DNA of 63,997 nt, filler included, from Stramenopiles sp. TOSAG23-6 (Eukaryota): the NCBI GenBank assembly GCA_900128565.1. It is 10 parts of 10 records of this genome, joined end to end, with 100 filler letters (N's around TTAATTAATTAA, not from the genome) between each part and the next. Parts side by side here need not be neighbours in the genome. Positions count along the whole stretch, not along the records: positions 1 to 6,341 come from LT636717.1; positions 6,442 to 12,772 come from LT636718.1; positions 12,873 to 19,201 come from LT636719.1; positions 19,302 to 25,628 come from LT636720.1; positions 25,729 to 32,048 come from LT636721.1; positions 32,149 to 38,465 come from LT636722.1; positions 38,566 to 44,882 come from LT636723.1; positions 44,983 to 51,298 come from LT636724.1; 2 more parts are not named here. The stretch is one strand, 5' to 3'. This document shows positions 1-63,997 of the stretch, piece after piece (position 1 is the stretch's first letter; every line of letters begins with the position of its first letter). A model generated the notes under the pieces. That model saw nothing but the letters and a program-made list of their open reading frames with translations. It made no database searches and was not told where the DNA came from. The position numbers and the translations under genes are program-made.

Positions 1-354
1 AAAGGCAATGATGGTTCCAATACCGAGAGGACAAGGGGACAATGTTAGTCCAAAACATGTATCACCCCCATCGCCTATAAGAAAGGTCGAAATAAAAAAA
101 GCATTAAAGTGAACGAACCACCAGTTCTTAATATTGAAAATGAAACCGATGCAAATGAAGTAAAACATACCTTGGCTGATGCAACACATAATAATCTCGA
201 CTTTGAGCCATTTGAATAGTAATGAATGTATTACAATAATAAACGAATAATCAATTTATGATATATTGATATATTGATATATTAACCTTATTCAGCCATT
301 TTTCGATGTTACCTAAAAATTGTCGAAAAATGTCTTCATAGATAAATTTTATAT

Positions 355-2970
355 TCAGATAAAGCCTTTACTCATCAATATTTCTAATGAAGCCTGGTCT
401 CTCTCTTTCTTTCTGGTTTCTACCGCTTCCTCTTTTATTTTATCTTTTATTTCCTGTTCAATGGCTTTCCTTCGTTTCTCGTATGGATCGTGACCAAATG
501 CTATAATTAATTGGCGTGTTGACCCTCGAAATGCACTTGCTATAGCGAGACTTCCTAATTTACCAACGTGATTATCGGCAATATATAGCTCAGTAAGACT
601 ACGATTTCGTGATAATCCTTTTGCAAATCGTTGAGCACCTGCGGCACCAATATTGTTATAACGAACATTCAGTGTTTTCAATACTTTAGTTACCCGAAGA
701 CCACTAGCAAGAAAGTTTGCTCCAGCTGGTCCAATATCGTTAAAAAACAAATTAATATCTTTCAATTTGGGGTGAACCTTTACAACATTGGCGATGGCTT
801 TAACTCCATGTGGTCCTATCATATTTCCTGCTAAGTTTAATCTAGTTAATGTTTTATTACTCTCCAAAGAACGACCCAGTGCTATTGCCCCTTGATAGCT
901 TAATTTATTCCAAGATAAATCTAGTTGAGTTACATATGGATTATTTCGCATTTCATCAAATATGGAGCTTCCGCTAAGTTGATCAATATAGCAAGCATGT
1001 AAACGTACTGATAGAAATATTCCAGCTTCAAGAGTCCAAGCTAGGTATTCTATATCTCGTTTTTGCATAAATATATTAACTAAATTTATACTAAATTGGC
1101 TATTTGAAGCTTCTCCTCCCCATTCACATGCCTTGAGCGATTTTAATGGGGTTTCTTTCAAAATTTCATCTTGATTGGATTTTTTGTTGTCTTTAATTCC
1201 ATCAAATGTGTTTGTTTCCTCAATACGTACTGTATTGGATTCAATTATTGTCCTATTTATTGCAGAATATTGACGCACTGCAAAAGGTGCACATTCTTCA
1301 TATACATCAAGTATTTGCAATTTGGATTCTTTGTTATCTGTAGACTCCATATTATTATTTGTAGACTCTATATATAAATTATGAAATTTCGTAGCATATT
1401 CAGCATCGGCTAATAAAAGTGTCGACTTTCTAAGTTTTTTTGTAAATTCATCTTTGAATCTGGAAGACAGATCTAATTGGGATTCGGCAGCTTTGAGTAC
1501 AATATGTAGTAAATCAGGACACCGAGACAACGCTTTTCGTACCTTTGAAAATGATATTTGCATAGGTATTAATGTTTCTGCATGCAAAACTCGTTTGGTC
1601 CTGGATCTGTATAGAACTTCCAAGGTAGTCCATTTTTTCTTTGCAGGGTCGTATTCGTTTTCAGCCATTTTACGCTCAATTTGTGTATGTGTGAGCTCAT
1701 CCGTTAATCTTTCTATAGTAGTAACGTAATTAACAATTTCTTTCGCCTGAATTAAACTAATTTTCTTATCAACTCCTAGAATACTTATTTTTCTAAAAGT
1801 ATTATTATTTAGGGTACCTACCCCATTTACATTTTCTTCTTTAGTATCTCCACTCGAAGACACTTTACTATCACGTATTAACTTTTTTGCATCCTTGATG
1901 ATTTTTTTTACTATTTTACTTGAAAGTGTTTTACCTCCACTAAATGAGGTTTCAATGACCTTTTGCAAACGACCACGAGCTGCGCCTCTCTCCCTGTCCG
2001 TAGCAAATCGTTTCTTTTTTAATATTTTTAATTTAGCTTCTAATTTTTCTACTTTTTCACAAAGTGTACGGTATTCTGGCACAACATCCTGAAGTTCTGA
2101 ACGTAAAGCGTCAAGATTATTATAAATGTTCCTTGCAGATTTCATATACTCTTTAATACCTTCTACAGCTGGTTGAAAGCACAAGCTACTAAGCGAATGG
2201 ACTATATGAGGTTTCAATTTTGGTTTTATAACTTCTCCTTCCGCTAATTCGACAAGTATGTCATTTTCTTTGATTTTGTAGATAGTGTTGGGATCTTTGT
2301 CAAGGATTGATGGATCAATTCCGACAGCAATTAATTCAGGAATGATGTCTTTCTTTTTTTTTCCTTGAGTTGAAAGCATGTCAAAATACTTTCCATATTT
2401 TGGATGATTTTGAAGTGTTACGTGAGTAGCCCTTTCTATTTCATCAGACTCAATTTCAAAATCTGGAATGTTTTCTTGGCTTATATTTTTAGACTCATCA
2501 TCCTCTTCTTTCGATTCATTCATAAAAGGAAGCTTACTTATTGTAGTGAATGGTTTGTTTGTAGTCTTGCCTATGCGCCCCATTGGTAAAATATGGCGGA
2601 TACGTTCCTCAATCTGTGCAAAATCGTCTTCCACTTTGTCATCGTTTGAACGTTCACGCCACATTGCACGAACTGCGTGTTTTGCGTCACCAGGTATATC
2701 ACCCCAACAAACACAGCTAAATATTCGCATAGCTTTGCCATCTATAGTAGAGAGACCGATTAGACTTCTTTTATTACGGTTATAACGATTGCTTTCATGT
2801 TGACATTCGACACAAAACGTGCCTCCCCTGGCCACTTCAAGTGTCTTTATTCCTGCACTTTGACGCCACAAGCGGACTTCTTCTACACTTTGCTTCCACA
2901 TCAATTTGACACGTTCAGCTGCAAGCTTGCGAATTTCACTCCGCTGTTGCATCCTAGCTGATTCGCTCAT
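355..2970 (-). CDS. Coiled-coil protein with C-terminal RNI-like leucine-rich repeats
   Basis: 871 aa ORF; C-terminal repeats such as LTRLNLAGNMIG, LKTLNVRYNNIG, LTELYIADNHVG. Confidence 0.8.
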   Translation of the reverse strand: MSESARMQQRSEIRKLAAERVKLMWKQSVEEVRLWRQSAGIKTLEVARGGTFCVECQHESNRYNRNKRSLIGLSTIDGKAMRIFSCVCWGDIPGDAKHAVRAMWRERSNDDKVEDDFAQIEERIRHILPMGRIGKTTNKPFTTISKLPFMNESKEEDDESKNISQENIPDFEIESDEIERATHVTLQNHPKYGKYFDMLSTQGKKKKDIIPELIAVGIDPSILDKDPNTIYKIKENDILVELAEGEVIKPKLKPHIVHSLSSLCFQPAVEGIKEYMKSARNIYNNLDALRSELQDVVPEYRTLCEKVEKLEAKLKILKKKRFATDRERGAARGRLQKVIETSFSGGKTLSSKIVKKIIKDAKKLIRDSKVSSSGDTKEENVNGVGTLNNNTFRKISILGVDKKISLIQAKEIVNYVTTIERLTDELTHTQIERKMAENEYDPAKKKWTTLEVLYRSRTKRVLHAETLIPMQISFSKVRKALSRCPDLLHIVLKAAESQLDLSSRFKDEFTKKLRKSTLLLADAEYATKFHNLYIESTNNNMESTDNKESKLQILDVYEECAPFAVRQYSAINRTIIESNTVRIEETNTFDGIKDNKKSNQDEILKETPLKSLKACEWGGEASNSQFSINLVNIFMQKRDIEYLAWTLEAGIFLSVRLHACYIDQLSGSSIFDEMRNNPYVTQLDLSWNKLSYQGAIALGRSLESNKTLTRLNLAGNMIGPHGVKAIANVVKVHPKLKDINLFFNDIGPAGANFLASGLRVTKVLKTLNVRYNNIGAAGAQRFAKGLSRNRSLTELYIADNHVGKLGSLAIASAFRGSTRQLIIAFGHDPYEKRRKAIEQEIKDKIKEEAVETRKKERDQASLEILMSKGFI

Positions 2971-3245
2971 ACTTATATGTTGCTAAGGTTTCATATTTTA
3001 ATTAGTTTAACAAATTACTTCGAAATAAGAATGGAAATTACTGTAATCTACGTAATTATGTAACTGTTGGATGAAACTTGAGATGACTCGTAGTTTTCGT
3101 TTTGGTACAAAATTCTGTAGTAAATTCATCTTTTTTGGAGTCAGCGGAGTGAGCATGTTTGAAGTACTACACGTACTAATAATTTCATACGAATTGGTAT
3201 TCTATATCACCACGTCTTGTAATCGTGCTTGTACGCCGGTACAAG

Positions 3246-6120
3246 ATGGAAGCTTTAGACGCCGCATTCCCCACCATTGGTGAAGCCATGCCTTCAAATG
3301 TCACCACATTTGATGATAATGGTAAGAAGAAAAAGAAAAAGAAGAAGGATGCTTATGGCTTTGCAGCATTTGGTTTGTGCAAAAATGTCTTTGGTGCAAT
3401 TAGGCGCATTGGATATAAACAACCCACACCCATACAAAGAGCGGCTTTACCTCCAGCGTTGTCTGGTGCAGATATTGTTGCCATGGCTAGAACTGGTTCA
3501 GGTAAGACTGCTGCATTTATTATTCCTATCATAGAGCGTCTTCAAGTGCATAATAAACGCATGGGCTGTCGAGCAGTACTGATATCTCCAACTCGTGAGC
3601 TCGCTACTCAAACGCTTAAATTTGCACGGGATCTTTCTAAGTTTACCAACCTTCGTTTGTGTCTTCTTGTTGGTGGTGAAAGTATTGATCGACAGCTGGA
3701 TGTCTTATCAGCAAATCCTGATATTATTATTGCTACTCCTGGTCGAATCACACATTTATTAGAAGAAGTCAAAAGTTTTTCTTTAAATGCCGTTCAAGTT
3801 TTAGTCTTTGATGAAGCCGATCGTCTATTTGAGATGGGGTTTCGTGATCAATTAAATGATATTCTCAAGGCAACACCAGACTCAAGACAAACTATGCTCT
3901 TTTCTGCAACAATGCCAAAAATGTTGGTTGAATTCACACGTGCAGGATTACAAGATCCATCCTTCATTCGATTAGATACTGAGTCTCAAGTGAGTCCCAA
4001 CTTACGAATGAATTTTGTGACAGTGCGCCCTTCAGAAAAACCAGCAGCTTTATTGCATATCTGTGCAGAGATTATTGGTCCAGCACAGCAAACAATTATT
4101 TTTGTGTCTACGAAGTATCATGTGGAATTTATCACTGAACTTTTGAAAAGTGCTGGTCATCTTTGTGCCTGTGTCTATGGTGCACTCGACCCGATGTGCC
4201 GTAAAGCAAATATTGCAAAATTTCGTGCTGCTAGGGCACAATTTTTAATTGTGACAGACGTAGCCGCTCGTGGTATTGATATTCCAATGCTTGATAATGT
4301 CATTAATTATGATTTTCCAGCTAAGCCAAAGTTATTTGTACGTTTTCATTATGAATATCAATTTTTTTTTTCGTACGAAATGTTGTACCTAACAAATTTC
4401 GAATTTTTTTTTTTTTACAATACATGTGCATCGTGTTGGTCGTGCTGCTCGTCAGCATCGGAATGGTAGTGCTATTTCAATGGTAACTCCCGAGGACCTG
4501 CCATATATGCTCGACCTCATGCTTTTTCTTGGCAAGAAGCCAGATAATGGAGATGGTAGAGGTCCTAAATTTACATTAATAGCCGATGGTGGTGATACAA
4601 CTGCTATTGAAAAAAATGACTCTATGAAGAAGAAAACGATCTGCAAGCCTGAAAAGTATTCTCTATCTACGCAGCAACCTGATGAATTACACTATGGTGG
4701 ACTACCTCGATTTCTATTAGATAGTTCTGTTGAAGCATATGAAAGTTATAAAAATTCAAGTGTAGCAATACAAGAGACCGAGAGAGTGGCTCTAAATGGA
4801 TATAAGGCTTATATCCGGACACGTCCTCCAGCGTCCAAGACATCTCAGCATAGATGTAAAGAACTGCATCCTATTCTAGTACATCCTCTTTTCCGAGAAG
4901 CAGCGGAACTTTCAGGTAGCAACGCTACCGCTGAAATATTTGCTAGTAAACTTTCTAATTACAGGCCTTCTATGACTGTGATGGAAGTACAAAATTTGAA
5001 ATCTGGCAAAGGTGTTTTGGATGTTTTGAGAGCTAAGCGAATTGCACACCAGCGCCATATATATACAGTCCGTACTACCGAAAAGAAGAAGCATTCAGAA
5101 TGGTTATCTGCCGGTGGGTATGAAAATGATACAAATGATAAGCAAATGATCAAAACTGAAACTGTTTCAGGTGGAAAACGAAAGCAAAACCAGTGTAATG
5201 ATATCAGTGGTTCAGATACAATTGAAATATATAAAAAACATAAAACAAATAAAATAGCAAAATGTCAAGCAAAAATTCCAAAGCGAAAGTTATCGAAAGC
5301 GGAGAGAAAACGAATGAAAAAACAACGATTAAATCCGGCGATATCAAACGCGGTCAATATAAACATCAATACAGATGATAATACAAATAACACTACAAAC
5401 AATAATACAAAAACTCCATTAAGTTTCCGTGATAATTCAGTGTTTATTAATGTACGCCAATCGGATAGCGAGGTAGCAAGTAGTCGTGGTCTTTCAATAC
5501 GAGATAATGTCAATGGTGATACAGCTATAGCTGCTAGGCAACATATGCAAGAAGCTGTGCTCGATCTGATGCCCGATGAAGTGTCAAAATTAGGTGAACA
5601 GAGACGATTCTTCTGGGATAAGAAGAAAAGAAAATATGTAAAAACGTCATTAAATGACATAAAGGCTAATAAAAATAGAGTCAAAACTGAAAGTGGTAAA
5701 ATGGCTAAAAAGGAAGTTGGTAAGATTTATGAACAATGGTGTAAAAAGAATAAACGAAGCATTCTATCCATCGGGGAGGAAGAAGGTGGTGGTACTGCTG
5801 CAAGTACTATAGCCTTTGAAGCGCAAGGTATGGATTTAAAAACAATGCGAAGAAAAGGTTTATCTCGTGGCGCAATCCGGGAGAAAGAGAAGAAATCAAA
5901 GGCAGCTACTTCTGGTGGCGAATTGTATAGCGCAGAAACGATTCGAAAACAACGCAAAGAAAAAGAGAAAAGAAGAGCTAAAAATGGCCGAGGGCGTGGT
6001 GGTCGTGGTCGAAGTAGAGGTAGAGGAAGTGGTGGACGTGGTGGTAAAAAGATTCCAGGATTTGGGCAAGGTAGAGGTTCCAAATTTGGCAAGGCGGGAT
6101 CAAAAAAGCGACGACGTTAA
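3246..6120 (+). CDS. DDX54: DEAD-box RNA helicase DDX54/DBP10; exons 3246-4337 and 4426-6120
   Basis: Q motif, ARTGSGKT, PTRELA, DEAD, SAT; motif VI (KLF|VHRVGRAAR) is restored by removing 4338-4425; DBP10CT-like WDKKKRKYV...KTESG and RGG tail. Confidence 0.93.
4338..4425 (+). mobile_element. Repeated non-canonical intron (GT-AT), 88 nt
   Basis: GTACGTTTT...TCGTACGAAA...GTACCTAAC...ACAATACAT; removal joins two DDX54 ORFs in frame. Confidence 0.9.
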
Positions 6121-6341
6121 TTAACCATAGTAATATGATATTCTAATAAAATCAGTTTAAATTGTTTTAATTTTCATATGTGCTTCATTAGTAGAAAGAG
6201 TCCATGAACAAATATTCTTATCAAAACATCATCATTTTACTCAAGTCATTTGAAATAAATGTAACCCATGAGAGATGCAAAATGAAATAGCTCAGCAAGC
6301 AGGCTTCCAAACGGGTCCCCCACGATCGTACTAGCTGCTCT

Positions 6342-6441
6342 NNNNNNNNNNNNNNNNNNNNNNNNNNNNNNNNNNNNNNNNNNNNTTAATTAATTAANNN
6401 NNNNNNNNNNNNNNNNNNNNNNNNNNNNNNNNNNNNNNNNN
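6342..6441. other. Artificial contig linker (44 N + TTAATTAATTAA + 44 N); also at 12773, 19202, 25629, 32049, 38466, 44883, 51299 and 57704
   Basis: Identical 100-nt spacer with stops in six frames; the contigs between linkers run in descending length order from 6341 to 6305 nt. Confidence 0.98.
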
Positions 6442-6520
6442 AAAAATATTTCAAAAAAAAATCGTTAGGTACAAAATTTCGTACGAAAAAAAATTGAATT
6501 TGAAAAAATATAAAACGTAT
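6442..6520 (-). mobile_element. Repeated intron, truncated by contig end; AT donor
   Basis: Minus strand ATACGTTTTAT...TCGTACGAAATTTTGTACCTAACG...GAAATATTTTT. Confidence 0.8.
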
Positions 6521-7788
6521 GCGCAATGCTAAACCCATAATTGAAATTACGAGTCAAAACTGTTTCAGGAATTCTTTTTTCTGTTTGTAGAGATCTACCT
6601 GAACTATTATTTATGACCGATAAAGCTGTAGCTGGTGAAATACCTGATGATTTCAAAGCAAGTAATCCTTCGCACGCTACAATAAGATGAGTTGCATTTA
6701 GACAATTATTGATGGCTTTTACAGAGTGAGCTGATCCTATTGGACCAACAACGACGACTTTACCTTCCTTGCTAAAGGTGCTGGAAACAAATTCTAGGGC
6801 TCGTTGAGACGGATTCTTTTGACCTCCAATCATCGATGTCAAAGAACCCTGAGCTGCACCAGAAGGACCGCCACTTACTGGACAATCAACATAATCTATT
6901 CCATATTGCGATAAATCTTTAGCTATTTGAACTGATAAAGTTGGATCTCCCGAAGTCGCATCAATCACTAAAGCACCACTCTTCAAAATTGCTCCAATTT
7001 TAGTACATATGTCTTTCACGATGACGCTTGTTGGTAAACAAAGCACACAAACGTCTACACTAGACAAATCCTCCAGGCTGGTCATAACAGTTGTACCAAA
7101 TTCAGCAGCATGTTGCTCAGCGATCTCTTTTGTCCTATTATAGACTAACACTGAACCAGAGCAATATTTTGTGAAACATATTTAACATTTGAAATTGTAG
7201 TATATGTTTTAATAATACGGATTTTTTTTGAGAGAAAAAGATAATTTCAAAATTTAACGTTGGAAGACTTACGTGTTTCTCTAGATGAGAAGCCATTGAG
7301 TAACCCATCGCTCCCAATCCAATGAATGCTACATTCTTTTCTTTGGATTTTTCACAAATCTTTGCCTTTTTCGCAGTATCCAATTGATTTAAAAAATGCT
7401 GTTGTTCTCTTAAAAACTTGGGCGAATAATCAACGTTGACTTTATCGAACTTTGCCGCCAAAATGATATCGTTAATGGACAGACTCTTGAGGGAATGAGT
7501 TTGAAGTGATATTGTTACCGTTCTGTACGACGTCAAGGAAATATCTGGATGATGTTGTTCAGTTTCAGCGATTTCTGCAAATGCGTTTATTGCAGACATC
7601 GCAGATTTGAAGTTACGCGCTACAAAGGAACGTTTTATCACTGGTGAGTTGTTGTCACTGTGTTTCCATAGTGGATGTGTTTGTAAAAACGAAGAAAGCT
7701 CAGCGGAAGAAAGTTCTTTGACGTCTCCTCCTCTTGTTGCACATTTCTGGCAATGCTGTTCAGCCAAAGGGGATGCCTTATTCGCCAT
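6521..7788 (-). CDS. Pterin-4a-carbinolamine dehydratase fused to 3-hydroxyisobutyrate/beta-hydroxyacid dehydrogenase; exons 7788-7273 and 7163-6521, 3' end missing
   Basis: AETEQHHPDI...LQTHS...LSINDIILA (PCD), then AFIGLGAMGYSMA, VYNRT, DCPVSGG, VKAINN (HIBADH/GarR family). Confidence 0.85.
7164..7272 (-). other. Non-family intron, GTAAGT donor, inferred AT acceptor, 109 nt
   Basis: Ends ...AAATATGTTTCACAAAATAT; no in-frame AG lies upstream of the conserved VYNRT motif. Confidence 0.65.
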
Positions 7789-8051
7789 CTTGAACTTCGG
7801 GAGTGTAGTAGTTACCTAATAGGATAGCCGATAGTAAAGTCGAAGTAGCATAACACTAAGAGTGCACTGGAGTCTTTAGTAGCAAATCAACAAATTGACC
7901 GTTCAAAATAATAATCAAAAATCATTTTTTTTCGTGTTTTTTTGATTGATTGATGTCAATGCGATGTCAATTTTTGTTTGTGTTTTATTTCATCCCTAAA
8001 GAAAGAATAGAAACTTTTAGACGATCAATTTTTCAACTATCTTTCAATCCG

Positions 8052-9327
8052 ATGCTCGCTTGTGTTAGAAATACCCCAAAACATGTCCGAGTACAATTAG
8101 TCCGACACTTGTCAGCTGCGCCAGCACTTCCGGACTGCCCAAACTTTTCGTCTGGTCCAACTGCCAAACGACCAGGATGGTCATTTGACAATCTTAATGC
8201 TGCTTGGCTAGGCCGTTCTCACCGTGCTGCAGGACCGAAACAACGACTTAAAGATGTTATTGATGCCACTCACGAGTTGTTGGAACTTCCTTCAGACTAT
8301 CTTGTTGGCATTGTTCCTGCTTCTGATACAGGCGCGTATGAAATGGCAATGTGGTCCATGTTAGGTCCACGACCTGTTGATATGTTTTATTGGGAATCGT
8401 TTGGCAAAGGTTGGGTGACAGACTCTGATAAACAACTTCAACTGAAAGATCAAAATCACTATTCTGCAGAATATGGTGAGTTGCCAAATTTATCTCTGGC
8501 AAATCCAAAGCATGATATCTGCTTCACTTGGAATGGCACAACGTCGGGTGCATGTGTGCCAAACGCAGATTTCATTTCAGAAAATCGTGAGGGTCTTACC
8601 TTTTGCGATGCTACATCTGCTGTCTTTGCAATGGATCTTGAATGGCCAAAGCTTGACGTTACAACTTTTAGTTGGCAAAAGGTTTTAGGTGGGGAAGGCG
8701 CGCATGGTGTCATTGTCTTGAGTCCTCGAGCGGTAGAAAGACTTGAGAATTTTTCTCCCGAGAGACCTTTGCCTAAGATTTTTCGAATGACAAAAAATGG
8801 AAAACTTGACGAAGCAATTTTCAAAGGGTCTACAATCAATACTCCATCTATGCTATGTGTTGAAGATTGTCATGATGCTCTAAATTGGGTTCGAAATATT
8901 GGTGGTTTAAAAGCAACAATGGCACGTGCAAATGAAAATCTTTCAGTTATTGAAAAATTTGTTTCTGAGAATGAGTGGATTGACTTTCTTGCAAATGACC
9001 CTTCATCACGTTCAAATACATCAGTTTGTCTTACACTAGATGCGAAACCTGAAGATGTCAAGGCAATGTGTACACTATTGGAGGAATCAGGTGCTGCATA
9101 TGATATTGGCTCGTATAGGGATGCTCCGCCAGGTCTTCGCATTTGGTGTGGTTCAACTGTTGAGTCCAGTGACTTACGTGTATGTTTTATATGAATTTCT
9201 AATTTATTTTTTTTTTTCGTATGAAATGTAGTACCTAACGATTTTTTTTTTGAAATATTTTTTCACAATACGTGCCCTAATGCCCTGGTTAAAATGGGGA
9301 TATGAGCAATGTTGTATTAAGAAATAA
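8052..9327 (+). CDS. serC: Phosphoserine aminotransferase (alphaproteobacterial/Methanosarcina type) with probable mitochondrial presequence; exons 8052-9179 and 9274-9327
   Basis: [50 protein letters not shown]; spliced tail [15 protein letters not shown]. Confidence 0.93.
9180..9273 (+). mobile_element. Repeated non-canonical intron (GT-GT), 94 nt
   Basis: GTATGTTTTATATG...GTACCTAAC...GAAATATTTTTTCACAATACGT; TACGTG direct repeat at both junctions. Confidence 0.88.
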
Positions 9328-9391
9328 ATACTTTTTGAATAAACGATTATCTTAGAATTTTATAACTTTAGAAATTGATTCCTTGAACGTT

Positions 9392-10877
9392 TTAATCAAC
9401 GATTTCAATTTTCTTATGTTTTTTACATACTAATGTATGCGCGTCTAGAAACAATTTATTTCTCCAATTTGATTTACTCAATTTTTTACCATCCATCTCC
9501 TTCTCAAGAATTTCATCGGCTTCTTTTATTGATTTTGCAGCTTTAAGTTTTGCTAATCGTCGCCAAAACATTATCAATGCATTATTTTCATCAGGGTACT
9601 TGCACAACTCGCCATTGGCTTGGGCACACAAATCTTTGACCCTTCTTAGAGGATGTTTCAGTTTACGATGCATTTGAATACCACTTGCAATTTCTAAATC
9701 TTTTATACTAATTTGGTAATCTGTTAAAGGTCTTTCTATAGGGGCAGGTTTGTTTGGAATAACAAATGCTGCTGCGCATCTCCTTTTACCTGCGTCATCT
9801 TCAGCCAGAATAACTTTAAACAAATGAGTAGGAACTGCTATACCATGTATTGTGAAAAAACATGAAATCACAAAATAAAATCGTTAGGTACGAAATTTCG
9901 TACGAAAAAAAACTGTACATAAAACATTGAAAAAAACTAAAACATACATGATGTCCAATCAGAGGATATTGAACTAATTGAACTTTCTCACTTTTGGACA
10001 TTTTATCAGGAAGAAAAAGTGGCCCAGATATAACAAAAACATGATCGAAAGGCTTCCAGTTTTGTTTGGACACCGTTGAACTATTTGGGTTATTTTGGTT
10101 ATTTGGGTTGGGAAGACTTTTACGTTTGAGAGATTCACTATATTGACTATTGTCGATCGTATTGTCTACTTGAGTTTGACTAGTTTTATTCACTTTATTA
10201 TTCTTTGGTTTCTTCTTTATACCCTTCACTAATTTTCGCGTAAGATATTCTAATCTAAGCCAATCAGAGCCATTGAAACACCTGTCAAGTGAAAATATTC
10301 TTACAGTGCTCTGATATTAGTAAAATTGTAGGAAAAATAAATAAATTTGAAATTGTTTCTAGACTACACACATTTCCTGTGGCACTATATTTGATGATAG
10401 TTGAAAAGTTGCATCGAGAGTTTGTTGTGTTTCCTTATGATTAGCTGCAGCAGCAAGGTGTCCCTTAGAATATCCACTATTTTTATAATCAGACGCTGTT
10501 TGATTAAGATGTTTTGGGACTGCTTGGTCAGATGTGAAACGAGAATGACTTCGAGAAACACCACGTTCTTTCTTGCAAAAACTCTCCTTGGTCAGGTGCT
10601 CTGCCACCCATTCTGGTAGGCGAAGGCGGGTGTTTATAGAAGTGACGTAGCTATCACTTTTTTCCTCTACAATATGCACAGTAGGAATACCATATGGGCA
10701 AATTGAATTGAACTTTGGCTGCAATTGCACTTGCACTGTAGGACTTGTAACCGGGTCCGGGTCTTTTTGAACTGCACCTGTGTCAGTTTTATAGAAATAA
10801 CGAAAACAATTATCAATGGTTATACCGAGGATAATACCCGCACCTAAACCATTATTGAATCGTTGCCCAAAAAGCAT
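9392..10877 (-). CDS. DNA/RNA non-specific endonuclease (EndoG/Nuc1 family); exons 10877-10372, 10281-9948, 9844-9392
   Basis: PEWVAEHLT, DYKNSGYSKGHLAAAANH, SNIVPQ, VISGPLFLP, IAVPTHLFKVIL. Confidence 0.9.
9845..9947 (-). mobile_element. Repeated non-canonical intron (GT-AT), 103 nt
   Basis: Family motifs present; restores YPLIGHH|GIAVPTH. Confidence 0.9.
10282..10371 (-). other. Canonical GT-AG intron, 90 nt
   Basis: GTGTGT...TACTAAT...GAATATTTTCACTTGACAG; restores NIVPQEMCFNGSDWLRLE. Confidence 0.85.
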
Positions 10878-11183
10878 CGTGCACTGATCTCTCAAGAGTA
10901 ATCAGACAAGACAGTGAAAAAAACTTTTCCGACAAGTACTGTACTGGTACCTTTAGTAGTATTGATTAATAGTAGCAAAATTAATAAACAACCCGCGCGC
11001 AAACAAAGTCAATTTTCGTGTTTTAAATTTCAAAATAAATACGAAACATCGGAAAATAAATCTCTCTAGTAAAACTACGGCAAGCATAATGTAATTTATT
11101 GATATTTTTTATCTTCCTGATTTCATAGAAAATAGTTTTGTAAAGTGAACTATATTGCTAATGCTTTGAAATACTTGATTAAC

Positions 11184-12719
11184 TTAACGACGTCTTTGGG
11201 AAACTTTAAGCTTTGCCATTTTCTTTGCTAAAATATGTTTATAGTCACGAATTGCACCATCGAATTTTGTGACACCTTTGTCTTCACAGACCCAAATTTC
11301 ATTTGCAACTTGATCAATTAAACGAAAATCATGAGAAACTAAAACTACGCCACCTTTAAACATTTTAATTGCTTCAACAAGACCCTGAACAGCCTCAATA
11401 TCTAAATGATTTGTCGGCTCATCGAGTAAAAGCACTCCGCATGTATTGTGAAAAAATATTTTTTTTTAAATTCGTTAGGTACAAAATTGCGTACGAAAAC
11501 AAAATTCGATTTTTTTGTTAAAAAAAAAATAAAACATACTAGGAGTCATGGCAATCATAGCAAATACAAGTCGACTCCTTTGACCATCACTTAGTAAACC
11601 AATGGGTGATGTTTGATTTCCTCGTGTAAACCCAAAATTACTTAAATAAGCAATCCATGCTTCTGCACTTCTTGGTCGACCAGTCCCTTTCGCCACAGAT
11701 TTTGGAGGAAAAGTCTTTTGCATAAATTCTAGAGGCGAAAGATCTAAATCAAGAACATCAGCACTGTGTTGATGGTACAGCGCCATTTTTAATTTACTGT
11801 GCGTTTTTACTGCACCTGTAGTGGGTAACAATTCCCCACTCATTAGTTTTAAAAGAGTTGACTTTCCACAACCATTAGGACCAACCAAAGCTACTCTTGA
11901 ATCATAATCAACAGCTATATTCAAATCTTCATACAAATAATCCTCCTTCTTACCGCTGTACCCAAATGAAACATTATCAAAAGGCATTACAGGAGGGGGT
12001 AAACGATCAGTCTCTGGAAAAGTAAATACCAAAGATGACTCACGCACCTGTGGCTTTGCTACGGCATCATTTTGAATTTTTTCTAAAACTCTTTTTTTAG
12101 ACTTTGCCGAAGCTGCCTTTCCATTTGCTTTATTCACTCGAACGTAAGTTGATAACTTCGCCATGTCAGCTTGTTGCTTTTCGTATTGCTTCACCTGCAC
12201 TCTTTCTTCATCAGTAGTCACTTTTACAAATGTCTCATAATTACCTCCATAGTACTTCAGTTTAGCTCCTGCACTTCCAGAACCTCCGCTATCAAACCAA
12301 GGATTGGGTTTTAACCAAATTGTATCTGTACATACAGCATTCATAAAATCTTCTGAATGAGTTACAACTACTAAACATTTATTCTTTGGGTAATTTGCTA
12401 AATGTTCCTCCAACCATACACATGCTTCCAAGTCTAAATGATTTGTTGGTTCATCCAAAAGTAAAAGCGAAGGCGCGGCAAATAAAGCTTTTGCTAGTGA
12501 AACCCTCATCCGCCAACCTCCAGACATGTTTTTAGTTTTTCTATCCATTGGCACTAATCGATCACAGAATCCAAGACCACTAAGAATTAATCGAGCACGT
12601 GGTTCTGAACCTACTGGGTCAAGTTCATCTAGACGGTCGTATATGGCCTCCAGACGATCATCTTCAGGTCCTTCCTCCTCCATTATTAACTCAGCTAATG
12701 CTTCTAGTTTAGCACACTC
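11184..12719 (-). CDS. ABC-F family ATPase (ABCF2/ARB1-like), 5' part missing; exons 12719-11540 and 11440-11184
   Basis: [23 protein letters not shown] twice, [26 protein letters not shown]. Confidence 0.92.
11441..11539 (-). mobile_element. Repeated non-canonical intron (GT-AT), 99 nt
   Basis: Family motifs; gives [16 protein letters not shown] (an in-frame AG 6 nt further downstream is an alternative). Confidence 0.8.
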
Positions 12720-12772
12720 ATGTATTTTGGAAAAATATTTGAAAAAAAAATCGTTAGGTACAAAATTTCGTA
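12720..12772 (-). mobile_element. Repeated intron, 3' half at contig end (AT acceptor)
   Basis: TACGAAATTTTGTACCTAACG...AAATATTTTTCCAAAATACAT followed by in-frame [16 protein letters not shown]. Confidence 0.85.
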
Positions 12773-12893
12773 NNNNNNNNNNNNNNNNNNNNNNNNNNNN
12801 NNNNNNNNNNNNNNNNTTAATTAATTAANNNNNNNNNNNNNNNNNNNNNNNNNNNNNNNNNNNNNNNNNNNNCTCCTTCGATGGAAAGAAAAT

Positions 12894-12986
12894 GTATCTT
12901 TTTATTTTTTTTCAAATTCCAATGTTTTTTTCGTACGAAATTTTGTACCTAACAAAAACAATTTGAAATATTTTTCCAAAATACAT
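12894..12986 (+). mobile_element. Repeated intron (GT-AT), 93 nt; 5' side probably mis-joined
   Basis: Family motifs; its upstream flank duplicates the exon end and donor at 14432-14474. Confidence 0.8.
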
Positions 12987-15160
12987 CTGCGTCAGCTATC
13001 GCACTTGGTCATTCTAATGTAGCATCAATATCGTCCGCTTCAGCAACGTCATTAGTAGCTGCGTGTGAAGTCCCAAGATTGTTCTTGAGGAGAGTAAAAC
13101 ATGGTATAATGACACGTGCTCCAGCCCCAACCGGTAGAGGTGGTGTTCATAAAGCAGCTTTGACAATGAGGAAAATGTTACGTAAACAAAAAGGTGGTCA
13201 GTATAACGTTAATCGTCTGTGTTCGTTTGATCAAATAAACTTTGCTTTATCTGGTGCATCAACGGAAGAGAATTTATCTGGTGTTTTTTGTGGTGGTGTT
13301 CGACCAATCTGGATACTTTGTGTTCATGGTGAAATCATAGTAATGCCTTTAGTCTTACCACATAAAGAAAAGGTGAGTATGTTTAATGGCATGCCACCCG
13401 TGACTACTTTTGCACCTTTTAGTTCACCGTTTAATCCTGGAGGTTTTGTGTATTACCATCGTTCAGGTGCACTTCGTATTTGTCAATTTTCAACACCAGA
13501 GGATGAAGCAGACGGTGCTAGTAAAAATAACGAAACTGGTGCTGAGCCACGTGGTGCTCTTCGTAGTCACTTTAGTGTACATGGCGGTGGTTCTATCGTT
13601 GTGCGAAAGGTTGATATGAAATGTTCTCCTCGACGTATTGTTTACATGGGTGATGCTGTCGTAAATCCTAATAACAATTCTTTAGGGGAAGGTGAAGATG
13701 AAACTTTATTACCAACATATGCAGTTTTATTTCAAACAGAAAGAGCTCGCGATATTCGTCGTGAAGCAACAGAAGAAGCTCTTCAAGTAGACGTTATTGC
13801 TGATGGATATGATCAACGTCAGCGTGATAATTATATTAATGATAATTATTGTGAAGCGAAGAGAGACATGGGTGGTGCACCTCCACTTTTTGTTCGATCG
13901 TATGATGTACGACTTATTCAATGTGGTGGTGATGGTGTTGGTTCTTGTACTGAAATATCTCGAATAGAATTAAAACCAAGAGAAGTAGGTACATGTATGA
14001 CTTTATTGTCACTTCCATTGAGCGAAACGGATCATTCAAAGAAAGAGGCTGCGGTAGCTGTTGGAACAATGCTTATACGCCCAAAAAATGAAGATGAAGA
14101 AGCAATGGGACGTGTAGTATTGTATTCTGTGAAACATGTAAATGCAAAAAGTGCGAATGCGGATGGAGTAGATGAAGAAGAACAACAACAACAAACAATA
14201 CCTGTCTTGAAAGTAACATATGAAAAAGAATTTAGAGGTGGTGTTAGTGCAATAACACAGATGAAGCTTCGTAAATATATAGCTCTGAGTTCCGGGTCTA
14301 AAATTTTCCTTTTTAAATGGATGAAAGAGTCACTTGTAGGTCTTGCCTTCTTTGATGGACCTGTTTACATCCACTCCTTAATGGCAATTCGTGATTTTGT
14401 TGTGTTTAGTGATGTTCATAAATCTGTGCAACTCCTTCGATGGAAAGAAAATGTATCTTTTTATTTTTTTTCAATTTTTTGTCTAAATTTTTTTCAAAAC
14501 ATTTTGTACTTAACAAATTTTAGTTTTTTTTTGAAATATTTTTCCAAAATACATGATCGACGTTTAGTTCTATTAGCCAAAGATTATGACCCATTAGATT
14601 CGACCGCATCATCATTTATGATTAATGACCGTCAACTTGGACTTGTCGCAGCTGACGAACAAAGTAATTTGACTGTTTTTAATTATTCGCCATTGGATGT
14701 TCATAGTAGAGGTGGACATAAACTTCTTGTAGGGGCCGATTTTCACCTTGGTCAAAAAATTTTATGTATGAATCATCGTCGTATGCTTCCTGATCGCGTT
14801 GGTCGGAAAGTATTACGGTATGCTTCTCTTTTTGGAACATTGGATGGAGGTATTGGTGCGTTGGTACCTATTGATGAAGGTGTATTTCGTCGATTACACA
14901 ATTTACAACGTGCAATGGTGATGGGTCTTTCTCAGAATGCAGGATTAAATCCATGGACATATCGAACATGGAGAGAACCTGGTGGGCACGGTTGTCTTTT
15001 GCGTAATCCCAAAAGACGCATTGCTGACGGGGTTGTTCTTTGGAAATATCCAGATTTAGATTATACGATGCAATTGAATTTAGCTAGATGTATTGGTAGT
15101 ACACCAGAAATGATTTTAGATAATTTAATGCGAATAGATCTAGCCACAATATTATTGTAA
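12987..15160 (+). CDS. CPSF1: Cleavage and polyadenylation specificity factor subunit 1 (CPSF160), C-terminal part; intron 14453-14554
   Basis: GVFCGGVRPIW, LVGLAFFD, SDVHKSVQLLRW, LLAKDY, SRGGHKLL..ADFHLG, FGTLDGGIG, AGLNP. Confidence 0.9.
14453..14554 (+). mobile_element. Repeated non-canonical intron (GT-AT), 102 nt, in frame and stop-free
   Basis: GTATCTTTTT...GTACTTAAC...GAAATATTTTTCCAAAATACAT; restores WKEN|DRRLVLLAKD. Confidence 0.88.
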
Positions 15161-15439
15161 TTTTTTTATGAATAATATTATATAAGACAATAAATCTTTA
15201 ATGCAAGAAACAATTATTTTTTACTATTTAACAAAACATGATTATATTATGCGTAAATTTGCAAAGTTGAAAAACTTTGGCTTTCGCTTTAAATAGCTTT
15301 AAATAAAAAAGATTTCGATTTCGTGCGGTCCCAGATTTCAAAATCAATATTCTCGACGCATTCTCGACCCAAGAGAGAGTTTGAAAGAGAAGAATGAAAG
15401 AAAATTATAAAATTTGATAAAAGAGCACTTCAAGCATTG

Positions 15440-18400
15440 ATGATGTCAGGTAGATATACATGTTATGAATTATACATATTAATTTTATTGTTTGTATGTT
15501 TTAATGGTCTCTCCGTGGAGAATCCTTCTCTGAAAGTATATTTTAATGTGACAAAAGTGGATGCACATGACTCATTGTCGTCTACTCCAAACATACGTAT
15601 TGAACAAATATCTATGGAAAAAAATGAATTGATTGTAAATGTAAACACAAAAAGAATTGATCAAAAGCATATATTATGCTTTTCAATCTCAAAAATCTCC
15701 GAAGAATCTGAAGAAAAGGTAGATTATTCTTCTTTGAGTGTATTATGCGATAATGGTACAATAAATACGTTTCTCACATCTGAAGTCACCTCAGAAATAT
15801 ATGTATTATCATCATACGCCATGTTTATCAATAGTAGTAAATTTAGGGTAAAGGCAAGTATATATATGAAATCACCTTTATTTATAGATGGTGTTCCTGT
15901 GAGTAGCGTCTTACACTTGAAGAGTGTTGACACTATCAAAAATAGTGGACCAGTTACATTTTCCGAAAAAGTTGTTGATTTTTCTAAAACGACAAGTAGT
16001 ATAGAAGATGAAGAAGTTTTTTTTCACCCAGAAACTGGAGGTTTACCTTTGTCATATGTATCATCTCCTTTACGTAAACAACTGTGGAAGTCTACAGAAC
16101 AACTGGATAAACAAACTAATGATGGTGAAACTTCTGATGGAGAGATAGTTAGTTCTTTGTTGAGTGTATTACCTACAGAATCAATACCCATAGAATCTTT
16201 AGTCAGTGCTGCTAAGAAGGACCGCGTGCACGCATGGCGATTTGATAATGTTATTCTCGATGTCGAAGCAAAAAATATTATATGTATGTTTTTTAGTATG
16301 ATGTTTTTTTCGTTTTTTTTTTCATACGAAATTTTGTACCTAACAATTTTTTATTTTTTTATTTTTTACAATACATTAATACAAGGACTAAAACAACCCA
16401 ACGTTGACCTTCCTACCAAACCAATCACTACTACAAACTATAAAAGATTCCTTCAAGCAATCTCCCAAAATTGGACAAAGACTTCCTCTGATCTTTGGAG
16501 TATTGAGACTAATATGTTTATCAAATTGAGTCCACCCATTCTGACATTCTTGCCAACTTTACCTGGATCAAAATTATTTGTCTTGCAAAAATATTTTGAT
16601 TCTCAGTTGTATCACAGGAATAAATTGAACACAACATATTCATATAATAAAACACATATTACGACAAATAATATAATGACACGATGTAAATCTAATGTTC
16701 ATCACGGTTTTATAGGTTGGCGTTGTGATTTTGGTCAACATAAAGATTGTCTTGGAGATCCATTACATATCAATTCATGTCGTAAGCTAATGTCTTTTAT
16801 CAGTCAATTAAGAAATCCTTCATTTTTTCCGTGTCGGTGTCTGGATATAGAAGATTTAAGTCACTTTCACGAAAATAAAAATGACACAATATTATCAACG
16901 GCTTCACCAATAAATACGAAAAATGGTACAAATAATGCAAATAGACAAAAATATGATGTAAAAGAAGAAAAAATTGATTGTATTACTCAACCCGTTGTAA
17001 TATTTTCACTACCACTTCCGTTATACTATTGGCATGTAATGACAGAAGGCATTCTTCCACTTGCACATACTATATCACACATTGAACGCCGTATAAAACA
17101 TGATAGTCGATATAAAGAGAAAAATTATACTTCGCCACTTTTGGTAGTAGCACAACCATGGACGAGTCGATTAGTTCCACAATTTGCTCAGGAAATGTTG
17201 AAATCTTTAGGAGGTCCCGTCATTTTATCAATGGAAGATTTTTCAAAAGGTTCAGGTTTATCTAATGTAAGCCGTTTTTGTATGTTAGATGTAACTATAG
17301 GTTTTTATCCACAAATAACACAACATAGTGAAGTAAGAGCAGCAGCTTTGTTTCTCATGAATAAGATGAGTGTCCGTCGGAGAACGTCTCGATTACTTCC
17401 TCATATACCTCATACATCTGCCATTGATGATGAATTAATAAAATCAAAAAAAACAAAAATGAAAAATGTCAGTCCACAAAAACCTCGCGTAGTTTTTATT
17501 CAAAGATCTCGACGATGTGCTGCAGCTGATGCAAGTTGGATTAAAGTATCCAAAGAAATAAATGGAAATAGTACAGGAGATTTATTTGATAATAATTTTG
17601 CTATGGTTCGCAATCATACATCATCTAATAGTACTTTTGTGAATAAAACTAATGAAAAATCAAAACAAAAAAAAATCAAAGCATCAATTCGTACGGAAAA
17701 TGCTTCTCGTGTCATTATTAATATGGATGATCTTGTAGCTGTTGCCCTAAATCTTGGTGCTGATGTTGAAGTAGTTACCATGGAAAGCTTGAGTTTACAA
17801 AAACAAATCGAGGTAGCTCATAGTGCTGATATTTTAGTCTCCGCTCATGGATCAGCGTGGGCTAATGTTATGTTTATGCGGACTGATTCCGCGGCAATTC
17901 AACTATTAGGTTATGGTTTTAAAGAAGGCTGTTTAGCTTTAGTTCATCAACAAAGAATGCTTTTTCAGAATTCTACTTTTCCTACAGATGATTTTTGCGA
18001 TGGTATTGGAGTCGATTTTCCTGCATTGGTACCAGGTACTTACTTTGAATTGGAAGAAATGGATCCGCATCATTTCAAACCGTTATTTACTTTTCCTGAT
18101 CGCTATTGTCAAAAGAATAAATCCTCATCTAACTTGACTAAAAGTTATGAAGAGTGTAGAAAAATAGAGGCAAATAATGAAATGCTAGCACGGGAGTCTC
18201 CAAGATGGCTTTGGAGCTATCATTTTAAAAGAGCATATCATTACTTCAAAGGCGCTCATTTTTATGTTGATACAAAGAGATTTTATCGTGTTATGAAACG
18301 AGCCTTGGCTGTTGTTCTTGCAGCACCGGAAACAGAAAAAGAAGCTTCTGTTGCATATGACGTCAGAGAAGAATTCGAAACGAAAGAATATTTCCAAAAG

Positions 18401-19148
18401 AATTTGAATAATGAAACAAATGATACAAAGGACTTGAATCAAATCGGTATCAATTATTCTAGCATTTTCTTTCCATTTGAAATAGATTATAAAAGTGATG
18501 ATATTGTACCAACTACGATTGATTCGAAAACAAAATGTTCTCGAGGACATTCTCGTCTCAACCTAGGATATGTTCACTATTTTCTACCTCATGGTGGTGT
18601 TGAAACGATTATTAAACTTCTATCCAGTCGATTAGATCATGAATGTTTCAATATTTCAGTCATTCTAGTAACAGATTGGATGGCACAACTGACTGACAAA
18701 GAACAAGATAATGGGCATAATTATACAGGTGGAGGAGTCCTTCGATCTACACTTGAATCTATTGGTGTTTCTGTTGAAATATGGCCACTATTGACAAAAC
18801 GACCAACGCATGTTAGTGAGCCAGCGTATGCTGGTATTTCCCACCCTGTAGATTTATCCGTTTTGCATGAATTACTTCCAAGATTACGCCAATTTGATAT
18901 TCTCCATTCTTTCTATGGTGGGGCAAATCTCTCAAGTGTAGGAATGGATGCAGTTGGTTTGACTCGCATTAATTTGAATAGTAATGAAAAAATAACAAAC
19001 AATCGTCATAACAAAAGTCAAAAGAGTAAAACATCTTCTCTAGAGTTTTCTCCGGTCCATGTTAATACAATTGTAGCAATTCTTCCTCTAGTCCGTGGTC
19101 ACACAAATGGTCTTGTAGATGCTGTTGTAGTTGATTCTCATGCATCAT
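15440..19148 (+). CDS. Secreted or membrane-anchored glycosyltransferase (GT61/EOGT-like domain, then probable GT4-like N-terminal domain), 3' end missing; intron 16284-16376
   Basis: Hydrophobic N-terminus; YYWHVMTEG, VVFIQR, LQKQIEVAHSADILVSAHGSAWANVMFM; later HYFLPHGGVETII. Confidence 0.7.
16284..16376 (+). mobile_element. Repeated non-canonical intron (GT-AT), 93 nt, in frame and stop-free
   Basis: GTATGTTTTT...TCATACGAAATTTTGTACCTAAC...ACAATACAT. Confidence 0.85.
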
Positions 19149-19201
19149 GTATGTTTTATTTTTTTTCAAATTCGATTTTTTTTTTTATAAAAATTTTGTA
19201 C
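19149..19201 (+). mobile_element. Repeated intron, 5' half at contig end
   Basis: GTATGTTTTATTTTTTTTCAAATTCGA...AAATTTTGTAC. Confidence 0.8.
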
Positions 19202-19301
19202 NNNNNNNNNNNNNNNNNNNNNNNNNNNNNNNNNNNNNNNNNNNNTTAATTAATTAANNNNNNNNNNNNNNNNNNNNNNNNNNNNNNNNNNNNNNNNNNN
19301 N

Positions 19302-19384
19302 AAAAATATTTCAAAAAAAAAATCGTTAGGTACAAAATTTCGTATGAAAAAAAAAATCAAATTTGAAAAAAAAATAAAACATAT
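19302..19384 (-). mobile_element. Repeated intron, truncated; AT donor
   Basis: Minus strand ATATGTTTTATT...TCATACGAAATTTTGTACCTAACG...GAAATATTTTT. Confidence 0.8.
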
Positions 19385-21208
19385 GTTCCTTACGAATAAT
19401 AATATCATTATTCAATGCGTTGTGTTCGACTGTTTCTTCTTCATCAGTCGTGTTGTACTCTTCTGATGTCATGTCGACTGTATCGATACATCTTATTTGA
19501 TGATCTGTTGAATTCTTTATTGTTCTGCTAAGAATTCTTATTGGATCATTGTCTTTATTCCTTTTTTCTGGAATAGAGTGTACAGTATCTTTAGGGTTAG
19601 GTTTTTTTTCTGGAATAGAGATTACATTATCTTTAGAAAAAACATCCGAAGAATCTTCTGTTCGTAATAAACGCGGGCAAAATATCTTTTCAGTGCGTAC
19701 ACTGTAGTTATTATCAGAATCATCATCGTCACTCATTTCTTCATCATTTGTTGGTACCGACACAACAGTACGTATTGTAAAAAAATATTTCAAAAAAAAA
19801 TCGTTAGGTACGAAATTTCGTATGAAAAAAACATTAAATTAGAAATTCATATAAAACATACACGTTGAACGTGATCTGTGAGCCATTGAAGCATACTCAC
19901 TTGATCAGATACAGACAATGCAATAATACCCTGTCTGATTTGGTATGGGGTGAAACTTTTCGAAGGTACCAACATATTGTCAGATTTAATAGTTTCAACG
20001 GCTTCATTGTTGACTGAGTTTGAATCATCATTACACAGATTTGGTTCACTATTTACTGATTTTACCTCCTTACCATGAACTCTCTCTTGAATTGTATCCT
20101 TTTCAATAATATCTACTTGTTGTTGTTGGTCGTGATTTTTATTCATGGAAGAAACAGTTGCTTTTTTATGATGCATTCGAACTCTTGATAGCTTGTCGTT
20201 TCGTTTTTTTCGTTGTCTTTCAGATGTCAAGGAACATCTACTTTCAGTATACAAATTTTCCAATGACAACGTAAGACTGTCGTTTCTTTTGTCAGCTACA
20301 TTTGAAGAACATCGTAATTTGCTATTGCGGCCATGATAAAGTGACGTCCTACTCGCTCCATGGCAAAACTTTTTATTTTGTGTTTTTAATGATTTCGGTC
20401 CTAATGTCATGCGCCGTTTCGATTGAACAATTTTAGTACGAAATTTACCACGACGTTCAAGTTCATGCATACTTGAACGATTCGATACAAACCTCACAAA
20501 ACCTCTACCATTGTTGGTATTTTTGATATTTTTCTTGGTTCTTAGAGTAGATTTGTTTTTTGGTGTGAAGCTCATTGGAACACTAGATTTACTACTTAAT
20601 TTTATTCGTTTGGGCTGACTCTGACTGGTAAGAGTTGAGTTAGGTCGTTGATTTTCTTCGTTTCCAGAAATATCTCTAACATTTCTCGTCAATCTTCGAC
20701 TTTTCTTGGTCTGTTGTTTTGGATTTCGCTCTGCAAAAGATGCTACAGTAGAACGACGTGACAGCTCACGTTTGTCTCTAGAAGATTTGGTAGTCTTTCC
20801 ACTCATTTTTTCATTCTGTTTCTTCTTCTTTCNCCATTCATCCAGCTTTTCCCGCCGAGTTAAACGACGTTGAACTAAATTGTTTTGCATTATATCGTTA
20901 TTTGGGTCAACGCCTCCTGATTTCCATGCTTCGTTGGCAAACACTTCCCCGGCAGTCCAACCTTCTTCACTCGTACCTAAAGATGAAATCTTCGATGCTC
21001 CTAACTTGGATGTAGTTTTTGTTTTACCTTCTCTCTCAGGTCGAGAATCCATCGATTTTTTTTTCAAAAGACGAAGTGGTTTGCCTAGATGTGATGATTT
21101 TAACATCTTTTTTGGGGTTTCTCGGCGTATCACGGGTGAGTTCTGTTGTACCACCCTCAAAGCTCTTCTACGCATCTTCGCGGAACGTACTCCACTTTCC
21201 ACTACCAT
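19385..21208 (-). CDS. Basic low-complexity protein of unknown function; exons 21208-19862 and 19769-19385, 3' end missing
   Basis: Two ORFs joined in frame by removing 19770-19861. Confidence 0.65.
19770..19861 (-). mobile_element. Repeated non-canonical intron (GT-GT), 92 nt
   Basis: 5' end nearly identical to the 9180 copy; ends ACAATACGT. Confidence 0.85.
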
Positions 21209-21567
21209 ATTATTTACGTTATAATATGATCCCGTTTGGTTATACTAAACAACTGAATGAGAAATATATCCTTACAAATAAGATGCTTCTCGCTTGGCAA
21301 GCGGTGTTGAAGCAGACTCAATTGTAAGCTTGAGAACAAAAGAGAAGTTTAAAAAAATATATAAAGAAGAGCGAGAAAACAAGCAGAAAATTTGAAAAAA
21401 CAACATTTGAATTTTCTTGAATTTTTTTTTTCTAAAAAAATCTATTTTTCGTGTTTTGAAATCAAAAGATGTCATGTCAAAAATCGAAGGTTCAACGAAC
21501 GAATCAAATTTCAATATTGAATAATCTAAAATTGTGAGTGAGAAGCACGAAGTCTTCCACTGACACA

Positions 21568-22504
21568 ATGAACACATTAAACAAGGGTGAAGATGCCCAG
21601 AAGCAAGCCACGTTAGCAATGGCCGATCGTCTCGAAGTTGCGGGTAGACAGCTTCAAGAGCGTGATCGTATTCGTCAACAACTGAAGAAGCAAGAAGAGG
21701 AGAAAGCAGAACTTGATGCCAAAGAAGCTGCAATAGAGGAGTATAAACGTCAGTATGAAGCAAATGCTAAAGAGCGTTTCGAGCGCTGTAATCCTGATAT
21801 CATTGAAAGAAAAAAAGAGCTACAAGAAGTAGATGATGATGTAATTGCACAAGAACGTGCACAGGAGCGTGAAAAAAAGAAGGAAAACGAAGAATTGGAC
21901 GACTCAGAAGAAGCTGTACTCCGCAGAATGCGTGCCAAGCGTATGCGGGAATTACGTGCAAAGCAGCAGAGAAGAAAACAGGGTTATGGTGACTATAGAG
22001 AAATTATTGAATCGGAGTTTTTACAAGAAGCATGTAATGCAGAATTTGTGGCAGTTCACTTTTACCACCGAGAGTTTGTTCGTTGCAAAGTGATGGATAA
22101 ACATCTTGAACGCATCTCTAGGGCACATGATACAGTGAAAATTCTAAAACTTAATGCAGAGAAAGCACCATTTTTTGTCAACAAGCTAGGAATTAAAATT
22201 CTTCCTACTGTAATAATGTTCAAAAATGGTGTTTCGTGTGATCGTATTACTGGTTTTGAACGAGTTCTTGGTGACGATAAATGTACGTCTATGTTTCAAT
22301 TTCAATTTTTTTTTCAGCAAATCTATATCTTATGGTTGCTTATACCTAACAATTACCGAATGTGACATATTCCTTCACAATATATGTCGAACACGTGCAT
22401 TGGAGTATCGCTTAATAGATGGTGGAATCATGGAGGATGAGGCTCCTATGGGAGCCTACCCAGATGATGAATTTACAGATGAAGAACTGTCTGATGAAGA
22501 CTAA
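21568..22504 (+). CDS. Phosducin-like thioredoxin-fold protein (TXNDC9/Plp1-like); exons 21568-22282 and 22386-22504
   Basis: GYGDYREI, VAVHFYH..F.RCKVMDKHL, NAEKAPFFV.KL.I..LP; spliced GDDKCRTRALEYRL. Confidence 0.88.
22283..22385 (+). mobile_element. Diverged family intron (GT-AT), 103 nt
   Basis: GTACGT...ATACCTAAC...ACATATTCCTTCACAATATAT. Confidence 0.8.
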
Positions 22505-22574
22505 GATTAAGAAGAATATTTTTTATACGTCTTTATAGGGAAAATATTTGTACTGTCTATCATTTACTAAATAA

Positions 22575-23591
22575 CTATTTTTCATTACAACTTTCTGTTT
22601 TTTTTAAATTGTTTACATGACTCGAAACTTGAACTATATCTGGAGATATCATCGTAGAAAAATACCACCATTCTAAATCATTTTCAAGTGTAATGTCGCT
22701 TGTTTCACTGCATCGAGAGCTCACCTTGCCACATATTAAATCAGCTGAATCGAATGCAGCTGTTATTGCTTCAATACTTGCTAACACTGATGTATATGCT
22801 TCTTCTCCATATATTTTTTGTAGATTGAAGCTTGCTATGGTTTTTTTTACACTTTCAGGTACAACTACTTTTTTTAAAAGTGAATGTGCAACAATCTCTT
22901 CATAATTTTCTACAATATCATCACAAACGGATTGAAGATGGGATGAAACATAACGGGGATACCTGAGTGATATTGATATACATTCATCCTCTATCACTTG
23001 CCAAACATGCGACCGAGAACGAAATCGAGAATTTCCAAAGTCTCTACTGATGACTCTTTCCATATCAAACACTAGAAGCCTGCAAGAAGCGCAACTCATT
23101 ATTCTGGCGTTTTTATGATTTTTTAAGTTACTATTGTTATAATAAGTCAGCCAATGGTTGTTTTTCTTGTCCAACTTTGGGCAAACATTGACTTTTTCAC
23201 TGCAAAACTTATAACTCCGTTCATAACAGTCACTGTGTTCTAATGTTGCACCACTCAAAAGGACTCCAATTAGCTCTGCACTATGCTTTACGAAATGGTT
23301 ACAACCATATAAAATATCCTCCCGATGACGAGAAAATTCTGGTGTGTTGCAAATACCAAGAATAATTGACATTATATCAAGATGTAAGACCTCACCACCC
23401 ACTCCACTTCTAACACCTTCAGAAAAACGACCTTGGATTGAATCTGCCCTTTGCGCAACTTTTCGATGCACAGCTTCAATAGTTGTCGTACAAGCTTGAC
23501 AATAATAATATTGCGGTTGAAGCACGATATCATCAAAATGTATGCTTGCGTCAGTATATAGTAAAATGCCAAGTACAATAATTATTCTCAT
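22575..23591 (-). CDS. Secreted protein with two saposin-like/Canopy-type domains
   Basis: Signal peptide; CQAC and CASC motifs with saposin-like Cys spacing (e.g. VCDDIVENYEE). Confidence 0.6.
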   Translation of the reverse strand: MRIIIVLGILLYTDASIHFDDIVLQPQYYYCQACTTTIEAVHRKVAQRADSIQGRFSEGVRSGVGGEVLHLDIMSIILGICNTPEFSRHREDILYGCNHFVKHSAELIGVLLSGATLEHSDCYERSYKFCSEKVNVCPKLDKKNNHWLTYYNNSNLKNHKNARIMSCASCRLLVFDMERVISRDFGNSRFRSRSHVWQVIEDECISISLRYPRYVSSHLQSVCDDIVENYEEIVAHSLLKKVVVPESVKKTIASFNLQKIYGEEAYTSVLASIEAITAAFDSADLICGKVSSRCSETSDITLENDLEWWYFSTMISPDIVQVSSHVNNLKKTESCNEK

Positions 23592-23843
23592 TGCGAATTC
23601 AGATATATATTATTGTAGTAGGTACCGAGGAGCAGCAGCAAGTGATTATTTCGTGCAAAACTGCAAATGACTGCAAATATAGCAGTCAGGTTGATCGCTG
23701 TCAAAATTCCAAAGATCAAAATCATCCTATATATAGTGTATAGTCACTATAGTGTCGAACATACTTCAGTCTCGAGAACTAATTCAATTCATCCATATTG
23801 AGTATTCTTTACCTTCAAGTTTGATTATTTCATTTGCGTAAGA

Positions 23844-24242
23844 ATGCATGTTTTTGTTCCAAGACTTTCAGCGCCGGATCCAGCTCCACTTTGGCAAATG
23901 ACCTCTTCGCTTGAACCCTTGTTGAACAGAAGAACACCATTTAAACCTCGTCACCAGACAGCAAAAAAAGAAGGTATTCGCCGAAAGTTGTTTCGCAGCA
24001 CATCATCACAACTTCCTACAAATCTGAATACAATAAAGATTCGACCAAAATTTTATGATTCAGCATCAACGACACCAGCCGACTGTAGCTATATATCAAG
24101 GAAATCTTTGAATTGTCTTCAGCAAAATGCTTCACCCTTGTTAGTACCACAACGAAAACGACAACGAGAAGATACAAACTCACCAAAACCAATCTGCAAA
24201 AGATTTTATTTATTTGGAGGGAAGTTTACTTCTCATAATTAA
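23844..24242 (+). CDS. Hypothetical protein
   Basis: 132 aa ATG-initiated ORF with no recognisable domain. Confidence 0.35.
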   Translation: MHVFVPRLSAPDPAPLWQMTSSLEPLLNRRTPFKPRHQTAKKEGIRRKLFRSTSSQLPTNLNTIKIRPKFYDSASTTPADCSYISRKSLNCLQQNASPLLVPQRKRQREDTNSPKPICKRFYLFGGKFTSHN

Positions 24243-24628
24243 ACATGAAAAAGAGACATCGATAAAGCGTCTTTCCGTAGTTTCACTAGCTTTTGTAATC
24301 TAAATGTTCCGTGTCTGAATTGGAATATATTCATCTTATTTTGATTTGATCAGTAAAAAAAAAGACCCGACTAACATCTACATTAGAATATATTCATCTT
24401 ATCTGGATGTAAAGCTACTGCTATCTTCTTCATTTAATGATGCAGTAGTAAGTTTAATATCATGCCATTCTCTTTCAAATGCGCCCCACATTAGCTGATT
24501 CTCTCGTTTTTTTCCTGAATTTTTTTTGACAAACATGTTGTAAACATTCATCTGCTATATTACTTAAATTTATACGTAATGCTGCAACATCACGGCCTTG
24601 TAATTCTTCAGGTAATTCTAATCCAACT

Positions 24629-25628
24629 TTAGATTTTTTCTCCTTCAAGACATTTCTTAGCTACTATTGATCCATTCGGACAAAAGTAAGCAATGTTATC
24701 TAAATCGAGTGATGTTTTCGAATCAATGGGATCATCTGGATCTTCATCTTTATCACAACGGTATTTGAATTTACCTTTTCTATGACAATAAAATCCCTTT
24801 GGACAGCCATCAGGTGTAACGTTCCCTCCAGGACAAAAGGAAGCGTAATCTTCAGACTTTAAATTTTTTATTTGTTTCTGTATTTCCGCATCATCACTGA
24901 TATCAGAGTCCCATTCACAACTTCTCATAATAGCAGGGTCTTCGCAATAGCTACCTCTTGGACATTCAATAGGAGTCTGTGTTCCTTCAGGACAATATGA
25001 TCCATCATTTTCGCACTTGATCTCTACTGTTGTGTCAGGACAATAGTACCCTGAAATACATTTCCGTTTTCTTGTTGAACCTTCAGGGCAGTAAACTGCT
25101 TCACCATTCGAGTTAGTACCACACGAGTATTTTTCACCATTTTCACANTAATGCCCCACTGGACAAAGAACTGCATCTTTCGATCCTAGTGGGCAATATT
25201 CATCTTCCTTGCACACATACATTCTACCATCTTTACAACGGTAACCGACAGCACAATCATACGAATTGATACCATCACAAGTTTTAGCATCAGGACATAT
25301 TATTGGTTTATATGAACTTTCTGGACAATACCACTCATGAGAACCAGATATTAGTTCTTCATCTTGGGTGAGAATATCCCATATACACGATTTTTTCAAA
25401 GATATTTTTGGACAATAGTAACCTTTTGGACAAATAGCTTGACCTAGAGAGGTAAAAGCATTACCTTGAGGACAAAAGTGTGCTTTATCATCAACATAAC
25501 AGGATCTTATTATGGTAGAGTTTGGACAAATAAACCCACTCGGACATTGTTCTAGTGTTGTGCTTCCTTTACGACAATAGTAGGCAACACCTTGATCAAC
25601 ATTTTCACAAGATAATTTTAAAGAGGGA
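24629..25628 (-). CDS. Cys-rich repeat surface protein (C-x-x-G-x-Y-C-P repeats), 5' part missing
   Basis: Repeated YCPxGS/GYYCP motifs; the frame stays open upstream to the contig end. Confidence 0.75.
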
Positions 25629-25728
25629 NNNNNNNNNNNNNNNNNNNNNNNNNNNNNNNNNNNNNNNNNNNNTTAATTAATTAANNNNNNNNNNNNNNNN
25701 NNNNNNNNNNNNNNNNNNNNNNNNNNNN

Positions 25729-28700
25729 CAGGTGACTGGTTAAATTTCCCTCTATTTCAAACAGAATATGATGCACTAACAAAATCTCTAAATAATTTCG
25801 TTGCTATAATTGGTAAGCAAGGATCAACTGCAGATAGCTTGGATATACAGCTTGCCTGGGAATATCTCGGTACTCCTGTTGAAGCTAGTAGAGAAGACAT
25901 TTTACTAGACATTAGTTTTAGAGGAGAAGATATTTGTGCAGGAAACAAATGTACAATTGCTCAGAAAACATCACTTCATCCAGGCAAAACGTTAATCAAA
26001 TCACACGTGTGTGGTCCTCAAGGGTGCTACCCAAAAGATGTGTACGAAAAAGAAATTTTTATTGTTGATAGAGAATTGAAAAACAAATTCGGACCTAGTA
26101 AAGAATTTGGAGTTCGAATAGACTTTAAACCACGTGGGTATTCAGTGAGAGCAGATAATCGTCTTTTGTTTGGATACGACTACCGCACAGAAGATTATGT
26201 TGCCATTAGTGACTATTTTGTGGACCGGGAAACACGTGGGTTCCCTTCTTTACCNTATATACCTTCACCAGTTTCGGTTGTCCGAGTATCCACGCAACTA
26301 TTAGCGGGTGGTGCACCAAAATTAGATGCTTCNGGATTGGAGGATGTATGGATGTGTCATGGCTGGGAATCTACAGGGCCTCCAGCTATCGANTGTAGTA
26401 GCGTAAATAGTGAAGTAGCAGATCCAAATGCAATACCTTCACCTTCAAAACCTGGAGAGTGTGAGTGTAAAAAAGGTTGGCATGATGATGATGGAACAAT
26501 GTTTACGCTGTGTAAAGAAGGAGATTCTGCAATAGTATATACACCAGTTATGAATGAAAATACTTGTTTAAATACTGGAAATATTTGGTCAACTCTGTCT
26601 TCTCCAATTTGTAAAGAAACGAAAAATGGAAAAGTGCAATCTAATATATCAACTGAAAAAGATTGTACAGATGCTGGACATGTTTGGTATAAAGTCGGCG
26701 ATAAAGAATGTAAAGAAGTTAAAGGCAAAAGTTTCGGTGTCATGGTTGAAAACCCAAATACTCAAAATCTCTGTGAAAAACGGGTAAATAATAAATGGAC
26801 TCTTCGAATATTAGGTACATGTACTGATAAAAATGGAAATATATTAAGCCAACACAAACTTGAAAGTCAATGTAAAGTACTATCTTCTAATGTTTGGACT
26901 CCATTGCCTTCAGGGGTATGTAAAGATGTAGCTGGTAATGATTTAGGTACAAAAGATACAAATGGAAATCTATGGGTGGAATCAACATGTGCTGTAACTA
27001 GTGTNCAATTAAAGAAACGCAATATTTGGACAGCTCATCCTGTCGGATACTGCACAATGTATGATGACTACCCGGTTGGTAAAGAATGGAACTTTACAAC
27101 AGGTATGAAGTATANAATTGATCCTCAACTAAAAAGCTCAGGTCTATCCAATTGTAAAGTGCCAAAAATTGTTTGGATAGGTGATAAAAATTGTGATGTN
27201 GGGTCATACAACACCAAAGACTGTACATTTGACGGCGGAGATTGTTGTGAACAGACAAATCCGATTTGTGCAACTTCGCCGACAAATCCATGTGCTTGTC
27301 GTGATCCATTTTATAGTGATGAAGGTGCTGAAAAAGAGAAATTACTTCTTATGAAAGAAATGGAAAAAGGAAATAGCACACGATGGTATCCAAAATCACT
27401 TACTAGCTGGGCATTAAATATTGGATCATTAACTTATGATAACTCAACTGCCATTACTTTAGACCAACATTCTCCACTAGCATGGGTGGGTATCAATACT
27501 ATCCAAACTCCAAANAAAAATTCATTATTGGAATGTGCATATGGCTATCATTGTGGTGGAGCCGATGTAGTAATTTTAGAAGTTGATACTGACACAGGTT
27601 TTACATCTGTTGATGGCACTGTNCCATCTATTCGTTTCGGTGGACCAGGAGACGAATATCTTACTGACATCTTCAAATCAACTAATAGAATATTTGCTGT
27701 TGGTTACACTACAGCCCAGTTGAATGATTATTGGGGGTGTGGATCTAGAACAAATCCTAATGACTACAATTGTAAAGGAGAAGACAATTGGATGGTATCT
27801 TTGCTGGTAAACGACCTAGGGAAAATGCTTATAGATTTCACTTTTCAATGGGGCACAACAAAAGATGAAAGAGCTGTTGCGGTATCCTCATCATTGAGTA
27901 ATAAAGATATGGATAANATCTATGTTGTTTCATCTACAAATAAGCAAGTTGTTGAATGTTCATTTGGAAGTGAGTGTGGAGGAACAGATATCTTGCTCAC
28001 CAGNCATTATAAAGTTAATGGCACAATATTTTGGAGTGCTCAGATTGGCGGGACTGGCACCGACGAGCCCATAGATATGGCACAAGATAATATCGGTACA
28101 GTATATGTGGTTGGAACATCAATTGCAAGTGTAGAATCTGCGTCATCTGAAACTTCATCCTGTCATAAAGGATACGTTTGTGGNAAACAAGATATAATAT
28201 TAGCCAAAAAGGATCCATTGACACATGAGTTTAGTATTATACATCGGTGGGGTGGTTCGGGTAATGATTTTCCTCATGGACTAGTATTAGATTATAGCCA
28301 CGGACATGCATTTATAACAGGGTTTACAGATGAACCTGTGGATATTCAAAAACAAAACACCGAAACAGGTATAATGGAGACAGTTCCTGGTGGTACAATT
28401 GGACCTTGTTTTTCTACATCTTCACCTTCATCATCATCATTGAGTGGTTGTGGTGGACTTGATGTATTTGTTACTCGGGTACCAATCGATATTATTGATA
28501 TATACAAATCACCTGTGAATGCAACTCTTGACAATTCAAATTCGACGATTACTCTGACAAAGACGGAACCGAAATCGACATTTCAACTTCAAAAGGAGTT
28601 AGACGAAAAGAAGAAGTTTGAAGATGAACAATGGTGGTCAAAAGTCTTTGGAACATCCAACGCTGAAGTAGGAGTTGATATTGGAATTCGTTTTAACCGG

Positions 28701-31700
28701 CTTTTTGTTATTGGTAATACAGAGTCAAGTAAAACACTCCCTTCTTCAACTTCTGATGTGTTAGAATTAGGAGGAAGTGTAGCAACATTTGCCAATGCAA
28801 CTGGGATGATTGGTGATTGCAGCGTTGGATTTCAAACATGGAGATGTGGTGGGAAACGTGACATTTTTCTCACTGAAATTAATCCAACTAATGGAGATTT
28901 GTTGCATTCAATACGTATTGGTTCACCTGGAGAAGATGGGGCAACAGGAATGAAACTTGACATGGATGGAAATCCAATTATTGTNGGTTATACACCACTT
29001 CAAGTGTGTGGTCTTGATGGAGAATTTGCTCGTTTAAATGCATGTTCTCCATCAGGAGTTGATGCTACTGTTATCAAGTTTACAGAAGTTGACTGTAAAC
29101 CAGGGAAAAGGCCAGCATTTGACTCAAAACATGGAAATCTTGCATCTCCATACGCTGCTGCAGGTGGTTTTAGATCAAATGGTACATATAGTAGTTCAAT
29201 GAGCACTGCAGCTATGATGTGCGTATACTGTGATGAAGGTTACTTTTCTCCATATGGATATTCATGTATACCATGTCCTCGTGGAGCTAGATGTAAAACA
29301 GAGGAAGAAATGTGGGATGGTTCTATCCGACGTTTTGGATCCATCACACCGCGTGCAAATCGAGGTTTCTTTTTGGGATCTTTGGAAGGACCTGCTAGAA
29401 ATTATACAGAAGACGAATGGGGTGTAGTAAAATTTAATGAGTGTGACCGCCTTCCACGTGGTGAAACTGTTTGCTTTGGAGATGAAGCAAGTACTGGTCA
29501 AAGTAGTCCGGGTAATTGCATTGAAGGTCATGCGCCTACATTAGTTTGCGGAACTTGCATGAATGATTATGCTATGATATATGGCCAATGTTGGGATTGT
29601 AGTCCTGTCAAACTTAGTCCACCTACATTTACAGCTATTACATACATTTGTTTGTTGCTATGGTTTATCAATAAAAAATATACAGAACTGCAAAAGAGAA
29701 GAAAACAAATGCGAAGAAATGCAAGAATCCATCCAAAATCACCAAAGAAAAAGTCATCAGTTGACGATAAAGATGAAGACGAACAGAAANGTGCAAAAAA
29801 GGCTGCGAAACGGGCCGCACGACGNGAGGCAAAGAGATCTGAAGAAGCAAATGCAAAGAAAAAATCTGCTCGAGCTATGAAACTGCTTCGAAAGAAATTT
29901 GATTTTCATGATCGCGATGGTGGCGGTTCTTTAGATCCCGGAGATTTCAAGACATTCATGTCTGATTTATGCCCGGAATGCCCCGATAAAGTTCGGAATG
30001 CTTTGTTTGCAATGATTGATGTGAGTCGAGATAATGAAATCGAGTTTTGGGAATTTAAACAATGGTATACTGGCTATAATGATGCGAGTGCGTTTGAATC
30101 TGAGTTGATTCAGATAAAAAGTGCTATCCGGGCATTGGGTAATAAGACTAATCTTGGGGGTGAGCAATTAACGCTGATAGAAGTGAAATTTCCTTTTCCA
30201 GAGGGTAAAGAGTTAGACGATATTAAAAAGGTTGAAGCATGGCAATGTAATGTAAAGTGTCTTATCGGATACGTCCAGATTATTGGAAGTGTTTTGTCTT
30301 TATTTGAAATTCCNTGGCCAGATGTTTTCTATAGATTTTTGATACTTTTCAATATTACTGAGATTTTAAATCCTNTCCTAGAAATACTTCCNTGTGCAAG
30401 TAGTTCATTGACGTCAAGTTATTTACTCAAGTATGAGTTAATGTGTTTNATATCGTTACCTTGGATGGGTGCTTTAGTTTACTGTTTAAAGTTTTGGTTA
30501 CAAAGTGTAAATATGACATTTCTTATGACCAAAATAAAGCGATGGGAGTATTGGGATTATGAACCAGATGAAAACTATCATCCAATTCGGAGAAAGTTGC
30601 CTAAATTACTACCAAATATACTCTTTGGTGTATTTATATTTTTGATTCCTATGACGCGAATGTCTTTAACAATTTTCGACTGCCGTGAGATGCATGATGG
30701 AAATTTATGGCTCCGTGCTGATTATACCGTACAATGTTACGTAGGTGAGCATTATTTTGCTGTGGTTCTTGCATGGTTGACTATTTTAGTATATCCTGTA
30801 GGTACATTTGTTGTGCTTGCATATGCTTTGTTAAAACAAAACCATCTGCGCAAAGGTCTCAGAAGGATCCTCATCAACAAACAGGGAGATAACTTAGTTG
30901 CTCGTTTTCGGCAGTATACTTTACTAATGAAGCCTTTGCGTATACTTCACCAAGAATACAATATGAGTGCTCATACAGAAAACAATTGTTGTGGCTGGNC
31001 ATGGAATATGTATTATGAGCTATTTCAGATTTTTAGGCGTCTCTTACTAGCTGTGATATTGAAATGGGTTCTTCGAGAGAATCGATCCGGACCTGTCATT
31101 GGAAGTATTCTCACAGTGATGCTATGCTTATTTCTTCATTATGCAGATACATGGGGGAAGTCGACAGCTAAAAGATTTGATCAAATTAGAAATNGTGTGC
31201 TTGCAGCTTTATACATTATAGGATTATATCTTCAAATTAATCCACATTATACACAAAACAATGACGCTTCTGCACACACGGTCTCAATAATATTAATTAT
31301 ACTAGTCTTGACACCAATTTGTATAGCATTCGATTTGATGTATATTGGACCTTTCTATAAATGGATTGACACCGATCATATCAAACAAGTAGCCAAAATA
31401 AGAAAAACATTTTATGCAGAAAAAACAACACAGACAGAAGAACTTACACAAGTTGAACAGGAGAATCGCGATCTTCGAACGAAGTTACATAATTTAAGAA
31501 TTGATGAACACAAATTAATTAAGGAAAGAAGTAGAGTTGATAGAAAAGTAGACGCTGCAGAATCAAGTAAGACAAATTTGAAGACTTTGCTTAACAAACA
31601 TAAAGTTAATTTATCAAGTCTACGAAAAAAGAGAAGAGATTTAAAGCGAGATATATCTTTATTAAAAGATGAAAAAAACTCTATCATTGAAGCTATGGAA

Positions 31701-32018
31701 AAAAGTGCAAATGAAAAATCNCGAGTGTTAGGAAAAGGGACAACGAAAGGTAGCCATAACCGCAATAAAAATAATAAACGNATCAGACGAAGTAGAGCAT
31801 TGGGAGCGAGTTCAAACCAGAGAGGTAGCCCACAAGGAAGTCCAGGGAGAGAAAAATATACTACCCGTGGAACTATTACAGACAGGGATGCTCGATCTTC
31901 TGTACGAGATAATAGTAAGCCATTAAACCGAGGAGGGTATAACCCTACNGGTCGTTCAAAGTCAAAGTCACCTTCACGTAATCGATCCAANAGTCCACCC
32001 AAACGTAGAAAAAAATAA
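25729..32018 (+). CDS. Giant multi-pass membrane protein: Cys-rich/LNR-like and beta-propeller (SBBP-like) ectodomain, EF-hand pair, several TM helices, coiled-coil tail; 5' end missing
   Basis: WIGDKNCD..YNTKDCTFDGGDCC; WSAQIGGTGTDE-type repeats; DRDGGGSLD and DVSRDNEIEFWEF; WLRADYTVQCY. Confidence 0.75.
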
Positions 32019-32469
32019 AAGAATGTAAATGATGTAGTAAATGTTTTTNNNNNNNNNNNNNNNNNNNNNNNNNNNNNNNNNNNNNNNNNNNNTTAATTAA
32101 TTAANNNNNNNNNNNNNNNNNNNNNNNNNNNNNNNNNNNNNNNNNNNNCTCCGATTCATAAATAGTTACTTGTTTTCTAGTCCTGACTTGTCTTAACGAC
32201 TTGGAGGGAGCGTAATTGTTGGCGTGAGCCGCAATTAGGTTGGTTTTCCTCAAAACCACAGAATCAAGAAAAACAATCTCTCCATCTTTTTATCTTTTTA
32301 TAATAAAGTATATTAATTTATTGAATAAATCAAAAAACAATGCAAATAAATCAAAAAACAATGCGAATTGGGATGATTTATTTTTATGTTTTATATAGAA
32401 GTTGTCCTTTTCCAGCAATCTATAGTACGAATATTTATAAATCAATTTATGGTAAAAAAAAGTATAATT

Positions 32470-32540
32470 CATGGGAAATTTCCTCAAGTTTGCCCCACAA
32501 TAAATGTTTCAGAGCAGACCTTCAATGGATGTCCTATAAA
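32470..32540 (-). promoter_or_regulatory. Candidate SECIS element in the SelO 3' UTR
   Basis: Minus strand TGAA-GGTCTGCTCT-GAAA-CATTTATTGT-GGGGCAAACT-TGAG: UGAN/NGAN core, 9 of 10 bp helix, apical AAA. Confidence 0.7.
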
Positions 32541-32560
32541 AAAGTACAAGTAAACACTTT

Positions 32561-34714
32561 CTACGAAGATCATGTCATAAATGAAGTACCACCAACACCA
32601 CAGCCACGGTATGTATCAATTGGTGCTTTTGTATAAAATTCTTTATCACATTGTTTTGTTTTTACACTTTTGCTATATGGATTCATGAAAACCTTTTGGA
32701 GATGTACAACCTGAGAATAATCACCTTTCATAGCTTTTTCATATGCGTTTACAAGCATCCATTCGCGTGGAATATACTTTGGAGACACACATCGCATGGA
32801 CGTTGCTACAGTACTCCCGGTAGCTTCAGGATTTGAACGCCGAAGTGTAACCAACCATTGCTTAATCCATTTTTTCCACTCACGACGATTTTCACTAGAA
32901 AGTTCTTTGTAAAAAACACTTTCACATTTTGATCCATCAAGAGTCTCTTTATTCTGTTCGATTTGAATAGAATGTACATTTGTGAGTGGTTCCAAAATGT
33001 CTTTACAATTCACATTAGATAACACTTTGCTTTCTGAAATCTCTACACTATTAGTTGCAGGAAGTTGAATTGAATCAAGAAAATTTTCTGCTATAACAGA
33101 CAGTTGCCACCATAACATAGTATAATCAGCTTCAGAACTTGTCATTAATTTGTTTAAATCATGTATTATTGCAATTGTTTCATCCATAAAAGCAGAAGCA
33201 GGAGAAGCTTGATCAATACCAACTTTTGCTTCAAAAGGATTATCAGTAAGAAATGATTCACCAGTCTGCTCTATACCTAACTTTTGTTTCCACATACAAT
33301 TTAATGCAAACTGAGCTCGCTGCGAATGTTGGGCAGCCAAACGACTGAGCTTTTCACCTCCTTCAGAGTCTAGTAGAGGTCTAAGTGCATTGCAAAAACT
33401 TTCGAAATTTTTCGTTCCTGCAGTAGGTTGATTCAAGAAACCAAAGTGTTCGCCACCACCAGACCACATATTCCATAGAGGTTCAAATCGTTGTATAAAA
33501 CCAAAAGGACCATAATCCATTGTTCTTCCTGCTGCTAGACAATTATCACTATTAAAATTGCCCTGACAGAAACCTACACGAATCCAATTCGCAGTTAGGT
33601 TTGACAATCTAGTAGAAAATACATCGGCTAATCTGATTACTCTATCCTGAAGAGTGTTGTCTGCGAGTGTTTGATTGCTCAAAATATCTCCAACTTCTTC
33701 ATTTATAAAAGGATATTCTCGAGTAATAAGATGTTCAACAATTAAACGTAATTCGTGTAAACTACTTTTGTCCAATTTTCTAGCCCTCCGTGCAAACAGT
33801 TCAATATGTCCGACGCGTATAAAGGAAGGCGCAACACGACAAGTAATGGCAGTATTTTCCATAATAACAATATTTGGATTTTGTAATTCATTCTTCAATT
33901 GTGCAATCAACATTTTCCTGTATTCAGGTGGCACCGATGCCATACGAGGGTCATCTAAAGATGGAAGTGACATTTGTGACTCACCCTTAGAGTACCATTG
34001 GCGACGGACTTTTTCTGAATCTGAAGTGACAAGTGAAAGTGCACGTGTAGTAGAAACACCTAGCTTATGCATTGCTTCGGATACAAGGAATTCCCGGACA
34101 GAAGAACGCAAGACAGCACGACCATCTGCTCCTCGACAAAAAGGAGTTTTACCAGCACCTTTTAGTTGCATTTCCCAACGACGTCCAGAAGTAGGTCTTT
34201 CACTAGGAATATCCTTCGATTCGTTTACAACCTTTAATTCATTACCTTCAAGCAACACTTCACCAATAGATATAGCACGACCATCACCATATCCATTACC
34301 ATTCTGAAACGGACAATTATTCACAACTTCTGTTCCATAAATTGACAGTGCATACGGTGTACACCACGATTTAAAAGGTCTTCCAGTCACAACGTCAATA
34401 TCCCCAGAGAAAAAAGAAGCAAACTTTTCTGATTTGCACTCATCATCTGAAAGACCAAGCTCTGAAGCCATCTCTGGACTAAACGCCACTAACTTTGGAT
34501 TTGGTAGAGCTGTAGGTAAGACTGGAACATAATGGCCAGATCTAACTTGGCGCATAGTTTTGTTAGGTGCGTTTGAAGCATGTTCGGGGTCTACTTTTAG
34601 TGAATCTAACCACGAGTGGTCAGCATATTGACCTAAGTTTTCAAGAGTTCCAATGGAACGTTTCCCTATTTTAGACATTGAAACTAATGTTCGTGCAGAT
34701 AAAATTTTGCGCAT
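32561..34714 (-). CDS. SELENOO: Selenoprotein O (protein adenylyltransferase), C-terminus ...FMT-U-SS
   Basis: GYGDGRAI, WEMQLKGAGKTPF.R.ADGRAVLRSSVREFL.SEAM, GNFNSDN, DYGPFGF, PKYIPREW; ATG ACA TGA TCT TCG TAG at the end. Confidence 0.92.
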
Positions 34715-34886
34715 AGCATGATCATATAACGTTTCAGATTATGTCGAAGCTGTCAGAGAGACGAACACCGTGTCAGAGTCACAACAAAAAAANCTTTCGG
34801 TCAAAAGTANAACAAAAACGCGAAGAAGAAGAAGACTTCAAGAAGTTGTGTTCTTGAACAAGTTGACTCGAAGAAGAATCTGATGG

Positions 34887-37763
34887 ATGGATGGCAAATT
34901 TTTGACACGTGTTTTCCGAAGCAACGGCGAAGCGATAGACAATCATTGTGCTAGTTCTACAAAGTTACCTATAATTCAATACAATGGTTCTACAAGAGGG
35001 ATGACAAAGTGCACAGTGAGACCAAAGCCTCGAGAGCGTGCTACTGCTTTCCTTGACTCTGTTACTTACATTGAACAAAATCTGCCAGGTTGCAAAGAAG
35101 CTTTGAAAGTGTTGTTAGATTATGTGCGACCAATTTATAATGACGTGGAGGAGTTTTGTATAGCCCAGTTTGCGCTCAATTTCTTCAACAAAGAGGAAAC
35201 AAGAGAAAGATATGCTGAATATGGTTTATCATGTCAATTCTTTTTAGCAATATGTCGAGCTCGAGCAATTATTCATGAGGCGCGAAAGAAAGGTTTTGTA
35301 TTTGATAGCCATTTTGAGGGCCTTCAGTTAAGTATGAAGGAAAGGCTGAATCTAGAAAAGATTACTTATTCCATGACAATGGAAGAACTAGACTTACTAT
35401 TACCACCAGAACACAGAACCATATGTAACTCTTGCCTGTGGCAGTCAAATGCTGGTTCTTCAGAAGCTCTTCCATTATTTTCAAAAAAGAAGTCTACGTT
35501 TCGTCAACAGTCACTAGAGAAAGAGCTCATTTGCATTTTTAACCGTCTTACGACTGACTTTGTAAATGACATAAATCTTCAGGATACGGTCAATCGCTTA
35601 GCTTCAGAAGCCCCAGAAATATTTCTCTGTAAAGTATGGAGGGAATCAAGTTTTCAGCCCGAAAATATTCCAACTCTAGGCAAAGTCTTGCATAGTATTA
35701 GTTCGATTTGTAGATTTTGGGAATGTTCAGCCTTACCTCTTCCCAATGGTAGAATACCGCAGGAGCAAGCACCACTAATTGTAAAGACATTATTATCAGT
35801 AATCACTGAACAGTGTAATCATGAGAAAAATGAAGGAAATCTGGAAGATAAATTGAACAACATTTGTGCTCTTGTGAAACATCTGATGCTCAAGCCTGAA
35901 AGTAATCGTACGGCCAGTCGTTCTATTTGTATATCCAATTTATTCACATTATTACTTCCATCGGACTTAATCAAATATACAGTTATACCGTTGCTACAAT
36001 CAATCAATAATCTCAAAAATATTCAATCTGGTATTGTCTTACTATCTGCAGCAATACCTACTCATTTAGCTACAACTTCAACAGTTGAAGAAAATGGAAT
36101 TCCCATTTCTGTTATTTGTGATGTTTTCAAAGAAGTTGTGATGATTGCGATAAAAATTAATAATTCTTTTAATATAGTAACTGAATGTACAAAATTAATT
36201 GAAAATAATTATTTTTGTAATGAACTATGGACAATACTTGATAGTTTGGTGTGTCTGATTAGTATGAGACTTTTCGCTATATTAGAACGAGGTGGAATCA
36301 TTTTATCACAAGAGTTTTATGATACTGTTGATATATCAAAGGGTAATATCGAAGATAATCAATCATCGACATGTCCACCTTTTTTATTTCATGGACAACT
36401 TCGGCGTGATATGGAAGATGTATGTGTGACCTTATCGAGTACGTTGAATATATTGAGTATACCTGAACATAGTGTAACTCGTATACAATGTGTGAGACTT
36501 CTTAAAACGATTTCGATATACAACTGTTATTGTAATGCATTTACTATGCCAATTCTACCTAATGTGCCTGAGATTCCATCTCTTCCATTATTACTACGAA
36601 TATCTGATATACTAGATATTCAAGTGGAATGCAAAAATAATGTTACGTTTTCTGATGAGACAAAAAAGATTCCTCTTTTCCCATCTATACATTTATTCAT
36701 GGAGATGTTGCAATGGTCGCAGTTGTCAGATTACCATGTCCGCCAAGCATCCACATGGAATCGACTACGAGACTTGAAAGCATTCATTGACATGTCAATT
36801 CATAATTTTTCTAAGGAGAATATGTCGTCAGTATTTGTGAGACGAAATAGAAAGTTATCAACATCTAATCGATGTAAATTCTATACCAAAACTGACCGTT
36901 TTCGACATATAGTTATTGCAGGATGTGCATTATTCTTTACATCACAAAAAGCATCCCATTGTGGCATTATGCGCATATTGAATGTACTTATACCTGCAAT
37001 GATCTATACTGAATGTTTAAGACAGAATTGTGATATTTTCCCTATTTCTGTCAATGGAAACAAAACAAGTATAGAAAGTGATACAAATCAGATTGCTGGT
37101 GTAAAATATTCTCTTCCCATAATATTTCCTCCAACAGGGAAAATAGCATTTGGCAAACTTCTTATTCTACTTCGTATTTTAATTTTGATGGACACTATGT
37201 GCATGGAAACATTCACATTAGGTAAGGATAAACTAGCACAGTTTAGTCGATCTATAATTTGTTGCGTTAGTGAATTCATTAGTGATTGTAATTGTATCGT
37301 AGCTGCTATAGAAAAAAATGAAAATGTTGTACACAGAGTGAATGATATAGAGTGCCCAAAGTTAGAAATAATTGCTAAAGTCCTTGCATTGTGTATTCAA
37401 ATGTTGCATCATTTTTCTTTGAAGAATAAAGGTGTTATGTGTGAATCGGGCGAGTTTGAACCTTCATATCGATCTAGAGTTATTGAACAGCTTAACATTC
37501 TGTGCCTTACTGTTCTCCGGGTGTTCTCATCCACATTTATATCAACAAAAACAAGATTGTGTAGTACAGATTGTATCGATGGGAAAGACGAAAATAATAG
37601 TACTGTCAATTTCGAAAGGATGCAACAAAAATGTGAATCACGGATGAATTTATTGGTAGAAAAGCTTAAGAAGTCAACATGTCTTTTACCAATACATATA
37701 GGGAGGACTATTATTCGAAGTTTAGAAGGTTTACGTATCACTGAAATCACCGTGAATAACTAA
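34887..37763 (+). CDS. Hypothetical helical protein
   Basis: 958 aa uninterrupted ORF with no recognised motif. Confidence 0.65.
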   Translation: MDGKFLTRVFRSNGEAIDNHCASSTKLPIIQYNGSTRGMTKCTVRPKPRERATAFLDSVTYIEQNLPGCKEALKVLLDYVRPIYNDVEEFCIAQFALNFFNKEETRERYAEYGLSCQFFLAICRARAIIHEARKKGFVFDSHFEGLQLSMKERLNLEKITYSMTMEELDLLLPPEHRTICNSCLWQSNAGSSEALPLFSKKKSTFRQQSLEKELICIFNRLTTDFVNDINLQDTVNRLASEAPEIFLCKVWRESSFQPENIPTLGKVLHSISSICRFWECSALPLPNGRIPQEQAPLIVKTLLSVITEQCNHEKNEGNLEDKLNNICALVKHLMLKPESNRTASRSICISNLFTLLLPSDLIKYTVIPLLQSINNLKNIQSGIVLLSAAIPTHLATTSTVEENGIPISVICDVFKEVVMIAIKINNSFNIVTECTKLIENNYFCNELWTILDSLVCLISMRLFAILERGGIILSQEFYDTVDISKGNIEDNQSSTCPPFLFHGQLRRDMEDVCVTLSSTLNILSIPEHSVTRIQCVRLLKTISIYNCYCNAFTMPILPNVPEIPSLPLLLRISDILDIQVECKNNVTFSDETKKIPLFPSIHLFMEMLQWSQLSDYHVRQASTWNRLRDLKAFIDMSIHNFSKENMSSVFVRRNRKLSTSNRCKFYTKTDRFRHIVIAGCALFFTSQKASHCGIMRILNVLIPAMIYTECLRQNCDIFPISVNGNKTSIESDTNQIAGVKYSLPIIFPPTGKIAFGKLLILLRILILMDTMCMETFTLGKDKLAQFSRSIICCVSEFISDCNCIVAAIEKNENVVHRVNDIECPKLEIIAKVLALCIQMLHHFSLKNKGVMCESGEFEPSYRSRVIEQLNILCLTVLRVFSSTFISTKTRLCSTDCIDGKDENNSTVNFERMQQKCESRMNLLVEKLKKSTCLLPIHIGRTIIRSLEGLRITEITVNN

Positions 37764-37827
37764 TATTTTTAACAGAGAGTATGAAATTATATGAATTTTA
37801 TAAAGAAAATTATTATTAGCCATTCAC

Positions 37828-38417
37828 CTATAGTGTAATTCCTACCATCTTGATAAATTCTTCATAACCGATCTGTCTGGTGGAATATATTTATTTGAAA
37901 TTTATGTGAGTATAAATGAAAATAATGTTTCATTTGAAAGAGATTTTTGATTATTAGAATGTGAAACATACCTGTCCATCTCCATCGACGTCAGCCGACC
38001 GAATGAGCTGTTGTATTTCGTCATCCGTCGCCTTTTCTCCTAAATGAGTTGATATGTAATACATTTCTTCAGCAGAAATAGAACCATTGCCATCCCGGTC
38101 TAAGATTTTGAAAGCTTCTATGTAGTCTGACTCGTTATTTCCCCCCTGTTGCATCAACTTAGCCATCATCTCGAGAAATTCTTCGAAATCAATTGTACCA
38201 CCACCATCTGTATCGACCTCGGCAATCATTTCTTTTACTTCTTCTGGTGATGGGTCTTGTCCTAATGATCGCATTACTTCTCCCATAAATTTGTGCAATA
38301 TGTGTCAACTATAAACAAATGAATTAACAAGTGATGTCTTATAAAATATTGTGCCGTTGGTTGTATAATATAGAAAATATTAACTCCTCTCCATCGATGT
38401 CTCCACCACCATCAGCA
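37828..38417 (-). CDS. Calmodulin-like EF-hand protein, 5' part missing; exons about 38417-38381, 38283-37972, 37872-37828
   Basis: [56 protein letters not shown]. Confidence 0.85.
37873..37971 (-). other. Canonical GT-AG intron, 99 nt
   Basis: GTATGTTT...TACTCAC...AAATATATTCCACCAGACAG; restores the fourth EF hand. Confidence 0.9.
38284..38380 (-). other. Probable non-canonical intron, about 97 nt, ends uncertain (AT-TG as placed)
   Basis: Stop-containing insert between GEEL and GEVMRSLG; no GT-AG pair restores the motif. Confidence 0.55.
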
Positions 38418-38565
38418 ATATTCGAATTATAAAACAAATCCATTGTAGAAAAAAAATGAAAAAGGNNNNNNNNNNNNNNNNNNNNNNNNNNNNNNNNNNN
38501 NNNNNNNNNTTAATTAATTAANNNNNNNNNNNNNNNNNNNNNNNNNNNNNNNNNNNNNNNNNNNN

Positions 38566-39879
38566 GTGGTTACCACGGGAAATGATAATGTAATTGTTTC
38601 TCCAACTGGTTTTGGTACTTTCTTTAGTGCTTTTGCTGGAGCTGTTGCTGCTAAAGATGAAGAAGTTGATGCTTCAATAGAAACGTCTCTAAAGAAGGAG
38701 CAAGATAAAGCTAGATTGAAACAGACAAAACTGGAAACAGAGAGAAAGCAATTTGTGAAAGAACTTCATAAACGATACGGAATTACAGCATCAAAAGCAG
38801 CAACTCGTGTCCAATCCTATGTTAGACGATGGTCCGCTGTTTTGCGTGTACGAAAAATCGTTAACTCAGTGTACACAAAAATAATTGATCCAGAGACTAA
38901 TTATCCATCTTACATGAATAGCCAAACAAAAACCTCTTCATGTATGAAACCGTATTTATTAGGGGATAATGATTTGCCTTTTGAGGGTAAAATTGTGTAT
39001 CATTACACGAATATAAAAGAATCAATACTAGCTGTGGTGCTTATACAAAAAGTTTTCCGAAAAGTTTTGGCGAGTAACCTCGTATTTGAAAAAGTCATAA
39101 AACAAAAACTAATTACTAAATATTACTCCATGAGAGGAGATGATGAAAGGAAAAACAAATTAGGAATGTCAATATATAATACGCCTAAAATAAAACAAGG
39201 CTCAATGTGCTGGTCAAGTAAGATTACGGGAAACATATTTTGGCAAAAGCCAATTATTCTAGGTCAATGTAGTTTACCTATTACTCCTGATATTGCTGCT
39301 TCTGTGAGTGCGGACATATCTTTTGCGGCAGTCACATCAGCCAATACGGCATTTAGTAATTGTTTATATCATATTGTGGGATTTAGGATACACCAAGCAT
39401 CAATGATAGCAAGTATTGCGTCTGATTTTGCTCTTTGTATGGCGAAAAAGTGTCTTAATAATATTGCTTATGCAGCATCTGTTTGTGCAATCAAAATATC
39501 AAATAGTGCCGCAATGTATTCAAATCAAGTAGCTGTTAGAGCAACAAATTCTGTCTCAACTTTAGCATGCACTATTGCTGCAGCTGCTTCAATTAGAAGT
39601 GCTAGATATGCTGTTTGCTGTGCATATGATGCAGCGCAAATGCCAACGCAGGCTGCTGTGCTACGATCTGCTACTATTTCTTTTCAGTGCTCTCGTGATA
39701 TAAGAAACGTTTCCATCCTCACCACTAAGATTGTAAAGAATGCAGTTATATCTGCTGCTATATTTCAATCACAACTTGCAGTACAAGGAGCACTTCAGGC
39801 AAGTGCTACTGCCCGTCTTGGTGCTGCTTTTTGTATTGTTTCTGTTGTCAATGTGCTGGATCTTCTACACACTTTGTAA
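38566..39879 (+). CDS. IQ-motif protein with Ala-rich C-terminal region, 5' part missing
   Basis: ATRVQSYVRRW and VLIQKVFRK IQ-like motifs, each followed by a WW-like ..KP segment. Confidence 0.6.
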   Translation: MVTTGNDNVIVSPTGFGTFFSAFAGAVAAKDEEVDASIETSLKKEQDKARLKQTKLETERKQFVKELHKRYGITASKAATRVQSYVRRWSAVLRVRKIVNSVYTKIIDPETNYPSYMNSQTKTSSCMKPYLLGDNDLPFEGKIVYHYTNIKESILAVVLIQKVFRKVLASNLVFEKVIKQKLITKYYSMRGDDERKNKLGMSIYNTPKIKQGSMCWSSKITGNIFWQKPIILGQCSLPITPDIAASVSADISFAAVTSANTAFSNCLYHIVGFRIHQASMIASIASDFALCMAKKCLNNIAYAASVCAIKISNSAAMYSNQVAVRATNSVSTLACTIAAAASIRSARYAVCCAYDAAQMPTQAAVLRSATISFQCSRDIRNVSILTTKIVKNAVISAAIFQSQLAVQGALQASATARLGAAFCIVSVVNVLDLLHTL

Positions 39880-40704
39880 TGTCAGCAGGAGTTCAACAGT
39901 TGCGACGTTTAAAGTGTGGTCGTATTTGTTACTTGGATAGAAATCCACTTTGTTGTGATTTAGATATGTGTGGAGTAGCATTGTTACTAAAACAGCAAAA
40001 GTGTCCATTACGTGAATTGCGTCTTCAACACTGCAGTATTAGTGATAAAGGATGTGATATAATAGCAATGGCTTTAAGAAATAACAAATCTCTCCGTGTT
40101 TTACATCTAGAATATAATTTTATAAGTACAGCTGGTGTCATTAGTATAGCGCATATTCTGAAGGATAAAACGTGTAATCTCCGTAGTTTGCGTTTAGAAG
40201 GTAATGGTTTGGGAGATCAGGCGGCTGTTGCGTTAGCTACTGCAATTTCTTGTAATTGTAATATTTCAGAATTGGGGCTAGGAATGACGGGTTTGTCGGT
40301 ATATGCATGTAGTACAATAGTTAGTGCATTACATTCAAATAGAGTAATGGAGGTCATTGAATTGCATGTACGTTTCGTTCAATTCCGATTTTGTTTTAGT
40401 ATCAAATTTTGTACCTAACAAAACAAATCAATTGTTTGAAATATTTTTTCCATTACTCGGTAATATTCAAAATAATAAAAGTAAAACCACCAATGATAAA
40501 AATGCAACATTGGGTTGCGTTTTAGATATTTTAAAGTCAGTTATATTAAGTAGGAGTAAACGTAATGCTAATCTGTCGGAAGTATTAATTGATTTAAATA
40601 GAGAGTCTTTAGCTTGGAGTAAATCGCTACCCAAATATGCTGCGCATTGCGAAACATTATACACATCATCTTGTGACCAAGTACTTCATGTGTTTTGTCT
40701 TTAA
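39879..40704 (+). CDS. RNI-like leucine-rich repeat protein or domain; intron 40368-40458
   Basis: LRELRLQHC, LRVLHLEYN, LRSLRLEGN, MEVIELH|GN. Confidence 0.7.
40368..40458 (+). mobile_element. Repeated non-canonical intron (GT-TC as placed), 91 nt
   Basis: GTACGTTTC...AAATTTTGTACCTAAC...GAAATATTTTTTCCATTACTC. Confidence 0.7.
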
Positions 40705-40902
40705 AACACTCTAATTTATTATATAGTATACTTTTGTATTGAATTTCTCGAGACTACAACAACGGTTATATTCTTCTTTTAAAATCTAAATAAACTAATA
40801 TTTTACTAATATTTTACATTTATTTAGTGCATATGAAATGTTTTCAGCAAAAACACTTTTTTTGCAATGTTTTATCAAAAGTTTTATCCAAACCGTCTTT
40901 TT

Positions 40903-40977
40903 AATGTAAGATTTTCTTTTTGTTTTTTAACGTAAGATTTTCTTTTTGCTTTTTAATGTAAGATTTTCTTTTTGTTT
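40903..40977. repeat. Three tandem ~26-bp repeats overlapping the PEX7 stop
   Basis: AAYGTAAGATTTTCTTTTTG repeated three times. Confidence 0.75.
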
Positions 40978-42062
40978 ATCATTGCTGAAGGTGACCCTTG
41001 AGGCCACATCCATGTACAAACAGTTTTGTCCCATCCACACGACGCAATTTGCCCAGGTATAAAAAGATTATAGTCAATTCCACACACAAATTCTGTGTGA
41101 TGGCGACAGTCAAATAGCGTAGATTTCCCCTTCATAGTACAATTGGTTTTGAAATGGTTTTCCATTGATTTTAATCCTAACCCAAGCGCATCACTTCTTG
41201 CCTGCCAAATCCGAACTGATAGATCATATGATGCTGAGCCTAAAATATTCGAATTATGTGGATCAAAACGAATTCTTTTTATAGGAAAGCTATGACCCTC
41301 AAGTATTTTCATCGGGTTACTTGGTAATCGAATATCCCAAAATTTTATTGATTTATCAGCACCACTTGTAGCAATTACAAATTCTTCATATTTACTCCAA
41401 TCAACAGTTAGAACTTCATGCTCATGAGCCAAAATACTTAGTTCAAAGCCTTGATTGATGGAATTCAAATCACGACTACTACCACGGAGTATTCCACGTG
41501 ACGATGTATCCCATATCTTTAGTGTATGATCACCTGATACTGTAGCGAATATCGAATTATGTCGAGGACTCCAACTTACTGCGTATACACAGTGACTGTG
41601 CCCTCGAAACGTCCCAATTGAAGTTTGTCGTAGAGGATGCCAGAGCTTAGCGGTCTTGTCCCATGATGAAGACAAAAATGTTGTTTTTTCATATAGATTC
41701 CAATCGACACCAGAACATTCTTTACTGTGTTCATGCCATCGTCGAATTGGATAGCCATCTTTTACCTGAATATCCCAAAGTAATACAGAACCATCAGCAC
41801 AAGCACTACAAACTTGGCTACTATTTATTTCACTCCAGCTACAGTCAAAAAGACCTTCTTGGGTATAGAAACTTTTCTGTTCTTGTATAGCACAAGCACC
41901 TCTCAGTGGATCAATATCTAATATATATTGCTTTCCATTTCCAGCAATTCCAAAATACTGAGACGTTGCAACGGCGAGTCGACGGCCATCAAATGGAGAA
42001 TACTTCAGAGAAAACCCGTGAAACTCTAATTGAAATATTGACGCTTCAGCGTGGAGAGCCAT
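40953..42062 (-). CDS. PEX7: Peroxisomal targeting signal 2 receptor (WD40)
   Basis: YSPF..RLAVATSQYFGIAGNG, LFDCSWSE, SSSWD, HEVLTVDWSKY, HHTEFVCGID. Confidence 0.93.
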   Translation of the reverse strand: MALHAEASIFQLEFHGFSLKYSPFDGRRLAVATSQYFGIAGNGKQYILDIDPLRGACAIQEQKSFYTQEGLFDCSWSEINSSQVCSACADGSVLLWDIQVKDGYPIRRWHEHSKECSGVDWNLYEKTTFLSSSWDKTAKLWHPLRQTSIGTFRGHSHCVYAVSWSPRHNSIFATVSGDHTLKIWDTSSRGILRGSSRDLNSINQGFELSILAHEHEVLTVDWSKYEEFVIATSGADKSIKFWDIRLPSNPMKILEGHSFPIKRIRFDPHNSNILGSASYDLSVRIWQARSDALGLGLKSMENHFKTNCTMKGKSTLFDCRHHTEFVCGIDYNLFIPGQIASCGWDKTVCTWMWPQGSPSAMINKKKILH

Positions 42063-42388
42063 TCACGATGTAATAATTTCTTCTCAGAAAAAATTAAAGC
42101 ATTGTACAATAAGATCATGCATTCAATAACACAAAAAGTTACAGAAGAGATTTTTTTAAGAAAATGCAATTTTCTCTTTTGAACCTTGAAATTCAATTTT
42201 TTTTTTCATGGGTCAATATTATGACGTCATCAAGTGAAATCAAATCAATCATAATCTTGATATGATTCATCACTCTTTCTCACTCAAACCAATTAAATTG
42301 ACAATAAATAACAGTATTATTAAAATTTGAGTGGAAATTGTATTTGATATCTCTTGGAAATTACATTGAATCTTGAGTGCGAGGGAAT

Positions 42389-43479
42389 ATGGATTATCAA
42401 CTAATGGAAGATGGTCGAGTAAGTTTGAATCAAGGTCCGAGTAACAGCAATACACGCAATGTGGGATTGAATAGAAACAATGGTTGGGATTCGGTGTCAA
42501 GTAGTAATATTCGTGGTTGGGGAAGTACTAGTTCTAGACGTCATACTCAACAAACAGAGTTTCCCAACGAGCATGGGATAAATAAAGTAGCTGAAGATAT
42601 TAATTCATGGACACAATCATTATATTCTTGTGTGGAGCGGCTAAATGCCAACGAAATAGGCGGTCCAAAAGACACCCCAGAATTACGTAGGCGACTTCGA
42701 GTTGCGAGTGCTGACGCGACGAGAAATGTTCGTAATATCCATTCTGCTTTTCAGGAAATCGGTACGAATAAAATGGCTTCTAGTTCAAAAAAGTTCCACA
42801 AGTTGAAACGCGAATTTGAGGAAGTTTATACTCAGTTGGAGGAAGCACAAAAAAATGTCCGTCGTAAACTAAGAAACTCAATGTATGTTTTACTTTTTTT
42901 CAAATTCGAAATTTTTTTCGTACGGAATTTTGTACCTAACGATATTTTTTTTGAAATATTTTTCCAAAATACATTCAACTTGCTCAAACTCGTATAAGAA
43001 AACTTTCTTCAAATAGTGATATTCTTATGAAATCAGTAACTGGAAATAAATCTTCTATTGTAGATATAGATTCAAATTTTGAATCGAGTAATCGTCGCAG
43101 AGAAAGTAGGGATTTTGTTTCTCTACCACCACAACAACAATTATTACATGCATTTAAGCCTATTGACGTGGAACGCACTCGGTTAGAGGAAGACGAGAAA
43201 GACGCTGCTCAATTATATCAAGATTCTGTTGGCCTTCAAGAGTTAATGCAAGATCTTGGAATAATTGTTGAAAGCCAAGGACAGAAAATTGTGGAAATAG
43301 ATGATAACATTGCTGCGGGAACAACGCGAACAGGTGATGCTGCATCAGCTTTAACTGGGGCTGAAAAAAGTGACCGAGCCGCAAGAAAGAAAAGAGCATG
43401 TTTTATTCTCCTTTGTCTAGGGGGCTTAGTATTATTATTGTGGTTGTTTTGGCCAAGTTTATTTAAAAAATCACATTGA
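42389..43479 (+). CDS. Qa-SNARE syntaxin (STX7/12, Pep12-like); exons 42389-42882 and 42975-43479
   Basis: IGGPKDTPELRRRL Habc motif; SNARE motif DLGIIVESQGQKIVEIDDNI; C-terminal TM helix. Confidence 0.88.
42883..42974 (+). mobile_element. Repeated non-canonical intron (GT-AT), 92 nt
   Basis: Full consensus; removal puts both syntaxin ORFs in frame. Confidence 0.9.
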
Positions 43480-43691
43480 GCTACAATGCAATCCTATCTT
43501 TTGTTCAAGCATTTTTTGGGTTTTCGTACTTTTAAAAATGATACAAAACAAAATTTGAAATTGACTGCACCCTGTATTGTATATCTATTAAATAAAAAAC
43601 AAAGTATTTGACGTAAATAAGTCCAAAGGTATATAGTATTATGGTACATTTCGTAGTAGTACAAAGTTTATAACTCAATATACAGTTATTC

Positions 43692-44504
43692 TCAAAGGTT
43701 ATTTTCACCACTACCCGCAACTACTTCCTGTGTTTTTGAAGTTTTAGTTGTATTGCTTTTGTCGTCAACTATTTTCGGCTTGCGACCTCGGGGCTTCATA
43801 AATTTACATACGACTGAGCTACTGCCACGACATTGTGGACAATACCACTTGCCCTTAGGCTTGTTCAATGGATTTAAACCTACACAGTTAAGATGAAACC
43901 ACTCAAGAACACATTTTTCATAATCACAACCAATCATATCCCCATAGCTGGGACCATTACATATACAATATCGTTTAATATCACCATTACTTAAACCTAA
44001 AGCCGCATCGGCGTCTGCTTCGGCAGTGGCAAGTGCAACTGCTTCTTTTAACCTAGCTTCATTTTCCTCTGCAATTCGACGAGCGGCAGTGCGACTCTTA
44101 TAATTTGAGTTTTTTTTACTAGTTCTGGTATCGCCGTATTTGTGTCTAGAACCCGAAGATGTTTTTTTCTCTCTGGACTTGGACTTGCTATGATTGGAGC
44201 TTTCTTTTCCTACACAAACGTTACCCGTTCCAAAAGTAGGGACAGTCTTGATGAGATTCATAAAGTTATGTAAGGTCTCTACTTCGTCAACTACAAAAAC
44301 ATTTTTGAAATTTCGACCAACTGCAACTGCAGTTTGTTCAGTAGATGAATCACGTCGCAAAGGTACATTTAACTGATTCGCATACCTCCTTAATGTGGAG
44401 GTTTTCAGTTGGGTCCACTTAGTATGTAGATTCTTCGGATAGGAGTCTAAAGGATAAGGATAAGAAAAATTGCGCCGACTAGAAGACCCAGCTTTGCGCG
44501 GCAT
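43692..44504 (-). CDS. SAP30 Sin3-binding-like domain plus ING-type PHD finger
   Basis: [10 protein letters not shown]...AVAVGRNF...[37 protein letters not shown]...[10 protein letters not shown]. Confidence 0.8.
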
Positions 44505-45037
44505 AATTATGGACTATAAAGTTGTCCGCAGAATCTTTCTTTCTGAAACAAGCCAATTTTGGTAGAATTAAACTGAAGCGGAAAATATTATTAGAAATTT
44601 CCCTTATCTCTCTATGATATAAATAGGCTGCTAGTACAGATAGAGAGATAGATGGAGACTTGAGTTCGTTCGATGTTTTCGACGTAGACAAACCTGTTTT
44701 ATTAAGACTAGCTATACTACTATAGTATATGTAATACAAAGTATATCATGGCATGTGTTTTTTTCATCGGGTGAATTCGATACGATAATCAGATATTTTA
44801 AGCAAAGAATCGCATTTTCACAAATAGATTACAAGTATCAAATCGTATCGGTTTATATGATTATTATACAAATATTGTATCGNNNNNNNNNNNNNNNNNN
44901 NNNNNNNNNNNNNNNNNNNNNNNNNNTTAATTAATTAANNNNNNNNNNNNNNNNNNNNNNNNNNNNNNNNNNNNNNNNNNNNTCTTGCTTACTATTAAAG
45001 AAGAACTCTCTCAATTAAGACAAAAAAATGAAAATTA

Positions 45038-45107
45038 AAAATAAAAATCGTTAGGTATGGAATTTCGTAAGAAAAAAATATATTTGAAATTCATCACGAA
45101 AACCTAC
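45038..45107 (-). mobile_element. Repeated intron, 5' part; 3' end replaced by chimeric sequence
   Basis: GTAGGTTTTCG...TCTTACGAAATTCCATACCTAACGATTTT. Confidence 0.65.
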
Positions 45108-45865
45108 ACCGCATGGAGAAAAGCCTCGGCCTGTTTATACGTTAGAGGGCTGGGAATAGCGATGTCGAGTTCTCTAAGTCTCTGAGAAGCTTTCAAATTC
45201 CAAAGCAAACTATCTCGTTTTTTACTATTGACATTATCTGAATTGTCTCCATCTGACGTTTCTTGATCAGCGAGGGCAGATAGCAACTCAGATAATTTAA
45301 CACCGTGTTTATTTTTTAATGATGAAGATTTAGACGCAATATCATCATATAAAGTTCGAATACCATGATCACGCGAAGCAACTTGTACGTTAAGTATAAA
45401 AGCCATTACAAATTCACTCATACTCAGTGACCCATTTTCAGAAAGGTCAATTTTTCTAAAAGCTTCTTCTATTTCTTTCAAAGGATTTACAAAATTTGCA
45501 CTGATNCCNAGAGCTTTCAAACGCTCATCTGCAAGAGGGTCAACAAGACGTGCTGAAGCCCACTTTTGAACATAAGTACGTAGTTCTTCGAGCGAAACAC
45601 TACCGTTGTTATCTTTGTCTATATCGGAGAAAATTTCCCTAACATCACGTAGAAGATCTTCTTCGCCGAAGGAACCTGCCCGACTTAATCTCGATGGTTT
45701 TGCTAAACTTTTTAATCCATTTGCCATTCTCCGGCGTAAATCCCTTGTCTTTTTATGATCAAGGGCACTTGAAACCCCATATGCAAGCGCAAAAGATGAA
45801 GCTGACAGAGCAACAGTGCTTATTCCCAAATCAATCCACGACATTTTTTTATTCGGTGAAGACAT
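45108..45865 (-). CDS. EF-hand protein with N-terminal hydrophobic anchor, 3' end missing
   Basis: DIDKDNNGSVSLEEL and IDLSENGSLSMSEF. Confidence 0.75.
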
Positions 45866-46179
45866 ATTTTGAACTCAAATATGGGTTTCAAGACGTTTTT
45901 ATACCTAGGAATTATGCAAATACACTATTATTCCCTTTGTTACTTGACAATTTACGTTTTCTGTGATGTAGAGCGAGCCAAGGAAATTGATAGTCTAAAC
46001 TTTAAAGGGAGGAGAACAAAAAATTAGACAAAAAAATGATTTCGATTTTTGAGATATTTCGATTTTTCGATTCTGATTTGATTTCGCTCCTCTAGGCCTA
46101 CAGTTTTAAAGTCAAAAAATACTTCATTTTTTTGTTACCTTGAAAAGGTTCATTTATTGGTAAACTTATCTTAATTTAT

Positions 46180-49100
46180 TTATTCATCAAGCTCTTTTGC
46201 TAAATTCAACAGTTTTTTTGCTTCTCCAACATAAATATGAGTTCCAGGACGATTTCGACGAATACTAAGCATTTTCTCATTACTTTTAGTCCAGCCAGTA
46301 GTACGTCTTGACAATTTCGTATTTTTTCGTCGGTGATTTCGTGTACTCTGACGATTCAAATTTTTCTTTTTAAAATTAAAATTTAATTCCTTTCTTTGTT
46401 TAGGTTTTCTATTTCGGTTTCTGGTACCTTTTTTACTTGTGTTTCTATCTTGTGTAATTGACGGAAATAGATTCTTACAACGATTTAATTCATTTGGGGT
46501 CCTTCGACAATAATTTTCATTTTTTTGTCTTAATTGAGAGAGTTCTTCTTTAATAGTAAGCAAGACCGGAAGATATTGTGAACGATTCTTATTCTTTGAA
46601 GGTACATTTATACTATATTGTTTTGGCTTTAAGGATAATTTATCATCTTGTATTGTTTGTTCTTCCTCGGATGAAATAGTTGGTGCTTCAGGTGTTGGCA
46701 GTTCCATTCGTTTTGACTGAAACTCAACTATACTTCTATGTTTTCGATAAGTTAGTCTTTCTGCAGAGTATTGTTTTGATAGTTGGGATAATGCTTTCTT
46801 TATTTCGTGTGGGCGTTGTTGGTCCTTTCTCTTCAAAATTGTTCTACAATTATCTAATGCAAGCGAAAGTTTATTTTCTGTTAGATCTAAAGTATGTTCA
46901 TTCTCAATGCGCATCTGATCAATTAGAGTTGCTCTTTGTAAAGCGTATTTACAAAATTTCGCTGACTCTTCGCATTTGGAGTTGTGTGCTATTACGGCTG
47001 GTATTTCACCATCATTTGTTTCCAGCTCTAACATTCCAACCACATTAACATTTGGAATATTTAACAACCAACGGATAATGTGCAAATGCCCCGCAGATGC
47101 AGCCCAGTGAATCATTGCCCAGCCATGCTTATCTTTGGAAGAAACAAGTGATGTGTATAGAGGACCTGCAGTTACTTTGATATGAGACATCATCCACTTA
47201 AGTATCTTTAAATAACCAATATAAGCAGCAAGATGTAATGCATTACATCCTTCTGCATCACATGCCAAAATCATAGCCCCGTTTGCAACAAGCCACTTAC
47301 ACGCAGCTAAATTACCTTCACTAACTGCAAAATGCAATGGCTGTCGACCAAAGTTATCCGCGGCGTAGACACTTGCGCCGTACTCGAGTAGTATTTCCAT
47401 TGTCTTTATTTGTCCAGCTTGAGCCGCAGAATGTATCGGTTGGAAACCATTTTTATTACTTTTTTTTTCCGCTCCTTCTGTGTAAGCAAGGATCTCTCGT
47501 AACCAATCACAATCACCCTCAGCTGCTACCCAGATAACTTCTGCAATATCGCCATCCAAATCCTCCTCAGAACTTTTATTGTTCCCATTATTTGTGGTAT
47601 TTTCGGCAATATTTTGAATACTATAATCTAGAAGTTTTGTATTACGTAATACTTTGCGTTTTCTTCTTCTATTTTCAAAATCACGAAGTAACACATGCTC
47701 AAATGCTCCTCCTTCTAGAATAAACGACGGGGGAAATAATCCTTGAAAATACTCTTTCCATGATATAGAAAAGTCGTTTTGCTTTTCCATACCTGAAAAN
47801 ATTTTTAGAAGAGAATTCGAATCAATTATTATCCCGCTTTGTAAAAAACCTTTTGAAAAACCTGTCCATGTAACAATATCTGAAATTTCATCAGGATTCA
47901 TAAGTGCCCAAAGTGATTCTGCATTGATACCTCTATGTTTCAATTCTTTTCTTAAATTATCAATGCTCCAAACTTTCTTAGATACTTTCAATGATTTCAA
48001 TGTTGGCATTTTTTCTGAAGATATAAACATATCGCCGGCACTTCGAGGTACCGCAGGTATGGCATTATTGTTACCACCATATGCTCCAGTAACACGGTCC
48101 ACGGCAGATGATACCTGTTCCATTGAACCACCAGCAATATTAACGATGGTTCGGGTTTGACCTTGTTGTACTTTTATTACATCCTTAAGAGTATCGCGAG
48201 ATGCACAACGACTTAGATTTATTCTTCGAGCTACTTTTTGTAGCGCTTTGGCGCGTTTTTCTCTTTGTCTCCCCGTTCTAATATACCACCCCCTCGCTAT
48301 TCTTTGTATTTTGGTCACAGAATTCTCACAGAGAATTTTGTGCTTTTCTCGGTCAAAATTGATATCTTCCATTAATGTATCCTTATCTCGGTCAAAATTG
48401 ATATCTTCCATTAATGTATCCTTATCTTTTATAGTATCATTTGTGTAATTTCTACTTTTATCTTCTACAAGAGGATATTTTTCAATAAAAGATGCTCTTC
48501 TAGAACGAGCACGACTTTCTCTTAACCCTCTTGATATATGATCCATTCGGTCTGCCTCCTCGATAGACATATCATCCGTTGTATCGCCAAATGCACTAGC
48601 CCACCAAGGACCATTTTGTTTGTTATAATTCAGTGGAGTATCTCTGAAGAGCCCCCCACCAGCTTTTGTTAGTTCAGAGACAATATTATCAATGATTTTT
48701 GTATACTCTCTTGTATTCAAAGCATAACGATGATCTAATCGTTTACGACCATTCATCGTTGGGCAAGATTTGCGTTTCCTTCGCCATTTCTCTTCAGATT
48801 CTTTTTCTTTTGCGAGACATTTCTGAAGTTTCCTTTGTAGTCTTGAACGAAGTTGACTTTGTCTTTTACTCTCTGCTTCCTTAGCCTTTATCATCGCTTG
48901 TTCCTCTCGACTCGCTTTTTCTTTTTCATCTTCTTTTAATGCTTCTCCTGTTATACCATTTTCTTTCATAGATGCTCTTTCTGCATCTTGAATAGCTTTC
49001 TGTAGTGCAACACTTCCAGAAGATTTATTTGATTCTGTTGCAGTTTGACTTGCGATCTTCAATGCAACCATACAAGCCTTTATGATTATGGATCCCTTTT

Positions 49101-51234
49101 GTATGGCCAAATTGCTCTCTTTAACTTGCTCACGCGAATCACGCAAAATTTTGAGTGACGCGTTGCGCTTTTTAGAGATGATTGCAAATTTTGCTTTTAC
49201 TTGTGATGTTCTCTTCTTTAGACGATTGATCAAAGATTTCTTCTCCGAAAGTGTTGATTGCATTTTTTGCAGTTCTAATTTGGTAGAACGTTTCTTTCCC
49301 TGAGCGATATTATTTTCTTTAGCTGCAGCATCCGCCTTCATCCTAGCAAAATCAACTTTCTTCTGTGTATTGTATAAGTTATTTTTGAGACACTCTACTT
49401 CACGCTCGAATTCCAAAGCTGCATTTTTTGTGATTTGTAACTCAACTTCAATAAGTTTCCTCTTCGTTTCATTCTCCTCCAGTCGTTTTGATGAAATATG
49501 TTGAGATGTGAGAACTGCAATTGCTTTCTTCGTTCTGGATCCATACATTGCACGCATAATTATGTTACGTTTGCTGTGAGCAATACGCATACCTTCTATT
49601 TTTAGTTTCATCATTCTTTCATCTAATTTTAGTTTATTTAATTGCATTACGATTTTGTCCATTTTTGCAACAGCATTTAAATGTAATTCTTTCTTCTTTT
49701 GCAATGAAAGAGTTTTTTTTTTCATTTCCATTTGCATTTGTTTCACTTTGGTGTCTAGATTTAAGACAGCCTCTTTCGCATGTACAGCTTTATTATTGAC
49801 GTGTTTCTCAACTTGAGATAATTCATCTAAATTACTCAGTGATGTGTCTAATTTATCTTTAATCTGTTGCTCCTCAGCATTATGTTTATGCAATAATGAG
49901 GACCACTTATCATCTTCCGCGCGAGTTTCTCCGTAAGTAGACTCAAAGGCTTTCAATGTTTGAAGAGCTGAATGGATTTGACTTTGAGAAGTATATAAAA
50001 GAAACTCATTTTTTGCATTTTTATAAACAGACAATGCATGATTATAATGTATCTGTGTCATTTCTAATGCACTAGAATGCTTTTCAGATATAATTTTTGA
50101 CTTCACAAGATTACCCTCTATTGAGCTTAATTCAAGAAGACATGATGCCTTTTCTTCCTCGAGTAGTCTTATGTCAGTGTTTGCTTGCTTCACATCATCA
50201 AGAGCCAGAAGAATTTTTTGGTCCTCTCTGAATTTTTCAGTCTCAAGTTTTCTCTGCGCGACGCACAAAGAACGCCATTCACTTTCTCGAAGTTCTTCTT
50301 GTCGCATTAAATCCGAAATTTCCATTGTTCTACCATTTATTTCTTCTTTCAATGATACAATACTTCGCTCTCCAGAATTACCCTTACCTTTCTCAATTGA
50401 GACTTTCTTCTTTTGCGCATTTAAGTCAATTGTCTCTTTAACTATTTTGGCATGTACTGACTTTATCTCCTCTACGAGATTTTCATATAGAGCTGTTGAG
50501 TTTTTCCTCTTTTTAGATAACTCTTCAAGTGCGAGTATACCACTATTTGTTTCTTTGCTTAGACTTGCGTATTTTCCGTCTTCATTTTTGCTTCCTAATG
50601 TTGACAAAAATCTTTGTGTGCGAATGCTCTTTTGTTCTTTATTTTTCTGTAGTTGAAGTTTCTCTTCCTCTTCTGCAAAATTCATTACTTTCCGTGCTTG
50701 TATGAGTTCGATATCTATTTCTTCGACAATACAAGAAAGCTTTCGTATAGAAGCTGATTTCAGATTTACTTTATCTTCTGCTATTTTGACTTGTGTTCTA
50801 GCGTTATTACACACATCCTCAAATTCTTCAATATCATTTTCAGCTTTAATGTTAGTCAAACGGTGTTCAGAGATCAGTTTTCGGGACACGTCTAGAGATT
50901 TCTTTGCGTATAATGTTTTGATATTAGCAGCTCTACTACCGATGTGTTTATCCTTGGATAACTTTCTGAATTTATTCACAGCGAAACCACTTTTTTCTAC
51001 AATTGATTTTGCATTTTTAAGCTTCATATTGATTTTATCTAATCTATCTGTACACTCTTTTCGAGATCTCAAAATCATCGTTTCGTGTTTCTCTGCCATT
51101 GTCGCATCATTCTGATTATTCATTAGTTTTAGCTTCACAGACTCAAGGTTTTCCTTCGCCCGGAACTCAGCTAAAGTGGACTTCGCTATTGTAGCTTCGA
51201 TTTGAGCTTGTTTAAGTAAACTTTGACTTGCCAT
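46180..51234 (-). CDS. Long coiled-coil protein with IQ motif and ankyrin repeats
   Basis: KIQRIARGW; GFQPIHSAA, GRQPLHFAV, GCNALHLAA, GWAMIHWAA. Confidence 0.8.
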   Translation of the reverse strand: MASQSLLKQAQIEATIAKSTLAEFRAKENLESVKLKLMNNQNDATMAEKHETMILRSRKECTDRLDKINMKLKNAKSIVEKSGFAVNKFRKLSKDKHIGSRAANIKTLYAKKSLDVSRKLISEHRLTNIKAENDIEEFEDVCNNARTQVKIAEDKVNLKSASIRKLSCIVEEIDIELIQARKVMNFAEEEEKLQLQKNKEQKSIRTQRFLSTLGSKNEDGKYASLSKETNSGILALEELSKKRKNSTALYENLVEEIKSVHAKIVKETIDLNAQKKKVSIEKGKGNSGERSIVSLKEEINGRTMEISDLMRQEELRESEWRSLCVAQRKLETEKFREDQKILLALDDVKQANTDIRLLEEEKASCLLELSSIEGNLVKSKIISEKHSSALEMTQIHYNHALSVYKNAKNEFLLYTSQSQIHSALQTLKAFESTYGETRAEDDKWSSLLHKHNAEEQQIKDKLDTSLSNLDELSQVEKHVNNKAVHAKEAVLNLDTKVKQMQMEMKKKTLSLQKKKELHLNAVAKMDKIVMQLNKLKLDERMMKLKIEGMRIAHSKRNIIMRAMYGSRTKKAIAVLTSQHISSKRLEENETKRKLIEVELQITKNAALEFEREVECLKNNLYNTQKKVDFARMKADAAAKENNIAQGKKRSTKLELQKMQSTLSEKKSLINRLKKRTSQVKAKFAIISKKRNASLKILRDSREQVKESNLAIQKGSIIIKACMVALKIASQTATESNKSSGSVALQKAIQDAERASMKENGITGEALKEDEKEKASREEQAMIKAKEAESKRQSQLRSRLQRKLQKCLAKEKESEEKWRRKRKSCPTMNGRKRLDHRYALNTREYTKIIDNIVSELTKAGGGLFRDTPLNYNKQNGPWWASAFGDTTDDMSIEEADRMDHISRGLRESRARSRRASFIEKYPLVEDKSRNYTNDTIKDKDTLMEDINFDRDKDTLMEDINFDREKHKILCENSVTKIQRIARGWYIRTGRQREKRAKALQKVARRINLSRCASRDTLKDVIKVQQGQTRTIVNIAGGSMEQVSSAVDRVTGAYGGNNNAIPAVPRSAGDMFISSEKMPTLKSLKVSKKVWSIDNLRKELKHRGINAESLWALMNPDEISDIVTWTGFSKGFLQSGIIIDSNSLLKXFSGMEKQNDFSISWKEYFQGLFPPSFILEGGAFEHVLLRDFENRRRKRKVLRNTKLLDYSIQNIAENTTNNGNNKSSEEDLDGDIAEVIWVAAEGDCDWLREILAYTEGAEKKSNKNGFQPIHSAAQAGQIKTMEILLEYGASVYAADNFGRQPLHFAVSEGNLAACKWLVANGAMILACDAEGCNALHLAAYIGYLKILKWMMSHIKVTAGPLYTSLVSSKDKHGWAMIHWAASAGHLHIIRWLLNIPNVNVVGMLELETNDGEIPAVIAHNSKCEESAKFCKYALQRATLIDQMRIENEHTLDLTENKLSLALDNCRTILKRKDQQRPHEIKKALSQLSKQYSAERLTYRKHRSIVEFQSKRMELPTPEAPTISSEEEQTIQDDKLSLKPKQYSINVPSKNKNRSQYLPVLLTIKEELSQLRQKNENYCRRTPNELNRCKNLFPSITQDRNTSKKGTRNRNRKPKQRKELNFNFKKKNLNRQSTRNHRRKNTKLSRRTTGWTKSNEKMLSIRRNRPGTHIYVGEAKKLLNLAKELDE
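48347..48428. repeat. 39-bp in-frame tandem duplication (DKDTLMEDINFDR twice)
   Basis: TCTCGGTCAAAATTGATATCTTCCATTAATGTATCCTTA occurs twice. Confidence 0.85.
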
Positions 51235-51398
51235 ATATTATTTTCGCAAATCTTCTACCGTTCTGTCATTATGAGATTTCTTGGTAGATTCAAGCATGNN
51301 NNNNNNNNNNNNNNNNNNNNNNNNNNNNNNNNNNNNNNNNNNTTAATTAATTAANNNNNNNNNNNNNNNNNNNNNNNNNNNNNNNNNNNNNNNNNNNN

Positions 51399-51437
51399 TT
51401 TTTAGATTTTTTTTTGAAATATTTTTCCAAAATACAT
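51399..51437 (+). mobile_element. Repeated intron, 3' end at contig start (AT acceptor)
   Basis: TTTTGAAATATTTTTCCAAAATACAT. Confidence 0.8.
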
Positions 51438-51848
51438 CTTACATTTCAAATGAGTGTTGTTGAAGCAGGTGCTGATTCATCGATATCAACAGAACAACAA
51501 ATACTTGAACATGCAATGCTTGAATCTACGAGGCTTCATAGAGAAGCACAGAATGATGTTTTACAGCAAGCTCTGAAGGCTTCAAAAAGTAGTAGTGAGA
51601 CGAATGATGCACAGACTTCAATAGAAGAGAGAAATAGATTATTAAAAATGCATCAAGACAATGAAGAGAAACAGGTTCGTGATGCGATTGCAGCTTCAAT
51701 GGAATCTGTTGGTGTTGATGAAACATCTGTAGCAACTCTCATGGCTACAGGGTTTACGAGAGATTTGTGTCTTCAAGCATTGTCAAGATCAGGTGGAAAT
51801 ATAGATATAGCAATGAATATTTTACTTGCTAATTCACAGTATACTTAG
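51438..51848 (+). CDS. C-terminal exon of a UIM/UBA ubiquitin-binding protein
   Basis: LEHAMLES, LQQALKAS, VRDAIAASM; LMATGFTRDLCLQALSRSGGNIDIAMNILL. Confidence 0.75.
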   Translation, partial: LTFQMSVVEAGADSSISTEQQILEHAMLESTRLHREAQNDVLQQALKASKSSSETNDAQTSIEERNRLLKMHQDNEEKQVRDAIAASMESVGVDETSVATLMATGFTRDLCLQALSRSGGNIDIAMNILLANSQYT

Positions 51849-51925
51849 GGATTTAGTATGAAGGAATATAATAAAAAATCATTGATATTTATTCTTGTAT
51901 ATAATATCATTATGCATTACTGTCA

Positions 51926-52583
51926 TTATGCAATTCCTGGAAGTCGACCTAATTGTTTATATACAGCTTTATGCCATCTTTCTGCATCACACATCATATC
52001 CTGTAACTTGTAAATACGGCCTGGTGTTACAATATCAAAAAATTTGTTATCCCGTAAAACAACTTCAAGCCCATCAGACCATGGCATTTCCCCTTTTAAT
52101 TCGTTGGTCATTGGATCAAGATATATCAAACGAGGATGGTCAGTTAAAAGTAGTGTTCTATTCTTTGTGGATAGATAACGACGTTTCACTACAGGACCAC
52201 TGAGTAATATTTTTTCCCCATCTAGTAATATTGAAGAATATAATCCATCATCTTTTNTTGAAGAATATAATCCATCATCTTTTCTACATGCATCATTCAT
52301 CATATGACTATAACGTTTGTTTTGTTTTGAGGTATCTGAATTGTGTTCGACCCATGGAGATTCTGGAGGTTCCATTGCTCCTTCACGATGTTGAATTTGA
52401 CGTGATAATGACTCAAAGTCAGAATCTTCCAAAGCATCAAGTTTAAGAGATAAATCAGCGTAATTATTTTGTATAATATCAAATCGAGTGAGTGAAAGTT
52501 CGAAATTTTCAAGTGTACATTTTGTACTGGTTTTACTTTCATTTGTAGAACTCATTGCAATGCCATTTGTAATAAAAGGAGAC
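51926..52583 (-). CDS. C-terminal exon of a PDK1-like kinase (PDK1-type PH domain)
   Basis: ILLSGPVVKRR...RTLLLTDHPRLIYLDP...LKGEMPWS...FDIVTPGRIYKL. Confidence 0.8.
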
Positions 52584-52693
52584 ATGTATTGTGGAAAAAT
52601 ATTTGAAAAAAAAATCTAAAAAAATTGTTAGGTACAAAATTTCGTACGAAAAAAAATTCGATTTTTTTGTTAAAAAAAATAAATAAAACATAC
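52584..52693 (-). mobile_element. Repeated intron (GT-AT), 110 nt, bridging exons of two different genes
   Basis: Full consensus; donor is phase 0 (importin) and acceptor is phase 2 (PDK1 PH). Confidence 0.8.
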
Positions 52694-53698
52694 ATAATTT
52701 AGACACAATTGAGACACTCTATCCGTACAAAATCGACCACGACTTCGCCAACTTAAAACATCCATCACAGTACCAAGCAAACCAGGAGCAATGTTATTCA
52801 CGAAAAACTTTGATAATTCTTGGTGTTCCTTTTGAGCGTAATCCGGATTCCCATATCGCGAAAAAAATCGTGCAATAATTTGCATAATCCATTTTTTCAA
52901 TTTCCACCATATCCATTCTCTGCGTTCCTCTAACGCAGTGGGCTGACCAGCAGGTTGTAAACCTTCTGAAGCTTCTGGTAGAGGTTTAGCTAACATGGTA
53001 TTGAACATGCCCATCCAACTTTGAAGTAAAGTCGTATTTGATACAAATTTATTCACACAATACTGCATAGCAGACCAATACGTTTTGCAACAGATTTTTA
53101 ATATTTCTGCATGTGCAGGGTTGTCAGAGTTCATGTATGCCTGTACAATTTGTTGTAATACAGGGAAAGAAGTATCAACCATGAGCTCCATCGCTTGACG
53201 TTCACCTTCCGGACGCCACTGATACTTCTTGACAAGTTTACGCAGTAACAATAGAGCGTTAAACATCCTACCCGTATCTGCAGAATTTGTTATTTCTGTC
53301 ATAATTTGATTCATTAGATTAGGCCAGTTTCCAGGAAACTCAACCAAAGCGATCTGTAAGATCACCTCCGCCACGAGTTCACGAAGTGAGTGATCCGTTT
53401 GGCTCATAAATACCCCAAAAACGTGCTCCATCATCTGAGATTTATCTGAAGGGCACATACTCCCCCAATGTAACGATTGTGGGGGACATGACGCATCTAA
53501 GCCATTCTTTAGCATTACACCAGCCGACTGACGGAGTGCTTTGTGCACAGACTCGGTATTGACAATTTGTAAAAGGGAGACGAGAAATCCGTTCTGAGTC
53601 TGTTGTGAAACCAAAAAAGCTTCTGCTGCGCGACGAGCCTCATTGTTTGCTGATAGAGTGGCCTGGAGCGCCTCATGCAGTTTAGCTGTATCCATCAC
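52694..53698 (-). CDS. Importin-7/8 family, N-terminal exon
   Basis: IBN_N domain; EFPGNWP; WWKLKKW...RFFSRYGNP. Confidence 0.88.
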
Positions 53699-53993
53699 AG
53701 CAAAACTCCGTGGTTTATTGTAAACTTCAGGAGGACAGCAATTTCAATTGTCGTCACACTCGAAATGCTGGCACCAATGACTTTCAATATGACTGAAGCC
53801 AGTCATTTGTACCAAAATTTAGTACGAAAAAAACTCATATTTGAACTGAATCTCTTCAAATTGGTACCGGGTACAAGTAATTAAATGTTCATTTCGTGGG
53901 TGAAATGAACAGCACGCACTGTCAGCACACTTTAATTAAAGAGCATTGTTTGCGCTCTGTTTGCGCAAACCATAATACACATTAATTGTAACA

Positions 53994-55277
53994 ATGAACC
54001 TTGTAATTTTAATTGCTTTGCTTTCAGCGTCCGTAATCGCGATTTTGTTGTTGTTGCGGTCGGAATATCTGCATTCTGGCGCACCTCGAGCTCCAATTCG
54101 TGAATTGGAGGAATTAGACAATGTCTTCTTTTTGATTGCTGCACCAACCCTACAGCTTTACGATAACTTTGAACGATTTGCCCGAGATAACAACAACAAC
54201 GTCAAACTTGTCATTGAAGCCGACTTACCATCATACAAAAACTTCTGTGACATTCATGCTGCTGGATTAAACCCCGATATGTATGGTAAAACAAAGATGA
54301 CTATCGAAGAGGGTGTAGCTACTAAGACCATCGAAGGCGCTCTAGCTGCGAATCTTCGTAGCCCACACGCAAAACCTCCCGGAGCAGACAATGTTACCCT
54401 CGCATTTAAAGACCAAATCACTCTTCCATTGCCAAAGGAAGAACAACTCGCACAAGATCAATATGCGTACATGTCTAACGAAGTGGCAGAGTCAATACAA
54501 AAATTTCTCGAATATGCTACCGACAACGAGATTGAAGTATTCTGGACAATCACGCCTCGAAATAAGCGACCCCACTTAAGTACATTTGACGGAGAGACGC
54601 TACGTTTTGATAAGTCGCCAAACGAAAACTTTACAAAAATTGCTGAACTGATGGCAGCTCTTATTGAAAAAACAAGTACAGATTGGAGTGATGTTGATGG
54701 CATCCCCAAAAACTTGGCTCAAGCAATTTTTCAATATACACCAGGGAGACTAGACAAAGAAATCGGTGTTAATAGACACGGAACTTATATGGCTGATCCT
54801 CTTACCATACTCCTCTCAATGAAATTTATGCAAGATCCAAAAATGTGGAAGCGTTACAAGTTTTCTCCAGAGAAATCAGGGATCAAAACAGCCACACATT
54901 CAAAGGTGAAGGGTGCCGAGTTTCCATTTTATTCAGCTAATTTCGAACGTGTGGACGACCCGCATGATCCGGTTACAAATTTTGTATTTGATGTTGACAA
55001 CGAAGAGTGGATTGAAGAATTCATAAACTATCTTGAAAAACTACTTGAAGAAACTAAACAAGATGGTTTTGAAAAAGTTTTCGGGAATGTAATGATGGGT
55101 CACGATGCATTGCTGAATGATATGGATGACCCCGCTGCGAATAATATTGCGGAATCGGCGAGTGTATCATTTCACAAGGAGAGCTCTGTAATATCATTTA
55201 ACAATCATGGCGATGTCAGAGGTCAAACACGTGCCAGATCGAGATCCCCAGCTAACTTTCGGGCGAGTCTGCCGTAA
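53994..55277 (+). CDS. Secreted or anchored protein of unknown function
   Basis: 427 aa intronless ORF with a hydrophobic N-terminus. Confidence 0.7.
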   Translation: MNLVILIALLSASVIAILLLLRSEYLHSGAPRAPIRELEELDNVFFLIAAPTLQLYDNFERFARDNNNNVKLVIEADLPSYKNFCDIHAAGLNPDMYGKTKMTIEEGVATKTIEGALAANLRSPHAKPPGADNVTLAFKDQITLPLPKEEQLAQDQYAYMSNEVAESIQKFLEYATDNEIEVFWTITPRNKRPHLSTFDGETLRFDKSPNENFTKIAELMAALIEKTSTDWSDVDGIPKNLAQAIFQYTPGRLDKEIGVNRHGTYMADPLTILLSMKFMQDPKMWKRYKFSPEKSGIKTATHSKVKGAEFPFYSANFERVDDPHDPVTNFVFDVDNEEWIEEFINYLEKLLEETKQDGFEKVFGNVMMGHDALLNDMDDPAANNIAESASVSFHKESSVISFNNHGDVRGQTRARSRSPANFRASLP

Positions 55278-55548
55278 CTTGTAGGTGATTCAGCCGGCGA
55301 GAACCTGTGGTATTTATTCAATACATTCGAGAAATCAATGATGTACATAGTAATTCATTTACTATATATTTATCGCCATATATTCGAGACATAAAATAAA
55401 AAATATGGGCAGAATAATGTAAAACGATTTTTATTTTCTGTATATAATATACGACAACGTAATCAGTATCACCAAAGACTTACCATCCTGATGAATTCAA
55501 AAGTTACCTTGAGTCTAAATTCTGAAGATTGTTACCAGAACAGCAATT

Positions 55549-56826
55549 TTACCGTCTAATTCCGTAGTCAGCAAAACCCGCTCCGTCTTTTTCCTCTGGG
55601 AGTCTTTCTGTATGTCGATTGTGATGTGTCAGTTCCCATCTATGCATCCATGGTCCAGATATTGTTGTATCAAAATCATCCACGAATTTAACACCATGCT
55701 CTCTTCGTTCGATATCAACAGACTTCTTCACAGCAGCTAATGTCTCTGAATTCAAATCTGCTTGCTGTAAATGTGTCCGATCAACATTCGCAAAATTATT
55801 CCATTCTATAATATCTTCAGTTCCAGCAGTATAATTCGCCTGCCGCATCAAAACACTATCCTTCAAACCATGAAAACCATTTGGCTCACCATCTCGCTGG
55901 TACCTTAAATCTAAACTCCAGCGGACACCGTTTCCGTAGTTCTCAGTGCTTCGATGGGGGATGATATTATTGAGGAACAATACGCTACCATAGGGAACTT
56001 CACACGTGACAATATCCTTCTCAAGATCAAGCGAAAGAGTCTCGATCATTTCTTCTTCTGATAGATCATTATACCAGGTCCCACCGACACAACAAGTGTG
56101 TTCACAAGTAATACCCTTTCGATGTCCCCCACGAAGTACTTGCATACACCCGTTTTCAGCAGTAGCATTCACAAGAGGTACCCAGGCTGTTAATTGAAGC
56201 TTATCCCAACACTCTTCCGATAAATAACTATTATCTTGATGCCATGGAACTGTACTTTGGCCCTGTGACAAATTGTCTGGTGTTTTGCAACGAATGTTCC
56301 ATACAGGATGACCCACAATAGCATCAGTCGTTCCCAAAATTTGAGACGCTACGTCAAGTAAACTCTTATGTCCCCACAACTTTTGAAGACCACCTGGTAA
56401 AACTCCATGCTTGTGTAAGAGGACATTGAAATGTTCGAATTGTTTGTCAAGTTCAATAAGCCTCGTCTCAAAGGGGGAATCAGCCTTATCGTCTTCGATA
56501 TGACCAGCAGTCTTGAGCTTTTCTGCAATGTCCGAGGTCAGGTCATTTATGCTGGACTTCGCCTCAGAAAGCACATCATGTGGGATTAGGTCATGCTTTA
56601 TCACAAAACCATCCGTGTGAAATTTATCAAGTTCTTCTTCTGTTAGCGAACCGCCATCGAATTTAGGTTTATGTCTCCAACTCTCTACAGTTTCTGCTAG
56701 CTCCGCAGCTGTTTTTTGAGTATTTGCCACACCAAAACATCGAATGGAACGGTCACAACATATACTAGGAAGTGCACGAGTAGTTGTTCCCAAAGGAAGC
56801 ACATGAGTGGTAAACCTCACAAACAT
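55549..56826 (-). CDS. Phytanoyl-CoA dioxygenase (PhyH) family Fe(II)/2OG oxygenase
   Basis: FHTDGFV, VPWHQD, LTAWVPLVNATAENGCM, HRSTEN...RWSLDLRY. Confidence 0.9.
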   Translation of the reverse strand: MFVRFTTHVLPLGTTTRALPSICCDRSIRCFGVANTQKTAAELAETVESWRHKPKFDGGSLTEEELDKFHTDGFVIKHDLIPHDVLSEAKSSINDLTSDIAEKLKTAGHIEDDKADSPFETRLIELDKQFEHFNVLLHKHGVLPGGLQKLWGHKSLLDVASQILGTTDAIVGHPVWNIRCKTPDNLSQGQSTVPWHQDNSYLSEECWDKLQLTAWVPLVNATAENGCMQVLRGGHRKGITCEHTCCVGGTWYNDLSEEEMIETLSLDLEKDIVTCEVPYGSVLFLNNIIPHRSTENYGNGVRWSLDLRYQRDGEPNGFHGLKDSVLMRQANYTAGTEDIIEWNNFANVDRTHLQQADLNSETLAAVKKSVDIERREHGVKFVDDFDTTISGPWMHRWELTHHNRHTERLPEEKDGAGFADYGIRR

Positions 56827-57115
56827 TATAGGCTTTTAACGTTCACTTTTCCTTATTTGATTTGAGAACTAATTCGGTGTGAAAATTTAATATCGCTGAT
56901 TTAGATTCGAGAACACAAGATCTCGATCTTATCTCGAAATAAATCTTGATGTTTGTTGCGGTTTTGTTTGCCATTTTTTTGCGTTTTGACCGATTTGAAT
57001 TAATTGAAATTCAACTCGAACTGAATCTCTTCCACTTTATACACTACAGATTCTTGTTTATCCTTACTTAGAAGTAGTAGCTACTAGAAAAATAAGTTTA
57101 TCTGGTATAGTTACA

Positions 57116-57650
57116 ATGCAGCAAATAGTGAATCCAATAAAAGCATTTGTTACATACAGCTTCAATTACAATAGAATCACAGTTCTTCATCCAACCACAG
57201 TGAGGGTATTTAGTAGTTCAAGCCCTGTCAATCCACTGTTGCTTGCAAACTTTTATAATTTCGTTGATCTTCCTGAGGCTGATACATCTTCAGCTGTTGA
57301 AGCATGGAAAGTACTTGCAGTTGAATATGACCTTCTTGGCACCATTTTAGTATCAACTGAAGGGTATAATGCAATGTTGTGTGGGAATCCTTCATCTATT
57401 CATAGTTTCTTGTCAAAGTTTCCTCTTGTCGGACCTCAAGTTCCACTTCCAGATGACATTCTTTTTTTCTGATGTTGACTTATCTTTGACGCAACCTCCA
57501 TTTACAAAAATGAAAGTATATTACAAACCTGAAATAGTGAAGCTGGGTATGACCTTAAATAATAACACTGGGCATGATTTAGATATATCCTCAAATAAAG
57601 ACACATATGTTAAATCTGAGGACTTTGATGATTTTGCTGCTCGTGATGAT
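57116..57650 (+). CDS. TSTD2/TrhO-like rhodanese protein, N-terminal part; apparent frameshift in the T run near 57465
   Basis: FYNFVDL, LLGTILVSTEGYNAML, PFTKMKVYYKPEIVKLG. Confidence 0.75.
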
Positions 57651-57703
57651 GTATGTTTTATTTTTTTTTCAAATTCGATTTTTTTTTCGTACGAAATTTT
57701 GTA
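57651..57703 (+). mobile_element. Repeated intron, 5' half at contig end
   Basis: GTATGTTTTA...TCGTACGAAATTTTGTA. Confidence 0.85.
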
Positions 57704-57803
57704 NNNNNNNNNNNNNNNNNNNNNNNNNNNNNNNNNNNNNNNNNNNNTTAATTAATTAANNNNNNNNNNNNNNNNNNNNNNNNNNNNNNNNNNNNNNNNN
57801 NNN

Positions 57804-57862
57804 GTTGTTTGGTTTATAGGTACTTGTTATTAATTCAAATAATCTAAATAAATTAAACATAC
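57804..57862 (-). mobile_element. Diverged intron, 5' part at contig end
   Basis: GTATGTTTAATT...AGTACCTATAAAC. Confidence 0.55.
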
Positions 57863-58347
57863 ACTAGTAGAACGAGTCAGAGACATTTCTACTTTATTAC
57901 CCGATTCACTGAATGATCGTCGTTTTTTTGAATGATTATTACGTAAATTGTTTGGTTCACTTTTTGTAGACGATGATGAATTTATTTTGGAAAAATATTT
58001 CAAAAAAAAAATTTTGTAAATTTGTTAGGTACAAAATTTCGTATGAAAAAAAAATATTTCAAAAAAAACTAAAAAAAATATTTCAAAAAAAAATAAATTC
58101 GAAATTGAACAAAAATAAAACATACATGTAATGTAATTGTACTTAATTTTGGAAAACTTTCCGATCGCGAATTTTTCCTTTTTTTAGTATAAGATTTATT
58201 ACTTGAAGTACTTTGACTACTTGATGAGATGACCATATTATTTTTTGTTGATGAATGATTTTGATCAAAAGTCTTTGTATCCGTGTTAGGGTTAGGNTTG
58301 TGAGTAGGGTTAGGGTTAGGGTTGTGAGTAGGAAACAATGATTTGTC

Positions 58348-58391
<44 letters not shown>

Positions 58392-59348
58392 CAAAAATAG
58401 TTGATGTTTCACCTAAATTATCTAAAAAAGTACAAATTTTTTGTTCTTCTTTAAGAAATTCTTTTGATAATTTTGACATTTCACTTATTTTTTTTTTATG
58501 TGTAGTTAGAGAATTCATTGCATTGGTTTGTTGACCTAAAGCTTCTTCCAATACTGATGTCGTTTGTCTTACATTTTCTTCCGCTACTCTAAAATTTTGA
58601 CGAGCTAAATTTAATTTCATTTGTGCTTGTTTTACATTTTCTGAAGTTTTATCAATTCTAGATTTTAAATTTTCTGATTCAGATGAAATAAGTTGTAAAG
58701 AAAATTGATTCACTTTATCCATTTGTTGATATTCTTTTAATTTAGTATAATGTACAACTAATCTCTTTTGGCAAATAGATGATAGAGCAACAAATGCCTC
58801 TTCAAAATCAGCTGTACGTAACTCTTCAGGGATCTTTTCTCGAATGACAAAAACTTTCGATGGTCCAAGATGCTTTTTGGAAAAATATTTGAAAAAAAAT
58901 TAAAAAAATTTTGTTAGGTACGAAATTTACTATAAAAAAAAATTCGATTTTTTTTTTTTTTAACCAAAAAAAAAATAAAACATACAGGACATGTTGTTGA
59001 GTCTTTGACTAATTCTTTCAACCAACGAAACACTTTTGATATATCGTCAACGGAATGTGTTGTTGTACAAAAGTGTAAAAGATGAGTAATTTTTTGTGAC
59101 AGAACGGATTCACTTGTACGGTGATCCTTTCGTAAATCTTCGCAAATTCGTTTCAAGTCTAACTGTGGGACAAAAAACTTATTTTGTAATTTTACTTGAG
59201 TGACAGGAGAAAGATCATTTGCTTTAAGATATTCTTCAAGCGCTGAACGCTCATATGTCTGTCCATCCGATGCTAACACTGGGTCTTTAAACAGCGCTTT
59301 AGTTAGTGGACAACACAAACTATTGGGATATTCTCGTTGATGAGCCAT
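57863..59348 (-). CDS. U-box domain protein with coiled coil and poly-Q; exons 59348-58986, 58869-58126, 57979-57863
   Basis: LCCPLTKALFKDPVLASDGQTYERSALEEYL...SPVT; frames are continuous after removing two family introns. Confidence 0.82.
57980..58125 (-). mobile_element. Repeated non-canonical intron (GT-AT), 146 nt, internally duplicated
   Basis: Ends CCAAAATAAAT; contains three GAAATATTTTT motifs. Confidence 0.8.
58285..58390 (+). repeat. TTAGGG-type repeats and a (TTG)n microsatellite inside CDS
   Basis: GTTAGGGTTAGG...TAGGGTTAGGGTTAGGG; about 14 TTG units encoding poly-Q. Confidence 0.85.
58870..58985 (-). mobile_element. Repeated non-canonical intron (GT-AT), 116 nt
   Basis: Ends CCAAAAAGCAT; joins TTCP|LGPSKVF in frame. 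Confidence 0.85.
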
Positions 59349-59733
59349 TTCGTCAGTTGTTTTTTATAACCCAAAGAGTATAAATAATATACAATTTGAT
59401 ATCTAGAACTAGTTGTTATAAATGTATAGAAAATAAGCTTTTGTTATTGTCCTGTTTTTGTTTTTGTTTGTTGGACAATCGTATTTATCTTTTTCCTTCT
59501 GCTGGCACCAACAGAAGAAAGAAAAATGATATATAAATATTCCTCCAAAAAAAAAAAAAAAACTGTTTTTTTTGGGACCTGTCCAAGCCAACAAGTCCCC
59601 AAAACTCGAACTGAAACACGTGGCTCGTGTGCTCTGTCAACACTCTCTTTGTTGTTGTCGTTGTGTGTAGTTTATTATATACCACGGGATCAAATTAGAG
59701 AGTTCTCTGCATTACTATTTATTCAATAATCTA

Positions 59734-60228
59734 ATGATTAATATTACGCAGTTTTGCTCGGTCACAAGTCGATCGGTATATACCCCAATATGTTCATCTC
59801 TTGCTATTCGTAACTTTGCCGTAGCTAAAAAGAAAAAGACAAAAAAAGGACGGCCGGGAGCAACTGGGAATGATGACCACAGTGGAAGTGACGGTTTAAG
59901 TACAGAGACAAAACGTCAAATGCTTGAGTTTCTTGATCCAGAAGGTCAGAATATTGATGAAAAACACTGGAAACCTCCCCCATTCACACCAGAGCAGAAA
60001 AAAATAAGAAATAACTATTTAGCAAAGTCATTTCTGAGAAAAAACTTCTGGGATAATGATATAACACGAAAAATCAATCTAAAACAACAAGCTATCCAAA
60101 GTCTTCCAACAAATTTAAGAAATCACGCTCTAGTCATTGATGAAGAAATGCCACCTGATGGGCTATTTACTATTCCAACATTTTATCCTCCAAAGGAAGG
60201 ATTTGAAATGTCAACCGATCAAACATAA
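59734..60228 (+). CDS. Probable mitochondrial ribosomal protein mL40
   Basis: Presequence-like N-terminus; KQQAIQSLP..LRNHAL..D...P....IPTFYPP. Confidence 0.65.
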   Translation: MINITQFCSVTSRSVYTPICSSLAIRNFAVAKKKKTKKGRPGATGNDDHSGSDGLSTETKRQMLEFLDPEGQNIDEKHWKPPPFTPEQKKIRNNYLAKSFLRKNFWDNDITRKINLKQQAIQSLPTNLRNHALVIDEEMPPDGLFTIPTFYPPKEGFEMSTDQT

Positions 60229-60392
60229 TAGTACCTAGGGTTAGGGTTATAAAAAAAAATATACAATTTTTACTTTATTTTTTTTTTTTGTTTTTTTTTG
60301 TTTTTTTTGTATAACATAGCTGATGAGATATTCACTTTTTTCATTATAAAAAGTAGAATGTAGAATGTTTTATAGAGGATTATAGAGATTGA

Positions 60393-63300
60393 CTATTGTC
60401 TATTTTTATGTCGATTTCGCCACATTCTTGAATCACGATATGTCTTTTTTTTGTTAGGGTTAGGGTGGTTAGGGTTAGGGTTGTTCATGTGTTCTATTTT
60501 TTTCGATAATTGTCTTGTATTTTCAATNTTATTTCGATTTTGTGATTTGTTTTTACTATTTTTTACTGTTTTTACTGTTTTTACTGTTTTTACTGTTTTT
60601 ACTATTTTTACTGTTTTTACTGTTTTTACTGTTTTAGTATTTTCTTCAGTTGGATTCAAAATTTCAATCGAAAATTTTGGAAGTATACATGATTTTGTGA
60701 AAAAAAATATTTCAATTTTTTTAAAATTGTTTTTTGTTAGATACAAAAAAAGATACAAAATGTACTACAAAAAAACATGTAAAATTGGATGTTGAAAACG
60801 TATTTGTTTTTGTCATGTTTACTTTTTTTTTAGTCTTTGTTTTTTGTGTATTTTCGATGATTTTTCTTGTTTTTCTAGGTACTGAAAAAGGTACAAAAAT
60901 TGTATCTTTTTTAGAACTTTTTGAACTTTTGATTGTATTTTTTATATTGCGTTTATTTCCACTATACGTAGGGTTAGGGTTAATTATTTCATTCTTTTTC
61001 TTATTGATTGTATTTATTGACATATCAATAGTATTAAGATGATTGTTTGATGAAACCCATGGGCACAAGTCATCATCATAAAAAGTAAGAGTAGGGTTAG
61101 GGGTATTATTCAGTGTCGTTGAATTTAGTCTACTTTCTTTCGTTTTGTTTGTCATTTTTTTGTTTTTTGGTTTTTGTGCCAATTTTGTTTTTTTTGTCTT
61201 TTTTGCTATGTTTGTAACATTGAAGTGGAATATTACATCTTTATTACAAATAGTATTACTATTTTTCATACTTTTCATTTCATTTTCAATATCATTTTCA
61301 ATATCATTTTCAATATCATTTTCAATATCATTTTCAATATTATTTTCAGTATCATTTTCAATATTATTTTCAATATTATTTTCAGTATCATTTTCAATAT
61401 TATTTTCAATATCATTTTCAATATTCTGTGTATTTAAAATAGTACAAATATGTTGCACCATATTCTCTGTATCAGATAAAGTTGCCCCAATGCATTTACC
61501 ATATACAACTCTTTTTGCTTTATAATTATTATGACATATTGGTCTTTGTATGGTTTTAGCTTTTTGGTGTATACCAAATATTGTAGATCTCATGTTTGAT
61601 CTATGTATATTCTGCTTTGATGATTTCAATCTTGATATAATTCTATTAGACCTTGTTTTGTTTTTTATAGAAGATTCTGTTGGTCGTTTCATCATTCGCA
61701 AAATTGTTCCTTGAAAACTAGATTGTTTATTGGTATACTTATTAGGTATCTCGTTGCACAAAAGTACTGTTTTGTCTTTTATTTTTACAGTTTTTAATTG
61801 TGTATATTTCCTATTTGCTCCATCAAGAGAATACTTTATTCTATTTTGTGTTTCTCCTTTTTCCAAATGTATAAATTGTGAATTTGTAGTTGATGAAAAA
61901 AGATGATGAACAACATCATCATATTTATTCTGTGAATTGTATCTTTGCTTTTCTTTTGTACATGTTGTACAATGATCTTTTTGATTTTTGTCTGTAGTAT
62001 CATTGCATTCATTCTCCTTTTTTACTTGACTATATGTATAATCTATTGATTTTTGTTTTTTCGTTGATACTGCTGATTGTTGTCCATAAGAAGCTAAATC
62101 TATTATGACTTTATGTTTGTGTTTGTTTCTGTATTTCGGTCTACTTGGATACAAGAAAGACGTTTCCTTTGATAATTCGATACTATTTGAAAAAGGTTTT
62201 GGATTTATCTTTGTGCCATTTAAAACGACACTATGTTGTATTACGTTTTTTAATGAACAAAAATCGATAAAAGTTTTATTTTCTTTTATGCAGGGTTTTG
62301 TTTTATGTCTTATTTTAGATCCTTTCATAGCGACGCGTTTTACTTTTGTTTTACTGTTGTTTTTTCGATGAATTTGATGTCTATCATTGGAACTAATTTT
62401 CCGCAAAGACACTTTATTCTGGTAATTTGTTTTTATTCTTTGATTCTTCTCTGTTGCACACAAAACTTTATTATGTTCAATAGATTTAATTGTGTTGTTA
62501 TTTGTGTCGATAGTAACAATACTATCTTCTTTGTCAGAAGATGTGTTATCATCAGTGACACAACTAGCTATTGTATCAGTATCATTCGATTGACAACTAG
62601 TTGTTGTATCAGTATCATCAGCGTCAGAACTAGTTGTTGTATCAGTATCATTAGATTGACAACTAGAAGTAGTTTTATTTTGGGTATCTTCCACAGATAA
62701 TTGTCGAAGAGTCTTATTCGATTTGTTAGCAGATTCTTTATTGTACACGACTACTTTCTTTTTCATTGGTGGTTTTGAATATTTTTGAATCGATGTGTTT
62801 AGATTCGTTTTTATCAACTGTTTCTTTTCACATTTGTCGTTGATTGAAGTTTTGTTTAATTGTTCATATTGTGTTTTAACTTCGGAGCGATTCATCTGTC
62901 CATGTATAGATGAATGTGAACTATCCTGGATATTGAAATTTGATGTTTTATATAAAGTTACAGGACTGGAAGAGGGAACATTTTTCGTGTCGTTTTTGCC
63001 GTAGATGTTGCGTGATATTCGTAATGGTAGACCATTGTTACTGATCGCCGAAAGTATTGTTTGAAGTCTGTGAGAACAGCGGCTTTTTGTTACATCTTGT
63101 CTACACTTTTGTTTATCCATATTTTGTAATATATTTCTGGTGTAATTTGTCTGCTGTTTGTCGCCTTTATTCTTTGCATATTTTCTAATTGCTGGATATG
63201 GTGCAATGTTTGCATTATTTAATCTTCGTTTTCCATGATGTCTTTTGAACTTCTTTACTTCAGGCTTCATCTGTATATTACGAAAACGGTGAAAAAGTTT

Positions 63301-63716
63301 TTCATTAGTTCGTTTCTCCACATCGNNNNNNNNNNNNNNNNNNNNCCATCATTTCGTTTACCATAATAAATTTGCCGCATATTATTATTCGTTTGAGAAT
63401 AAACTTCCCTCGGAATTTCTCTAGCCACCTCAGTGTTCGCAGAGTTAAAGTCTACAAATTCGGATGATGAACTCGATGCAGAGTCATTGTCCGTATTTGG
63501 ATAACTGTATTTGTTACAACGATACTTTTTTTTAGCTTCGTCATGTTCAACAAATGACGATGTTAATGCATGGAAATGAACATCACAAATTCCCTCATTT
63601 GTAGATGCATTATAAATATTCTTTGGTATGAAATGATTATTCTTTGAGTCAAGGTCATCGTCTACTTGTAGGTGATGTACATATAAAATAGGTAAATTTG
63701 AAATATTGTCAGTCAT
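60393..63716 (-). CDS. Long K/N/T-rich low-complexity protein; N gap at 63326-63345; intron 60689-60803
   Basis: 866 aa ORF plus flanking ORFs; IEND and KTV repeats. Confidence 0.55.
60689..60803 (-). mobile_element. Repeated non-canonical intron (AT-AT), 115 nt
   Basis: ATACGTTTT...GTATCTAAC...GAAATATTTTTTTTCACAAAATCAT; joins two ORFs in frame (MTKTSILPKF). Confidence 0.75.
61278..61425. repeat. 12-bp tandem repeat encoding IEND/IENN; a 9-bp TTTTTACTG repeat lies at about 60551-60635
   Basis: ATATCATTTTCA variants, about 12 copies. Confidence 0.9.
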
Positions 63717-63997
63717 TCCTTCAAATGTATCTCAGATATATAGTACACATCAACCTCTATAAGACATAAAATGCTTCAATCTAAAATTCTTTTGATAGAC
63801 TGTGAATTGTATATAATATGGAGATAGGTACTTGCTACCTTTAGTGTTCGATGTATTTAGGGTATCAGATAAGATTGCAGTTACGCACACCAATGACTCC
63901 TTTGTATGTCCTTAAAAACACGAAAAACAAAGAAAAATAAAATGGCACAAAAACCAAAAAACAAAAAAATGACAAACAAAACGAAAGAAAGTAGACT

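Follow-up and report, generated by a model that had tools for sequence, protein, structure and literature searches.

Sense-oriented introner-like elements with predicted non-AG 3' ends in genes of an uncultured marine eukaryote

The window analyzed here, the whole 63,997-nucleotide stretch, consists of ten ~6.3-kb contigs separated by spacers (44 N, 12 nt, 44 N) and comes from an uncultured marine eukaryote; it is AT-rich, gene-dense and compact. A profile built from 13 complete copies of a repeated element and scanned over the window matched 21 places (E <= 0.04). Together with a reading of the junctions, these matches gave 22 copies in 63 kb, 88-146 nt long and all within open reading frames (Table 1): 13 complete, six cut at contig ends, two chimeric and one diverged. 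A previous sequence-only reading had claimed about 23 copies; the abundance of the family held, the count became 22, and the 13 coordinate pairs given for complete copies proved exact, with starts RTAYG and ends AT in ten, GT in two and TC in one. Chance does not account for the family, which is real: its 26-nt core found 13 matches at three mismatches or fewer, against none in 100 shuffles. Median pairwise identity among the 13 copies is 72% (range 58-94%, 78 pairs), so that "near-identical" was an overstatement and a recent expansion fits poorly. Relative to the adjoining stop-to-stop ORF, all 22 copies are in the sense orientation, as had been claimed. Seven or eight of the 20 contig ends are located inside an element copy, and the two chimeric copies are therefore assembly artefacts. 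A further copy (L003), also sense, was found in an unrelated metagenome contig; it was added to the 13 to make the set of 14 complete copies used in the repeat counts below.

Table 1. The 22 element copies, one diverged family-like intron and one ordinary intron in the window, with their coordinates
Feature	Position	Strand	Ends and remarks
Dbp10/DDX54 helicase gene copy	4338..4425	+	GT..AT, 88 nt; Helicase_C profile 9-96/110 ends at 4337
Copy cut at contig start, 3-hydroxyisobutyrate-dehydrogenase-like gene	6442..6520	-	5' end ATACGTTTT, A at +1
Diverged, family-like intron, tentative boundaries	7164..7272	-	GTAAGT...TTTCACAAAATAT
Phosphoserine aminotransferase (PSAT) gene copy	9180..9273	+	GT..GT; flanks ACGT/...ACGT/
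Endonuclease_NS (EndoG-like) gene copy	9845..9947	-	GT..AT, 103 nt; Pfam profile 115-162 / 159-220
Ordinary GT-AG intron, EndoG-like gene	10282..10371	-	90 nt
ABCF gene copy, between ABC signature and Walker B	11441..11539	-	GT..AT, 99 nt
Second ABCF copy, 3' part, cut at contig end	12720..12772	-	ends ..ATACAT
Chimeric copy	12894..12986	+	5' flank duplicates 14453 flank; assembly join through repeat
CPSF_A/DDB1-like gene copy	14453..14554	+	GT..AT, 102 nt; CPSF_A profile 13-159 / 162-317
Copy in large ORF with Glyco_transf_61 domain	16284..16376	+	GT..AT, 93 nt
5' part of copy, cut at contig end	19149..19201	+	flank AT/GTATG
Copy cut at contig start	19302..19384	-	5' end ATATGTTTT, A at +1
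Copy	19770..19861	-	GT..GT; flanks ACGT/...ACGT/; 88% identity to 9180-9273
Thioredoxin-domain gene copy	22283..22385	+	GT..AT
LRR_6 gene copy, odd one out	40368..40458	+	GT..TC; 3' boundary uncertain
Syntaxin/SNARE gene copy	42883..42974	+	GT..AT
Diverged copy, EF-hand gene	44983..45107	-	GTAGGT...CATACCTAAC...; without usual 3' block
3' part of copy at contig start	51399..51437	+	ends ..ATACAT ahead of UBA-domain ORF
Chimeric copy, assembly join	52584..52693	-	importin N-terminus fused to PDK1-type PH domain
5' part of copy, cut at contig end	57651..57703	+	flank AT/GTATG
Copy with internal duplication	57980..58125	-	GT..AT, 146 nt
Copy downstream of U-box exon	58870..58985	-	GT..AT; in-frame AG 3 nt upstream of the end
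Copy in low-complexity ORF	60689..60803	-	AT..AT; ATACGTTTT...ATCAT

All 13 complete copies start with RTAYGT, carry an invariant CTAAC and finish with the conserved block TTTTYCAMAATAC followed by two bases. The 5' motif is mostly GTATGT, the first base being G in 16 and A in three of the 19 5' ends, and T-runs also occur within the element. Tabulating the termini, as the sequence-only reading had proposed, gave AT at 15, GT at two and TC at one of 18 3' ends. Relative to the cut, the 3' block keeps a fixed register (all 18 ends have A at -7 and T at -12, -13 and -15; T at -14 in 17/18, A at -9 in 15/18), and the distance from CTAAC to the cut varies between 33 and 48 nt. Terminal inverted repeats past GTAT/ATAC are weak, with a summed score of 50 versus 39.8 +/- 4.7 in shuffles.

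The positions of the junctions were examined through reading frame and homology. When the elements are removed at their own ends, the reading frame stays open over the joined exons in 13/13 copies, ten of which have lengths that are not multiples of 3, and Pfam profiles are continuous across five copies. Known motifs also reappear, as had been claimed. In Dbp10, removal gives PKLFVHRVGR (motif VI), with the junction F present in 116 of 117 orthologues; the first AG lies at +30 and its use would delete the motif. Homologue residue numbering in PSAT is continuous between 9179 and 9274 in 9/10 homologues, restoring the C-terminus, with no AG before +33. The ABCF alignment is gapless across the junction in the 10/10 homologues examined, and using the AG at +6 would delete two residues from this gap-free spacing. 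In the EndoG-like gene, GIAV-PTHLFK agrees with the consensus x-[VI]-A-V drawn from 74 homologues (V/I 68, A 49, V 67).

Ordinary GT/GC-AG splicing at whichever nearby pair keeps the frame, the element-defined ends being coincidental, is a rival reading and the kind of splicing that gene predictors take for granted. A frame-keeping, stop-free pair of this kind lies within 45 nt in 12/13 copies, and the public model P0364 uses one, shifted +10 nt, for the EndoG-like copy; that model reads VCFI, a peptide seen in none of the homologues, with C and F found in none and I in two of the 74. However, an element-defined cut in frame in every copy compares with a one-in-three chance, the offsets of the alternatives vary between copies, and the alternatives wreck conserved residues. 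The first AG past CTAAC is out of frame in 6/13 copies and would remove conserved residues in Dbp10 and PSAT; in 14453..14554, the AG 10 nt past the CTAAC adenosine and the following three are all out of frame. Judged by homology, AG acceptors are excluded in Dbp10, PSAT, ABCF and the EndoG-like gene, and we regard ordinary splicing as a highly unlikely explanation of the family as a whole. Because frame-keeping pairs are so common, AG may still be used in single copies within unconserved genes. The claim that the ends are never AG stood for the element-defined ends (AT, GT or TC) and weakened at 58870-58985, which could be a GT-AG intron through its in-frame AG.

In 6442..6520, the NAD_binding_11 profile (1-72/122) stops where the exon ends. 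An NAD_binding_2 profile (1-21 / 24-149) spans the intron at 7164..7272, and residues of PDB chain 1wp4_A match on either side; no in-frame AG usable with its GTAAGT donor was found there, and an in-frame AT end sits in the 3' register of the family. The copy in the EF-hand gene may end in AG, its downstream exon lying off the contig.

At least two last bases are common to the upstream exon and the intron in 9/14 complete copies, to be compared with a background AT frequency of 9.6%; a direct repeat is absent in the other five. Both copies ending in ..ACGT are preceded by ACGT, and the terminal AT or GT covaries with the final bases of the upstream exon. This tendency of two to four terminal intron bases to match the exon end looks like a target-site duplication. 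Since the terminal bases are repeated upstream, boundaries drawn 2 nt to the left (AT-AC mostly, GT-AC in two) predict the same mRNA in nine of the 14. The intron would then comprise the upstream duplicated dinucleotide plus the element and end in the element's own ..AC, as 14/18 3' ends would, and AT-AC introns satisfy the first-last nucleotide pairing rule. We nevertheless consider this placement improbable: the copy at 4338 would give Y where nearly all orthologues have F, the 5' dinucleotide would be heterogeneous (AT 10, GT 2, others 6 of 18), and the conserved GTAYGT would be displaced from +1. The two placements predict different mRNAs at 4338, 11441, 40368 and 58870.

Public reads bear on whether the elements are present in DNA and RNA. 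In a seawater DNA run (X2), word depth is ~45,000 on the element versus ~8.6 on unique sequence, and all three copies of contig 2 have X2 contigs that break off within them, which places the copies at the same sites in a 2024 population. Excision from DNA, as with ciliate internal eliminated sequences but keeping one flanking repeat, or a spliceosome-independent removal from RNA as proposed for euglenid nonconventional introns, would suit the short direct repeats, the exact removal and intron ends able to pair over 4 bp (GTAT/ATAC). DNA contigs from an independent seawater run, however, keep the element at 3/3 tested sites, and no DNA joint skipping a copy appeared among the joints listed. DNA removal also leaves the strict sense orientation unexplained, the repeat is missing in five copies, and no stable fold was found among 13 copies (z from -1.99 to +0.59). 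We therefore see excision or spliceosome-independent removal as very improbable. On the RNA side, no junction across any copy was found among the joints listed from sparse Logan contigs, where the sequence-only reading had proposed mapping; one polyA contig joins an element 3' end to an exon and therefore comes from RNA not yet spliced or from carried-over DNA. Two polyA metatranscriptomes show element-to-exon depth ratios of ~1-4, versus ~5,000 in DNA, which is weak evidence, and element depth in a non-polyA RNA run (X5) is DNA-like.

The reading that we favor, with moderate confidence, is that these are transposon-derived, introner-type introns in which the 3' block carried by the element itself determines a non-AG 3' splice site. 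The sense-only orientation and the restored frames and motifs agree with the introner-like character proposed earlier. A short non-autonomous mobile element would have inserted into many genes of this AT-rich compact eukaryote, copies surviving only where sense to transcription. Each copy would supply the 5' splice site, T-runs, the branch-site-like CTAAC and the 3' block, and would be spliced out of pre-mRNA, the major spliceosome being the likeliest agent. The excised stretch would reach from the first element base to a point at constant register to the 3' block, lying two bases beyond ..AC, so that the intron ends in AT (sometimes GT) and not AG; the 3' splice point may be taken from the target-site duplication, which fits the repeated terminal bases. 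Introns ending in AT depart from the near-universal AG, and these must be spliced out of many genes. Against this reading, a U at the end of an intron is not known to serve the major spliceosome as its standard acceptor. We found no published description of this element family in the literature.

The A start in three of 19 5' ends counts against the major spliceosome; the U2-type second step should not tolerate A at +1 paired with a 3' T. Given this A and the fixed register of the cut, the same introns and mRNAs could instead come from a minor-type (U12-like) spliceosome with altered motifs, the cut being placed by distance from a branch site A at -9 (TTYCA) and the terminal dinucleotide free. 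The purine at +1, the resemblance of RTAYGTTTT to RTATCCTT/RTATCYTT and the A at -9 all fit. So does what Larue, Elias and Roy (bioRxiv 10.1101/2020.10.12.336362) describe for Physarum polycephalum, with its expanded set of U12-type introns, which share R at +1 and GT-AT and AT-AT pairs (17% and 8% of non-canonical U12-type pairs), have their 3' cut a short and constant way beyond a T-rich motif whose last base is A (the A of TTTGA, 9-12 nt away), and have a proposed transposon origin. Unlike in that description, the 5' motif here is RTAYGT and not RTATCYTT, and a strongly conserved CTAAC lies far upstream. Moreover, nearly all copies have GT, not CC or CT, at +5/+6, GTATGT matches the yeast-type major 5' site perfectly, and the most conserved motif, GTACCTAAC, stands 33-48 nt from the cut, too distant for a U12-type branch site. 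A minor-type mechanism seems possible but rather unlikely. No Rfam match to an snRNA gene was found in the window.

The favored introner-type reading places the family near several known systems. Introners of Micromonas and Aureococcus are likewise short repeats with a sense bias, and in these compact genomes of marine picoeukaryotes such families account for many introns; unlike the copies here, they are canonical GT-AG. In Chrysochromulina sp., introners are described as carrying their own 5' splice site and taking the 3' site from a 4-bp target-site duplication (Gozashti et al. 2022, PMC9860276). These also resemble our family as multi-copy intron-creating elements with a short duplication and no clear terminal inverted repeats; what sets them apart, by that description, is canonical acceptors, whereas the duplicated bases here are ACAT/ACGT-like without AG. 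The introner elements of Amoebophrya, another marine protist, are likewise repeated intronic elements with 3-5 nt direct repeats over the exon-intron borders and non-GT-AG ends, but are described by Farhat et al. (2021, PMC7789003) as having hairpin-forming inverted repeats of 8-20 nt and no preference for particular terminal dinucleotides, whereas the copies here lack a stable fold, retain 5' GTAYGT and CTAAC and deviate only at the 3' end. Fritillaria borealis, according to a review (Henriet et al. 2019, via PMC11282704), has transposon-derived introns with target-site duplication signatures that are spliceosome-processed despite non-GT-AG ends, mostly AG-AC and AG-AT; it is an animal with mostly AG donors, while the donor here stays GT.

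The EndoG-like gene also holds an ordinary GT-AG intron (10282..10371), likewise used in public model P0364. Its removal gives NIVPQEM-C-FNGSDW; of the 62 homologues that carry the motif, 61 have a spacer of 3 or 4 residues. With this homology-validated intron sharing a gene with a GT-AT copy, the organism still uses AG, and we infer acceptance of non-AG ends for the element family, not as a genome-wide rule; the earlier claim of a spliceosome accepting such ends loses its generality. The GT-AG intron is weakly similar to the element family, with the same 3' register, and is possibly an old relative of it.

The window consists of ten contigs of ~6.3 kb each, arranged in descending length, and is not a single locus. 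The spacers between the contigs have the structure 44 N + TTAATTAATTAA + 44 N, and gene neighborhood across them is meaningless. The G+C content is 33-39%, and most of each contig is filled by long ORFs on both strands. Pfam matches were to ordinary eukaryotic genes, encoding a Dbp10/DDX54 helicase, phosphoserine aminotransferase (PSAT), an EndoG-like nuclease, an ABCF protein, a CPSF_A/DDB1-like protein, an importin, a PDK1-type PH domain, a syntaxin, SelO, and others; an Rfam search of the window gave no match. A small run from 2015 contains contig 2 (6442-12772) and may be where this contig came from. Between 55 and 81% of the words of contig 2 were present in three 2024 seawater metagenomes, and 6-10% in three marine metatranscriptomes, and the host is therefore a marine microeukaryote. 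The ABCF protein shares 69% identity with Prymnesium parvum, and Dbp10 is ~60% identical to proteins of very different groups (plants, algae, oomycetes, and a labyrinthulid). Two low-GC compact lineages, Chrysophyceae-H and a new Isochrysidales clade, covered in the available part of bioRxiv 10.64898/2026.04.17.719054, are candidate hosts, as leads only.

The ORFs are interrupted by an introner-like element of 88-146 nt. The 13 complete copies delimited by the sequence-only reading all proved to have exact intervals, and a profile built from them found 21 places in the window (E <= 0.04). A 26-nt core matched 13 times at <=3 mismatches, against no match in 100 shuffles. After the junctions had been read out, the total stood at 22 copies (13 complete, 6 cut by contig ends, 2 at assembly joins, and 1 diverged), against the ~23 first proposed. 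These copies occupy at least 15 different ORFs, the distribution of an introner present as a multi-copy intron in unrelated genes. All 22 lie in the sense orientation of the adjoining ORF, as does the single copy on the metagenome contig L003, so that the claim of strictly sense insertion stands. The copies are, however, not near-identical as had been stated, the median pairwise identity being 72% (range 58-94%, 78 pairs). The additional copies, the assembly joins, the spacers, and an ordinary intron are located in the table.

Positions of spacers, additional element copies, assembly joins, and an ordinary intron
Feature	Position	Strand	Observation
Spacers	6342-6441, 12773-12872, 19202-19301, 25629-25728, 32049-32148, 38466-38565, 44883-44982, 51299-51398, 57704-57803
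Diverged copy	44983-45107
Chimeric assembly join through repeat	12894-12986 (region 12873-12986)		Flank of 14453 repeated; first 46 nt of contig 3 = 14432-14477
Chimeric assembly join through repeat	52584-52693		Contig 9; importin N-terminus fused to PDK1-type PH domain inside copy
Copy on L003	2475-2578 of L003	(-)	3.2-kb metagenome contig, 35% G+C; flanks ACAT/...ACAT/ (slash, boundary)
Ordinary GT..AG intron, 90 nt	10282-10371		Same EndoG-like gene as copy 9845-9947; removal gives NIVPQEM-C-FNGSDW

The family appears to be far larger than the window. Seven or eight of the 20 contig ends fall within a copy, which is consistent with a very high copy number, and in the seawater DNA run X2 the summed word depth was ~45,000 on the element versus 8.6 on unique sequence. 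A metagenome scan returned four loci, of which only the one on L003 was a true copy. It is 94% identical to copy 9845-9947 yet sits in a different gene, which points to recent movement within one subfamily. Scanning prokaryote genomes gave only one chance match and no true copy, and viral contigs gave no match. At the element center (e.g., 42918-42931) there is a perfect 12-nt palindrome (TTTCGTACGAAA), and the 3' part carries palindromes resembling GAAATATTTC; these could be protein-binding sites of a mobile element and not splicing signals.

The claim that removal restores both frame and conserved motifs was borne out. Element-defined removal leaves an open frame over the junction in 13/13 listed copies, and in three of these the restored frame meets the gene stop 17-49 codons on. 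Because 10 of the 13 lengths are not divisible by three, the ORFs on either side lie in different DNA frames. Pfam profiles continue across the removed copies (Helicase_C to 96/110; ABC_tran to 125/137; CPSF_A with positions 159 and 162 at the junction; Endonuclease_NS with 162 and 159), and in four genes the residues themselves could be checked against homologues. Dbp10 then reads PKLFVHRVGR, a motif present in 117/120 fetched orthologues; the junction residue is F in 116 of them and Y in the other. In 9/10 PSAT homologues the residue numbering carries on across the junction (9179/9274) into the conserved LMPWLxW, and the ABCF stretch from the ABC signature to Walker B aligned gap-free in the 10/10 homologues examined (picked from 120). 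The EndoG-like product becomes GIAV-PTHLFK; the P[TS]H..K motif occurs in 74/149 homologues, where the preceding residues are V or I (68), A (49), and V (67).

None of the 18 readable 3' ends is AG (AT 15, GT 2, TC 1), as claimed. An idiosyncratic use of nearby AG acceptors belongs to a set of explanations, with shifted boundaries and excision by a non-spliceosomal route or at the DNA level, that we regard as unlikely even when taken together. The first AG downstream of CTAAC is out of frame in 6/13 copies. It is in frame in Dbp10 and PSAT, but motif VI or the LMPWLxW segment would be lost, and in ABCF it would remove two residues. A frame-keeping GT/GC..AG pair within 45 nt exists for 12/13 copies, and a predictor can therefore always find one; an exhaustive listing of GT..AG pairs between ORF pairs was uninformative. 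P0364, a public gene model from the protein library (371 aa), is 100% identical over exon 1 to the EndoG-like gene at 9395-10877 (-). For copy 9845-9947 it places a GT..AG intron ten bases further right, and its product has VCFI at the position of the homologues' [VI]-A-V; C, F, and I are found there in 0, 0, and 2 of 74 homologues. It also treats an in-frame 177-nt low-complexity stretch at 10053-10229 (GTGAAG..GGAAG) as a putative intron. At the level of residue comparison, AG acceptors are excluded in the four conserved genes (Dbp10, PSAT, ABCF, and EndoG-like). The AG alternatives are idiosyncratic and wrong wherever they are testable, and a single element-defined rule fits every copy.

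The conserved parts of the element are the 5' RTAYG, a T-run with CGTACGAAAT, an invariant TAAC inside GTACCTAAC, and the 3' block. The 5' end is GT in 16/19 readable cases, mostly GTATGT or GTACGT, as in U2-type introns, and AT in the other three, which are in intact-looking genes. The TAAC, a putative branch site, is followed by T-runs, in keeping with a U2-type branch motif and pyrimidine tract. The cut lies at a variable distance from the CTAAC adenosine (33-48 nt), whereas the 3' block keeps a fixed register with the cut, with T-15, T-13, T-12, and A-7 in 18/18 ends, T-14 and A-6 in 17, and A-9 and C-3 in 15. On balance we lean towards a model in which each copy would be removed by the spliceosome at GT..(AT) boundaries, the 3' splice point being read off the element's own 3' block. 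Of the two spliceosomes, the major one would be the better candidate, as GTATGT and a TACTAAC-like motif belong to its textbook signals.

Two features do not fit well with the major spliceosome, namely the A-starting 5' ends (3/19) and a 3' site chosen in a ruler-like manner, with the terminal bases left free. Both would suit removal by the minor (U12-type) spliceosome, for which such a 3' choice is a habit. Physarum offers a parallel: according to the available part of bioRxiv 10.1101/2020.10.12.336362, U12-type introns have multiplied there, perhaps via a transposon, and have a T-rich motif with an A 9-12 nt from the cut, GT-AT and AT-AT pairs included. However, the U12 pattern of a 5' RTATCCTT and a branch site TCCTTAAC 10-20 nt from the 3' end is absent from the family, which has RTAYGTTT, CCTAAC 33-48 nt off the cut, and a 3' block only loosely like the branch motif. 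We consider U12-type removal rather improbable.

The upstream exon end repeats at least 2 terminal intron bases in 9/14 complete copies (the 13 listed and the one on L003); both ..ACGT copies are preceded by ACGT, and the L003 copy by ACAT. Matching exon and intron ends are in large excess over the AT background frequency (9.6%), and shuffling of flanks among copies gave p = 0.04 only, because most flanks are AT, so that duplication and an AT target preference are not fully separable. Shifting both boundaries leftwards by 2 nt (AT-AC or GT-AC) would give an identical mRNA in 9/14 complete copies, but copy 4338 would then read Y, against F in 116/117 Dbp10 orthologues. Terminal inverted repeats are weak beyond GTAT/ATAC. 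RNA folds of the 13 copies gave no stable structure (z -1.99 to +0.59), only GTAT/ATAC being able to pair; the stable pairing of intron ends typical of euglenid-type introns or hairpin introners was not found, which speaks against a non-spliceosomal, hairpin-type excision.

RNA evidence came from assembled contigs of three metatranscriptomes on contig 2, where exon cover is sparse. Among the RNA joints listed, beyond which there are 168 more, none spanned a copy. One polyA contig ends at 9180 with two unaligned letters, resembling a spliced read but too short to count, and one polyA contig bears an unspliced element 3' end. The element/exon depth ratio was ~1-4 in two polyA libraries versus ~5,000 in DNA, and although such depths are poor measures, a low element depth in polyA RNA is as predicted by removal from mature mRNA. 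In the non-polyA library X5, the element depth was DNA-like. In searches for transcript-derived proteins of the organism, identity to the final 100 residues of PSAT exon 1 never exceeded 71%, and ABCF and Dbp10 gave only distant homologues. On the DNA side, an internal eliminated sequence would be missing from bulk DNA and indifferent to orientation. Contigs of X2 break inside, and reach into, each of the three copies tested on contig 2, which places the copies in the DNA of an independent population. Their presence there speaks against elimination at the DNA level, as does the strict sense orientation (22/22).

The family was compared with the other introns of the window. The NIVPQEM-FNGSDW-type motif obtained on removal of the 90-nt GT..AG intron is found in 62/149 homologues; its spacer measures 3 or 4 residues in 61 of these and 2 residues in the remaining one. 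This intron is validated by homology, and the organism therefore does use AG. Its 3' part, GAATATTTTCAC + 7 nt, is in register with the family's GAAATATTTTTTCAC + AATACAT. No link between this intron and the family was found by nhmmer, and a global alignment indicated weak similarity (mean score 38.8 versus 30.3 +/- 2.9 for 300 shuffles, maximum 40.0). In the HIBADH-like gene, an intron with the donor GTAAGT at 7272 is without an in-frame AG; one of its in-frame ends is TTTCAC + 7 nt, with a terminal AT. From these motifs, both introns look like older relatives of the element family and, if so, nearly all introns in the window belong to it. A broader model, which we put forward more tentatively, is that in this uncultured marine lineage a mobile family forms the dominant intron class, with thousands of copies and nearly all introns of the window. 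Its 3' splice point would be set by a conserved block in fixed register, irrespective of the two terminal bases (AT or GT, and AG in an old relative). At the second catalytic step, a ruler-type choice would have taken the place of the AG rule, in a modified major or a transformed minor spliceosome tolerating A or G at +1.

Bursts of intron gain are at present best explained by introns born from transposons, and the flexibility of the spliceosome is illustrated by the small number of lineages in which non-GT-AG ends are spliced. The family retains a textbook donor and branch motif and gives up AG, which isolates 3' site choice as the variable, and it would offer a natural system for asking what defines the second-step site. 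Predictors restricted to GT-AG mis-model such genes, P0364 being an example, and gene sets, protein families, and intron statistics are therefore biased for these abundant picoeukaryotes. If the ruler-type choice is real, standard gene models for genomes of this kind would contain systematic errors at these junctions.

The nearest described elements are the introners of Chrysochromulina, which, in the available part of PMC9860276, likewise carry the 5' site and obtain the 3' site from a 4-bp duplication; their acceptors are canonical, in contrast to the AT/GT ends found here. Transposon-derived introns with non-canonical ends are likewise described in portions of the work on Amoebophrya (PMC7789003) and Fritillaria (via PMC11282704), where they differ from the present family in having hairpins or other terminal pairs. 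Large introner surveys, as set out in part of PMC12130899, rely on annotated introns and drop families with unfamiliar ends unless RNA-supported, and would thus have missed this one. Our literature search retrieved no paper on the family, its consensus strings, or GT-AT introners; the supplementary tables of introner surveys, which lay outside the search, could list such families. The accessible sections of single-cell genome papers on marine picoeukaryotes make no mention of splice sites.

Some further features of the window were noted. At 6522-7815 (-), pterin-4a-carbinolamine dehydratase and 3-hydroxyisobutyrate-dehydrogenase-like domains share one reading unit, broken by the GTAAGT intron, which gives the appearance of a fusion gene. 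At 39729-39876 (+), an LRR gene has two long ORFs that overlap by ~150 nt in different frames; no intron-like sequence separates them, and a frameshift arising in the sequencing of amplified single-cell DNA is a possible cause. Tandem 12-nt and 9-nt repeats at 61236-61461 and 60551-60649 lie inside a long low-complexity ORF (KTV-type repeats, coding strand), and a 33-nt repeat is found at 62547-62673. Finally, ~25 single N letters are dispersed through the 2,096-codon ORF of contig 5 (26255-32000) and may be masked or ambiguous base calls.

What the first reader, a model, noticed from the sequence alone, without database searches (positions are those of the whole stretch)
4321..4460. Cleanest test case: element splits DDX54 just before helicase motif VI with no usable AG
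Exon 1 ends AAG TTA TTT and exon 2 starts GTG CAT CGT GTT GGT CGT (KLF|VHRVGRAAR). The 88-nt insert shifts the frame. The first AG after the branch-like motif is near 4454, downstream of the essential HRVGR motif, so a canonical acceptor would destroy the helicase. The bases before the donor (TT) differ from the element end (AT), so a cDNA would locate the junction: KLFVHR for GT-AT versus KLYVHR for a 2-nt-shifted TT-AC cut.
Basis: partly seen in the sequence, partly recalled or inferred. Interest (0 to 1): 0.8.

Follow-up and report, generated by a model that had tools for sequence, protein, structure and literature searches.

The report
Mobile intron without AG splits DDX54
An 88-base copy of a repeated, intron-like mobile element sits inside an essential RNA-helicase gene of an uncultured marine protist and must be cut out exactly although it ends in AT instead of the almost universal AG, which public gene models of this organism get wrong.

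Summary
Observation confirmed. Window 4338-4425 (+) is an 88-nt insert between codons KLF and VHRVGR of an otherwise intact DDX54/DBP10 gene. The two flanks align to human DDX54 residues 422 and 423 with no gap. The insert starts GTACGT, carries GTACCTAAC and a T-run, and ends ACAT. The first AG lies at 4454-4455; using it would delete motif VI.

It is one of 20 hits (19 independent) to a 53-93 % identical element family in 64 kb, all sense to their gene. In 12 of 12 complete copies, removing GT...(A/G)T joins the flanking ORFs in frame.

Best reading: a transposon-like "introner" removed from RNA by the spliceosome, with a non-AG 3' end.
- Register: GT-AT is favoured over the 2-nt-shifted TT-AC cut. 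F stands at this position in 139 of 148 DDX54 orthologues and Y in 7. All mismatches of the 2-nt direct repeat lie in the upstream copy.
- No cDNA was obtained. RNA contigs did not bridge the junction and no transcript-derived protein spans it.

A public gene model (P0001) forces a GT-AG cut and loses HRVGR. New variant of a known kind; the decisive test is still open.

The parts
3243..4337 (+). DDX54/DBP10 exon 1 (365 codons, ends ..PAKPKLF)
   Evidence: Pfam DEAD 1.1e-50 and Helicase_C 4.6e-18. Aligns to human DDX54 residues 339-422.
4338..4425 (+). 88-nt element copy, the inferred intron (GTACGT...ACAT)
   Evidence: Sequence. nhmmer E 8.8e-17 to the family model. Its removal restores the frame and motif VI.
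4338..4346 (+). 5' splice-site-like end GTACGTTTT (family consensus GTATGTTTT)
   Evidence: Alignment A1: +2 T, +3 A and +6 to +8 TTT are invariant; G at +1 in all 12 aligned copies once the Trx copy's own GT (22283) is used.
4372..4377 (+). Conserved core CGTACG inside the near-palindrome TTTCGTACGAAA
   Evidence: Alignment A1. No function shown.
4385..4393 (+). Branch-site-like word GTACCTAAC (contains CTAAC)
   Evidence: 16 exact copies in the window; with up to one mismatch 29 matches against 7.3 expected. TAC.TAAC is invariant in A1. It lies 33 nt before the 3' end.
4404..4416 (+). T13 run (polypyrimidine-tract-like)
   Evidence: Sequence.
4417..4425 (+). 3' terminal motif ACAATACAT with no AG
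   Evidence: In A1 the last base is T in 12 of 12 copies; position -2 is A in 10 and G in 2.
4426..6120 (+). DDX54/DBP10 exon 2 (VHRVGRAAR..., DBP10CT domain, RGG tail, stop at 6118-6120)
   Evidence: Aligns to human DDX54 from residue 423. Pfam DBP10CT.
4454..4455 (+). First AG downstream of the branch-like motif; using it deletes VHRVGRAARQ in frame
   Evidence: and sequence.
9180..9273 (+). Family copy in an aminotransferase class-V gene, ends ACGT, direct repeat TACGT|G
9845..9947 (-). Family copy in an EndoG-like nuclease gene, direct repeat CATG
11441..11539 (-). Family copy in an ABCF gene just before Walker B (PSG vs PCG)
14453..14554 (+). Family copy in a CPSF_A-domain gene (starts GTATCT)
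   Evidence: The Pfam CPSF_A profile runs 159 to 162 across the junction.
16284..16376 (+). Family copy in a Glyco_transf_61 gene (93 nt, open in frame)
19770..19861 (-). Family copy ending ACGT, upstream flank ACGT
22283..22385 (+). Diverged family copy in a thioredoxin-fold gene
42883..42974 (+). Family copy in a syntaxin/SNARE gene
52584..52693 (-). Family copy in an importin-beta-like gene
58870..58985 (-). Family copy in a U-box gene; has an extra in-frame AG 3 nt before its end
57980..58125 (-). Second, longer family copy in the same U-box gene (ends AAAT)
7164..7272 (-). Non-family (or decayed) 109-nt intron GTAAGT...CACAAAATAT, also without a usable AG
   Evidence: The 3' boundary is uncertain by one codon.
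10282..10371 (-). 90-nt intron compatible with canonical GT-AG in the EndoG-like gene
   Evidence: The spacing PQ+4+N+3+W+2+LE matches EndoG.

Best explanation
Window 4338-4425 is one copy of a short (88-146 nt), AT-rich, multi-copy 'introner': a mobile element that behaves as a spliceosomal intron.

How it looks:
- The element brings its own 5' splice site (GTAYGTTTT), a branch-site word (TACCTAAC) and a T-tract.
- Its 3' end is ..AATACAT, not AG.

How it most likely works (inferred):
- The pre-mRNA is cut before the G of GTACGT (4338) and after the T of ACAT (4425), a GT-AT intron.
- This rejoins ...AAG TTA TTT | GTG CAT CGT... and gives an intact motif VI (KLFVHRVGR).

Origin (inferred):
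- The last two bases of most copies repeat the two exon bases in front of the element, mostly AT and twice GT. That looks like a 2-bp target-site duplication, as made by ISL2EU-type DNA transposons.
- If so, the 3' splice dinucleotide is supplied by the duplicated target. The 3' cut would then be set by position or by the AATAC motif rather than by AG.

Shown:
- the anatomy of the insert;
- the multi-copy family;
- in-frame restoration on removal;
- sense-only orientation;
- absence of a usable AG;
- presence of the element in DNA of an independent metagenome.

Inferred:
- removal at the RNA level;
- the exact register of the cut;
- the spliceosome type;
- the transposon origin.
For: 1. Junction. 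Exon 1 ends at human DDX54 residue 422 and exon 2 starts at 423 with no gap. Both exons are long intact ORFs with DEAD, Helicase_C and DBP10CT domains.

2. Family. nhmmer gives 20 hits at E <= 1e-3 in 64 kb. Pairwise identity is 53-93 %, with subfamilies. One more copy lies in an unrelated metagenome contig, L002.

3. Frame restoration. Removing GT...(A/G)T joins the flanking ORFs in frame in 12 of 12 complete copies. The Pfam profile is contiguous for CPSF_A (159 to 162). ABC_tran reaches position 125/137 in the last-but-one residue of exon 1.

4. ABCF spacing. The spacing from the conserved Arg to LLLDEP, found in 118 of 119 homologues, is kept only by the 99-nt removal.

5. No usable AG.
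- 8 of 11 copies have no AG between the branch-like word and the 3' end.
- The first AG is out of frame in 5 of 11.
- In DDX54 and ABCF it deletes conserved residues.

6. Strand. All 20 hits (19 independent) lie on the strand of the longest ORF they touch (chance about 2e-6). This fits strand-specific removal from RNA.

7. Conserved boundaries. Among the 13 complete copies listed (including the second U-box copy and L002), the 5' GT is present in 13 of 13, the final T in 13 of 13, and position -2 is A in 11 and G in 2.

8. Register.
- F stands before xHRxGR in 139 of 148 DDX54 orthologue representatives and Y in 7.
- The 2-nt direct repeat is perfect in 10 of 13 copies (P about 1.5e-8).
- In all 3 exceptions the terminal copy is still AT and the upstream copy differs. 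This is expected if the terminal copy is the constrained splice site and the upstream copy is coding.

9. The element is in DNA. Contigs of an independent seawater metagenome run from unique exon sequence into the element on both sides (3825-4365 and 4400-6314).

10. Precedent.
- ISL2EU elements make 2-bp target-site duplications, typically AT (PMC4122938, passage read).
Against: - No cDNA or spliced read was obtained. No RNA contig bridges 4337/4426, and no transcript-derived protein spans the junction (0 hits among 10 candidates).
- RNA-library contigs do contain unspliced copies of the element (table 8). This could be pre-mRNA or contaminating DNA.
- A 3' terminal U paired with a 5' G has no established general mechanism in the major spliceosome.
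- At least one intron in the same window is compatible with ordinary GT-AG (10371-10282), so AG recognition does not look lost in this organism.
- For ABCF, the three nearest relatives have C, which is the residue predicted by the shifted register, not S.
- The terminal inverted repeat is only 4-7 nt. No transposase gene was found in the window, so the transposon origin is weakly supported.
- The two-base repeat is palindromic (AT, CATG, ACGT). It can be read equally as a short helix across the two junctions.
Confidence: 0.6

Rival explanations
1. Same element and same 88-nt removal, but the cut is shifted 2 nt upstream. The intron would then run from the two bases before GTAYGT to the AC of ..AATAC. 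That makes AT-AC in most copies and TT-AC here, using the known A/C compatibility of first and last intron bases. The DDX54 product would read KLYVHRVGR.
For: - In 8 of the 13 complete copies listed (flanks) this register gives a textbook AT-AC pair.
- The purine-U repeat AUGUAUGU keeps an R-U-R-U-R-U pattern in both registers.
- Y occurs in 7 of 148 DDX54 orthologues.
- The three closest ABCF relatives carry the C that this register predicts.
Against: - At DDX54, ABCF and U-box the intron would start TT, TA and CT. At the U-box copy it would end GC. These would be changes in the most critical positions.
- The GT/..T boundaries of the other register are invariant in 13 of 13 copies.
- F outnumbers Y by 139 to 7.
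- The two ACGT copies would be GT-AC.
Confidence: 0.07
2. The family is a diverged minor-spliceosome (U12-type-like) intron class. The junction is the same GT-AT, but it is recognised by U11/U12-like snRNAs, whose 3' end choice is known to tolerate non-AG ends.
For: - GTATGTTTT matches the U12-type 5' consensus RTATCCTTT at 7 of 9 positions. One copy has GTATCTTTT. Two truncated copies start ATAYGTTTT.
- TACCTAAC matches TCCTTAAC at 6 of 8 positions. Both U12-type consensus sequences are recalled, not taken from a call.
- GT-AT is a documented U12-type pair and is competent for splicing (PMC1557818 passages).
Against: - The distance from the branch word to the 3' end is 33-44 nt. This is far beyond the short spacing typical of U12-type introns (recalled).
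- Positions +5 and +6 are GT, not CC, so the site equals a yeast-like U2-type GTATGT.
- A long T-tract is present.
- No minor snRNA could be looked for: no genome is held and Rfam finds nothing in the window.
Confidence: 0.1
3. The element is not removed precisely. Either a canonical AG is used (4338-4455, or as in the public gene model), or the element stays in the mRNA. The locus would then give a helicase without motif VI, making it a pseudogene or a recently disrupted gene.
For: - The GT(4338)-AG(4455) cut is in frame.
- The public model P0001 uses a GT-AG pair and lacks HRVGR.
- Unspliced copies are seen in RNA libraries.
Against: - About one copy per 3 kb sits in intact, conserved housekeeping ORFs, with the exact frame restored in 12 of 12 copies.
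- The first AG is out of frame in 5 of 11 copies.
- 929 codons of DDX54 remain open and conserved on both sides.
- All copies are in sense orientation.
Confidence: 0.07
4. Removal without the spliceosome. The options are DNA-level excision as for ciliate internal eliminated sequences, a structure-guided RNA excision as proposed for Amoebophrya and Euglena non-conventional introns, or ribosomal bypassing.
For: - Short direct repeats at the boundaries in 10 of 13 copies.
- A 6-7 bp helix can join the two junctions.
Against: - The element is present in metagenome DNA at this locus.
- Orientation is strictly sense, which DNA excision would not require.
- There is no fold signal: z = 0.02 and a consensus structure of -1 kcal/mol.
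- There are no TA boundaries.
- Take-off and landing codons do not match (TTT vs CAT), and 4 of 11 copies are in phase 1 or 2.
Confidence: 0.04

Closest known systems
Introner elements of Micromonas pusilla and Aureococcus anophagefferens (Huff, Zilberman & Roy 2016; known to me from recall and from the discussion passages of PMC7789003)
   Same: - Short, multi-copy, non-autonomous elements inserted in coding sequence.
- They carry splice signals and are flanked by short direct repeats.
- Splicing removes the element plus one repeat copy, so the ORF is restored.
   Different: - Those elements have canonical GT-AG ends, and direct and inverted repeats of constant length.
- Here the 3' end is AT (or GT), the repeat is 2 nt with variable extension, and the inverted repeat is only 4-7 nt.
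Non-canonical introner elements of Amoebophrya (PMC7789003; abstract and passages read)
   Same: - A marine protist with repeated introns lacking GT-AG.
- Direct repeats of 3-5 nt overlap the exon/intron boundaries, and inverted repeats link the intron ends.
   Different: - Amoebophrya introners have inverted repeats of 8-20 nt, no conserved terminal dinucleotides, and no U1 was found.
- Here the 5' GT, a CTAAC branch word and a T-tract are strictly conserved, there is no significant fold, and only the 3' dinucleotide departs from the rule.
Non-canonical introns of Fritillaria borealis (PMC13326754; abstract read)
   Same: - A genome in which a large intron class escapes the GT/AG rule but is still handled by the spliceosome.
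- Recognition of non-canonical 3' ends involves altered factors (U2AF paralogues).
   Different: - That case is an animal lineage in which 95 % of introns are non-canonical and the 5' end is also changed.
- Here the 5' end is canonical.
- Whether U2AF is altered could not be examined.
Rare GT-AT introns of human and mouse (PMC1557818; passages and Table 2 read)
   Same: - The same terminal dinucleotide pair.
- Found both with U2-type signals (DGCR2) and as U12-type (7 cases).
- Reported as competent for U12-type splicing.
   Different: - Those are isolated single introns.
- Here the pair would be the rule for a whole mobile family, with about 20 copies in 64 kb.
ISL2EU / PHIS DNA transposons (PMC4122938; passages read)
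   Same: A 2-bp target-site duplication, typically AT, and AT-rich targets.
   Different: No transposase, no long terminal inverted repeats and no empty site were seen here. The link rests on the 2-nt repeat alone.

Membership tests
U2-type spliceosomal intron | 5' splice site GT with consensus GTRWGT | tested here: met
   GTACGT here. GTAYGT or GTATCT in 12 of 12 aligned copies, taking the Trx copy's own GT at 22283.
U2-type spliceosomal intron | Branch-site consensus (CTAAC / yUnAy) followed by a pyrimidine tract | tested here: met
   TACCTAAC is invariant except for one TACTTAAC. A T-run follows, and the 3' end lies 33-44 nt downstream.
U2-type spliceosomal intron | 3' terminal AG | tested here: not met
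   The copies end in AT (11) or GT (2) in the 13 complete copies. No AG lies in the tail of 8 of 11 copies.
U2-type spliceosomal intron | Absent from mature mRNA, excised as a lariat | tested here: inconclusive
   RNA contigs did not bridge the junction. No transcript-derived protein was found.
U12-type (minor) intron | 5' RTATCCTT and branch TCCTTAAC within about 10-20 nt of the 3' end (consensus recalled) | tested here: not met
   GTATGTTTT matches at 7 of 9 positions and TACCTAAC at 6 of 8. The branch-to-end distance is 33-44 nt.
Introner (transposon-derived intron family) | Many similar copies at unrelated loci | tested here: met
   20 nhmmer hits in the window and 1 in L002; 53-93 % identity.
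Introner (transposon-derived intron family) | Sits in genes in sense orientation, and its removal restores the ORF | tested here: met
   19 of 19 independent hits are sense. 12 of 12 copies are in frame after removal.
Introner (transposon-derived intron family) | Target-site duplication and terminal inverted repeats | tested here: inconclusive
   The 2-nt repeat is perfect in 10 of 13 copies. The inverted repeat is only GTAT(G)GT / ACAATAC. No empty site was seen.
Introner (transposon-derived intron family) | Annotated or RNA-supported splicing | tested here: inconclusive
   The public models P0001 and P0003 use other, canonical sites and lose conserved residues. No RNA junction was obtained.
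Ciliate-type internal eliminated sequence | TA-bounded, absent from bulk (somatic) DNA, orientation-independent | tested here: not met
   No TA boundaries. The element is present in metagenome DNA contigs at this locus. All copies are sense. The long ORFs are open under the standard code, with no in-frame TAA or TAG.
Amoebophrya/Euglena-type structure-defined non-conventional intron | Stable pairing of the intron ends (inverted repeat of 8-20 nt) | tested here: not met
   Only a 6-7 bp AU-rich helix is possible. z = 0.02; alifold gives -1 kcal/mol.
Translational bypass element (T4 gene 60 / mitochondrial byps; recalled) | Matching take-off and landing codons, phase 0 | tested here: not met
   In DDX54 the codons are TTT and CAT. 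4 of 11 copies are in phase 1 or 2.
DDX54/DBP10 DEAD-box helicase (host gene) | DEAD and Helicase_C domains with motif VI, plus the DBP10CT domain | tested here: met
   Motif VI is complete only after the 88-nt removal.

The most novel reading that the evidence does not exclude
In this uncultured marine stramenopile, the dominant intron class is a mobile element whose 3' splice dinucleotide is not encoded by the element. It is the 2-bp target-site duplication (AT, sometimes GT) made at insertion.

The spliceosome would then cut at a fixed place after the AATAC motif, whatever the last two bases are. That would produce thousands of GT-AT introns genome-wide. Older copies would drift to AG; examples are the 90-nt EndoG-like intron ending ACAG and the U-box copy that gained an AG.

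This would be a natural system in which 3' splice-site choice is uncoupled from AG while the 5' site and branch site stay canonical.
Probability: 0.35. Interest if true: 0.85.

Novelty: new variant of a known kind. Interest (0 to 1): 0.68.

Why it matters
If the GT-AT cut is real, four things follow.

1. It gives a whole family of natural substrates for asking how a spliceosome picks a 3' site without AG. The DDX54 copy is a ready-made diagnostic, because F versus Y reports the register.

2. It adds a heterotrophic marine stramenopile to the few lineages where transposon-like elements create introns in bulk. It also suggests a route in which the target-site duplication itself becomes a splice site.

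3. It has a practical consequence now.
   - Gene predictors that insist on GT-AG mis-model these genes. The public models P0001 and P0003 lose motif VI of DDX54 and two residues before Walker B of ABCF.
   - Assemblies break at the copies.
   - Functional inventories of this ecologically common group may therefore be systematically damaged.

4. Introner surveys that start from annotated introns and discard unfamiliar splice sites unless RNA-supported (PMC12130899, methods passage) would miss such a family.

Tried and rejected
- **Reads on the locus (cap used).** Three metatranscriptome runs and one metagenome were laid on 2900-6341.
  - No contig bridges 4337/4426 in RNA or DNA, so there is no junction and no empty site. 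Contigs cannot show absence.
- **Depth ratios, element versus flanks.** Roughly 6000-fold in DNA, thousands-fold in two total-RNA runs, and lower in the poly(A) run. These were not used, because depths sum other copies and other organisms.
- **Transcript-derived proteins across the junction.**
  - Exon 2 with 'near' lengths gave only the public model P0001.
  - 'Shorter' lengths gave 0 hits.
  - The ABCF search gave the mis-modelled P0003 and relatives.
- **ABCF S versus C.** Ambiguous: S 13 and C 4 of 119, but the three nearest relatives have C.
- **U-box P versus H.** No conserved domain lies at the junction, and an in-frame AG gives a third option.
- **More copies from public metagenome contigs.** Only L002 holds a real copy. 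L001 is a chance match in 51 % GC DNA.
- **Whole genome.** None is held. Paralogues, snRNAs, U2AF and transposases could not be searched.
- **Rfam on the window.** No hit.
- **RNA structure.** No signal.
- **Transposase.** None among 39 ORF pieces scanned.
- **The 3' ends of the two copies that start with A (6520-, 19384-).** These are lost in assembly gaps, and the neighbouring contigs are not adjacent in the genome.
- **Earlier notes of this scan.** Nothing relevant.
- **Literature.**
  - Searches for introner + stramenopile + MAST gave 0 papers.
  - Searches for GT-AT + non-canonical introns + introner gave nothing on this lineage.
  - Passages of PMC5778133, PMC12614181 and the preprint 10.64898/2026.04.17.719054 mention no unusual introns.
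  - Supplements were not seen and could hold intron statistics.
- **Considered and rejected.** Ciliate-type elimination, ribosomal bypass, tRNA-type or IRE1-type cleavage, and stwintron-like nested splicing (there is no AG to reconstitute).
Full report
**What is there**

The window is a chain of roughly 6-kb contigs joined by N44-TTAATTAATTAA-N44 linkers. It has 31-40 % GC over most of its length and is very gene-dense, with long ORFs under the standard code.

On the + strand, 3243-4337 and 4426-6117 are two long ORFs.
- The first holds the DEAD and Helicase_C domains.
- The second holds the DBP10CT domain and an RGG tail.
- Against solved structures, the first piece aligns to human DDX54 up to residue 422 (..KLF). 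The second aligns from residue 423 (LHRVGR). Yeast and Chaetomium DBP10 give the same junction.

Between the two ORFs lie 88 nt (4338-4425) with this layout:
- GTACGTTTTC...;
- a conserved CGTACGAAAT core;
- GTACCTAAC;
- a T13 run;
- ACAATACAT at the end.

No AG lies between the branch-like word and 4425. The first AG is at 4454-4455. A GT-AG cut there would be in frame but would delete VHRVGRAARQ, which is helicase motif VI.

**It is one of a family**

- A profile built from ten copies finds 20 matches at E <= 1e-3 in 64 kb. That is about one per 3 kb. One hit (12888-12993) is a chimeric contig start that repeats the flank of the copy at 14445-14561, leaving 19 independent copies.
- Several contigs end inside copies, so the repeat breaks the assembly.
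- Copies are 88-146 nt long and 15-28 % GC in the 11 window copies measured.
- Across 12 complete copies, including L002, pairwise identity is 53-93 %. Recognisable subfamilies exist, such as 9180/19861 at 90 % and 9947/L002 at 93 %.
- One further copy lies in a 3.2-kb public metagenome contig of 35 % GC, L002. It also splits an ORF and also restores the frame on removal.

**Removal is needed and is exact**

For 11 complete copies in the window plus L002, deleting the stretch from the G of GTAYGT to the final T joins the two flanking ORFs in frame in 12 of 12 cases (chance about 2e-6).

Where a domain model spans the site, the join has no gap:
- Helicase_C in DDX54.
- CPSF_A, profile 159 to 162.
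- ABC_tran.
- For ABCF, the conserved Arg lies 14 residues before LLLDEP in 118 of 119 homologues. The 99-nt removal keeps that spacing.

Canonical AG cannot be the general answer:
- 8 of 11 copies have no AG at all between the branch word and the end.
- The first AG is out of frame in 5 of 11.
- Where it is in frame, it deletes conserved residues (DDX54, ABCF).

Two public gene models of what is evidently the same gene set show the practical cost.
- P0001 reads into the element and then skips HRVGR.
- P0003 uses an AG 6 nt downstream and is two residues short.

**RNA level or DNA level?**

- All 20 hits lie on the same strand as the longest ORF they touch. The chance for 19 independent copies is about 2e-6. 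A strand-specific filter of this kind is what splicing imposes. DNA excision would not impose it.
- Contigs of an independent seawater metagenome run from unique exon sequence into the element from both sides (3825-4365 and 4400-6314). The element is therefore in the DNA of wild populations at this very site.
- There are no TA boundaries.
- Folding gives no signal: z = 0.02 and a consensus structure of -1 kcal/mol.
- Codon phases (four of 11 copies not in phase 0) and unmatched take-off and landing codons exclude ribosomal bypass.

I therefore take the elements to be spliceosomal introns. This is an inference. The single read-laying run gave no contig across the junction, and the protein collections hold no transcript-derived fragment that spans it.

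**Where is the cut?**

The signals look like a yeast-type U2 intron (GTATGT, CTAAC, T-tract) except for the end: ..ACAT| instead of ..ACAG|.

Among 13 complete copies:
- the 5' GT is invariant;
- the last base is always T;
- position -2 is A in 11 and G in 2.

Most copies also show a short direct repeat. The two exon bases before GT equal the last two bases of the element in 10 of 13 copies (P about 1.5e-8). The repeat is usually AT and twice GT, with chance-like extensions up to 6 nt. Because of this repeat, most copies cannot tell a GT-AT cut from an AT-AC cut two bases upstream.

Three copies can, and DDX54 is the best of them: KLF versus KLY.
- Among the 150 best DDX54 representatives in 1.8 billion proteins, 148 show the motif. 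Of these, 139 have F, 7 have Y, 1 has L and 1 has W. KLFVHR is the commonest form, at 80.
- In all three exceptions the terminal copy of the repeat is still AT, while the upstream copy has changed (TT, TA, CT). This fits a terminal copy that is a constrained splice site and an upstream copy that is ordinary coding sequence. The shifted register would instead place these changes in the first two bases of the intron.
- The ABCF case cuts the other way in part. Its three nearest relatives have the C predicted by the shifted register, although S is commoner overall (13 versus 4 of 119). Under the GT-AT reading this needs one synonymous and one conservative exon change after insertion at an AT.
- The U-box copy is not a clean test, because it has acquired an in-frame AG 3 nt before its end.

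On balance I favour GT-AT, but only cDNA can settle it. Even cDNA cannot separate GT-AT from the -1, +1 and +2 registers at this copy.

**Origin**

A 2-bp repeat that is typically AT is the stated hallmark of ISL2EU transposons (PMC4122938, passage read). The ends GTAT(G)GT / ACAATAC form a very short inverted repeat. This suggests a miniature DNA transposon that carries a 5' splice site, a branch site and a T-tract, and whose duplicated target supplies the last two intron bases. It is a variant of the introner mechanism described for Micromonas and Aureococcus (recalled; discussed in PMC7789003).

The support is thin. No transposase is in the window. No empty site was seen. The repeat is palindromic, so it can equally be read as a helix. 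Spread through RNA (reverse splicing) is not excluded, and it would also explain the sense-only orientation.

**Other introns in the window**

- An EndoG-like gene has a 90-nt intron (minus strand, 10371-10282) that fits canonical GT-AG. It restores the EndoG spacing PQ-4-N-3-W-2-LE. Its tail TTTTCACTTGACAG resembles the family tail TTTTCACAATACAT.
- A PCD-HIBADH fusion gene has a 109-nt intron (minus strand, 7272-7164), GTAAGT...CACAAAATAT, again with no usable in-phase AG. Its boundary is uncertain by one codon.

AG recognition is therefore probably retained. The non-AG end is a property of this element lineage, and possibly of its decayed descendants.

**Comparison with what is known**

- Introners are known.
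- Non-canonical, repeat-flanked introners are known in Amoebophrya (PMC7789003).
- A spliceosome adapted to non-AG ends is known in Fritillaria (PMC13326754, abstract).
- GT-AT occurs as a rare pair in mammals and is spliceable by the U12-type machinery (PMC1557818).

I found no report of such elements in marine stramenopiles.
- Two searches returned nothing relevant.
- Passages of three genome papers on the group mention no unusual introns. Supplements were not seen.

A U12-type-like reading deserves mention: GTATGTTTT versus RTATCCTTT, TACCTAAC versus TCCTTAAC, and two copies starting with A. It fails the branch-to-end distance test, at 33-44 nt.

**Verdict**

- The thing itself is most likely a new variant of introner with a GT-AT (occasionally GT-GT) boundary (confidence 0.6).
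- The missing piece is a spliced read.

Noticed in passing
window 6342-6441, 12773-12872, 19202-19301, 25629-25728, 32049-32148, 38466-38565, 44883-44982, 51299-51398, 57704-57803: The window is a chain of contigs of about 6 kb joined by N44-TTAATTAATTAA-N44 linkers. Neighbouring contigs are not adjacent in the genome. Several contig ends lie inside element copies, so this repeat fragments the assembly.
   Followed up: partly
window 12873-12993 vs 14432-14561: The first bases of one contig repeat the upstream flank and the 5' part of the copy at 14453, then continue into different sequence. This is probably an assembly chimera formed through the repeat.
   Followed up: partly
window 10282-10371 (-): A 90-nt intron in an EndoG-like nuclease gene fits canonical GT-AG. 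Its tail (TTTTCAC....ACAG) resembles the element's tail (TTTTCAC....ACAT). It may be an old copy that changed T to G.
   Followed up: partly
window 7164-7272 (-): A 109-nt intron GTAAGT...CACAAAATAT lies between the GxGxxG strand and the VYNRT strand of a HIBADH-like domain. It has no in-phase AG that keeps the domain. The same gene starts with a pterin-4a-carbinolamine dehydratase domain, so it appears to be a PCD-HIBADH fusion.
   Followed up: partly
window 6502-6520 (-) and 19358-19384 (-): Two family copies begin ATACGT and ATATGT instead of GTAYGT. Either +1 is A, or the first GT is missing after an AT flank. Their 3' ends are lost in assembly gaps, so whether they end in AC is unknown.
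   Followed up: partly
proteins P0001 and P0003 (public gene models of the DDX54 and ABCF genes): Both models avoid the element by using canonical GT-AG pairs, and both lose conserved residues. P0001 also drops two further internal stretches of the intact genomic ORF, which suggests spurious small introns.
   Followed up: yes
window 14453-14554 (+) and 16284-16376 (+): These two copies are multiples of 3 in length (102 and 93 nt) and contain no in-frame stop. An unspliced mRNA would still be translated, with a 31-34-residue insert.
   Followed up: no
window 57980-58125 (-) and 58870-58985 (-): The U-box gene carries two copies. The downstream one is longer (146 nt, internally duplicated GAAATATTTTT segment) and ends AAAT. 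The upstream one has gained an AG 3 nt before its end.
   Followed up: partly
window 40368-40450 (+) and 45016-45116 (-): These are diverged copies in an LRR gene and an EF-hand gene, with altered 3' tails. In the LRR gene the only in-phase ends near the expected place are ..GGT| and ..AAT|, and no in-phase AG is present.
   Followed up: partly
bins 4280-4509: Summed contig depth over the element is thousands of times that of the unique flanks, in a seawater metagenome and in metatranscriptomes. This is compatible with thousands of copies, but it is not a copy number.
   Followed up: no
L002 about 2150-2230 (- strand view): Downstream of the gene with the element, the contig holds CCCTAAA/TTAGGG-like words (telomere-like).
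   Followed up: no

What the first reader, a model, noticed from the sequence alone, without database searches (positions are those of the whole stretch)
7164..7272. 3' splice site appears set by a ruler and an AATAT motif, also in non-family introns
Hand-counted distances from the putative branch A to the last intron base in the 13 family copies are 33, 35, 39, 34, 41, 33, 34, 36, 40, 35, 45, 44 and 48 nt. The canonical GT-AG introns give 35 (10282-10371, TACTAAT) and 34 (37873-37971, TACTCAC). Most introns, canonical ones included, have an (A)ATAT(T) motif starting about 17-21 nt before the end. The 7164-7272 intron has an ordinary GTAAGT donor and no family core, yet apparently ends in AT with the same geometry. 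Inference: relaxed acceptor recognition is a property of the host splicing machinery, not only of the element.
Basis: partly seen in the sequence, partly recalled or inferred. Interest (0 to 1): 0.8.

Follow-up and report, generated by a model that had tools for sequence, protein, structure and literature searches.

The report
Non-AG intron ends in marine protist
A short intron in a marine protist gene most likely ends in AT instead of the near-universal AG and shares its tail with a transposon-like intron family that fills this genome, but no RNA data yet show where it is cut.

Summary
The sequence facts hold. On the minus strand, 7272-7164 interrupts a pterin-dehydratase/3-hydroxyisobutyrate-dehydrogenase-like gene. 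It starts with a perfect GTAAGT and lacks the family core. With that donor, no AG keeps both the frame and the conserved VLVYNRT strand. AT at 7164 is in frame and gives the commonest loop length among homologues.

It is not proven. A public gene model (P0001) uses a GT-AG alternative, 7268-7151, with a very poor donor (GTCTTC). The only RNA-library contig across the site is unspliced.

All three non-family introns share the family's 3' module: AATAT at -17 to -19 and CAC/CCAC near -10.

My reading differs in two ways:
- The fixed geometry is measured from this 3' module, not from the branch point, whose distance to the end ranges from 33 to 44 nt.
- The last two bases are a copy of the two bases before the intron (9 of 14: AT, GT, AG). 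That is a target-site duplication of a MITE-like introner.

So 3' cleavage seems set by position, not by AG. With only three non-family introns, all carrying the family tail, a host-wide rule cannot be separated from common descent.

This is a new variant of a known kind (introners with non-canonical ends).

The parts
7164..7272 (-). The intron of the finding under the preferred model: GTAAGT...AT, 109 nt, phase 0
   Evidence: removing it gives open frames of at least 80 aa on both sides and the peptide ...SHLEKH|CSGSVLVYNRT. Not hit by the family profiles.
7267..7272 (-). 5' splice site GTAAGT
   Evidence: Among the 13 other introns, +3 is A in 12 of 13, +5 is G in 12 of 13 and +6 is T in 13 of 13.
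7196..7202 (-). Putative branch box TACTACA, a weaker match than the family TACCTAAC
   Evidence: A7198 lies 34 nt from 7164. No lariat data.
7164..7187 (-). 3' module TGTTAAATATGTTTCACAAAATAT, shared with the family terminus
   Evidence: rank 102 of 124086 positions; aligned to AAATATTTTTTCACAATACAT; positional test.
7151..7152 (-). First AG after the branch box (ttcAG). Out of frame with the GTAAGT donor; used as acceptor in the public model.
   Evidence: offset +13, not in frame.
7151..7268 (-). Rival GT-AG intron of the public gene model P0001 (GTCTTC...CAG, 118 nt)
   Evidence: One search shows it reproduces P0001's ...SHLEKHVMLVYNRT....
7273..7815 (-). Exon 1: Pterin_4a domain plus the first 21 profile positions of the NAD-binding Rossmann domain (GLGAMG)
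6521..7163 (-). Exon 2: the rest of NAD_binding_2 and the start of NAD_binding_11
   Evidence: The end of the exon is fixed by comparison with P0018.
6442..6520 (-). Family introner copy in the same gene, cut off by the contig end. It begins /ATACGT, with A at +1.
   Evidence: E 4e-12. P0018 reads GFSI(T)|LMAKD across the site.
10282..10371 (-). GT-AG intron (GTGTGT...TACTAAT...GAATATTTTCACTTGACAG) in an Endonuclease_NS gene
   Evidence: profile positions 111 to 115 are continuous; three upstream AGs skipped.
37873..37971 (-). GT-AG intron (GTATGT...TACTCAC...AAATATATTCCACCAGACAG) in an EF-hand gene
   Evidence: DVDGDGQ|IGYEEF; a CAG 4 nt upstream is skipped.
4338..4425 (+). Family copy, the best-documented GT...AT case (DDX54/DBP10-like helicase)
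   Evidence: KLF|VHRVGR; the exon ends on the F that aligns with ...KLF / ...KIF of DDX54 and DBP10; the nearest in-frame AG would delete motif VI.
9180..9273 (+). Family copy ending CGT, with CGT also upstream (direct repeat GT/GT)
9845..9947 (-). Family copy in the Endonuclease_NS gene
11441..11539 (-). Family copy in an ABC-type ATPase gene. An in-frame GAG lies 6 nt downstream, so a GT-AG reading is not excluded.
14453..14554 (+). Family copy in a CPSF_A-domain gene. 102 nt, itself in frame and free of stops.
   Evidence: (profile 159 to 162).
16284..16376 (+). Family copy
19770..19861 (-). Family copy ending CGT, with CGT upstream
22283..22385 (+). Diverged family copy ending CACAATATAT
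   Evidence: E 0.019; E 1e-10; GDDK-C-RTRALEYRL.
42883..42974 (+). Family copy, the best profile match
58870..58985 (-). Family copy ending AAAAAGCAT. An in-frame AAG 3 nt before the end allows a GT-AG reading.
52584..52693 (-). Family copy lying between an importin-beta-like exon and an unrelated PH_3 ORF. GT..AT removal is not in frame. Possibly a chimeric contig join or a 5'-UTR intron.

Best explanation
7272-7164 (minus strand) is a real spliceosomal intron in a pterin-dehydratase/HIBADH-like gene. It most likely begins at the perfect GTAAGT and is cut at a non-AG site, most likely after AT at 7164.

Its geometry matches that of a MITE-like introner family, with at least 21 copies in these 10 contigs. 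The family carries its own 5' splice site (GTATGT), a TACCTAAC branch box and a conserved 3' terminal module (GAAATATTTTTYCAMAATAC). The unit removed is the element plus one copy of a 2-nt target-site duplication. The last two intron bases (AT, GT or AG) are therefore whatever lay at the insertion site.

*Inferred mechanism:* U1/U6 and U2 recognise the strong 5' and branch signals. The second step then takes the position a fixed number of bases after the 3' module, regardless of the dinucleotide.

The 7164-7272 intron and the two GT-AG introns carry the same 3' module at the same place. They are most simply old or related derivatives of such elements. The two GT-AG introns end ACAG where the family has ACAT.

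*Shown:* the sequence anatomy, the frames, the protein continuity and the direct repeats.
*Inferred:* that splicing occurs at these exact sites, and how the site is chosen.
For: **The intron of the finding**
- Frames and donor are as stated.
- With the GTAAGT donor, the only in-frame AGs (7125, 7116) delete the conserved VLVYNRT strand.
- The AT model gives 18 residues between GLGAMG and NRT. That is the mode among homologues (33 of 102). The GT-AG model gives 15; only 2 of 102 homologues have 15 or fewer.
- The rival donor GTCTTC has bases at +3, +5 and +6 that none of the 13 other introns has.

**Non-AG ends in the family**
- 8 of 11 complete copies give open frames of at least 30 aa on both sides after GT..AT removal. 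A ninth gives a short C-terminal exon. In a tenth, a contig linker cuts the upstream frame.
- The helicase exon ends on the F that aligns with DDX54 and DBP10.
- The Pfam profiles of CPSF_A and Endonuclease_NS are continuous across two copies.
- 7 of 12 copies have no in-frame AG from -3 to +24.

**Transposon-like anatomy**
- All 21 copies lie in sense orientation to the adjacent ORFs.
- The 2 nt upstream equal the last 2 nt in 9 of 14 introns. 835 of 100000 random pairings do as well. The matches include GT/GT twice, against a GT frequency of 0.052 in coding sequence.

**Shared 3' module**
- It sits at a fixed position in all three non-family introns.

**Outside support**
- P0018, a 99 % identical protein from another assembly, reads straight across the site of the family copy in this same gene.
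Against: - No spliced RNA was seen for any intron. The one contig from an RNA library across the site (7046-7218) is unspliced.
- P0018 starts at the GTG just after the site, as if the intron were retained there too.
- A public gene model uses a GT-AG alternative. A loop as short as that model's does occur in 2 of 102 homologues.
- 5 of 12 family copies have an in-frame AG within -3 to +24 nt, so they could be GT-AG.
- The family profiles do not detect the three non-family introns. Global alignment to the consensus is only weakly above shuffles: z 2.8, 1.0 and 3.4. Common descent is therefore not shown.
- In 7164-7272 the upstream AC does not match the terminal AT.
- In-frame ends at 7167 (AA) or 7161 (GC) are not excluded.
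Confidence: 0.5

Rival explanations
1. First reader's reading. The host spliceosome measures the 3' splice site with a ruler from the branch point and an AATAT motif. This applies to all introns whatever their origin, so non-AG use is a general host property.
For: - All three non-family introns have branch-to-end distances of 34-35 nt, with ATAT at -17 to -18.
- The chance product is 1.2e-3, or 1.2e-5 with the CAC element.
- AGs between branch box and end are skipped in 10282-10371 (three of them) and in 37873-37971 (a CAG 4 nt upstream).
- The three introns are not detectably family members.
Against: - Branch-to-end distance ranges from 33 to 44 nt in family copies, while the module-to-end distance is fixed.
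- The terminal dinucleotide copies the upstream dinucleotide.
- There are only three non-family introns. Each carries a tail resembling the family terminus, and two also contain TTTCAAAT, which occurs only 17 times outside family copies in the whole window.
- The skipped AGs in 10282-10371 are either too close to the branch or in poor context (GAG, AAG). Ordinary YAG scanning also explains that intron.
Confidence: 0.25
2. The intron is an ordinary GT-AG intron, as in the public gene model: 7268-7151, donor GTCTTC, acceptor ttcAG, giving ...EKHVMLVYNRT. The AT end is a misreading.
For: - P0001 (100 % identical, 384 aa) has exactly this junction.
- The acceptor is a good CAG and the first AG after the branch box.
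- Short loops of 14-15 residues exist in 2 of 102 homologues. P0045 (...HLRSHNLFVWNRT) is one.
Against: - The donor ignores a perfect GTAAGT 4 nt upstream. It differs from all 13 other donors at +3, +5 and +6.
- The loop length is rare, 2 of 102 against 33 of 102 for the AT model.
- The codons just upstream of the AG (SGSV) match homologues such as P0002 (SESV).
- P0001 stops at the next, family intron (...NYGFSIAH). The model builder evidently could not handle that intron, and I could not establish what evidence P0001 rests on.
Confidence: 0.15
3. There is no non-AG splicing at all. The elements are removed or absent at the DNA level (polymorphic or precisely excised insertions), or the genes are broken or misassembled in a fragmentary assembly.
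For: - P0018 comes from a 4215-bp contig that lacks the family copy in this gene but seems to keep the 7164-7272 intron. That fits a DNA presence/absence polymorphism.
- Contigs break, and are sometimes chimeric, at family copies.
- The element is at very high depth in one RNA library, unspliced.
Against: - 21 of 21 copies are in sense orientation, each carrying GTATGT and a TACCTAAC box. DNA excision would not need either feature.
- Many essential-looking genes would be broken.
- An independent contig confirms 7046-7218 without gaps.
Confidence: 0.07

Closest known systems
Introner elements of Micromonas pusilla and Aureococcus (MITE-type introners)
   Same: Many near-identical short introns, with terminal inverted repeats and short target-site duplications. 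The element brings one splice site and the other forms at the duplication. This is as described in passages of the review PMC11282704.
   Different: There the duplication supplies a canonical AG. Here it is mostly AT (also GT), so the deduced 3' end is non-canonical. The TSD is 2 nt rather than 3. Splicing is not shown by RNA here.
Non-canonical, MITE-derived introns of the tunicate Fritillaria borealis
   Same: Transposon-derived introns with non-AG 3' ends that are removed by the major spliceosome. The host machinery (U2AF paralogues) adapted to them. Sources: abstract of PMC13326754 and passages of PMC11282704.
   Different: Fritillaria introns are mostly AG-AC or AG-AT and lack a canonical 5' GT. 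Here the 5' site is a strong GTATGT and there is a yeast-like branch box. The organism is a protist. U2AF could not be examined because no genome is held.
Introner elements and non-canonical introns of Amoebophrya
   Same: A marine protist with repeated introns that have inverted repeats at both ends, 3-5-nt direct repeats over the boundaries and non-GT-AG ends (passages of PMC7789003).
   Different: Amoebophrya shows no dominant dinucleotide pair and no clear 5' consensus. Here the 5' end is canonical and only the 3' dinucleotide is free. The predicted terminal helix is only 4 bp, and overall folding energies are mostly not below shuffles (z -0.65, -2.84, -1.34, 0.05).
Relaxed 3' splice-site choice in S. 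cerevisiae lacking Prp18
   Same: Non-YAG 3' sites are used. Use is enhanced by upstream poly(U) and by the potential to pair with the first intron nucleotide (abstract of PMC10711555). The introns here have a T-run before the end.
   Different: That is a mutant phenotype producing errors. Here it would be the normal, productive site. Presence or divergence of Prp18 and Slu7 could not be tested.
U12-type AT-AC introns
   Same: Non-GT-AG termini. In copies with an AT/AT repeat, the same mRNA would result from an AT...AC cut.
   Different: There is no ATATCC 5' consensus and no TCCTTAAC box near the 3' end (both consensus sequences recalled, not from a call). In copy 4338-4425, the AT-AC register would change the conserved F to Y.

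Membership tests
The window's introner family, as a home for intron 7164-7272 | Detected by a profile built from the family copies | tested here: not met
   nhmmer with --max finds no hit at E<=10. A widened profile finds none at E<=100.
The window's introner family, as a home for intron 7164-7272 | Central core CGTACGAAATTTTGTACCTAAC | tested here: not met
   No GTACCTAAC with up to 2 mismatches inside 7164-7272.
The window's introner family, as a home for intron 7164-7272 | 3' terminal module at the same distance from the end | tested here: met
   PWM rank 102 of 124086. ATAT at -18 and CAC at -10. Probability of both by chance is 0.026.
The window's introner family, as a home for intron 7164-7272 | Whole-length similarity to the consensus above shuffles | tested here: inconclusive
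   z 2.8; 8 of 500 mononucleotide shuffles score as high.
MITE-type introner (for the family itself) | Many sequence-similar copies, all inside genes and in sense orientation | tested here: met
   21 hits at E<0.05. 21 of 21 lie on the strand of the adjacent long ORF.
MITE-type introner (for the family itself) | Target-site duplication | tested here: met
   The 2 nt upstream equal the last 2 nt in 9 of 14 introns (AT x6, GT x2, AG x1). 835 of 100000 permutations do as well. The AG/AG case could simply reflect the usual CAG|GT...CAG consensus.
MITE-type introner (for the family itself) | Terminal inverted repeats | tested here: met
   GTAT...ATAC pairs in the minimum-energy fold of 3 of 4 copies, together with nested TTTCAAAT/ATTTGAAA arms. 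The repeats are short, and energies are mostly not below shuffles.
MITE-type introner (for the family itself) | Removal from mRNA at the deduced boundaries | tested here: inconclusive
   No joints in 3 RNA libraries at low cover. Only indirect support from frames and protein continuity.
MITE-type introner (for the family itself) | Filled and empty sites, or an autonomous partner with a transposase | not testable with these tools
   No genome is held. The metagenome scan did not complete. P0018 lacks the copy, but whether it comes from DNA or RNA is unknown.
Canonical U2-type GT-AG intron (for 7164-7272) | GT at the 5' end with a consensus donor | tested here: met
   GTAAGT at 7272-7267.
Canonical U2-type GT-AG intron (for 7164-7272) | AG at the 3' end, in frame with that donor, with conserved residues kept | tested here: not met
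   The only in-frame AGs, 7125 and 7116, delete VLVYNRT. The AG at 7151 is out of frame by one base.
U12-type AT-AC intron | ATATCC-like 5' site and a branch box close to the 3' end | tested here: not met
   The 5' end is GTAAGT and the branch-like box lies 34 nt from the end. The consensus sequences are recalled.
Euglenid or Amoebophrya-type structure-defined intron (for 7164-7272) | Helix that brings the two intron ends together | tested here: not met
   No terminal helix in the fold of 7164-7272, 10282-10371 or 37873-37971.

The most novel reading that the evidence does not exclude
An abundant, uncultured marine protist has a spliceosome that sets the 3' cut by position relative to an intron-internal module and accepts any terminal dinucleotide (AT, GT, AG). 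This has let a MITE with a 2-nt target duplication colonise, by extrapolation, thousands of coding sites as GT-AT introns. It also means that public GT-AG-based gene models for this lineage are systematically wrong at most introns.
Probability: 0.35. Interest if true: 0.85.

Novelty: new variant of a known kind. Interest (0 to 1): 0.6.

Why it matters
**For splicing mechanism.** If RNA data confirm it, this would be a case where a strong, yeast-like 5' site and branch box coexist with a free 3' dinucleotide. That is a natural experiment on how the second catalytic step finds its site. Otherwise this has been approached only through mutants (Prp18, Prp8, Prp22) or through the very different Fritillaria and Amoebophrya systems.

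**For intron gain.** It would show that an introner need not land on AG to survive. That widens the set of sites open to intron gain.

**For annotation.** Gene models of this organism that allow only GT-AG are truncated or shifted at these introns. P0001 ends at the family intron, which distorts protein catalogues built from such assemblies.

**In print.** Full-text searches for 'MAST-3' with 'introns' and 'splice', and for 'introner' with 'marine stramenopile', found nothing on this. The library does not cover subscription journals.

Tried and rejected
- **Whole genome.** None is held. U2AF35, Slu7, Prp18 and genome-wide logos could not be checked.
- **RNA runs.**
  - Only three seawater metatranscriptomes held small shares of the stretch (0.06-0.10).
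  - Laid on 6442-12772, they gave no splice joint for any intron. The only joints were between family copies.
  - Most of the stretch had no cover.
  - One 151-nt contig stops at 9180 with 2 loose letters. That fits a spliced end but cannot be read.
- **Protein database.** I looked for transcript-derived fragments across the junction.
  - None of 55-177 aa.
  - Among longer and near-length proteins, only P0001 (a gene model) and P0018 (starts after the junction) are close.
- **Metagenome contigs.** The scan for more family copies or orthologous loci did not complete in six tries. The cap was then reported as used.
- **Rfam.** No RNA family in the window.
- **Terminal-helix model of 3' site choice.** Rejected as a general rule. 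It is absent from the three non-family introns, and the energies are mostly not below shuffles.
- **AT-AC register.** Rejected for copy 4338-4425. It remains undecidable where the direct repeat is perfect.
- **My first idea that the N blocks hide sequence.** Rejected. They are linkers between contigs.
- **Scan for further non-family introns** (3' module plus donor plus branch box). It found none in a sense position.
Full report
**What the window is.** The N blocks are not gaps in one chromosome.
- Each is N44-TTAATTAATTAA-N44.
- They separate ten stretches of 6341, 6331, 6329, 6327, 6320, 6317, 6317, 6316, 6305 and at least 6194 bases, in falling order of length.
- The third exon of the gene studied here, known from a near-identical protein, is not found beyond the linker.
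- The window is therefore ten contigs of a fragmentary assembly laid end to end. Several contigs break inside copies of the repeat described below.
- G+C is about 35 %.
- Only three seawater metatranscriptomes hold small parts of the stretch.
- The one identical database protein carries a source label that hints at an uncultured marine stramenopile.

**The gene and the intron.** A gene runs on the minus strand from 7815.
- Exon 1 (7815-7273) holds a Pterin_4a domain and the first 21 profile positions of an NAD-binding Rossmann domain, including GLGAMG.
- Exon 2 (7163-6521) holds profile positions 24-149 and the start of the HIBADH-type second domain.
- One domain is split, so something between the two parts must be removed.
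- Exon 1 ends ...GAG AAA CAC and is followed by GTAAGT (7272-7267).
- Removing 7272-7164 (109 nt) joins frames that are open for at least 80 codons on each side. It gives ...SHLEKH|CSGSVLVYNRT....
- The intron then ends ...CACAAAATAT.
- The first AG after the branch-like box is ttcAG at 7152-7151, one base out of frame.
- With the GTAAGT donor, the only in-frame AGs (7125, 7116) delete the conserved strand VLVYNRT.

- Taking the penultimate A of the CTAAC-type box as branch point, I count 33, 35, 39, 34, 34, 41, 33, 34, 35, 44, 44 nt for eleven complete family copies.
- I count 36 for a diverged copy, 35 for 10282-10371, 34 for 37873-37971 and 34 for 7164-7272.
The values 40 and 45 belong to copies whose ends I could not fix.
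- ATAT starts at -19 in 9 of 12 family copies, and at -18, -17 and -18 in the three other introns.
- In 20000 shuffles of each intron interior, ATAT falls in a five-base window with probability 0.10-0.11, product 1.2e-3.
- Together with a C[AC][AC] element at -12 to -8, which all three also have, the product is 1.2e-5.
- The shared geometry and motif are therefore real, although the motif and windows were chosen after seeing the family.

**The family.** A profile from eleven copies finds 21 copies at E<0.05.
- The consensus is GTATGTTTTA-T-run-CAAATTCGAA-T-run-CGTACGAAATTTTGTACCTAAC-T-run-GAAATATTTTTYCAMAATACAT.
- All 21 copies lie on the strand of the adjacent long ORF.
- After GT...AT removal, 8 of 11 complete copies give frames open for at least 30 codons on both sides. 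The other three:
  - One gives a short C-terminal exon.
  - In one, a linker cuts the upstream frame.
  - One (52584-52693) sits between an importin-beta-like exon and an unrelated PH-domain ORF and is not in frame. It is perhaps a chimeric join.
- In the DDX54/DBP10-like helicase, the exon ends on the F that aligns with ...KLF / ...KIF of the solved proteins. The next exon starts VHRVGR, and the nearest in-frame AG would delete that motif.
- The Pfam profiles of CPSF_A and Endonuclease_NS are continuous across two further copies.
- Against a blanket claim, 5 of 12 copies have an in-frame AG between -3 and +24 and could be GT-AG. One of them (58870-58985) ends AAAAAG-CAT.
- About seven copies are firm non-AG cases by sequence. 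None is verified by RNA.

**The last two bases are a target-site duplication.**
- In 9 of 14 introns with trustworthy flanks, the two bases before the 5' GT equal the last two intron bases: AT/AT six times, GT/GT twice, AG/AG once.
- AT makes up 0.094 and GT 0.052 of coding dinucleotides. Only 835 of 100000 random re-pairings give nine matches.
- The AG/AG case may simply be the usual CAG|GT...CAG pattern.
- I left out copy 12894-12986 because its 5' flank repeats that of 14453-14554, so the contig start is chimeric.
- The element proper thus runs GTAT...ATAC, with short terminal inverted repeats. These pair in the minimum-energy fold of 3 of 4 copies, leaving a 2-nt overhang.
- The removed unit is the element plus one copy of the duplication, which restores the original coding sequence.
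- This is the known introner principle: one splice site is brought by the element and the other forms at the duplication (passages of PMC11282704). Here, however, the duplication is rarely AG.

**AT or AG for 7164-7272.**
- A public gene model, P0001 (384 aa, 100 % identical), reads ...SHLEKHVMLVYNRT....
- That corresponds to an intron 7268-7151, donor GTCTTC and acceptor CAG. It is the only GT-AG solution that keeps LVYNRT.

Against the public model:
- It skips the perfect GTAAGT four bases upstream.
- At +3, +5 and +6 its donor has bases that none of the 13 other introns has.
- It gives 15 residues between GLGAMG and NRT. Only 2 of 102 homologues have 15 or fewer. The AT model gives 18, the mode, found in 33 of 102. 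Of 135 homologues examined, 33 lack the motif.
- The codons before the AG (SGSV) resemble homologues such as P0002 (SESV).
- P0001 itself breaks off at the next, family intron (...NYGFSIAH).

For the public model:
- The acceptor is a good CAG.
- Short loops do exist (P0045).

Ends at 7167 or 7161 are also in frame. I prefer 7164 because it aligns with the family terminus.

My estimate:

| Reading | Probability |
|---|---|
| GTAAGT donor with a non-AG end | about 0.7 |
| Public GT-AG model | about 0.15 |

**RNA evidence.**
- Laying the three RNA libraries on 6442-12772 gave no splice joint for any intron, canonical ones included. Cover of the organism was thin.
- One 173-nt contig (7046-7218; one mismatch, no gaps) runs unspliced across the site. 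It independently confirms the sequence there.
- The family element reaches depths in the thousands in one library.
- P0018 (271 aa, 99 % identical, from a 4215-bp contig of another assembly) reads NYGFSITLMAKD... straight across the site of the family copy at 6520. It is either spliced or an empty site.
- By comparison with P0018, that family copy begins /ATACGT, with A at +1.
- P0018 starts with M at the GTG of ...S-V-LVYNRT, as a bacterial-style gene caller would if 7164-7272 were retained.
- Splicing of 7164-7272 has therefore not been seen anywhere.

**Is 7164-7272 outside the family?**
- By profile search, yes. Neither it nor the two GT-AG introns is hit.
- By global alignment to the consensus against shuffles, the signal is weak: z 2.8 (8 of 500 shuffles as good), 1.0 and 3.4.
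- All three share the last 22 nt with the family. An ungapped matrix of the family tail ranks their ends 102nd, 976th and 323rd of 124086 positions.
- Two of them contain TTTCAAAT, a family word seen only 17 times outside family copies.
- Both GT-AG introns end ACAG where the family has ACAT.
- Either they are old relatives in which only the constrained parts survive, or the module is a host signal that the element mimics. With three introns, the two cannot be separated. In both cases the module looks constrained.

**Ruler.**
- Branch-to-end distance ranges from 33 to 44 nt in the family, because T-runs between branch box and module vary. Module-to-end distance is almost constant. A ruler, if any, starts at the module.
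- In 37873-37971 a CAG four bases upstream of the used CAG is skipped.
- In 14453-14554 a TAG ten bases after the branch A is skipped.
- In 10282-10371 three AGs are skipped, but these are very close to the branch or in poor context.
- This fits positional choice, but ordinary rules are not excluded.

**Mechanism proposed (inferred).**
- Strong 5' and branch signals commit the intron.
- At the second step, the base two positions after the terminal ...A(C/T)A(C/T) of the module is docked, whatever the dinucleotide.
- This is perhaps helped by the T-run and by pairing of intron ends in young copies. It recalls the relaxed, poly(U)-assisted non-YAG choice of yeast lacking Prp18 (abstract of PMC10711555).
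- It also recalls the adapted U2AF of Fritillaria (abstract of PMC13326754).
- The terminal helix cannot be the general device, since the three non-family introns lack it.

**Novelty.**
- Introners with target duplications, and lineages with non-canonical transposon-derived introns (Fritillaria, Amoebophrya), are known.
- The new variant is a canonical 5' site and branch box combined with a duplication-derived, mostly AT 3' end.
- Searches of the held library found no report of it for this group. Subscription journals and supplements were not visible.

Noticed in passing
window 6342-6441, 12773-12872, 19202-19301, 25629-25728, 32049-32148, 38466-38565, 44883-44982, 51299-51398, 57704-57803: The window is ten contigs joined by N44-TTAATTAATTAA-N44 linkers, in falling order of length. 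Genes on the two sides of a linker are unrelated, and several contigs end inside family copies.
   Followed up: yes
window 6511-6530 (-) and 19376-19400 (-): Two family copies begin with A instead of G: /ATACGT and /ATATGT. The second has a GTAAGG 9 nt upstream. Both 3' ends are lost at contig ends, so the matching terminal bases are unknown.
   Followed up: partly
window 52584-52693 (-): This family copy lies between an importin-beta N-terminal exon and an unrelated PH_3 ORF that starts at the ATG formed by the element's terminal AT plus G. It could be a chimeric assembly at the repeat or a 5'-UTR intron.
   Followed up: partly
window 12873-12933 vs 14432-14492 (+): The start of one contig repeats 21 nt of exon plus the first part of the intron at 14453, then continues as a different copy. 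This looks like a chimeric contig start.
   Followed up: partly
window 58870-58985 (-): This copy ends AAAAAGCAT instead of AAAATACAT. That creates an in-frame AG 3 nt before the family end, a possible step from a non-AG to a canonical acceptor.
   Followed up: no
window 14453-14554 and 16284-16376 (+): Two family copies are multiples of three (102 and 93 nt) and free of stops. Retention would give in-frame insertions rather than truncation.
   Followed up: no
window 6442-6653 and 12590-12772: In one seawater RNA library the family element reaches mean word depths of about 8000 and 2300. Flanking exons are at 0-10. The element, or close relatives of it, is very abundant in that sample.
   Followed up: no
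P0001: The public gene model of this gene stops inside the family intron (...NYGFSIAH), whereas P0018 continues ...NYGFSITLMAKD... for 63 more residues. Models of this assembly are probably truncated at many such introns.
   Followed up: partly
window 58285-58332 and 60453-60491: Short internal runs of TTAGGG-like repeats (GTTAGGGTTAGGG...) inside the last contig, next to very low-complexity, T-rich tandem repeats (60551-60649, 61236-61461).
   Followed up: no
window 60689-60803 (-): A weak family-like hit (E 0.06-0.12) with a tail TTGAAATATTTTTTTTCACAAAAT, at the 3' end of a long minus-strand ORF. Possibly another degenerate copy.
   Followed up: no

Follow-up and report, generated by a model that had tools for sequence, protein, structure and literature searches.

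Bursts of intron gain are currently best explained by introners. They have been described from Micromonas, Aureococcus, Symbiodinium, Florenciella and others (PMC9860276), and the intron family that we report here, from a 63,997-nt stretch of stramenopile DNA (the window), resembles the introners of that account in having near-identical short copies at unrelated gene positions, what seem to be short terminal inverted repeats and a short direct repeat like a target site. In both, removal restores the coding sequence, assemblies break at the copies and copies probably vary in presence and absence. The two differ at their ends: the introners described there recruit or carry GY...AG, whereas the present copies end ...AYRT/ (a slash marks the junction) without AG, and three of 19 begin with A.

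Four other systems come close. The introner elements of Amoebophrya, a dinoflagellate and not a stramenopile, are likewise repeated introns of a marine protist without GT-AG, whose ends are joined by inverted repeats and whose direct repeats overlap the borders, so that the exact cut is ambiguous (PMC7789003). Going by that paper's account of them, their inverted repeats measure 8–20 nt and their direct repeats 3–5 nt, their end dinucleotides vary, and a search for U1 snRNA found none; the present family has a helix of 6 pairs, a repeat of 2 nt (sometimes 3–4) and a perfect GUAUGU and CUAAC. The U12-type introns of Physarum polycephalum also begin with a purine and show massive recent gain, inverted repeats that run into the splice sites (rtatctt...aagATAT), a 2-nt direct repeat, and GT-AT and AT-AT boundary pairs (bioRxiv 10.1101/2020.10.12.336362). 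As that preprint presents them, they keep both RTATCYTT and, at 9–12 nt from their 3′ end, a TTTGA branch motif, and they terminate mostly in AG or AC, whereas the family here has G and T at +5 and +6, CTAAC 34–49 nt upstream, and AT or GT ends as the rule.

The introns of euglenids and hemistasiid diplonemids share with ours the lack of GT-AG, pairing ends, direct repeats at the borders and a proposed MITE origin; in the descriptions given there they have no U1-complementary 5′ end, whereas GUAUGU is kept here, and the lineage is unrelated (PMC12501133, PMC12621601, PMC6221363). The Euglena signature, given as 5′-N3-CDG ... CH′G-N5-6 / R (PMC12501133), is absent: in place of CAG/CTG at +4 to +6 and −8 to −6, the copies have YGT and AAT or CAA. 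Finally, the tunicate Fritillaria borealis carries many non-GT-AG introns thought to be MITE-derived and handled by an adapted major spliceosome (cited in PMC12621601, PMC7789003). Numerous non-GT-AG introns of supposed MITE origin are a likeness to the present family; going by the citing papers' descriptions, those of this animal follow mostly AG-A(N) patterns (cited in PMC7789003) and are not dominated by any one family that has a canonical donor.

The window is made up of ten contigs of ~6.3 kb, and proteins 100% identical to those it encodes are labelled MAST-3-type (marine stramenopile). A diplonemid or euglenid source, which the non-AG ends might suggest, was set aside on account of this label. 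A nhmmer inventory finds in it one intron family of 88–146 nt with 14 complete and 7 partial copies, plus a chimeric one, spread over at least 12 genes at unrelated intron positions. The copies, together with two alternative introns at the locus of chief interest, are as follows.

60689–60803, minus strand: diverged complete A-first copy, 115 nt, start ATACGTTTT, end AAAATCAT; excision in frame
60689–60776, minus strand: alternative GT-AT intron within that copy, 88 nt, acat/GTTTTT donor, same 3′ end, in frame
60683–60803, minus strand: alternative AT-AC intron, 121 nt, ATACGT...GTATAC/, in frame
6442–6520, minus strand: A-first copy ATACGTTTT, 3-hydroxyisobutyrate dehydrogenase gene; 3′ part lost at contig end
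19302–19384, minus strand: A-first copy ATATGTTTT, gene of an unnamed acidic protein; 3′ part lost at contig end
4338–4425, plus strand: G-first copy, DDX54/DBP10 helicase gene; exact excision
9180–9273, plus strand: G-first copy, end ACGT, flank ACGT
14453–14554, plus strand: G-first copy, CPSF1, donor GTATCTTTT; exact excision
16284–16376, plus strand: G-first copy, GT61-domain gene
22283–22385, plus strand: diverged G-first copy, GTACGTCT...CAATATAT; in frame
40368–40458, plus strand: diverged G-first copy, no recognisable 3′ end; end coordinate approximate
42883–42974, plus strand: G-first copy near the family consensus
9845–9947, minus strand: G-first copy, EXOG/EndoG-like nuclease gene; junction by frame only
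11441–11539, minus strand: G-first copy, ABCF; non-AG boundary brings back the conserved x-G-V
19770–19861, minus strand: G-first copy sharing its gene with the A-first copy at 19384; end ACGT, flank ACGT
52584–52693, minus strand: G-first copy, importin-beta-like gene; out of frame at the family boundary
57980–58125, minus strand: G-first copy with internal duplication, 146 nt
58870–58985, minus strand: G-first copy, end AAAAGCAT; in-frame AG 3 nt ahead of the family boundary
19149–19201, plus strand: G-first copy, 5′ part, contig end
57651–57703, plus strand: G-first copy, 5′ part, contig end
44983–45107, minus strand: diverged copy reaching the contig end, GTAGGTTTT...ATACCTAAC; 3′ end indistinct
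12720–12772, minus strand: copy, 3′ part, contig end; ...AAAATACAT/ directly before the ABCF exon
51399–51437, plus strand: copy, 3′ part, contig start
12873–12986, plus strand: chimeric copy, contig start; first 43 nt identical to 14432–14474

Motifs of the family are commoner than expected by chance. RTAYGTTTT has 20 matches against 5.4 expected, a count reached by none of 100 shuffles, and GTACCTAAC with at most one mismatch has 29 against 7.3 expected. Word depth in X1, which is a sum over contigs and not a copy number, is ~2×10^5 over a family copy versus ~9 on unique sequence. Many similar copies at unrelated intron positions of one genome, as the window shows, are a hallmark of introners. 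Seven of the 19 real contig ends lie inside family copies, so the repeat also fragments assemblies. Elsewhere true copies are scarce: a metagenome scan found one among 77 loci, on contig L052, and scans of viruses and prokaryotes found none among six and three candidates, respectively. All 19 copies with a 5′ end adjoin a sense ORF of 57–1250 aa, the antisense ORF being shorter every time, and copies are abundant in RNA-library contigs. This abundance and the strict sense orientation make elimination at the DNA level, as in ciliates, unlikely. The ACGT-ending copies at 9180 and 19770 form one subfamily.

The common architecture is exon ...RT / GTAYGTTTT ... (C)GTACGAAATTTTGTACCTAAC ... T-rich ... 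YCAMAATAYRT / exon. Among the 19 copies in the window with a 5′ end, the first base is G in 16 and A in three; the 16 begin with GT, and 14 of the 19 match GTRHGT, the three A-first copies lacking a GT donor. In 12 of 13 copies CTAAC stands at −34 to −49 with T-runs behind it, as expected of a CTRAY branch site with its pyrimidine tract. The 3′ end departs from the U2-type pattern: at the homology-defined end, AG forms the last two bases in 0 of 13, and in all 14 copies the last base is T, preceded by A or G. The original prediction had described just this combination of flexible acceptors, mostly U2-like donors and a branch-like motif far from the 3′ end, and it is borne out for the family. 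The CPSF1 donor GTATCTTTT, which the same prediction had singled out, is present at 14453; its twin at 12894 turned out to belong to a chimeric contig start.

In the RNA, the end of the 5′ exon plus GUAU can pair with the last six intron bases. Each of these six pairs is present in 10–13 of 13 G-first copies, and all seven G-first copies that were folded show the helix in their minimum-energy structure. It is just 6 pairs long, and fold z-scores of +0.02 to −1.79 are not significant; in the ABCF copy (flank ta) neither exon pair forms, though removal is required. The last two flank bases equal the last two intron bases in 10 copies out of 14, where permutation gives 7.1 on average (P 0.01). 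Together GTAT...ATAC and the RT direct repeat would be transposon-like marks, both very short. The ends can be written GT..AT, and in the 10 window copies with flank AT also AT..AC; the terminal pairs of U12-type introns are AT-AC or GT-AG, rarely AT-AT or GT-AT. Nested splicing of the stwintron type is ruled out, since the consensus has no AG near its 3′ end.

Homology with known proteins fixes the 3′ junction in three genes. In DDX54, chain residue 422 is the last in exon 1 and 423 the first in exon 2; in CPSF1, the aligned ends extrapolate to 1239/1240; and in ABCF, the ...ACAT/ boundary restores x-G-[VI]-LLLDEP, which occurs in all 14 homologues listed and whose conserved x-G-V is lost from the annotated GT-AG model (P0122). 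In all three genes, homology excludes the nearby AGs as 3′ ends. Collinearity with orthologues is regained at ...RT/, at no AG, and on this comparison the family must be cut out exactly at ...AYRT/ and not at AG. A coding sequence left uninterrupted after removal, which is a further introner hallmark, is thereby seen by homology. Of the 13 complete copies whose 3′ end can be recognised, 12 keep the frame at the family boundary. In the copy at 52693, the in-frame cut is the first AG past the branch motif, giving a length of 78, and in two copies (52693 and 58985) an in-frame AG may be used in place of the family boundary. For the EXOG-like copy at 9947, exon 1 alone matched nothing in PDB.

The three copies reported to begin with A instead of G are borne out: on the minus strand, ATACGTTTT starts at 60803 and at 6520, and ATATGTTTT starts at 19384. 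All three follow the first base of a codon within open ORFs. In the copies at 6520 and 19384, the contig stops ~80 nt into the intron, which leaves the 3′ ends out of sight. The base at −1 covaries with that at +1: T precedes 15 of the 16 G-first copies and none of the 3 A-first ones (Fisher P 0.004). Because the preceding exon base also differs from the usual T, the A-first copies are not simple G-to-A point mutants. They are real DNA variants, in which a start of splicing at the A is putative. We also considered that an A-first site might be a copy of an AT target followed by an element lacking GT; this was rejected, as at 6520 it places a His ahead of LMAKD and at 60803 it breaks the frame.

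At 6520, the exon end GCG C had been said to fit the expected continuation, and it does: relatives read GFSIT-LMAKD, GFRLG-LMKKD and GFKLG-LMLKD. One of them, P0002, is 98.6% identical over 209 aa and runs through GFSIT-LMAKD uninterrupted, i.e., without the 6520 copy. The copy is probably a presence/absence difference between close strains and a sign of recent mobility, although P0002 might stem from partly spliced RNA. P0002 begins at a GTG right behind an upstream GT-AG intron, and for that reason it was probably called on DNA. That A is truly the first intron base in these two young copies, 6520 and 19384, seems to us somewhat doubtful, the odds lying slightly against it.

For the copy at 60803, placement of reads and contigs covered 57804–63997. 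Among the joints listed, none linked 60803 to 60689 and no spliced read or contig crossed a family copy, an absence that carries no weight in a listing of this scope. A DNA contig of X1, possibly the assembly's own source, spans 60606–61115 with 0 differences, and an independent RNA-library contig (X4 record 20) spans 60786–60921 with its sole difference at 60845. The A at 60803 is therefore a real DNA base, contrary to the sequencing error that the original prediction had allowed for. With the 115 nt (60689–60803) removed, an 840-aa ORF continues in frame into the ORF downstream; the stretch keeps the family block order and ends, at 60689, where homology to the family places the 3′ end. The family profile matches the copy weakly (60776–60695, E 0.65). 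ATACGTTTT at its start is unlikely to have arisen by chance so near a copy, with ~5 RTAYGTTTT expected in 128 kb (both strands). A second degenerate copy at 60688–60635 is unsupported, with 0.8 bits in nhmmer and 33 of 500 shuffles aligning equally well.

In the original prediction this copy was a complete AT-AT intron. The in-frame removal stands, but other in-frame pairs exist, the 60803/60689 junction forms one of six helix pairs, and the X4 RNA-library contig extends 18 nt beyond the A "donor." The junction 60776/60689 forms five of six pairs, and 60803/60683, the AT-AC pair, forms four of four intron-intron pairs and none of two exon pairs. The intron from 60776 fits the family junction grammar, with T at −1, G at +1 and a flank AT equal to the last AT, and in the fold of 60776–60689 UACAUG pairs with CAUGUA across the 3′ junction. 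This is the sole in-frame GT donor found by eye in the copy, and its GTTTTT is poor. A helix score of at least 5 is reached by 6 of the 219 in-frame pairs examined, which makes the helix a weak criterion. The match of the X4 contig ends at 60786, not 60777, with 25 letters unplaced, and fits neither the 60776 model nor the AT-donor model. Parts of the host gene, such as 60288–60494, have no RNA cover, which is not evidence either way. A word-index search with the host protein gave one match, unrelated, and a full HMMER search gave 35, all to an ENDIEN-type repeat, which is all that the best match, P0242, shares; without a homologue, a homology test of this junction is impossible. We regard it as fairly unlikely that A is truly the first intron base at 60803.

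Several ways of removing these copies can be weighed against one another. Splicing from A to T at 60803–60689, and likewise from the A at 6520 and 19384, would need a purine first and a U last, with G.U or A-U in place of G.G. The in-frame removal of 115 nt, the preserved block order up to a family-homologous end, the 3 of 19 copies that begin with A and all lie within open ORFs, the invariant final T (14 of 14) behind A or G, and the match of GCG C to the Leu of relatives at 6520 all fit such splicing, and GT-AT and AT-AT pairs exist in the U12-type introns described from Physarum. We nevertheless hold it to be unlikely, as the RNA-library contig goes on for 18 nt after the A, one of six junction pairs is possible, the usual T never precedes the A, and the host protein lacks a homologue that could fix the junction. 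The known compatibility of a first A with a last C would be kept if the 60803 copy were instead a 121-nt AT-AC intron (60803–60683), which is in frame and in which AUAC and the GUAU of −6 to −3 can pair in the G-first register, giving all four core pairs. Its 3′ end, however, lies 6 nt past the family-homologous end, no exon pair forms, the RNA contig still extends past the A, and a 4-base match is not rare among about ten nearby in-frame ends, so that this intron is scarcely credible.

A minor (U12-type) spliceosome with co-evolved snRNAs, as in Physarum, would account for a purine at +1 and for the freedom of the 3′ bases. Our U12 branch criterion was TTCCTT[G/A]AC within ~45 nt of the 3′ end, and the U12 branch motif usually lies much nearer that end than ~45 nt. 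The conserved CTAAC is 34–49 nt away, CCTTRAC occurs in 0 of 13 copies, and its best look-alike, TCCTTCAC, is found in one copy, ending 7 nt from the end. The published U12-type 5′ site is [G/A]TATCCTT (bioRxiv 10.1101/2020.10.12.336362); RTAYGTTTT agrees with [G/A]TATCCTT(T) at +1 to +4 and +7 to +9, but RTATCCTT occurs in 0 of 19 copies and 14 of 19 donors are good U2-type GTRHGT. The copy at 14453 reads GTATCTTT, a Physarum-type variant and the one of 19 that matches the relaxed RTATCYTT. The Physarum U12-type introns look transposon-born in the preprint's account, their non-canonical pairs including GT-AT (17%) and AT-AT (8%), and Blastocystis, a non-ochrophyte stramenopile, is described with ~250 minor introns and all four minor snRNAs. 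An Rfam search of the 64-kb window gave no match of any kind, snRNAs included, at the gathering threshold or at E up to 1. The resemblance to U12-type introns that was originally suggested thus fails at both the donor and the branch motif, and we judge a minor spliceosome highly improbable here. Removal without a spliceosome, in which the end helix is cut with a 2-nt stagger by an RNase III-like or tRNA-endonuclease-like activity and the exons are ligated, has parallels in proposals for the nonconventional introns of euglenids, hemistasiid diplonemids and Amoebophrya (PMC12621601, PMC7789003). The 6-pair terminal helix of the G-first copies, two cuts that in our reading would lie 2 pairs apart within it, and the short direct repeats that overlap the boundaries are consistent with this. 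Such a process seems decidedly unlikely to us, since the symmetric terminal repeat would form in either orientation, yet 19 of 19 copies are in sense; GUAUGU and CUAAC are perfect and in good positions, with T-runs after them; the helix is short, and the copies fold no better than shuffles; the ABCF copy makes no exon pairs; and the Euglena signature is absent.

The best explanation as a whole, to which we assign a probability of roughly 0.45, is that 60689–60803 belongs, as an old and diverged copy, to an introner, a very highly repeated intron family of transposon-like character. The GUAUGU donor and CUAAC branch of the family would be read by a major-type (U2-type) spliceosome, and the non-AG 3′ site would be set by the element's own terminal inverted repeat, which may hold the 5′ exon end beside the 3′ junction. 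The RT direct repeat would be a target-site duplication, in which case GT..AT, TG..CA and AT..AC are equivalent ways of writing the cut. At 60803, the A may mark a disabled original donor, the transcript most likely being spliced from the in-frame GT 27 nt downstream (60776), or poorly spliced. Against this, 3 of 19 is a high share of A-first copies if they are dead alleles. To our knowledge, a non-AG 3′ end as a rule for the U2-type spliceosome is unheard of. We consider it rather unlikely that the boundary consists of a purine first, a U last, no AG and a 3′ site chosen by the short junction helix, in thousands of introns and with the A-first copies working. If real, this purine...U rule with a helix-chosen 3′ site would not have been described before, a claim of novelty that we make with equal reserve. 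The papers on MAST that we searched contain no report of such introns or of intron types.

Known introner families almost all obey GY-AG, whereas here a textbook donor and branch site are joined to a non-AG end. Gene models that admit only GT-AG are wrong at the family copies, as in the ABCF model that loses x-G-V. If the boundary rule is true, the first and last bases of spliceosomal introns can be re-coded genome-wide. The A-first copies are its sharpest probe: if they are spliced, any purine is allowed as the first base, and if they are not, they would be newly arisen null alleles and a measure of what an active introner costs.

The repeated, transposon-like introns of 88–146 nt form one family, probably of introners. 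Searched with a profile derived from 11 of its complete copies, the window yields 14 complete copies, five with the 5′ part only, two with the 3′ part only, and one chimeric copy at a contig start. One extra copy, in metagenome contig L052, is 94% identical to copy 9947 (copies are named by their 5′-end position) and lies at a different locus. The motif RTAYGTTTT occurs 20 times in the window against 5.4 expected, and GTACCTAAC, with at most one mismatch, 29 times against 7.3; neither count is reached in any of 100 shuffles. The copies follow a common grammar, in which an exon ending in RT is followed by GTAYGTTTT, a T-rich stretch, CGTACGAAATTTTGTACCTAAC, a further T-rich stretch and YCAMAATAYRT, after which the exon resumes. 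A sense ORF (57–1250 aa) adjoins each of the 19 copies that have a 5′ end, and the antisense ORF is shorter every time. Host genes include DDX54/DBP10, CPSF1, ABCF, an EXOG-like nuclease, an importin-beta-like protein, a class-V aminotransferase and a GT61-domain protein.

The window is made up of ten unrelated contigs of 6,194–6,341 nt each, sorted by size and joined as follows:

Positions 6342–6441, 12773–12872 and so on: linkers, N44-TTAATTAATTAA-N44

Since the contigs are chained artificially, neighbouring loci are unlinked and anything reaching a linker has reached a contig end; 7 of the 19 real ends fall inside family copies. The start of contig 3 (12873–12915) is identical over 43 nt to 14432–14474, 1.5 kb apart in the same CPSF1 gene, and this doubling of an exon end and an intron start reflects a chimeric assembly at the repeat. 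The CPSF1 donor GTATCTTTT is therefore genuine at its true site, 14453 (+), but not at the contig 3 start, which belongs to the chimeric 43-nt repeat. Contig 5 differs from the others in having 25 scattered single N positions (26255–31991), which may be masked ambiguous bases. By its protein source label alone, the source is taken as a MAST-3-type marine stramenopile: the 220-aa 3-hydroxyisobutyrate dehydrogenase exon is 100% identical to a protein labelled "GSMAST32 ... assembled CDS", and the same label is found on a matched ABCF protein. The sequence is also present in seawater DNA and RNA runs, with contigs that differ at a few positions per 150–500 nt.

From sequence comparison we infer both that the copies are removed and that removal is exact and not at an AG. 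In DDX54, the alignment of exon 1 to the human chain stops at residue 422 and that of exon 2 begins at 423. For CPSF1, position 299 of 300 aligns to residue 1238 and residue 3 to residue 1242, and extrapolation of these aligned ends places the exon junction at 1239/1240. All 14 ABCF homologues listed from 78 identifiers scanned contain x-G-[VI]-LLLDEP, the rest being without the pattern or incomplete, and the boundary ...ATACAT/ restores S/C-G-V. The public ABCF model P0122 has a 105-nt GT...AG intron with acceptor GCGGAG/ at this copy (11441–11539, minus strand) and reads MTP-M-LLLDEP, with Met in place of the conserved x-G-V. Of the complete copies, 13 have a recognisable 3′ end, and in 12 of these the family-homologous 3′ end is in frame; in copy 9180 the ORF downstream of the intron is just 17 aa. 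The exception, copy 52693 (52584–52693, minus strand), keeps frame only at the AG that comes first downstream of the branch motif (length 78), use of which would add 11 residues. In copy 58985 (58870–58985, minus strand), ATAC is changed to AAGC, so that an AG in frame lies 3 nt short of the family end. Both copies seem to have shifted to a conventional AG acceptor.

The final exon dinucleotide matches the final intron dinucleotide in 10 of 14 copies (permuted mean 7.1, P 0.01), a count that includes both ACGT-ended copies, which are one subfamily. With this direct repeat, the GTAT...ATAC ends look like a short terminal inverted repeat with a 2-nt target duplication, so the excised piece can be written as GT..AT, TG..CA or AT..AC. 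In RNA, the last two exon bases plus GUAU can form six pairs with the final six bases of the intron, and each pair is present in 10–13 of 13 G-first copies (those whose first intron base is G). This terminal helix lies within the minimum-energy fold of all seven G-first copies folded, and the folds are no better than those of shuffles (z +0.02 to −1.79).

Three copies begin with A, as the original prediction held: on the minus strand, ATACGTTTT begins at 60803 and 6520, and ATATGTTTT at 19384, each at the 5′ end of a repeated element interrupting an ORF. All three interrupt a codon after its first base (phase 1), which holds for 3 of the 13 G-first copies (P 0.036); the exon bases preceding them are C, C and A, where 15 of the 16 G-first copies have T (Fisher P 0.004). 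A separate A-first subfamily was rejected, as the interiors match different G-first copies, and so was plain point mutation, as the preceding exon base also differs. Contig ends cut off copies 6520 and 19384, of which only the 5′ parts are present. The proposed fit of the exon end GCG C at 6520 agrees with relatives in which Leu comes next (GFSIT-LMAKD, GFRLG-LMKKD, GFKLG-LMLKD). P0002, a 3-hydroxyisobutyrate dehydrogenase 98.6% identical over 209 aa, is uninterrupted across the 6520 site and starts at a GTG directly after the upstream GT-AG intron, as for a gene call on unspliced DNA; a close strain therefore probably lacks this copy. As annotated, protein P0001 (6522–7788, minus strand) unites a pterin-4a-carbinolamine dehydratase domain (PF01329) with 3-hydroxyisobutyrate dehydrogenase across a GT-AG intron at about 7165–7272, a putative fusion that may instead be a merged model.

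The A at 60803 is not an error, since it is carried both by a DNA-run contig possibly drawn from the assembly's own data (X1; 60606–61115, no difference) and by an RNA-library contig from another study (X4; 60786–60921, sole difference at 60845). Excision of 60689–60803 (115 nt), proposed as an AT...AT intron, does join the upstream 840-aa ORF in frame to the downstream ORF, but these boundaries are not unique. The copy is strongly diverged (profile match limited to 60776–60695, E 0.65). When the 219 in-frame donor/acceptor pairs of the region are scored on six family pairs, 60803/60689 has one of six, and two alternatives are also in frame:

60776/60689, minus strand: alternative intron, acat/GTTTTT...TCAT/, 88 nt, 5 of 6 family pairs
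60803/60683, minus strand: alternative AT-AC intron, ATACGT...GTATAC/, 121 nt, 4 of 6 family pairs

Six of the 219 pairs score at least 5, which makes this a weak criterion. The predicted fold pairs UACAUG at 60781–60776 with CAUGUA across the 3′ junction. An RNA-library sequence (X4 record 20, 162 nt) aligns on 60921–60786, 18 nt past the proposed A donor, with its final 25 letters unplaced; it speaks against efficient use of that donor in the sample, and a clean junction at 60777 would not account for it either. Protein searches with the host protein, an orphan of low complexity, found no relative spanning the junction. The AT...AT reading remains unproven, and at 60803 it is not the solution that fits best. 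The 54 nt directly after this copy (60635–60688, minus strand), whose excision would keep frame, were rejected as a second short copy (GTATAC...TTTTCGATTGAAATTTTGAATCCAAC...GAAAATACTA) for lack of significance (0.8 bits, equalled by 33 of 500 shuffles). The host gene also carries a 9-nt tandem repeat, GTAAAAACA (60567–60602, minus strand), encoding TVK repeats, and telomere-like CCCTAA hexamers at 58310–58321 and 60454–60480 read as Asn-Pro repeats inside ORFs.

We put at about 45% the probability that donor and branch would be recognised by major-type machinery, with the element itself fixing the 3′ site. Donors fit GTRHGT in 14 of 19 copies, in keeping with the suggestion that most are U2-like, and CTAAC lies 34–49 nt from the intron end, unlike in U12 introns. 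The strict sense orientation argues for strand-specific signals over a symmetric hairpin. Removal by the minor (U12-type) spliceosome keeps some prior, as Physarum is reported to have gained thousands of transposon-like U12-type introns, whose odd terminal pairs include GT-AT and AT-AT (bioRxiv 10.1101/2020.10.12.336362), and Blastocystis to have about 250 minor introns. However, the U12 donor RTATCCTT occurs in 0 of 19 copies (relaxed RTATCYTT in one) and the branch motif CCTTRAC in 0 of 13, so the U12-like lead loses both of its defining motifs. No snRNA genes were found within the 64-kb window.

The closest systems are introners (PMC9860276), the non-canonical introner elements of Amoebophrya (PMC7789003), the Physarum U12 expansion (bioRxiv 10.1101/2020.10.12.336362) and euglenozoan nonconventional introns (PMC12501133, PMC12621601, PMC6221363). 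In none of the four does a canonical donor and branch go together with a fixed non-AG end, as they appear to in this family. Neither introners nor non-canonical introns turned up for MAST in the main texts of open PMC and bioRxiv; of the two MAST genomics papers, one has "intron" twice, in methods text, and the other lacks the word. Gene prediction that allows canonical sites only probably gets many family copies wrong, and the wider family is a more interesting object than the AT...AT reading at 60803.
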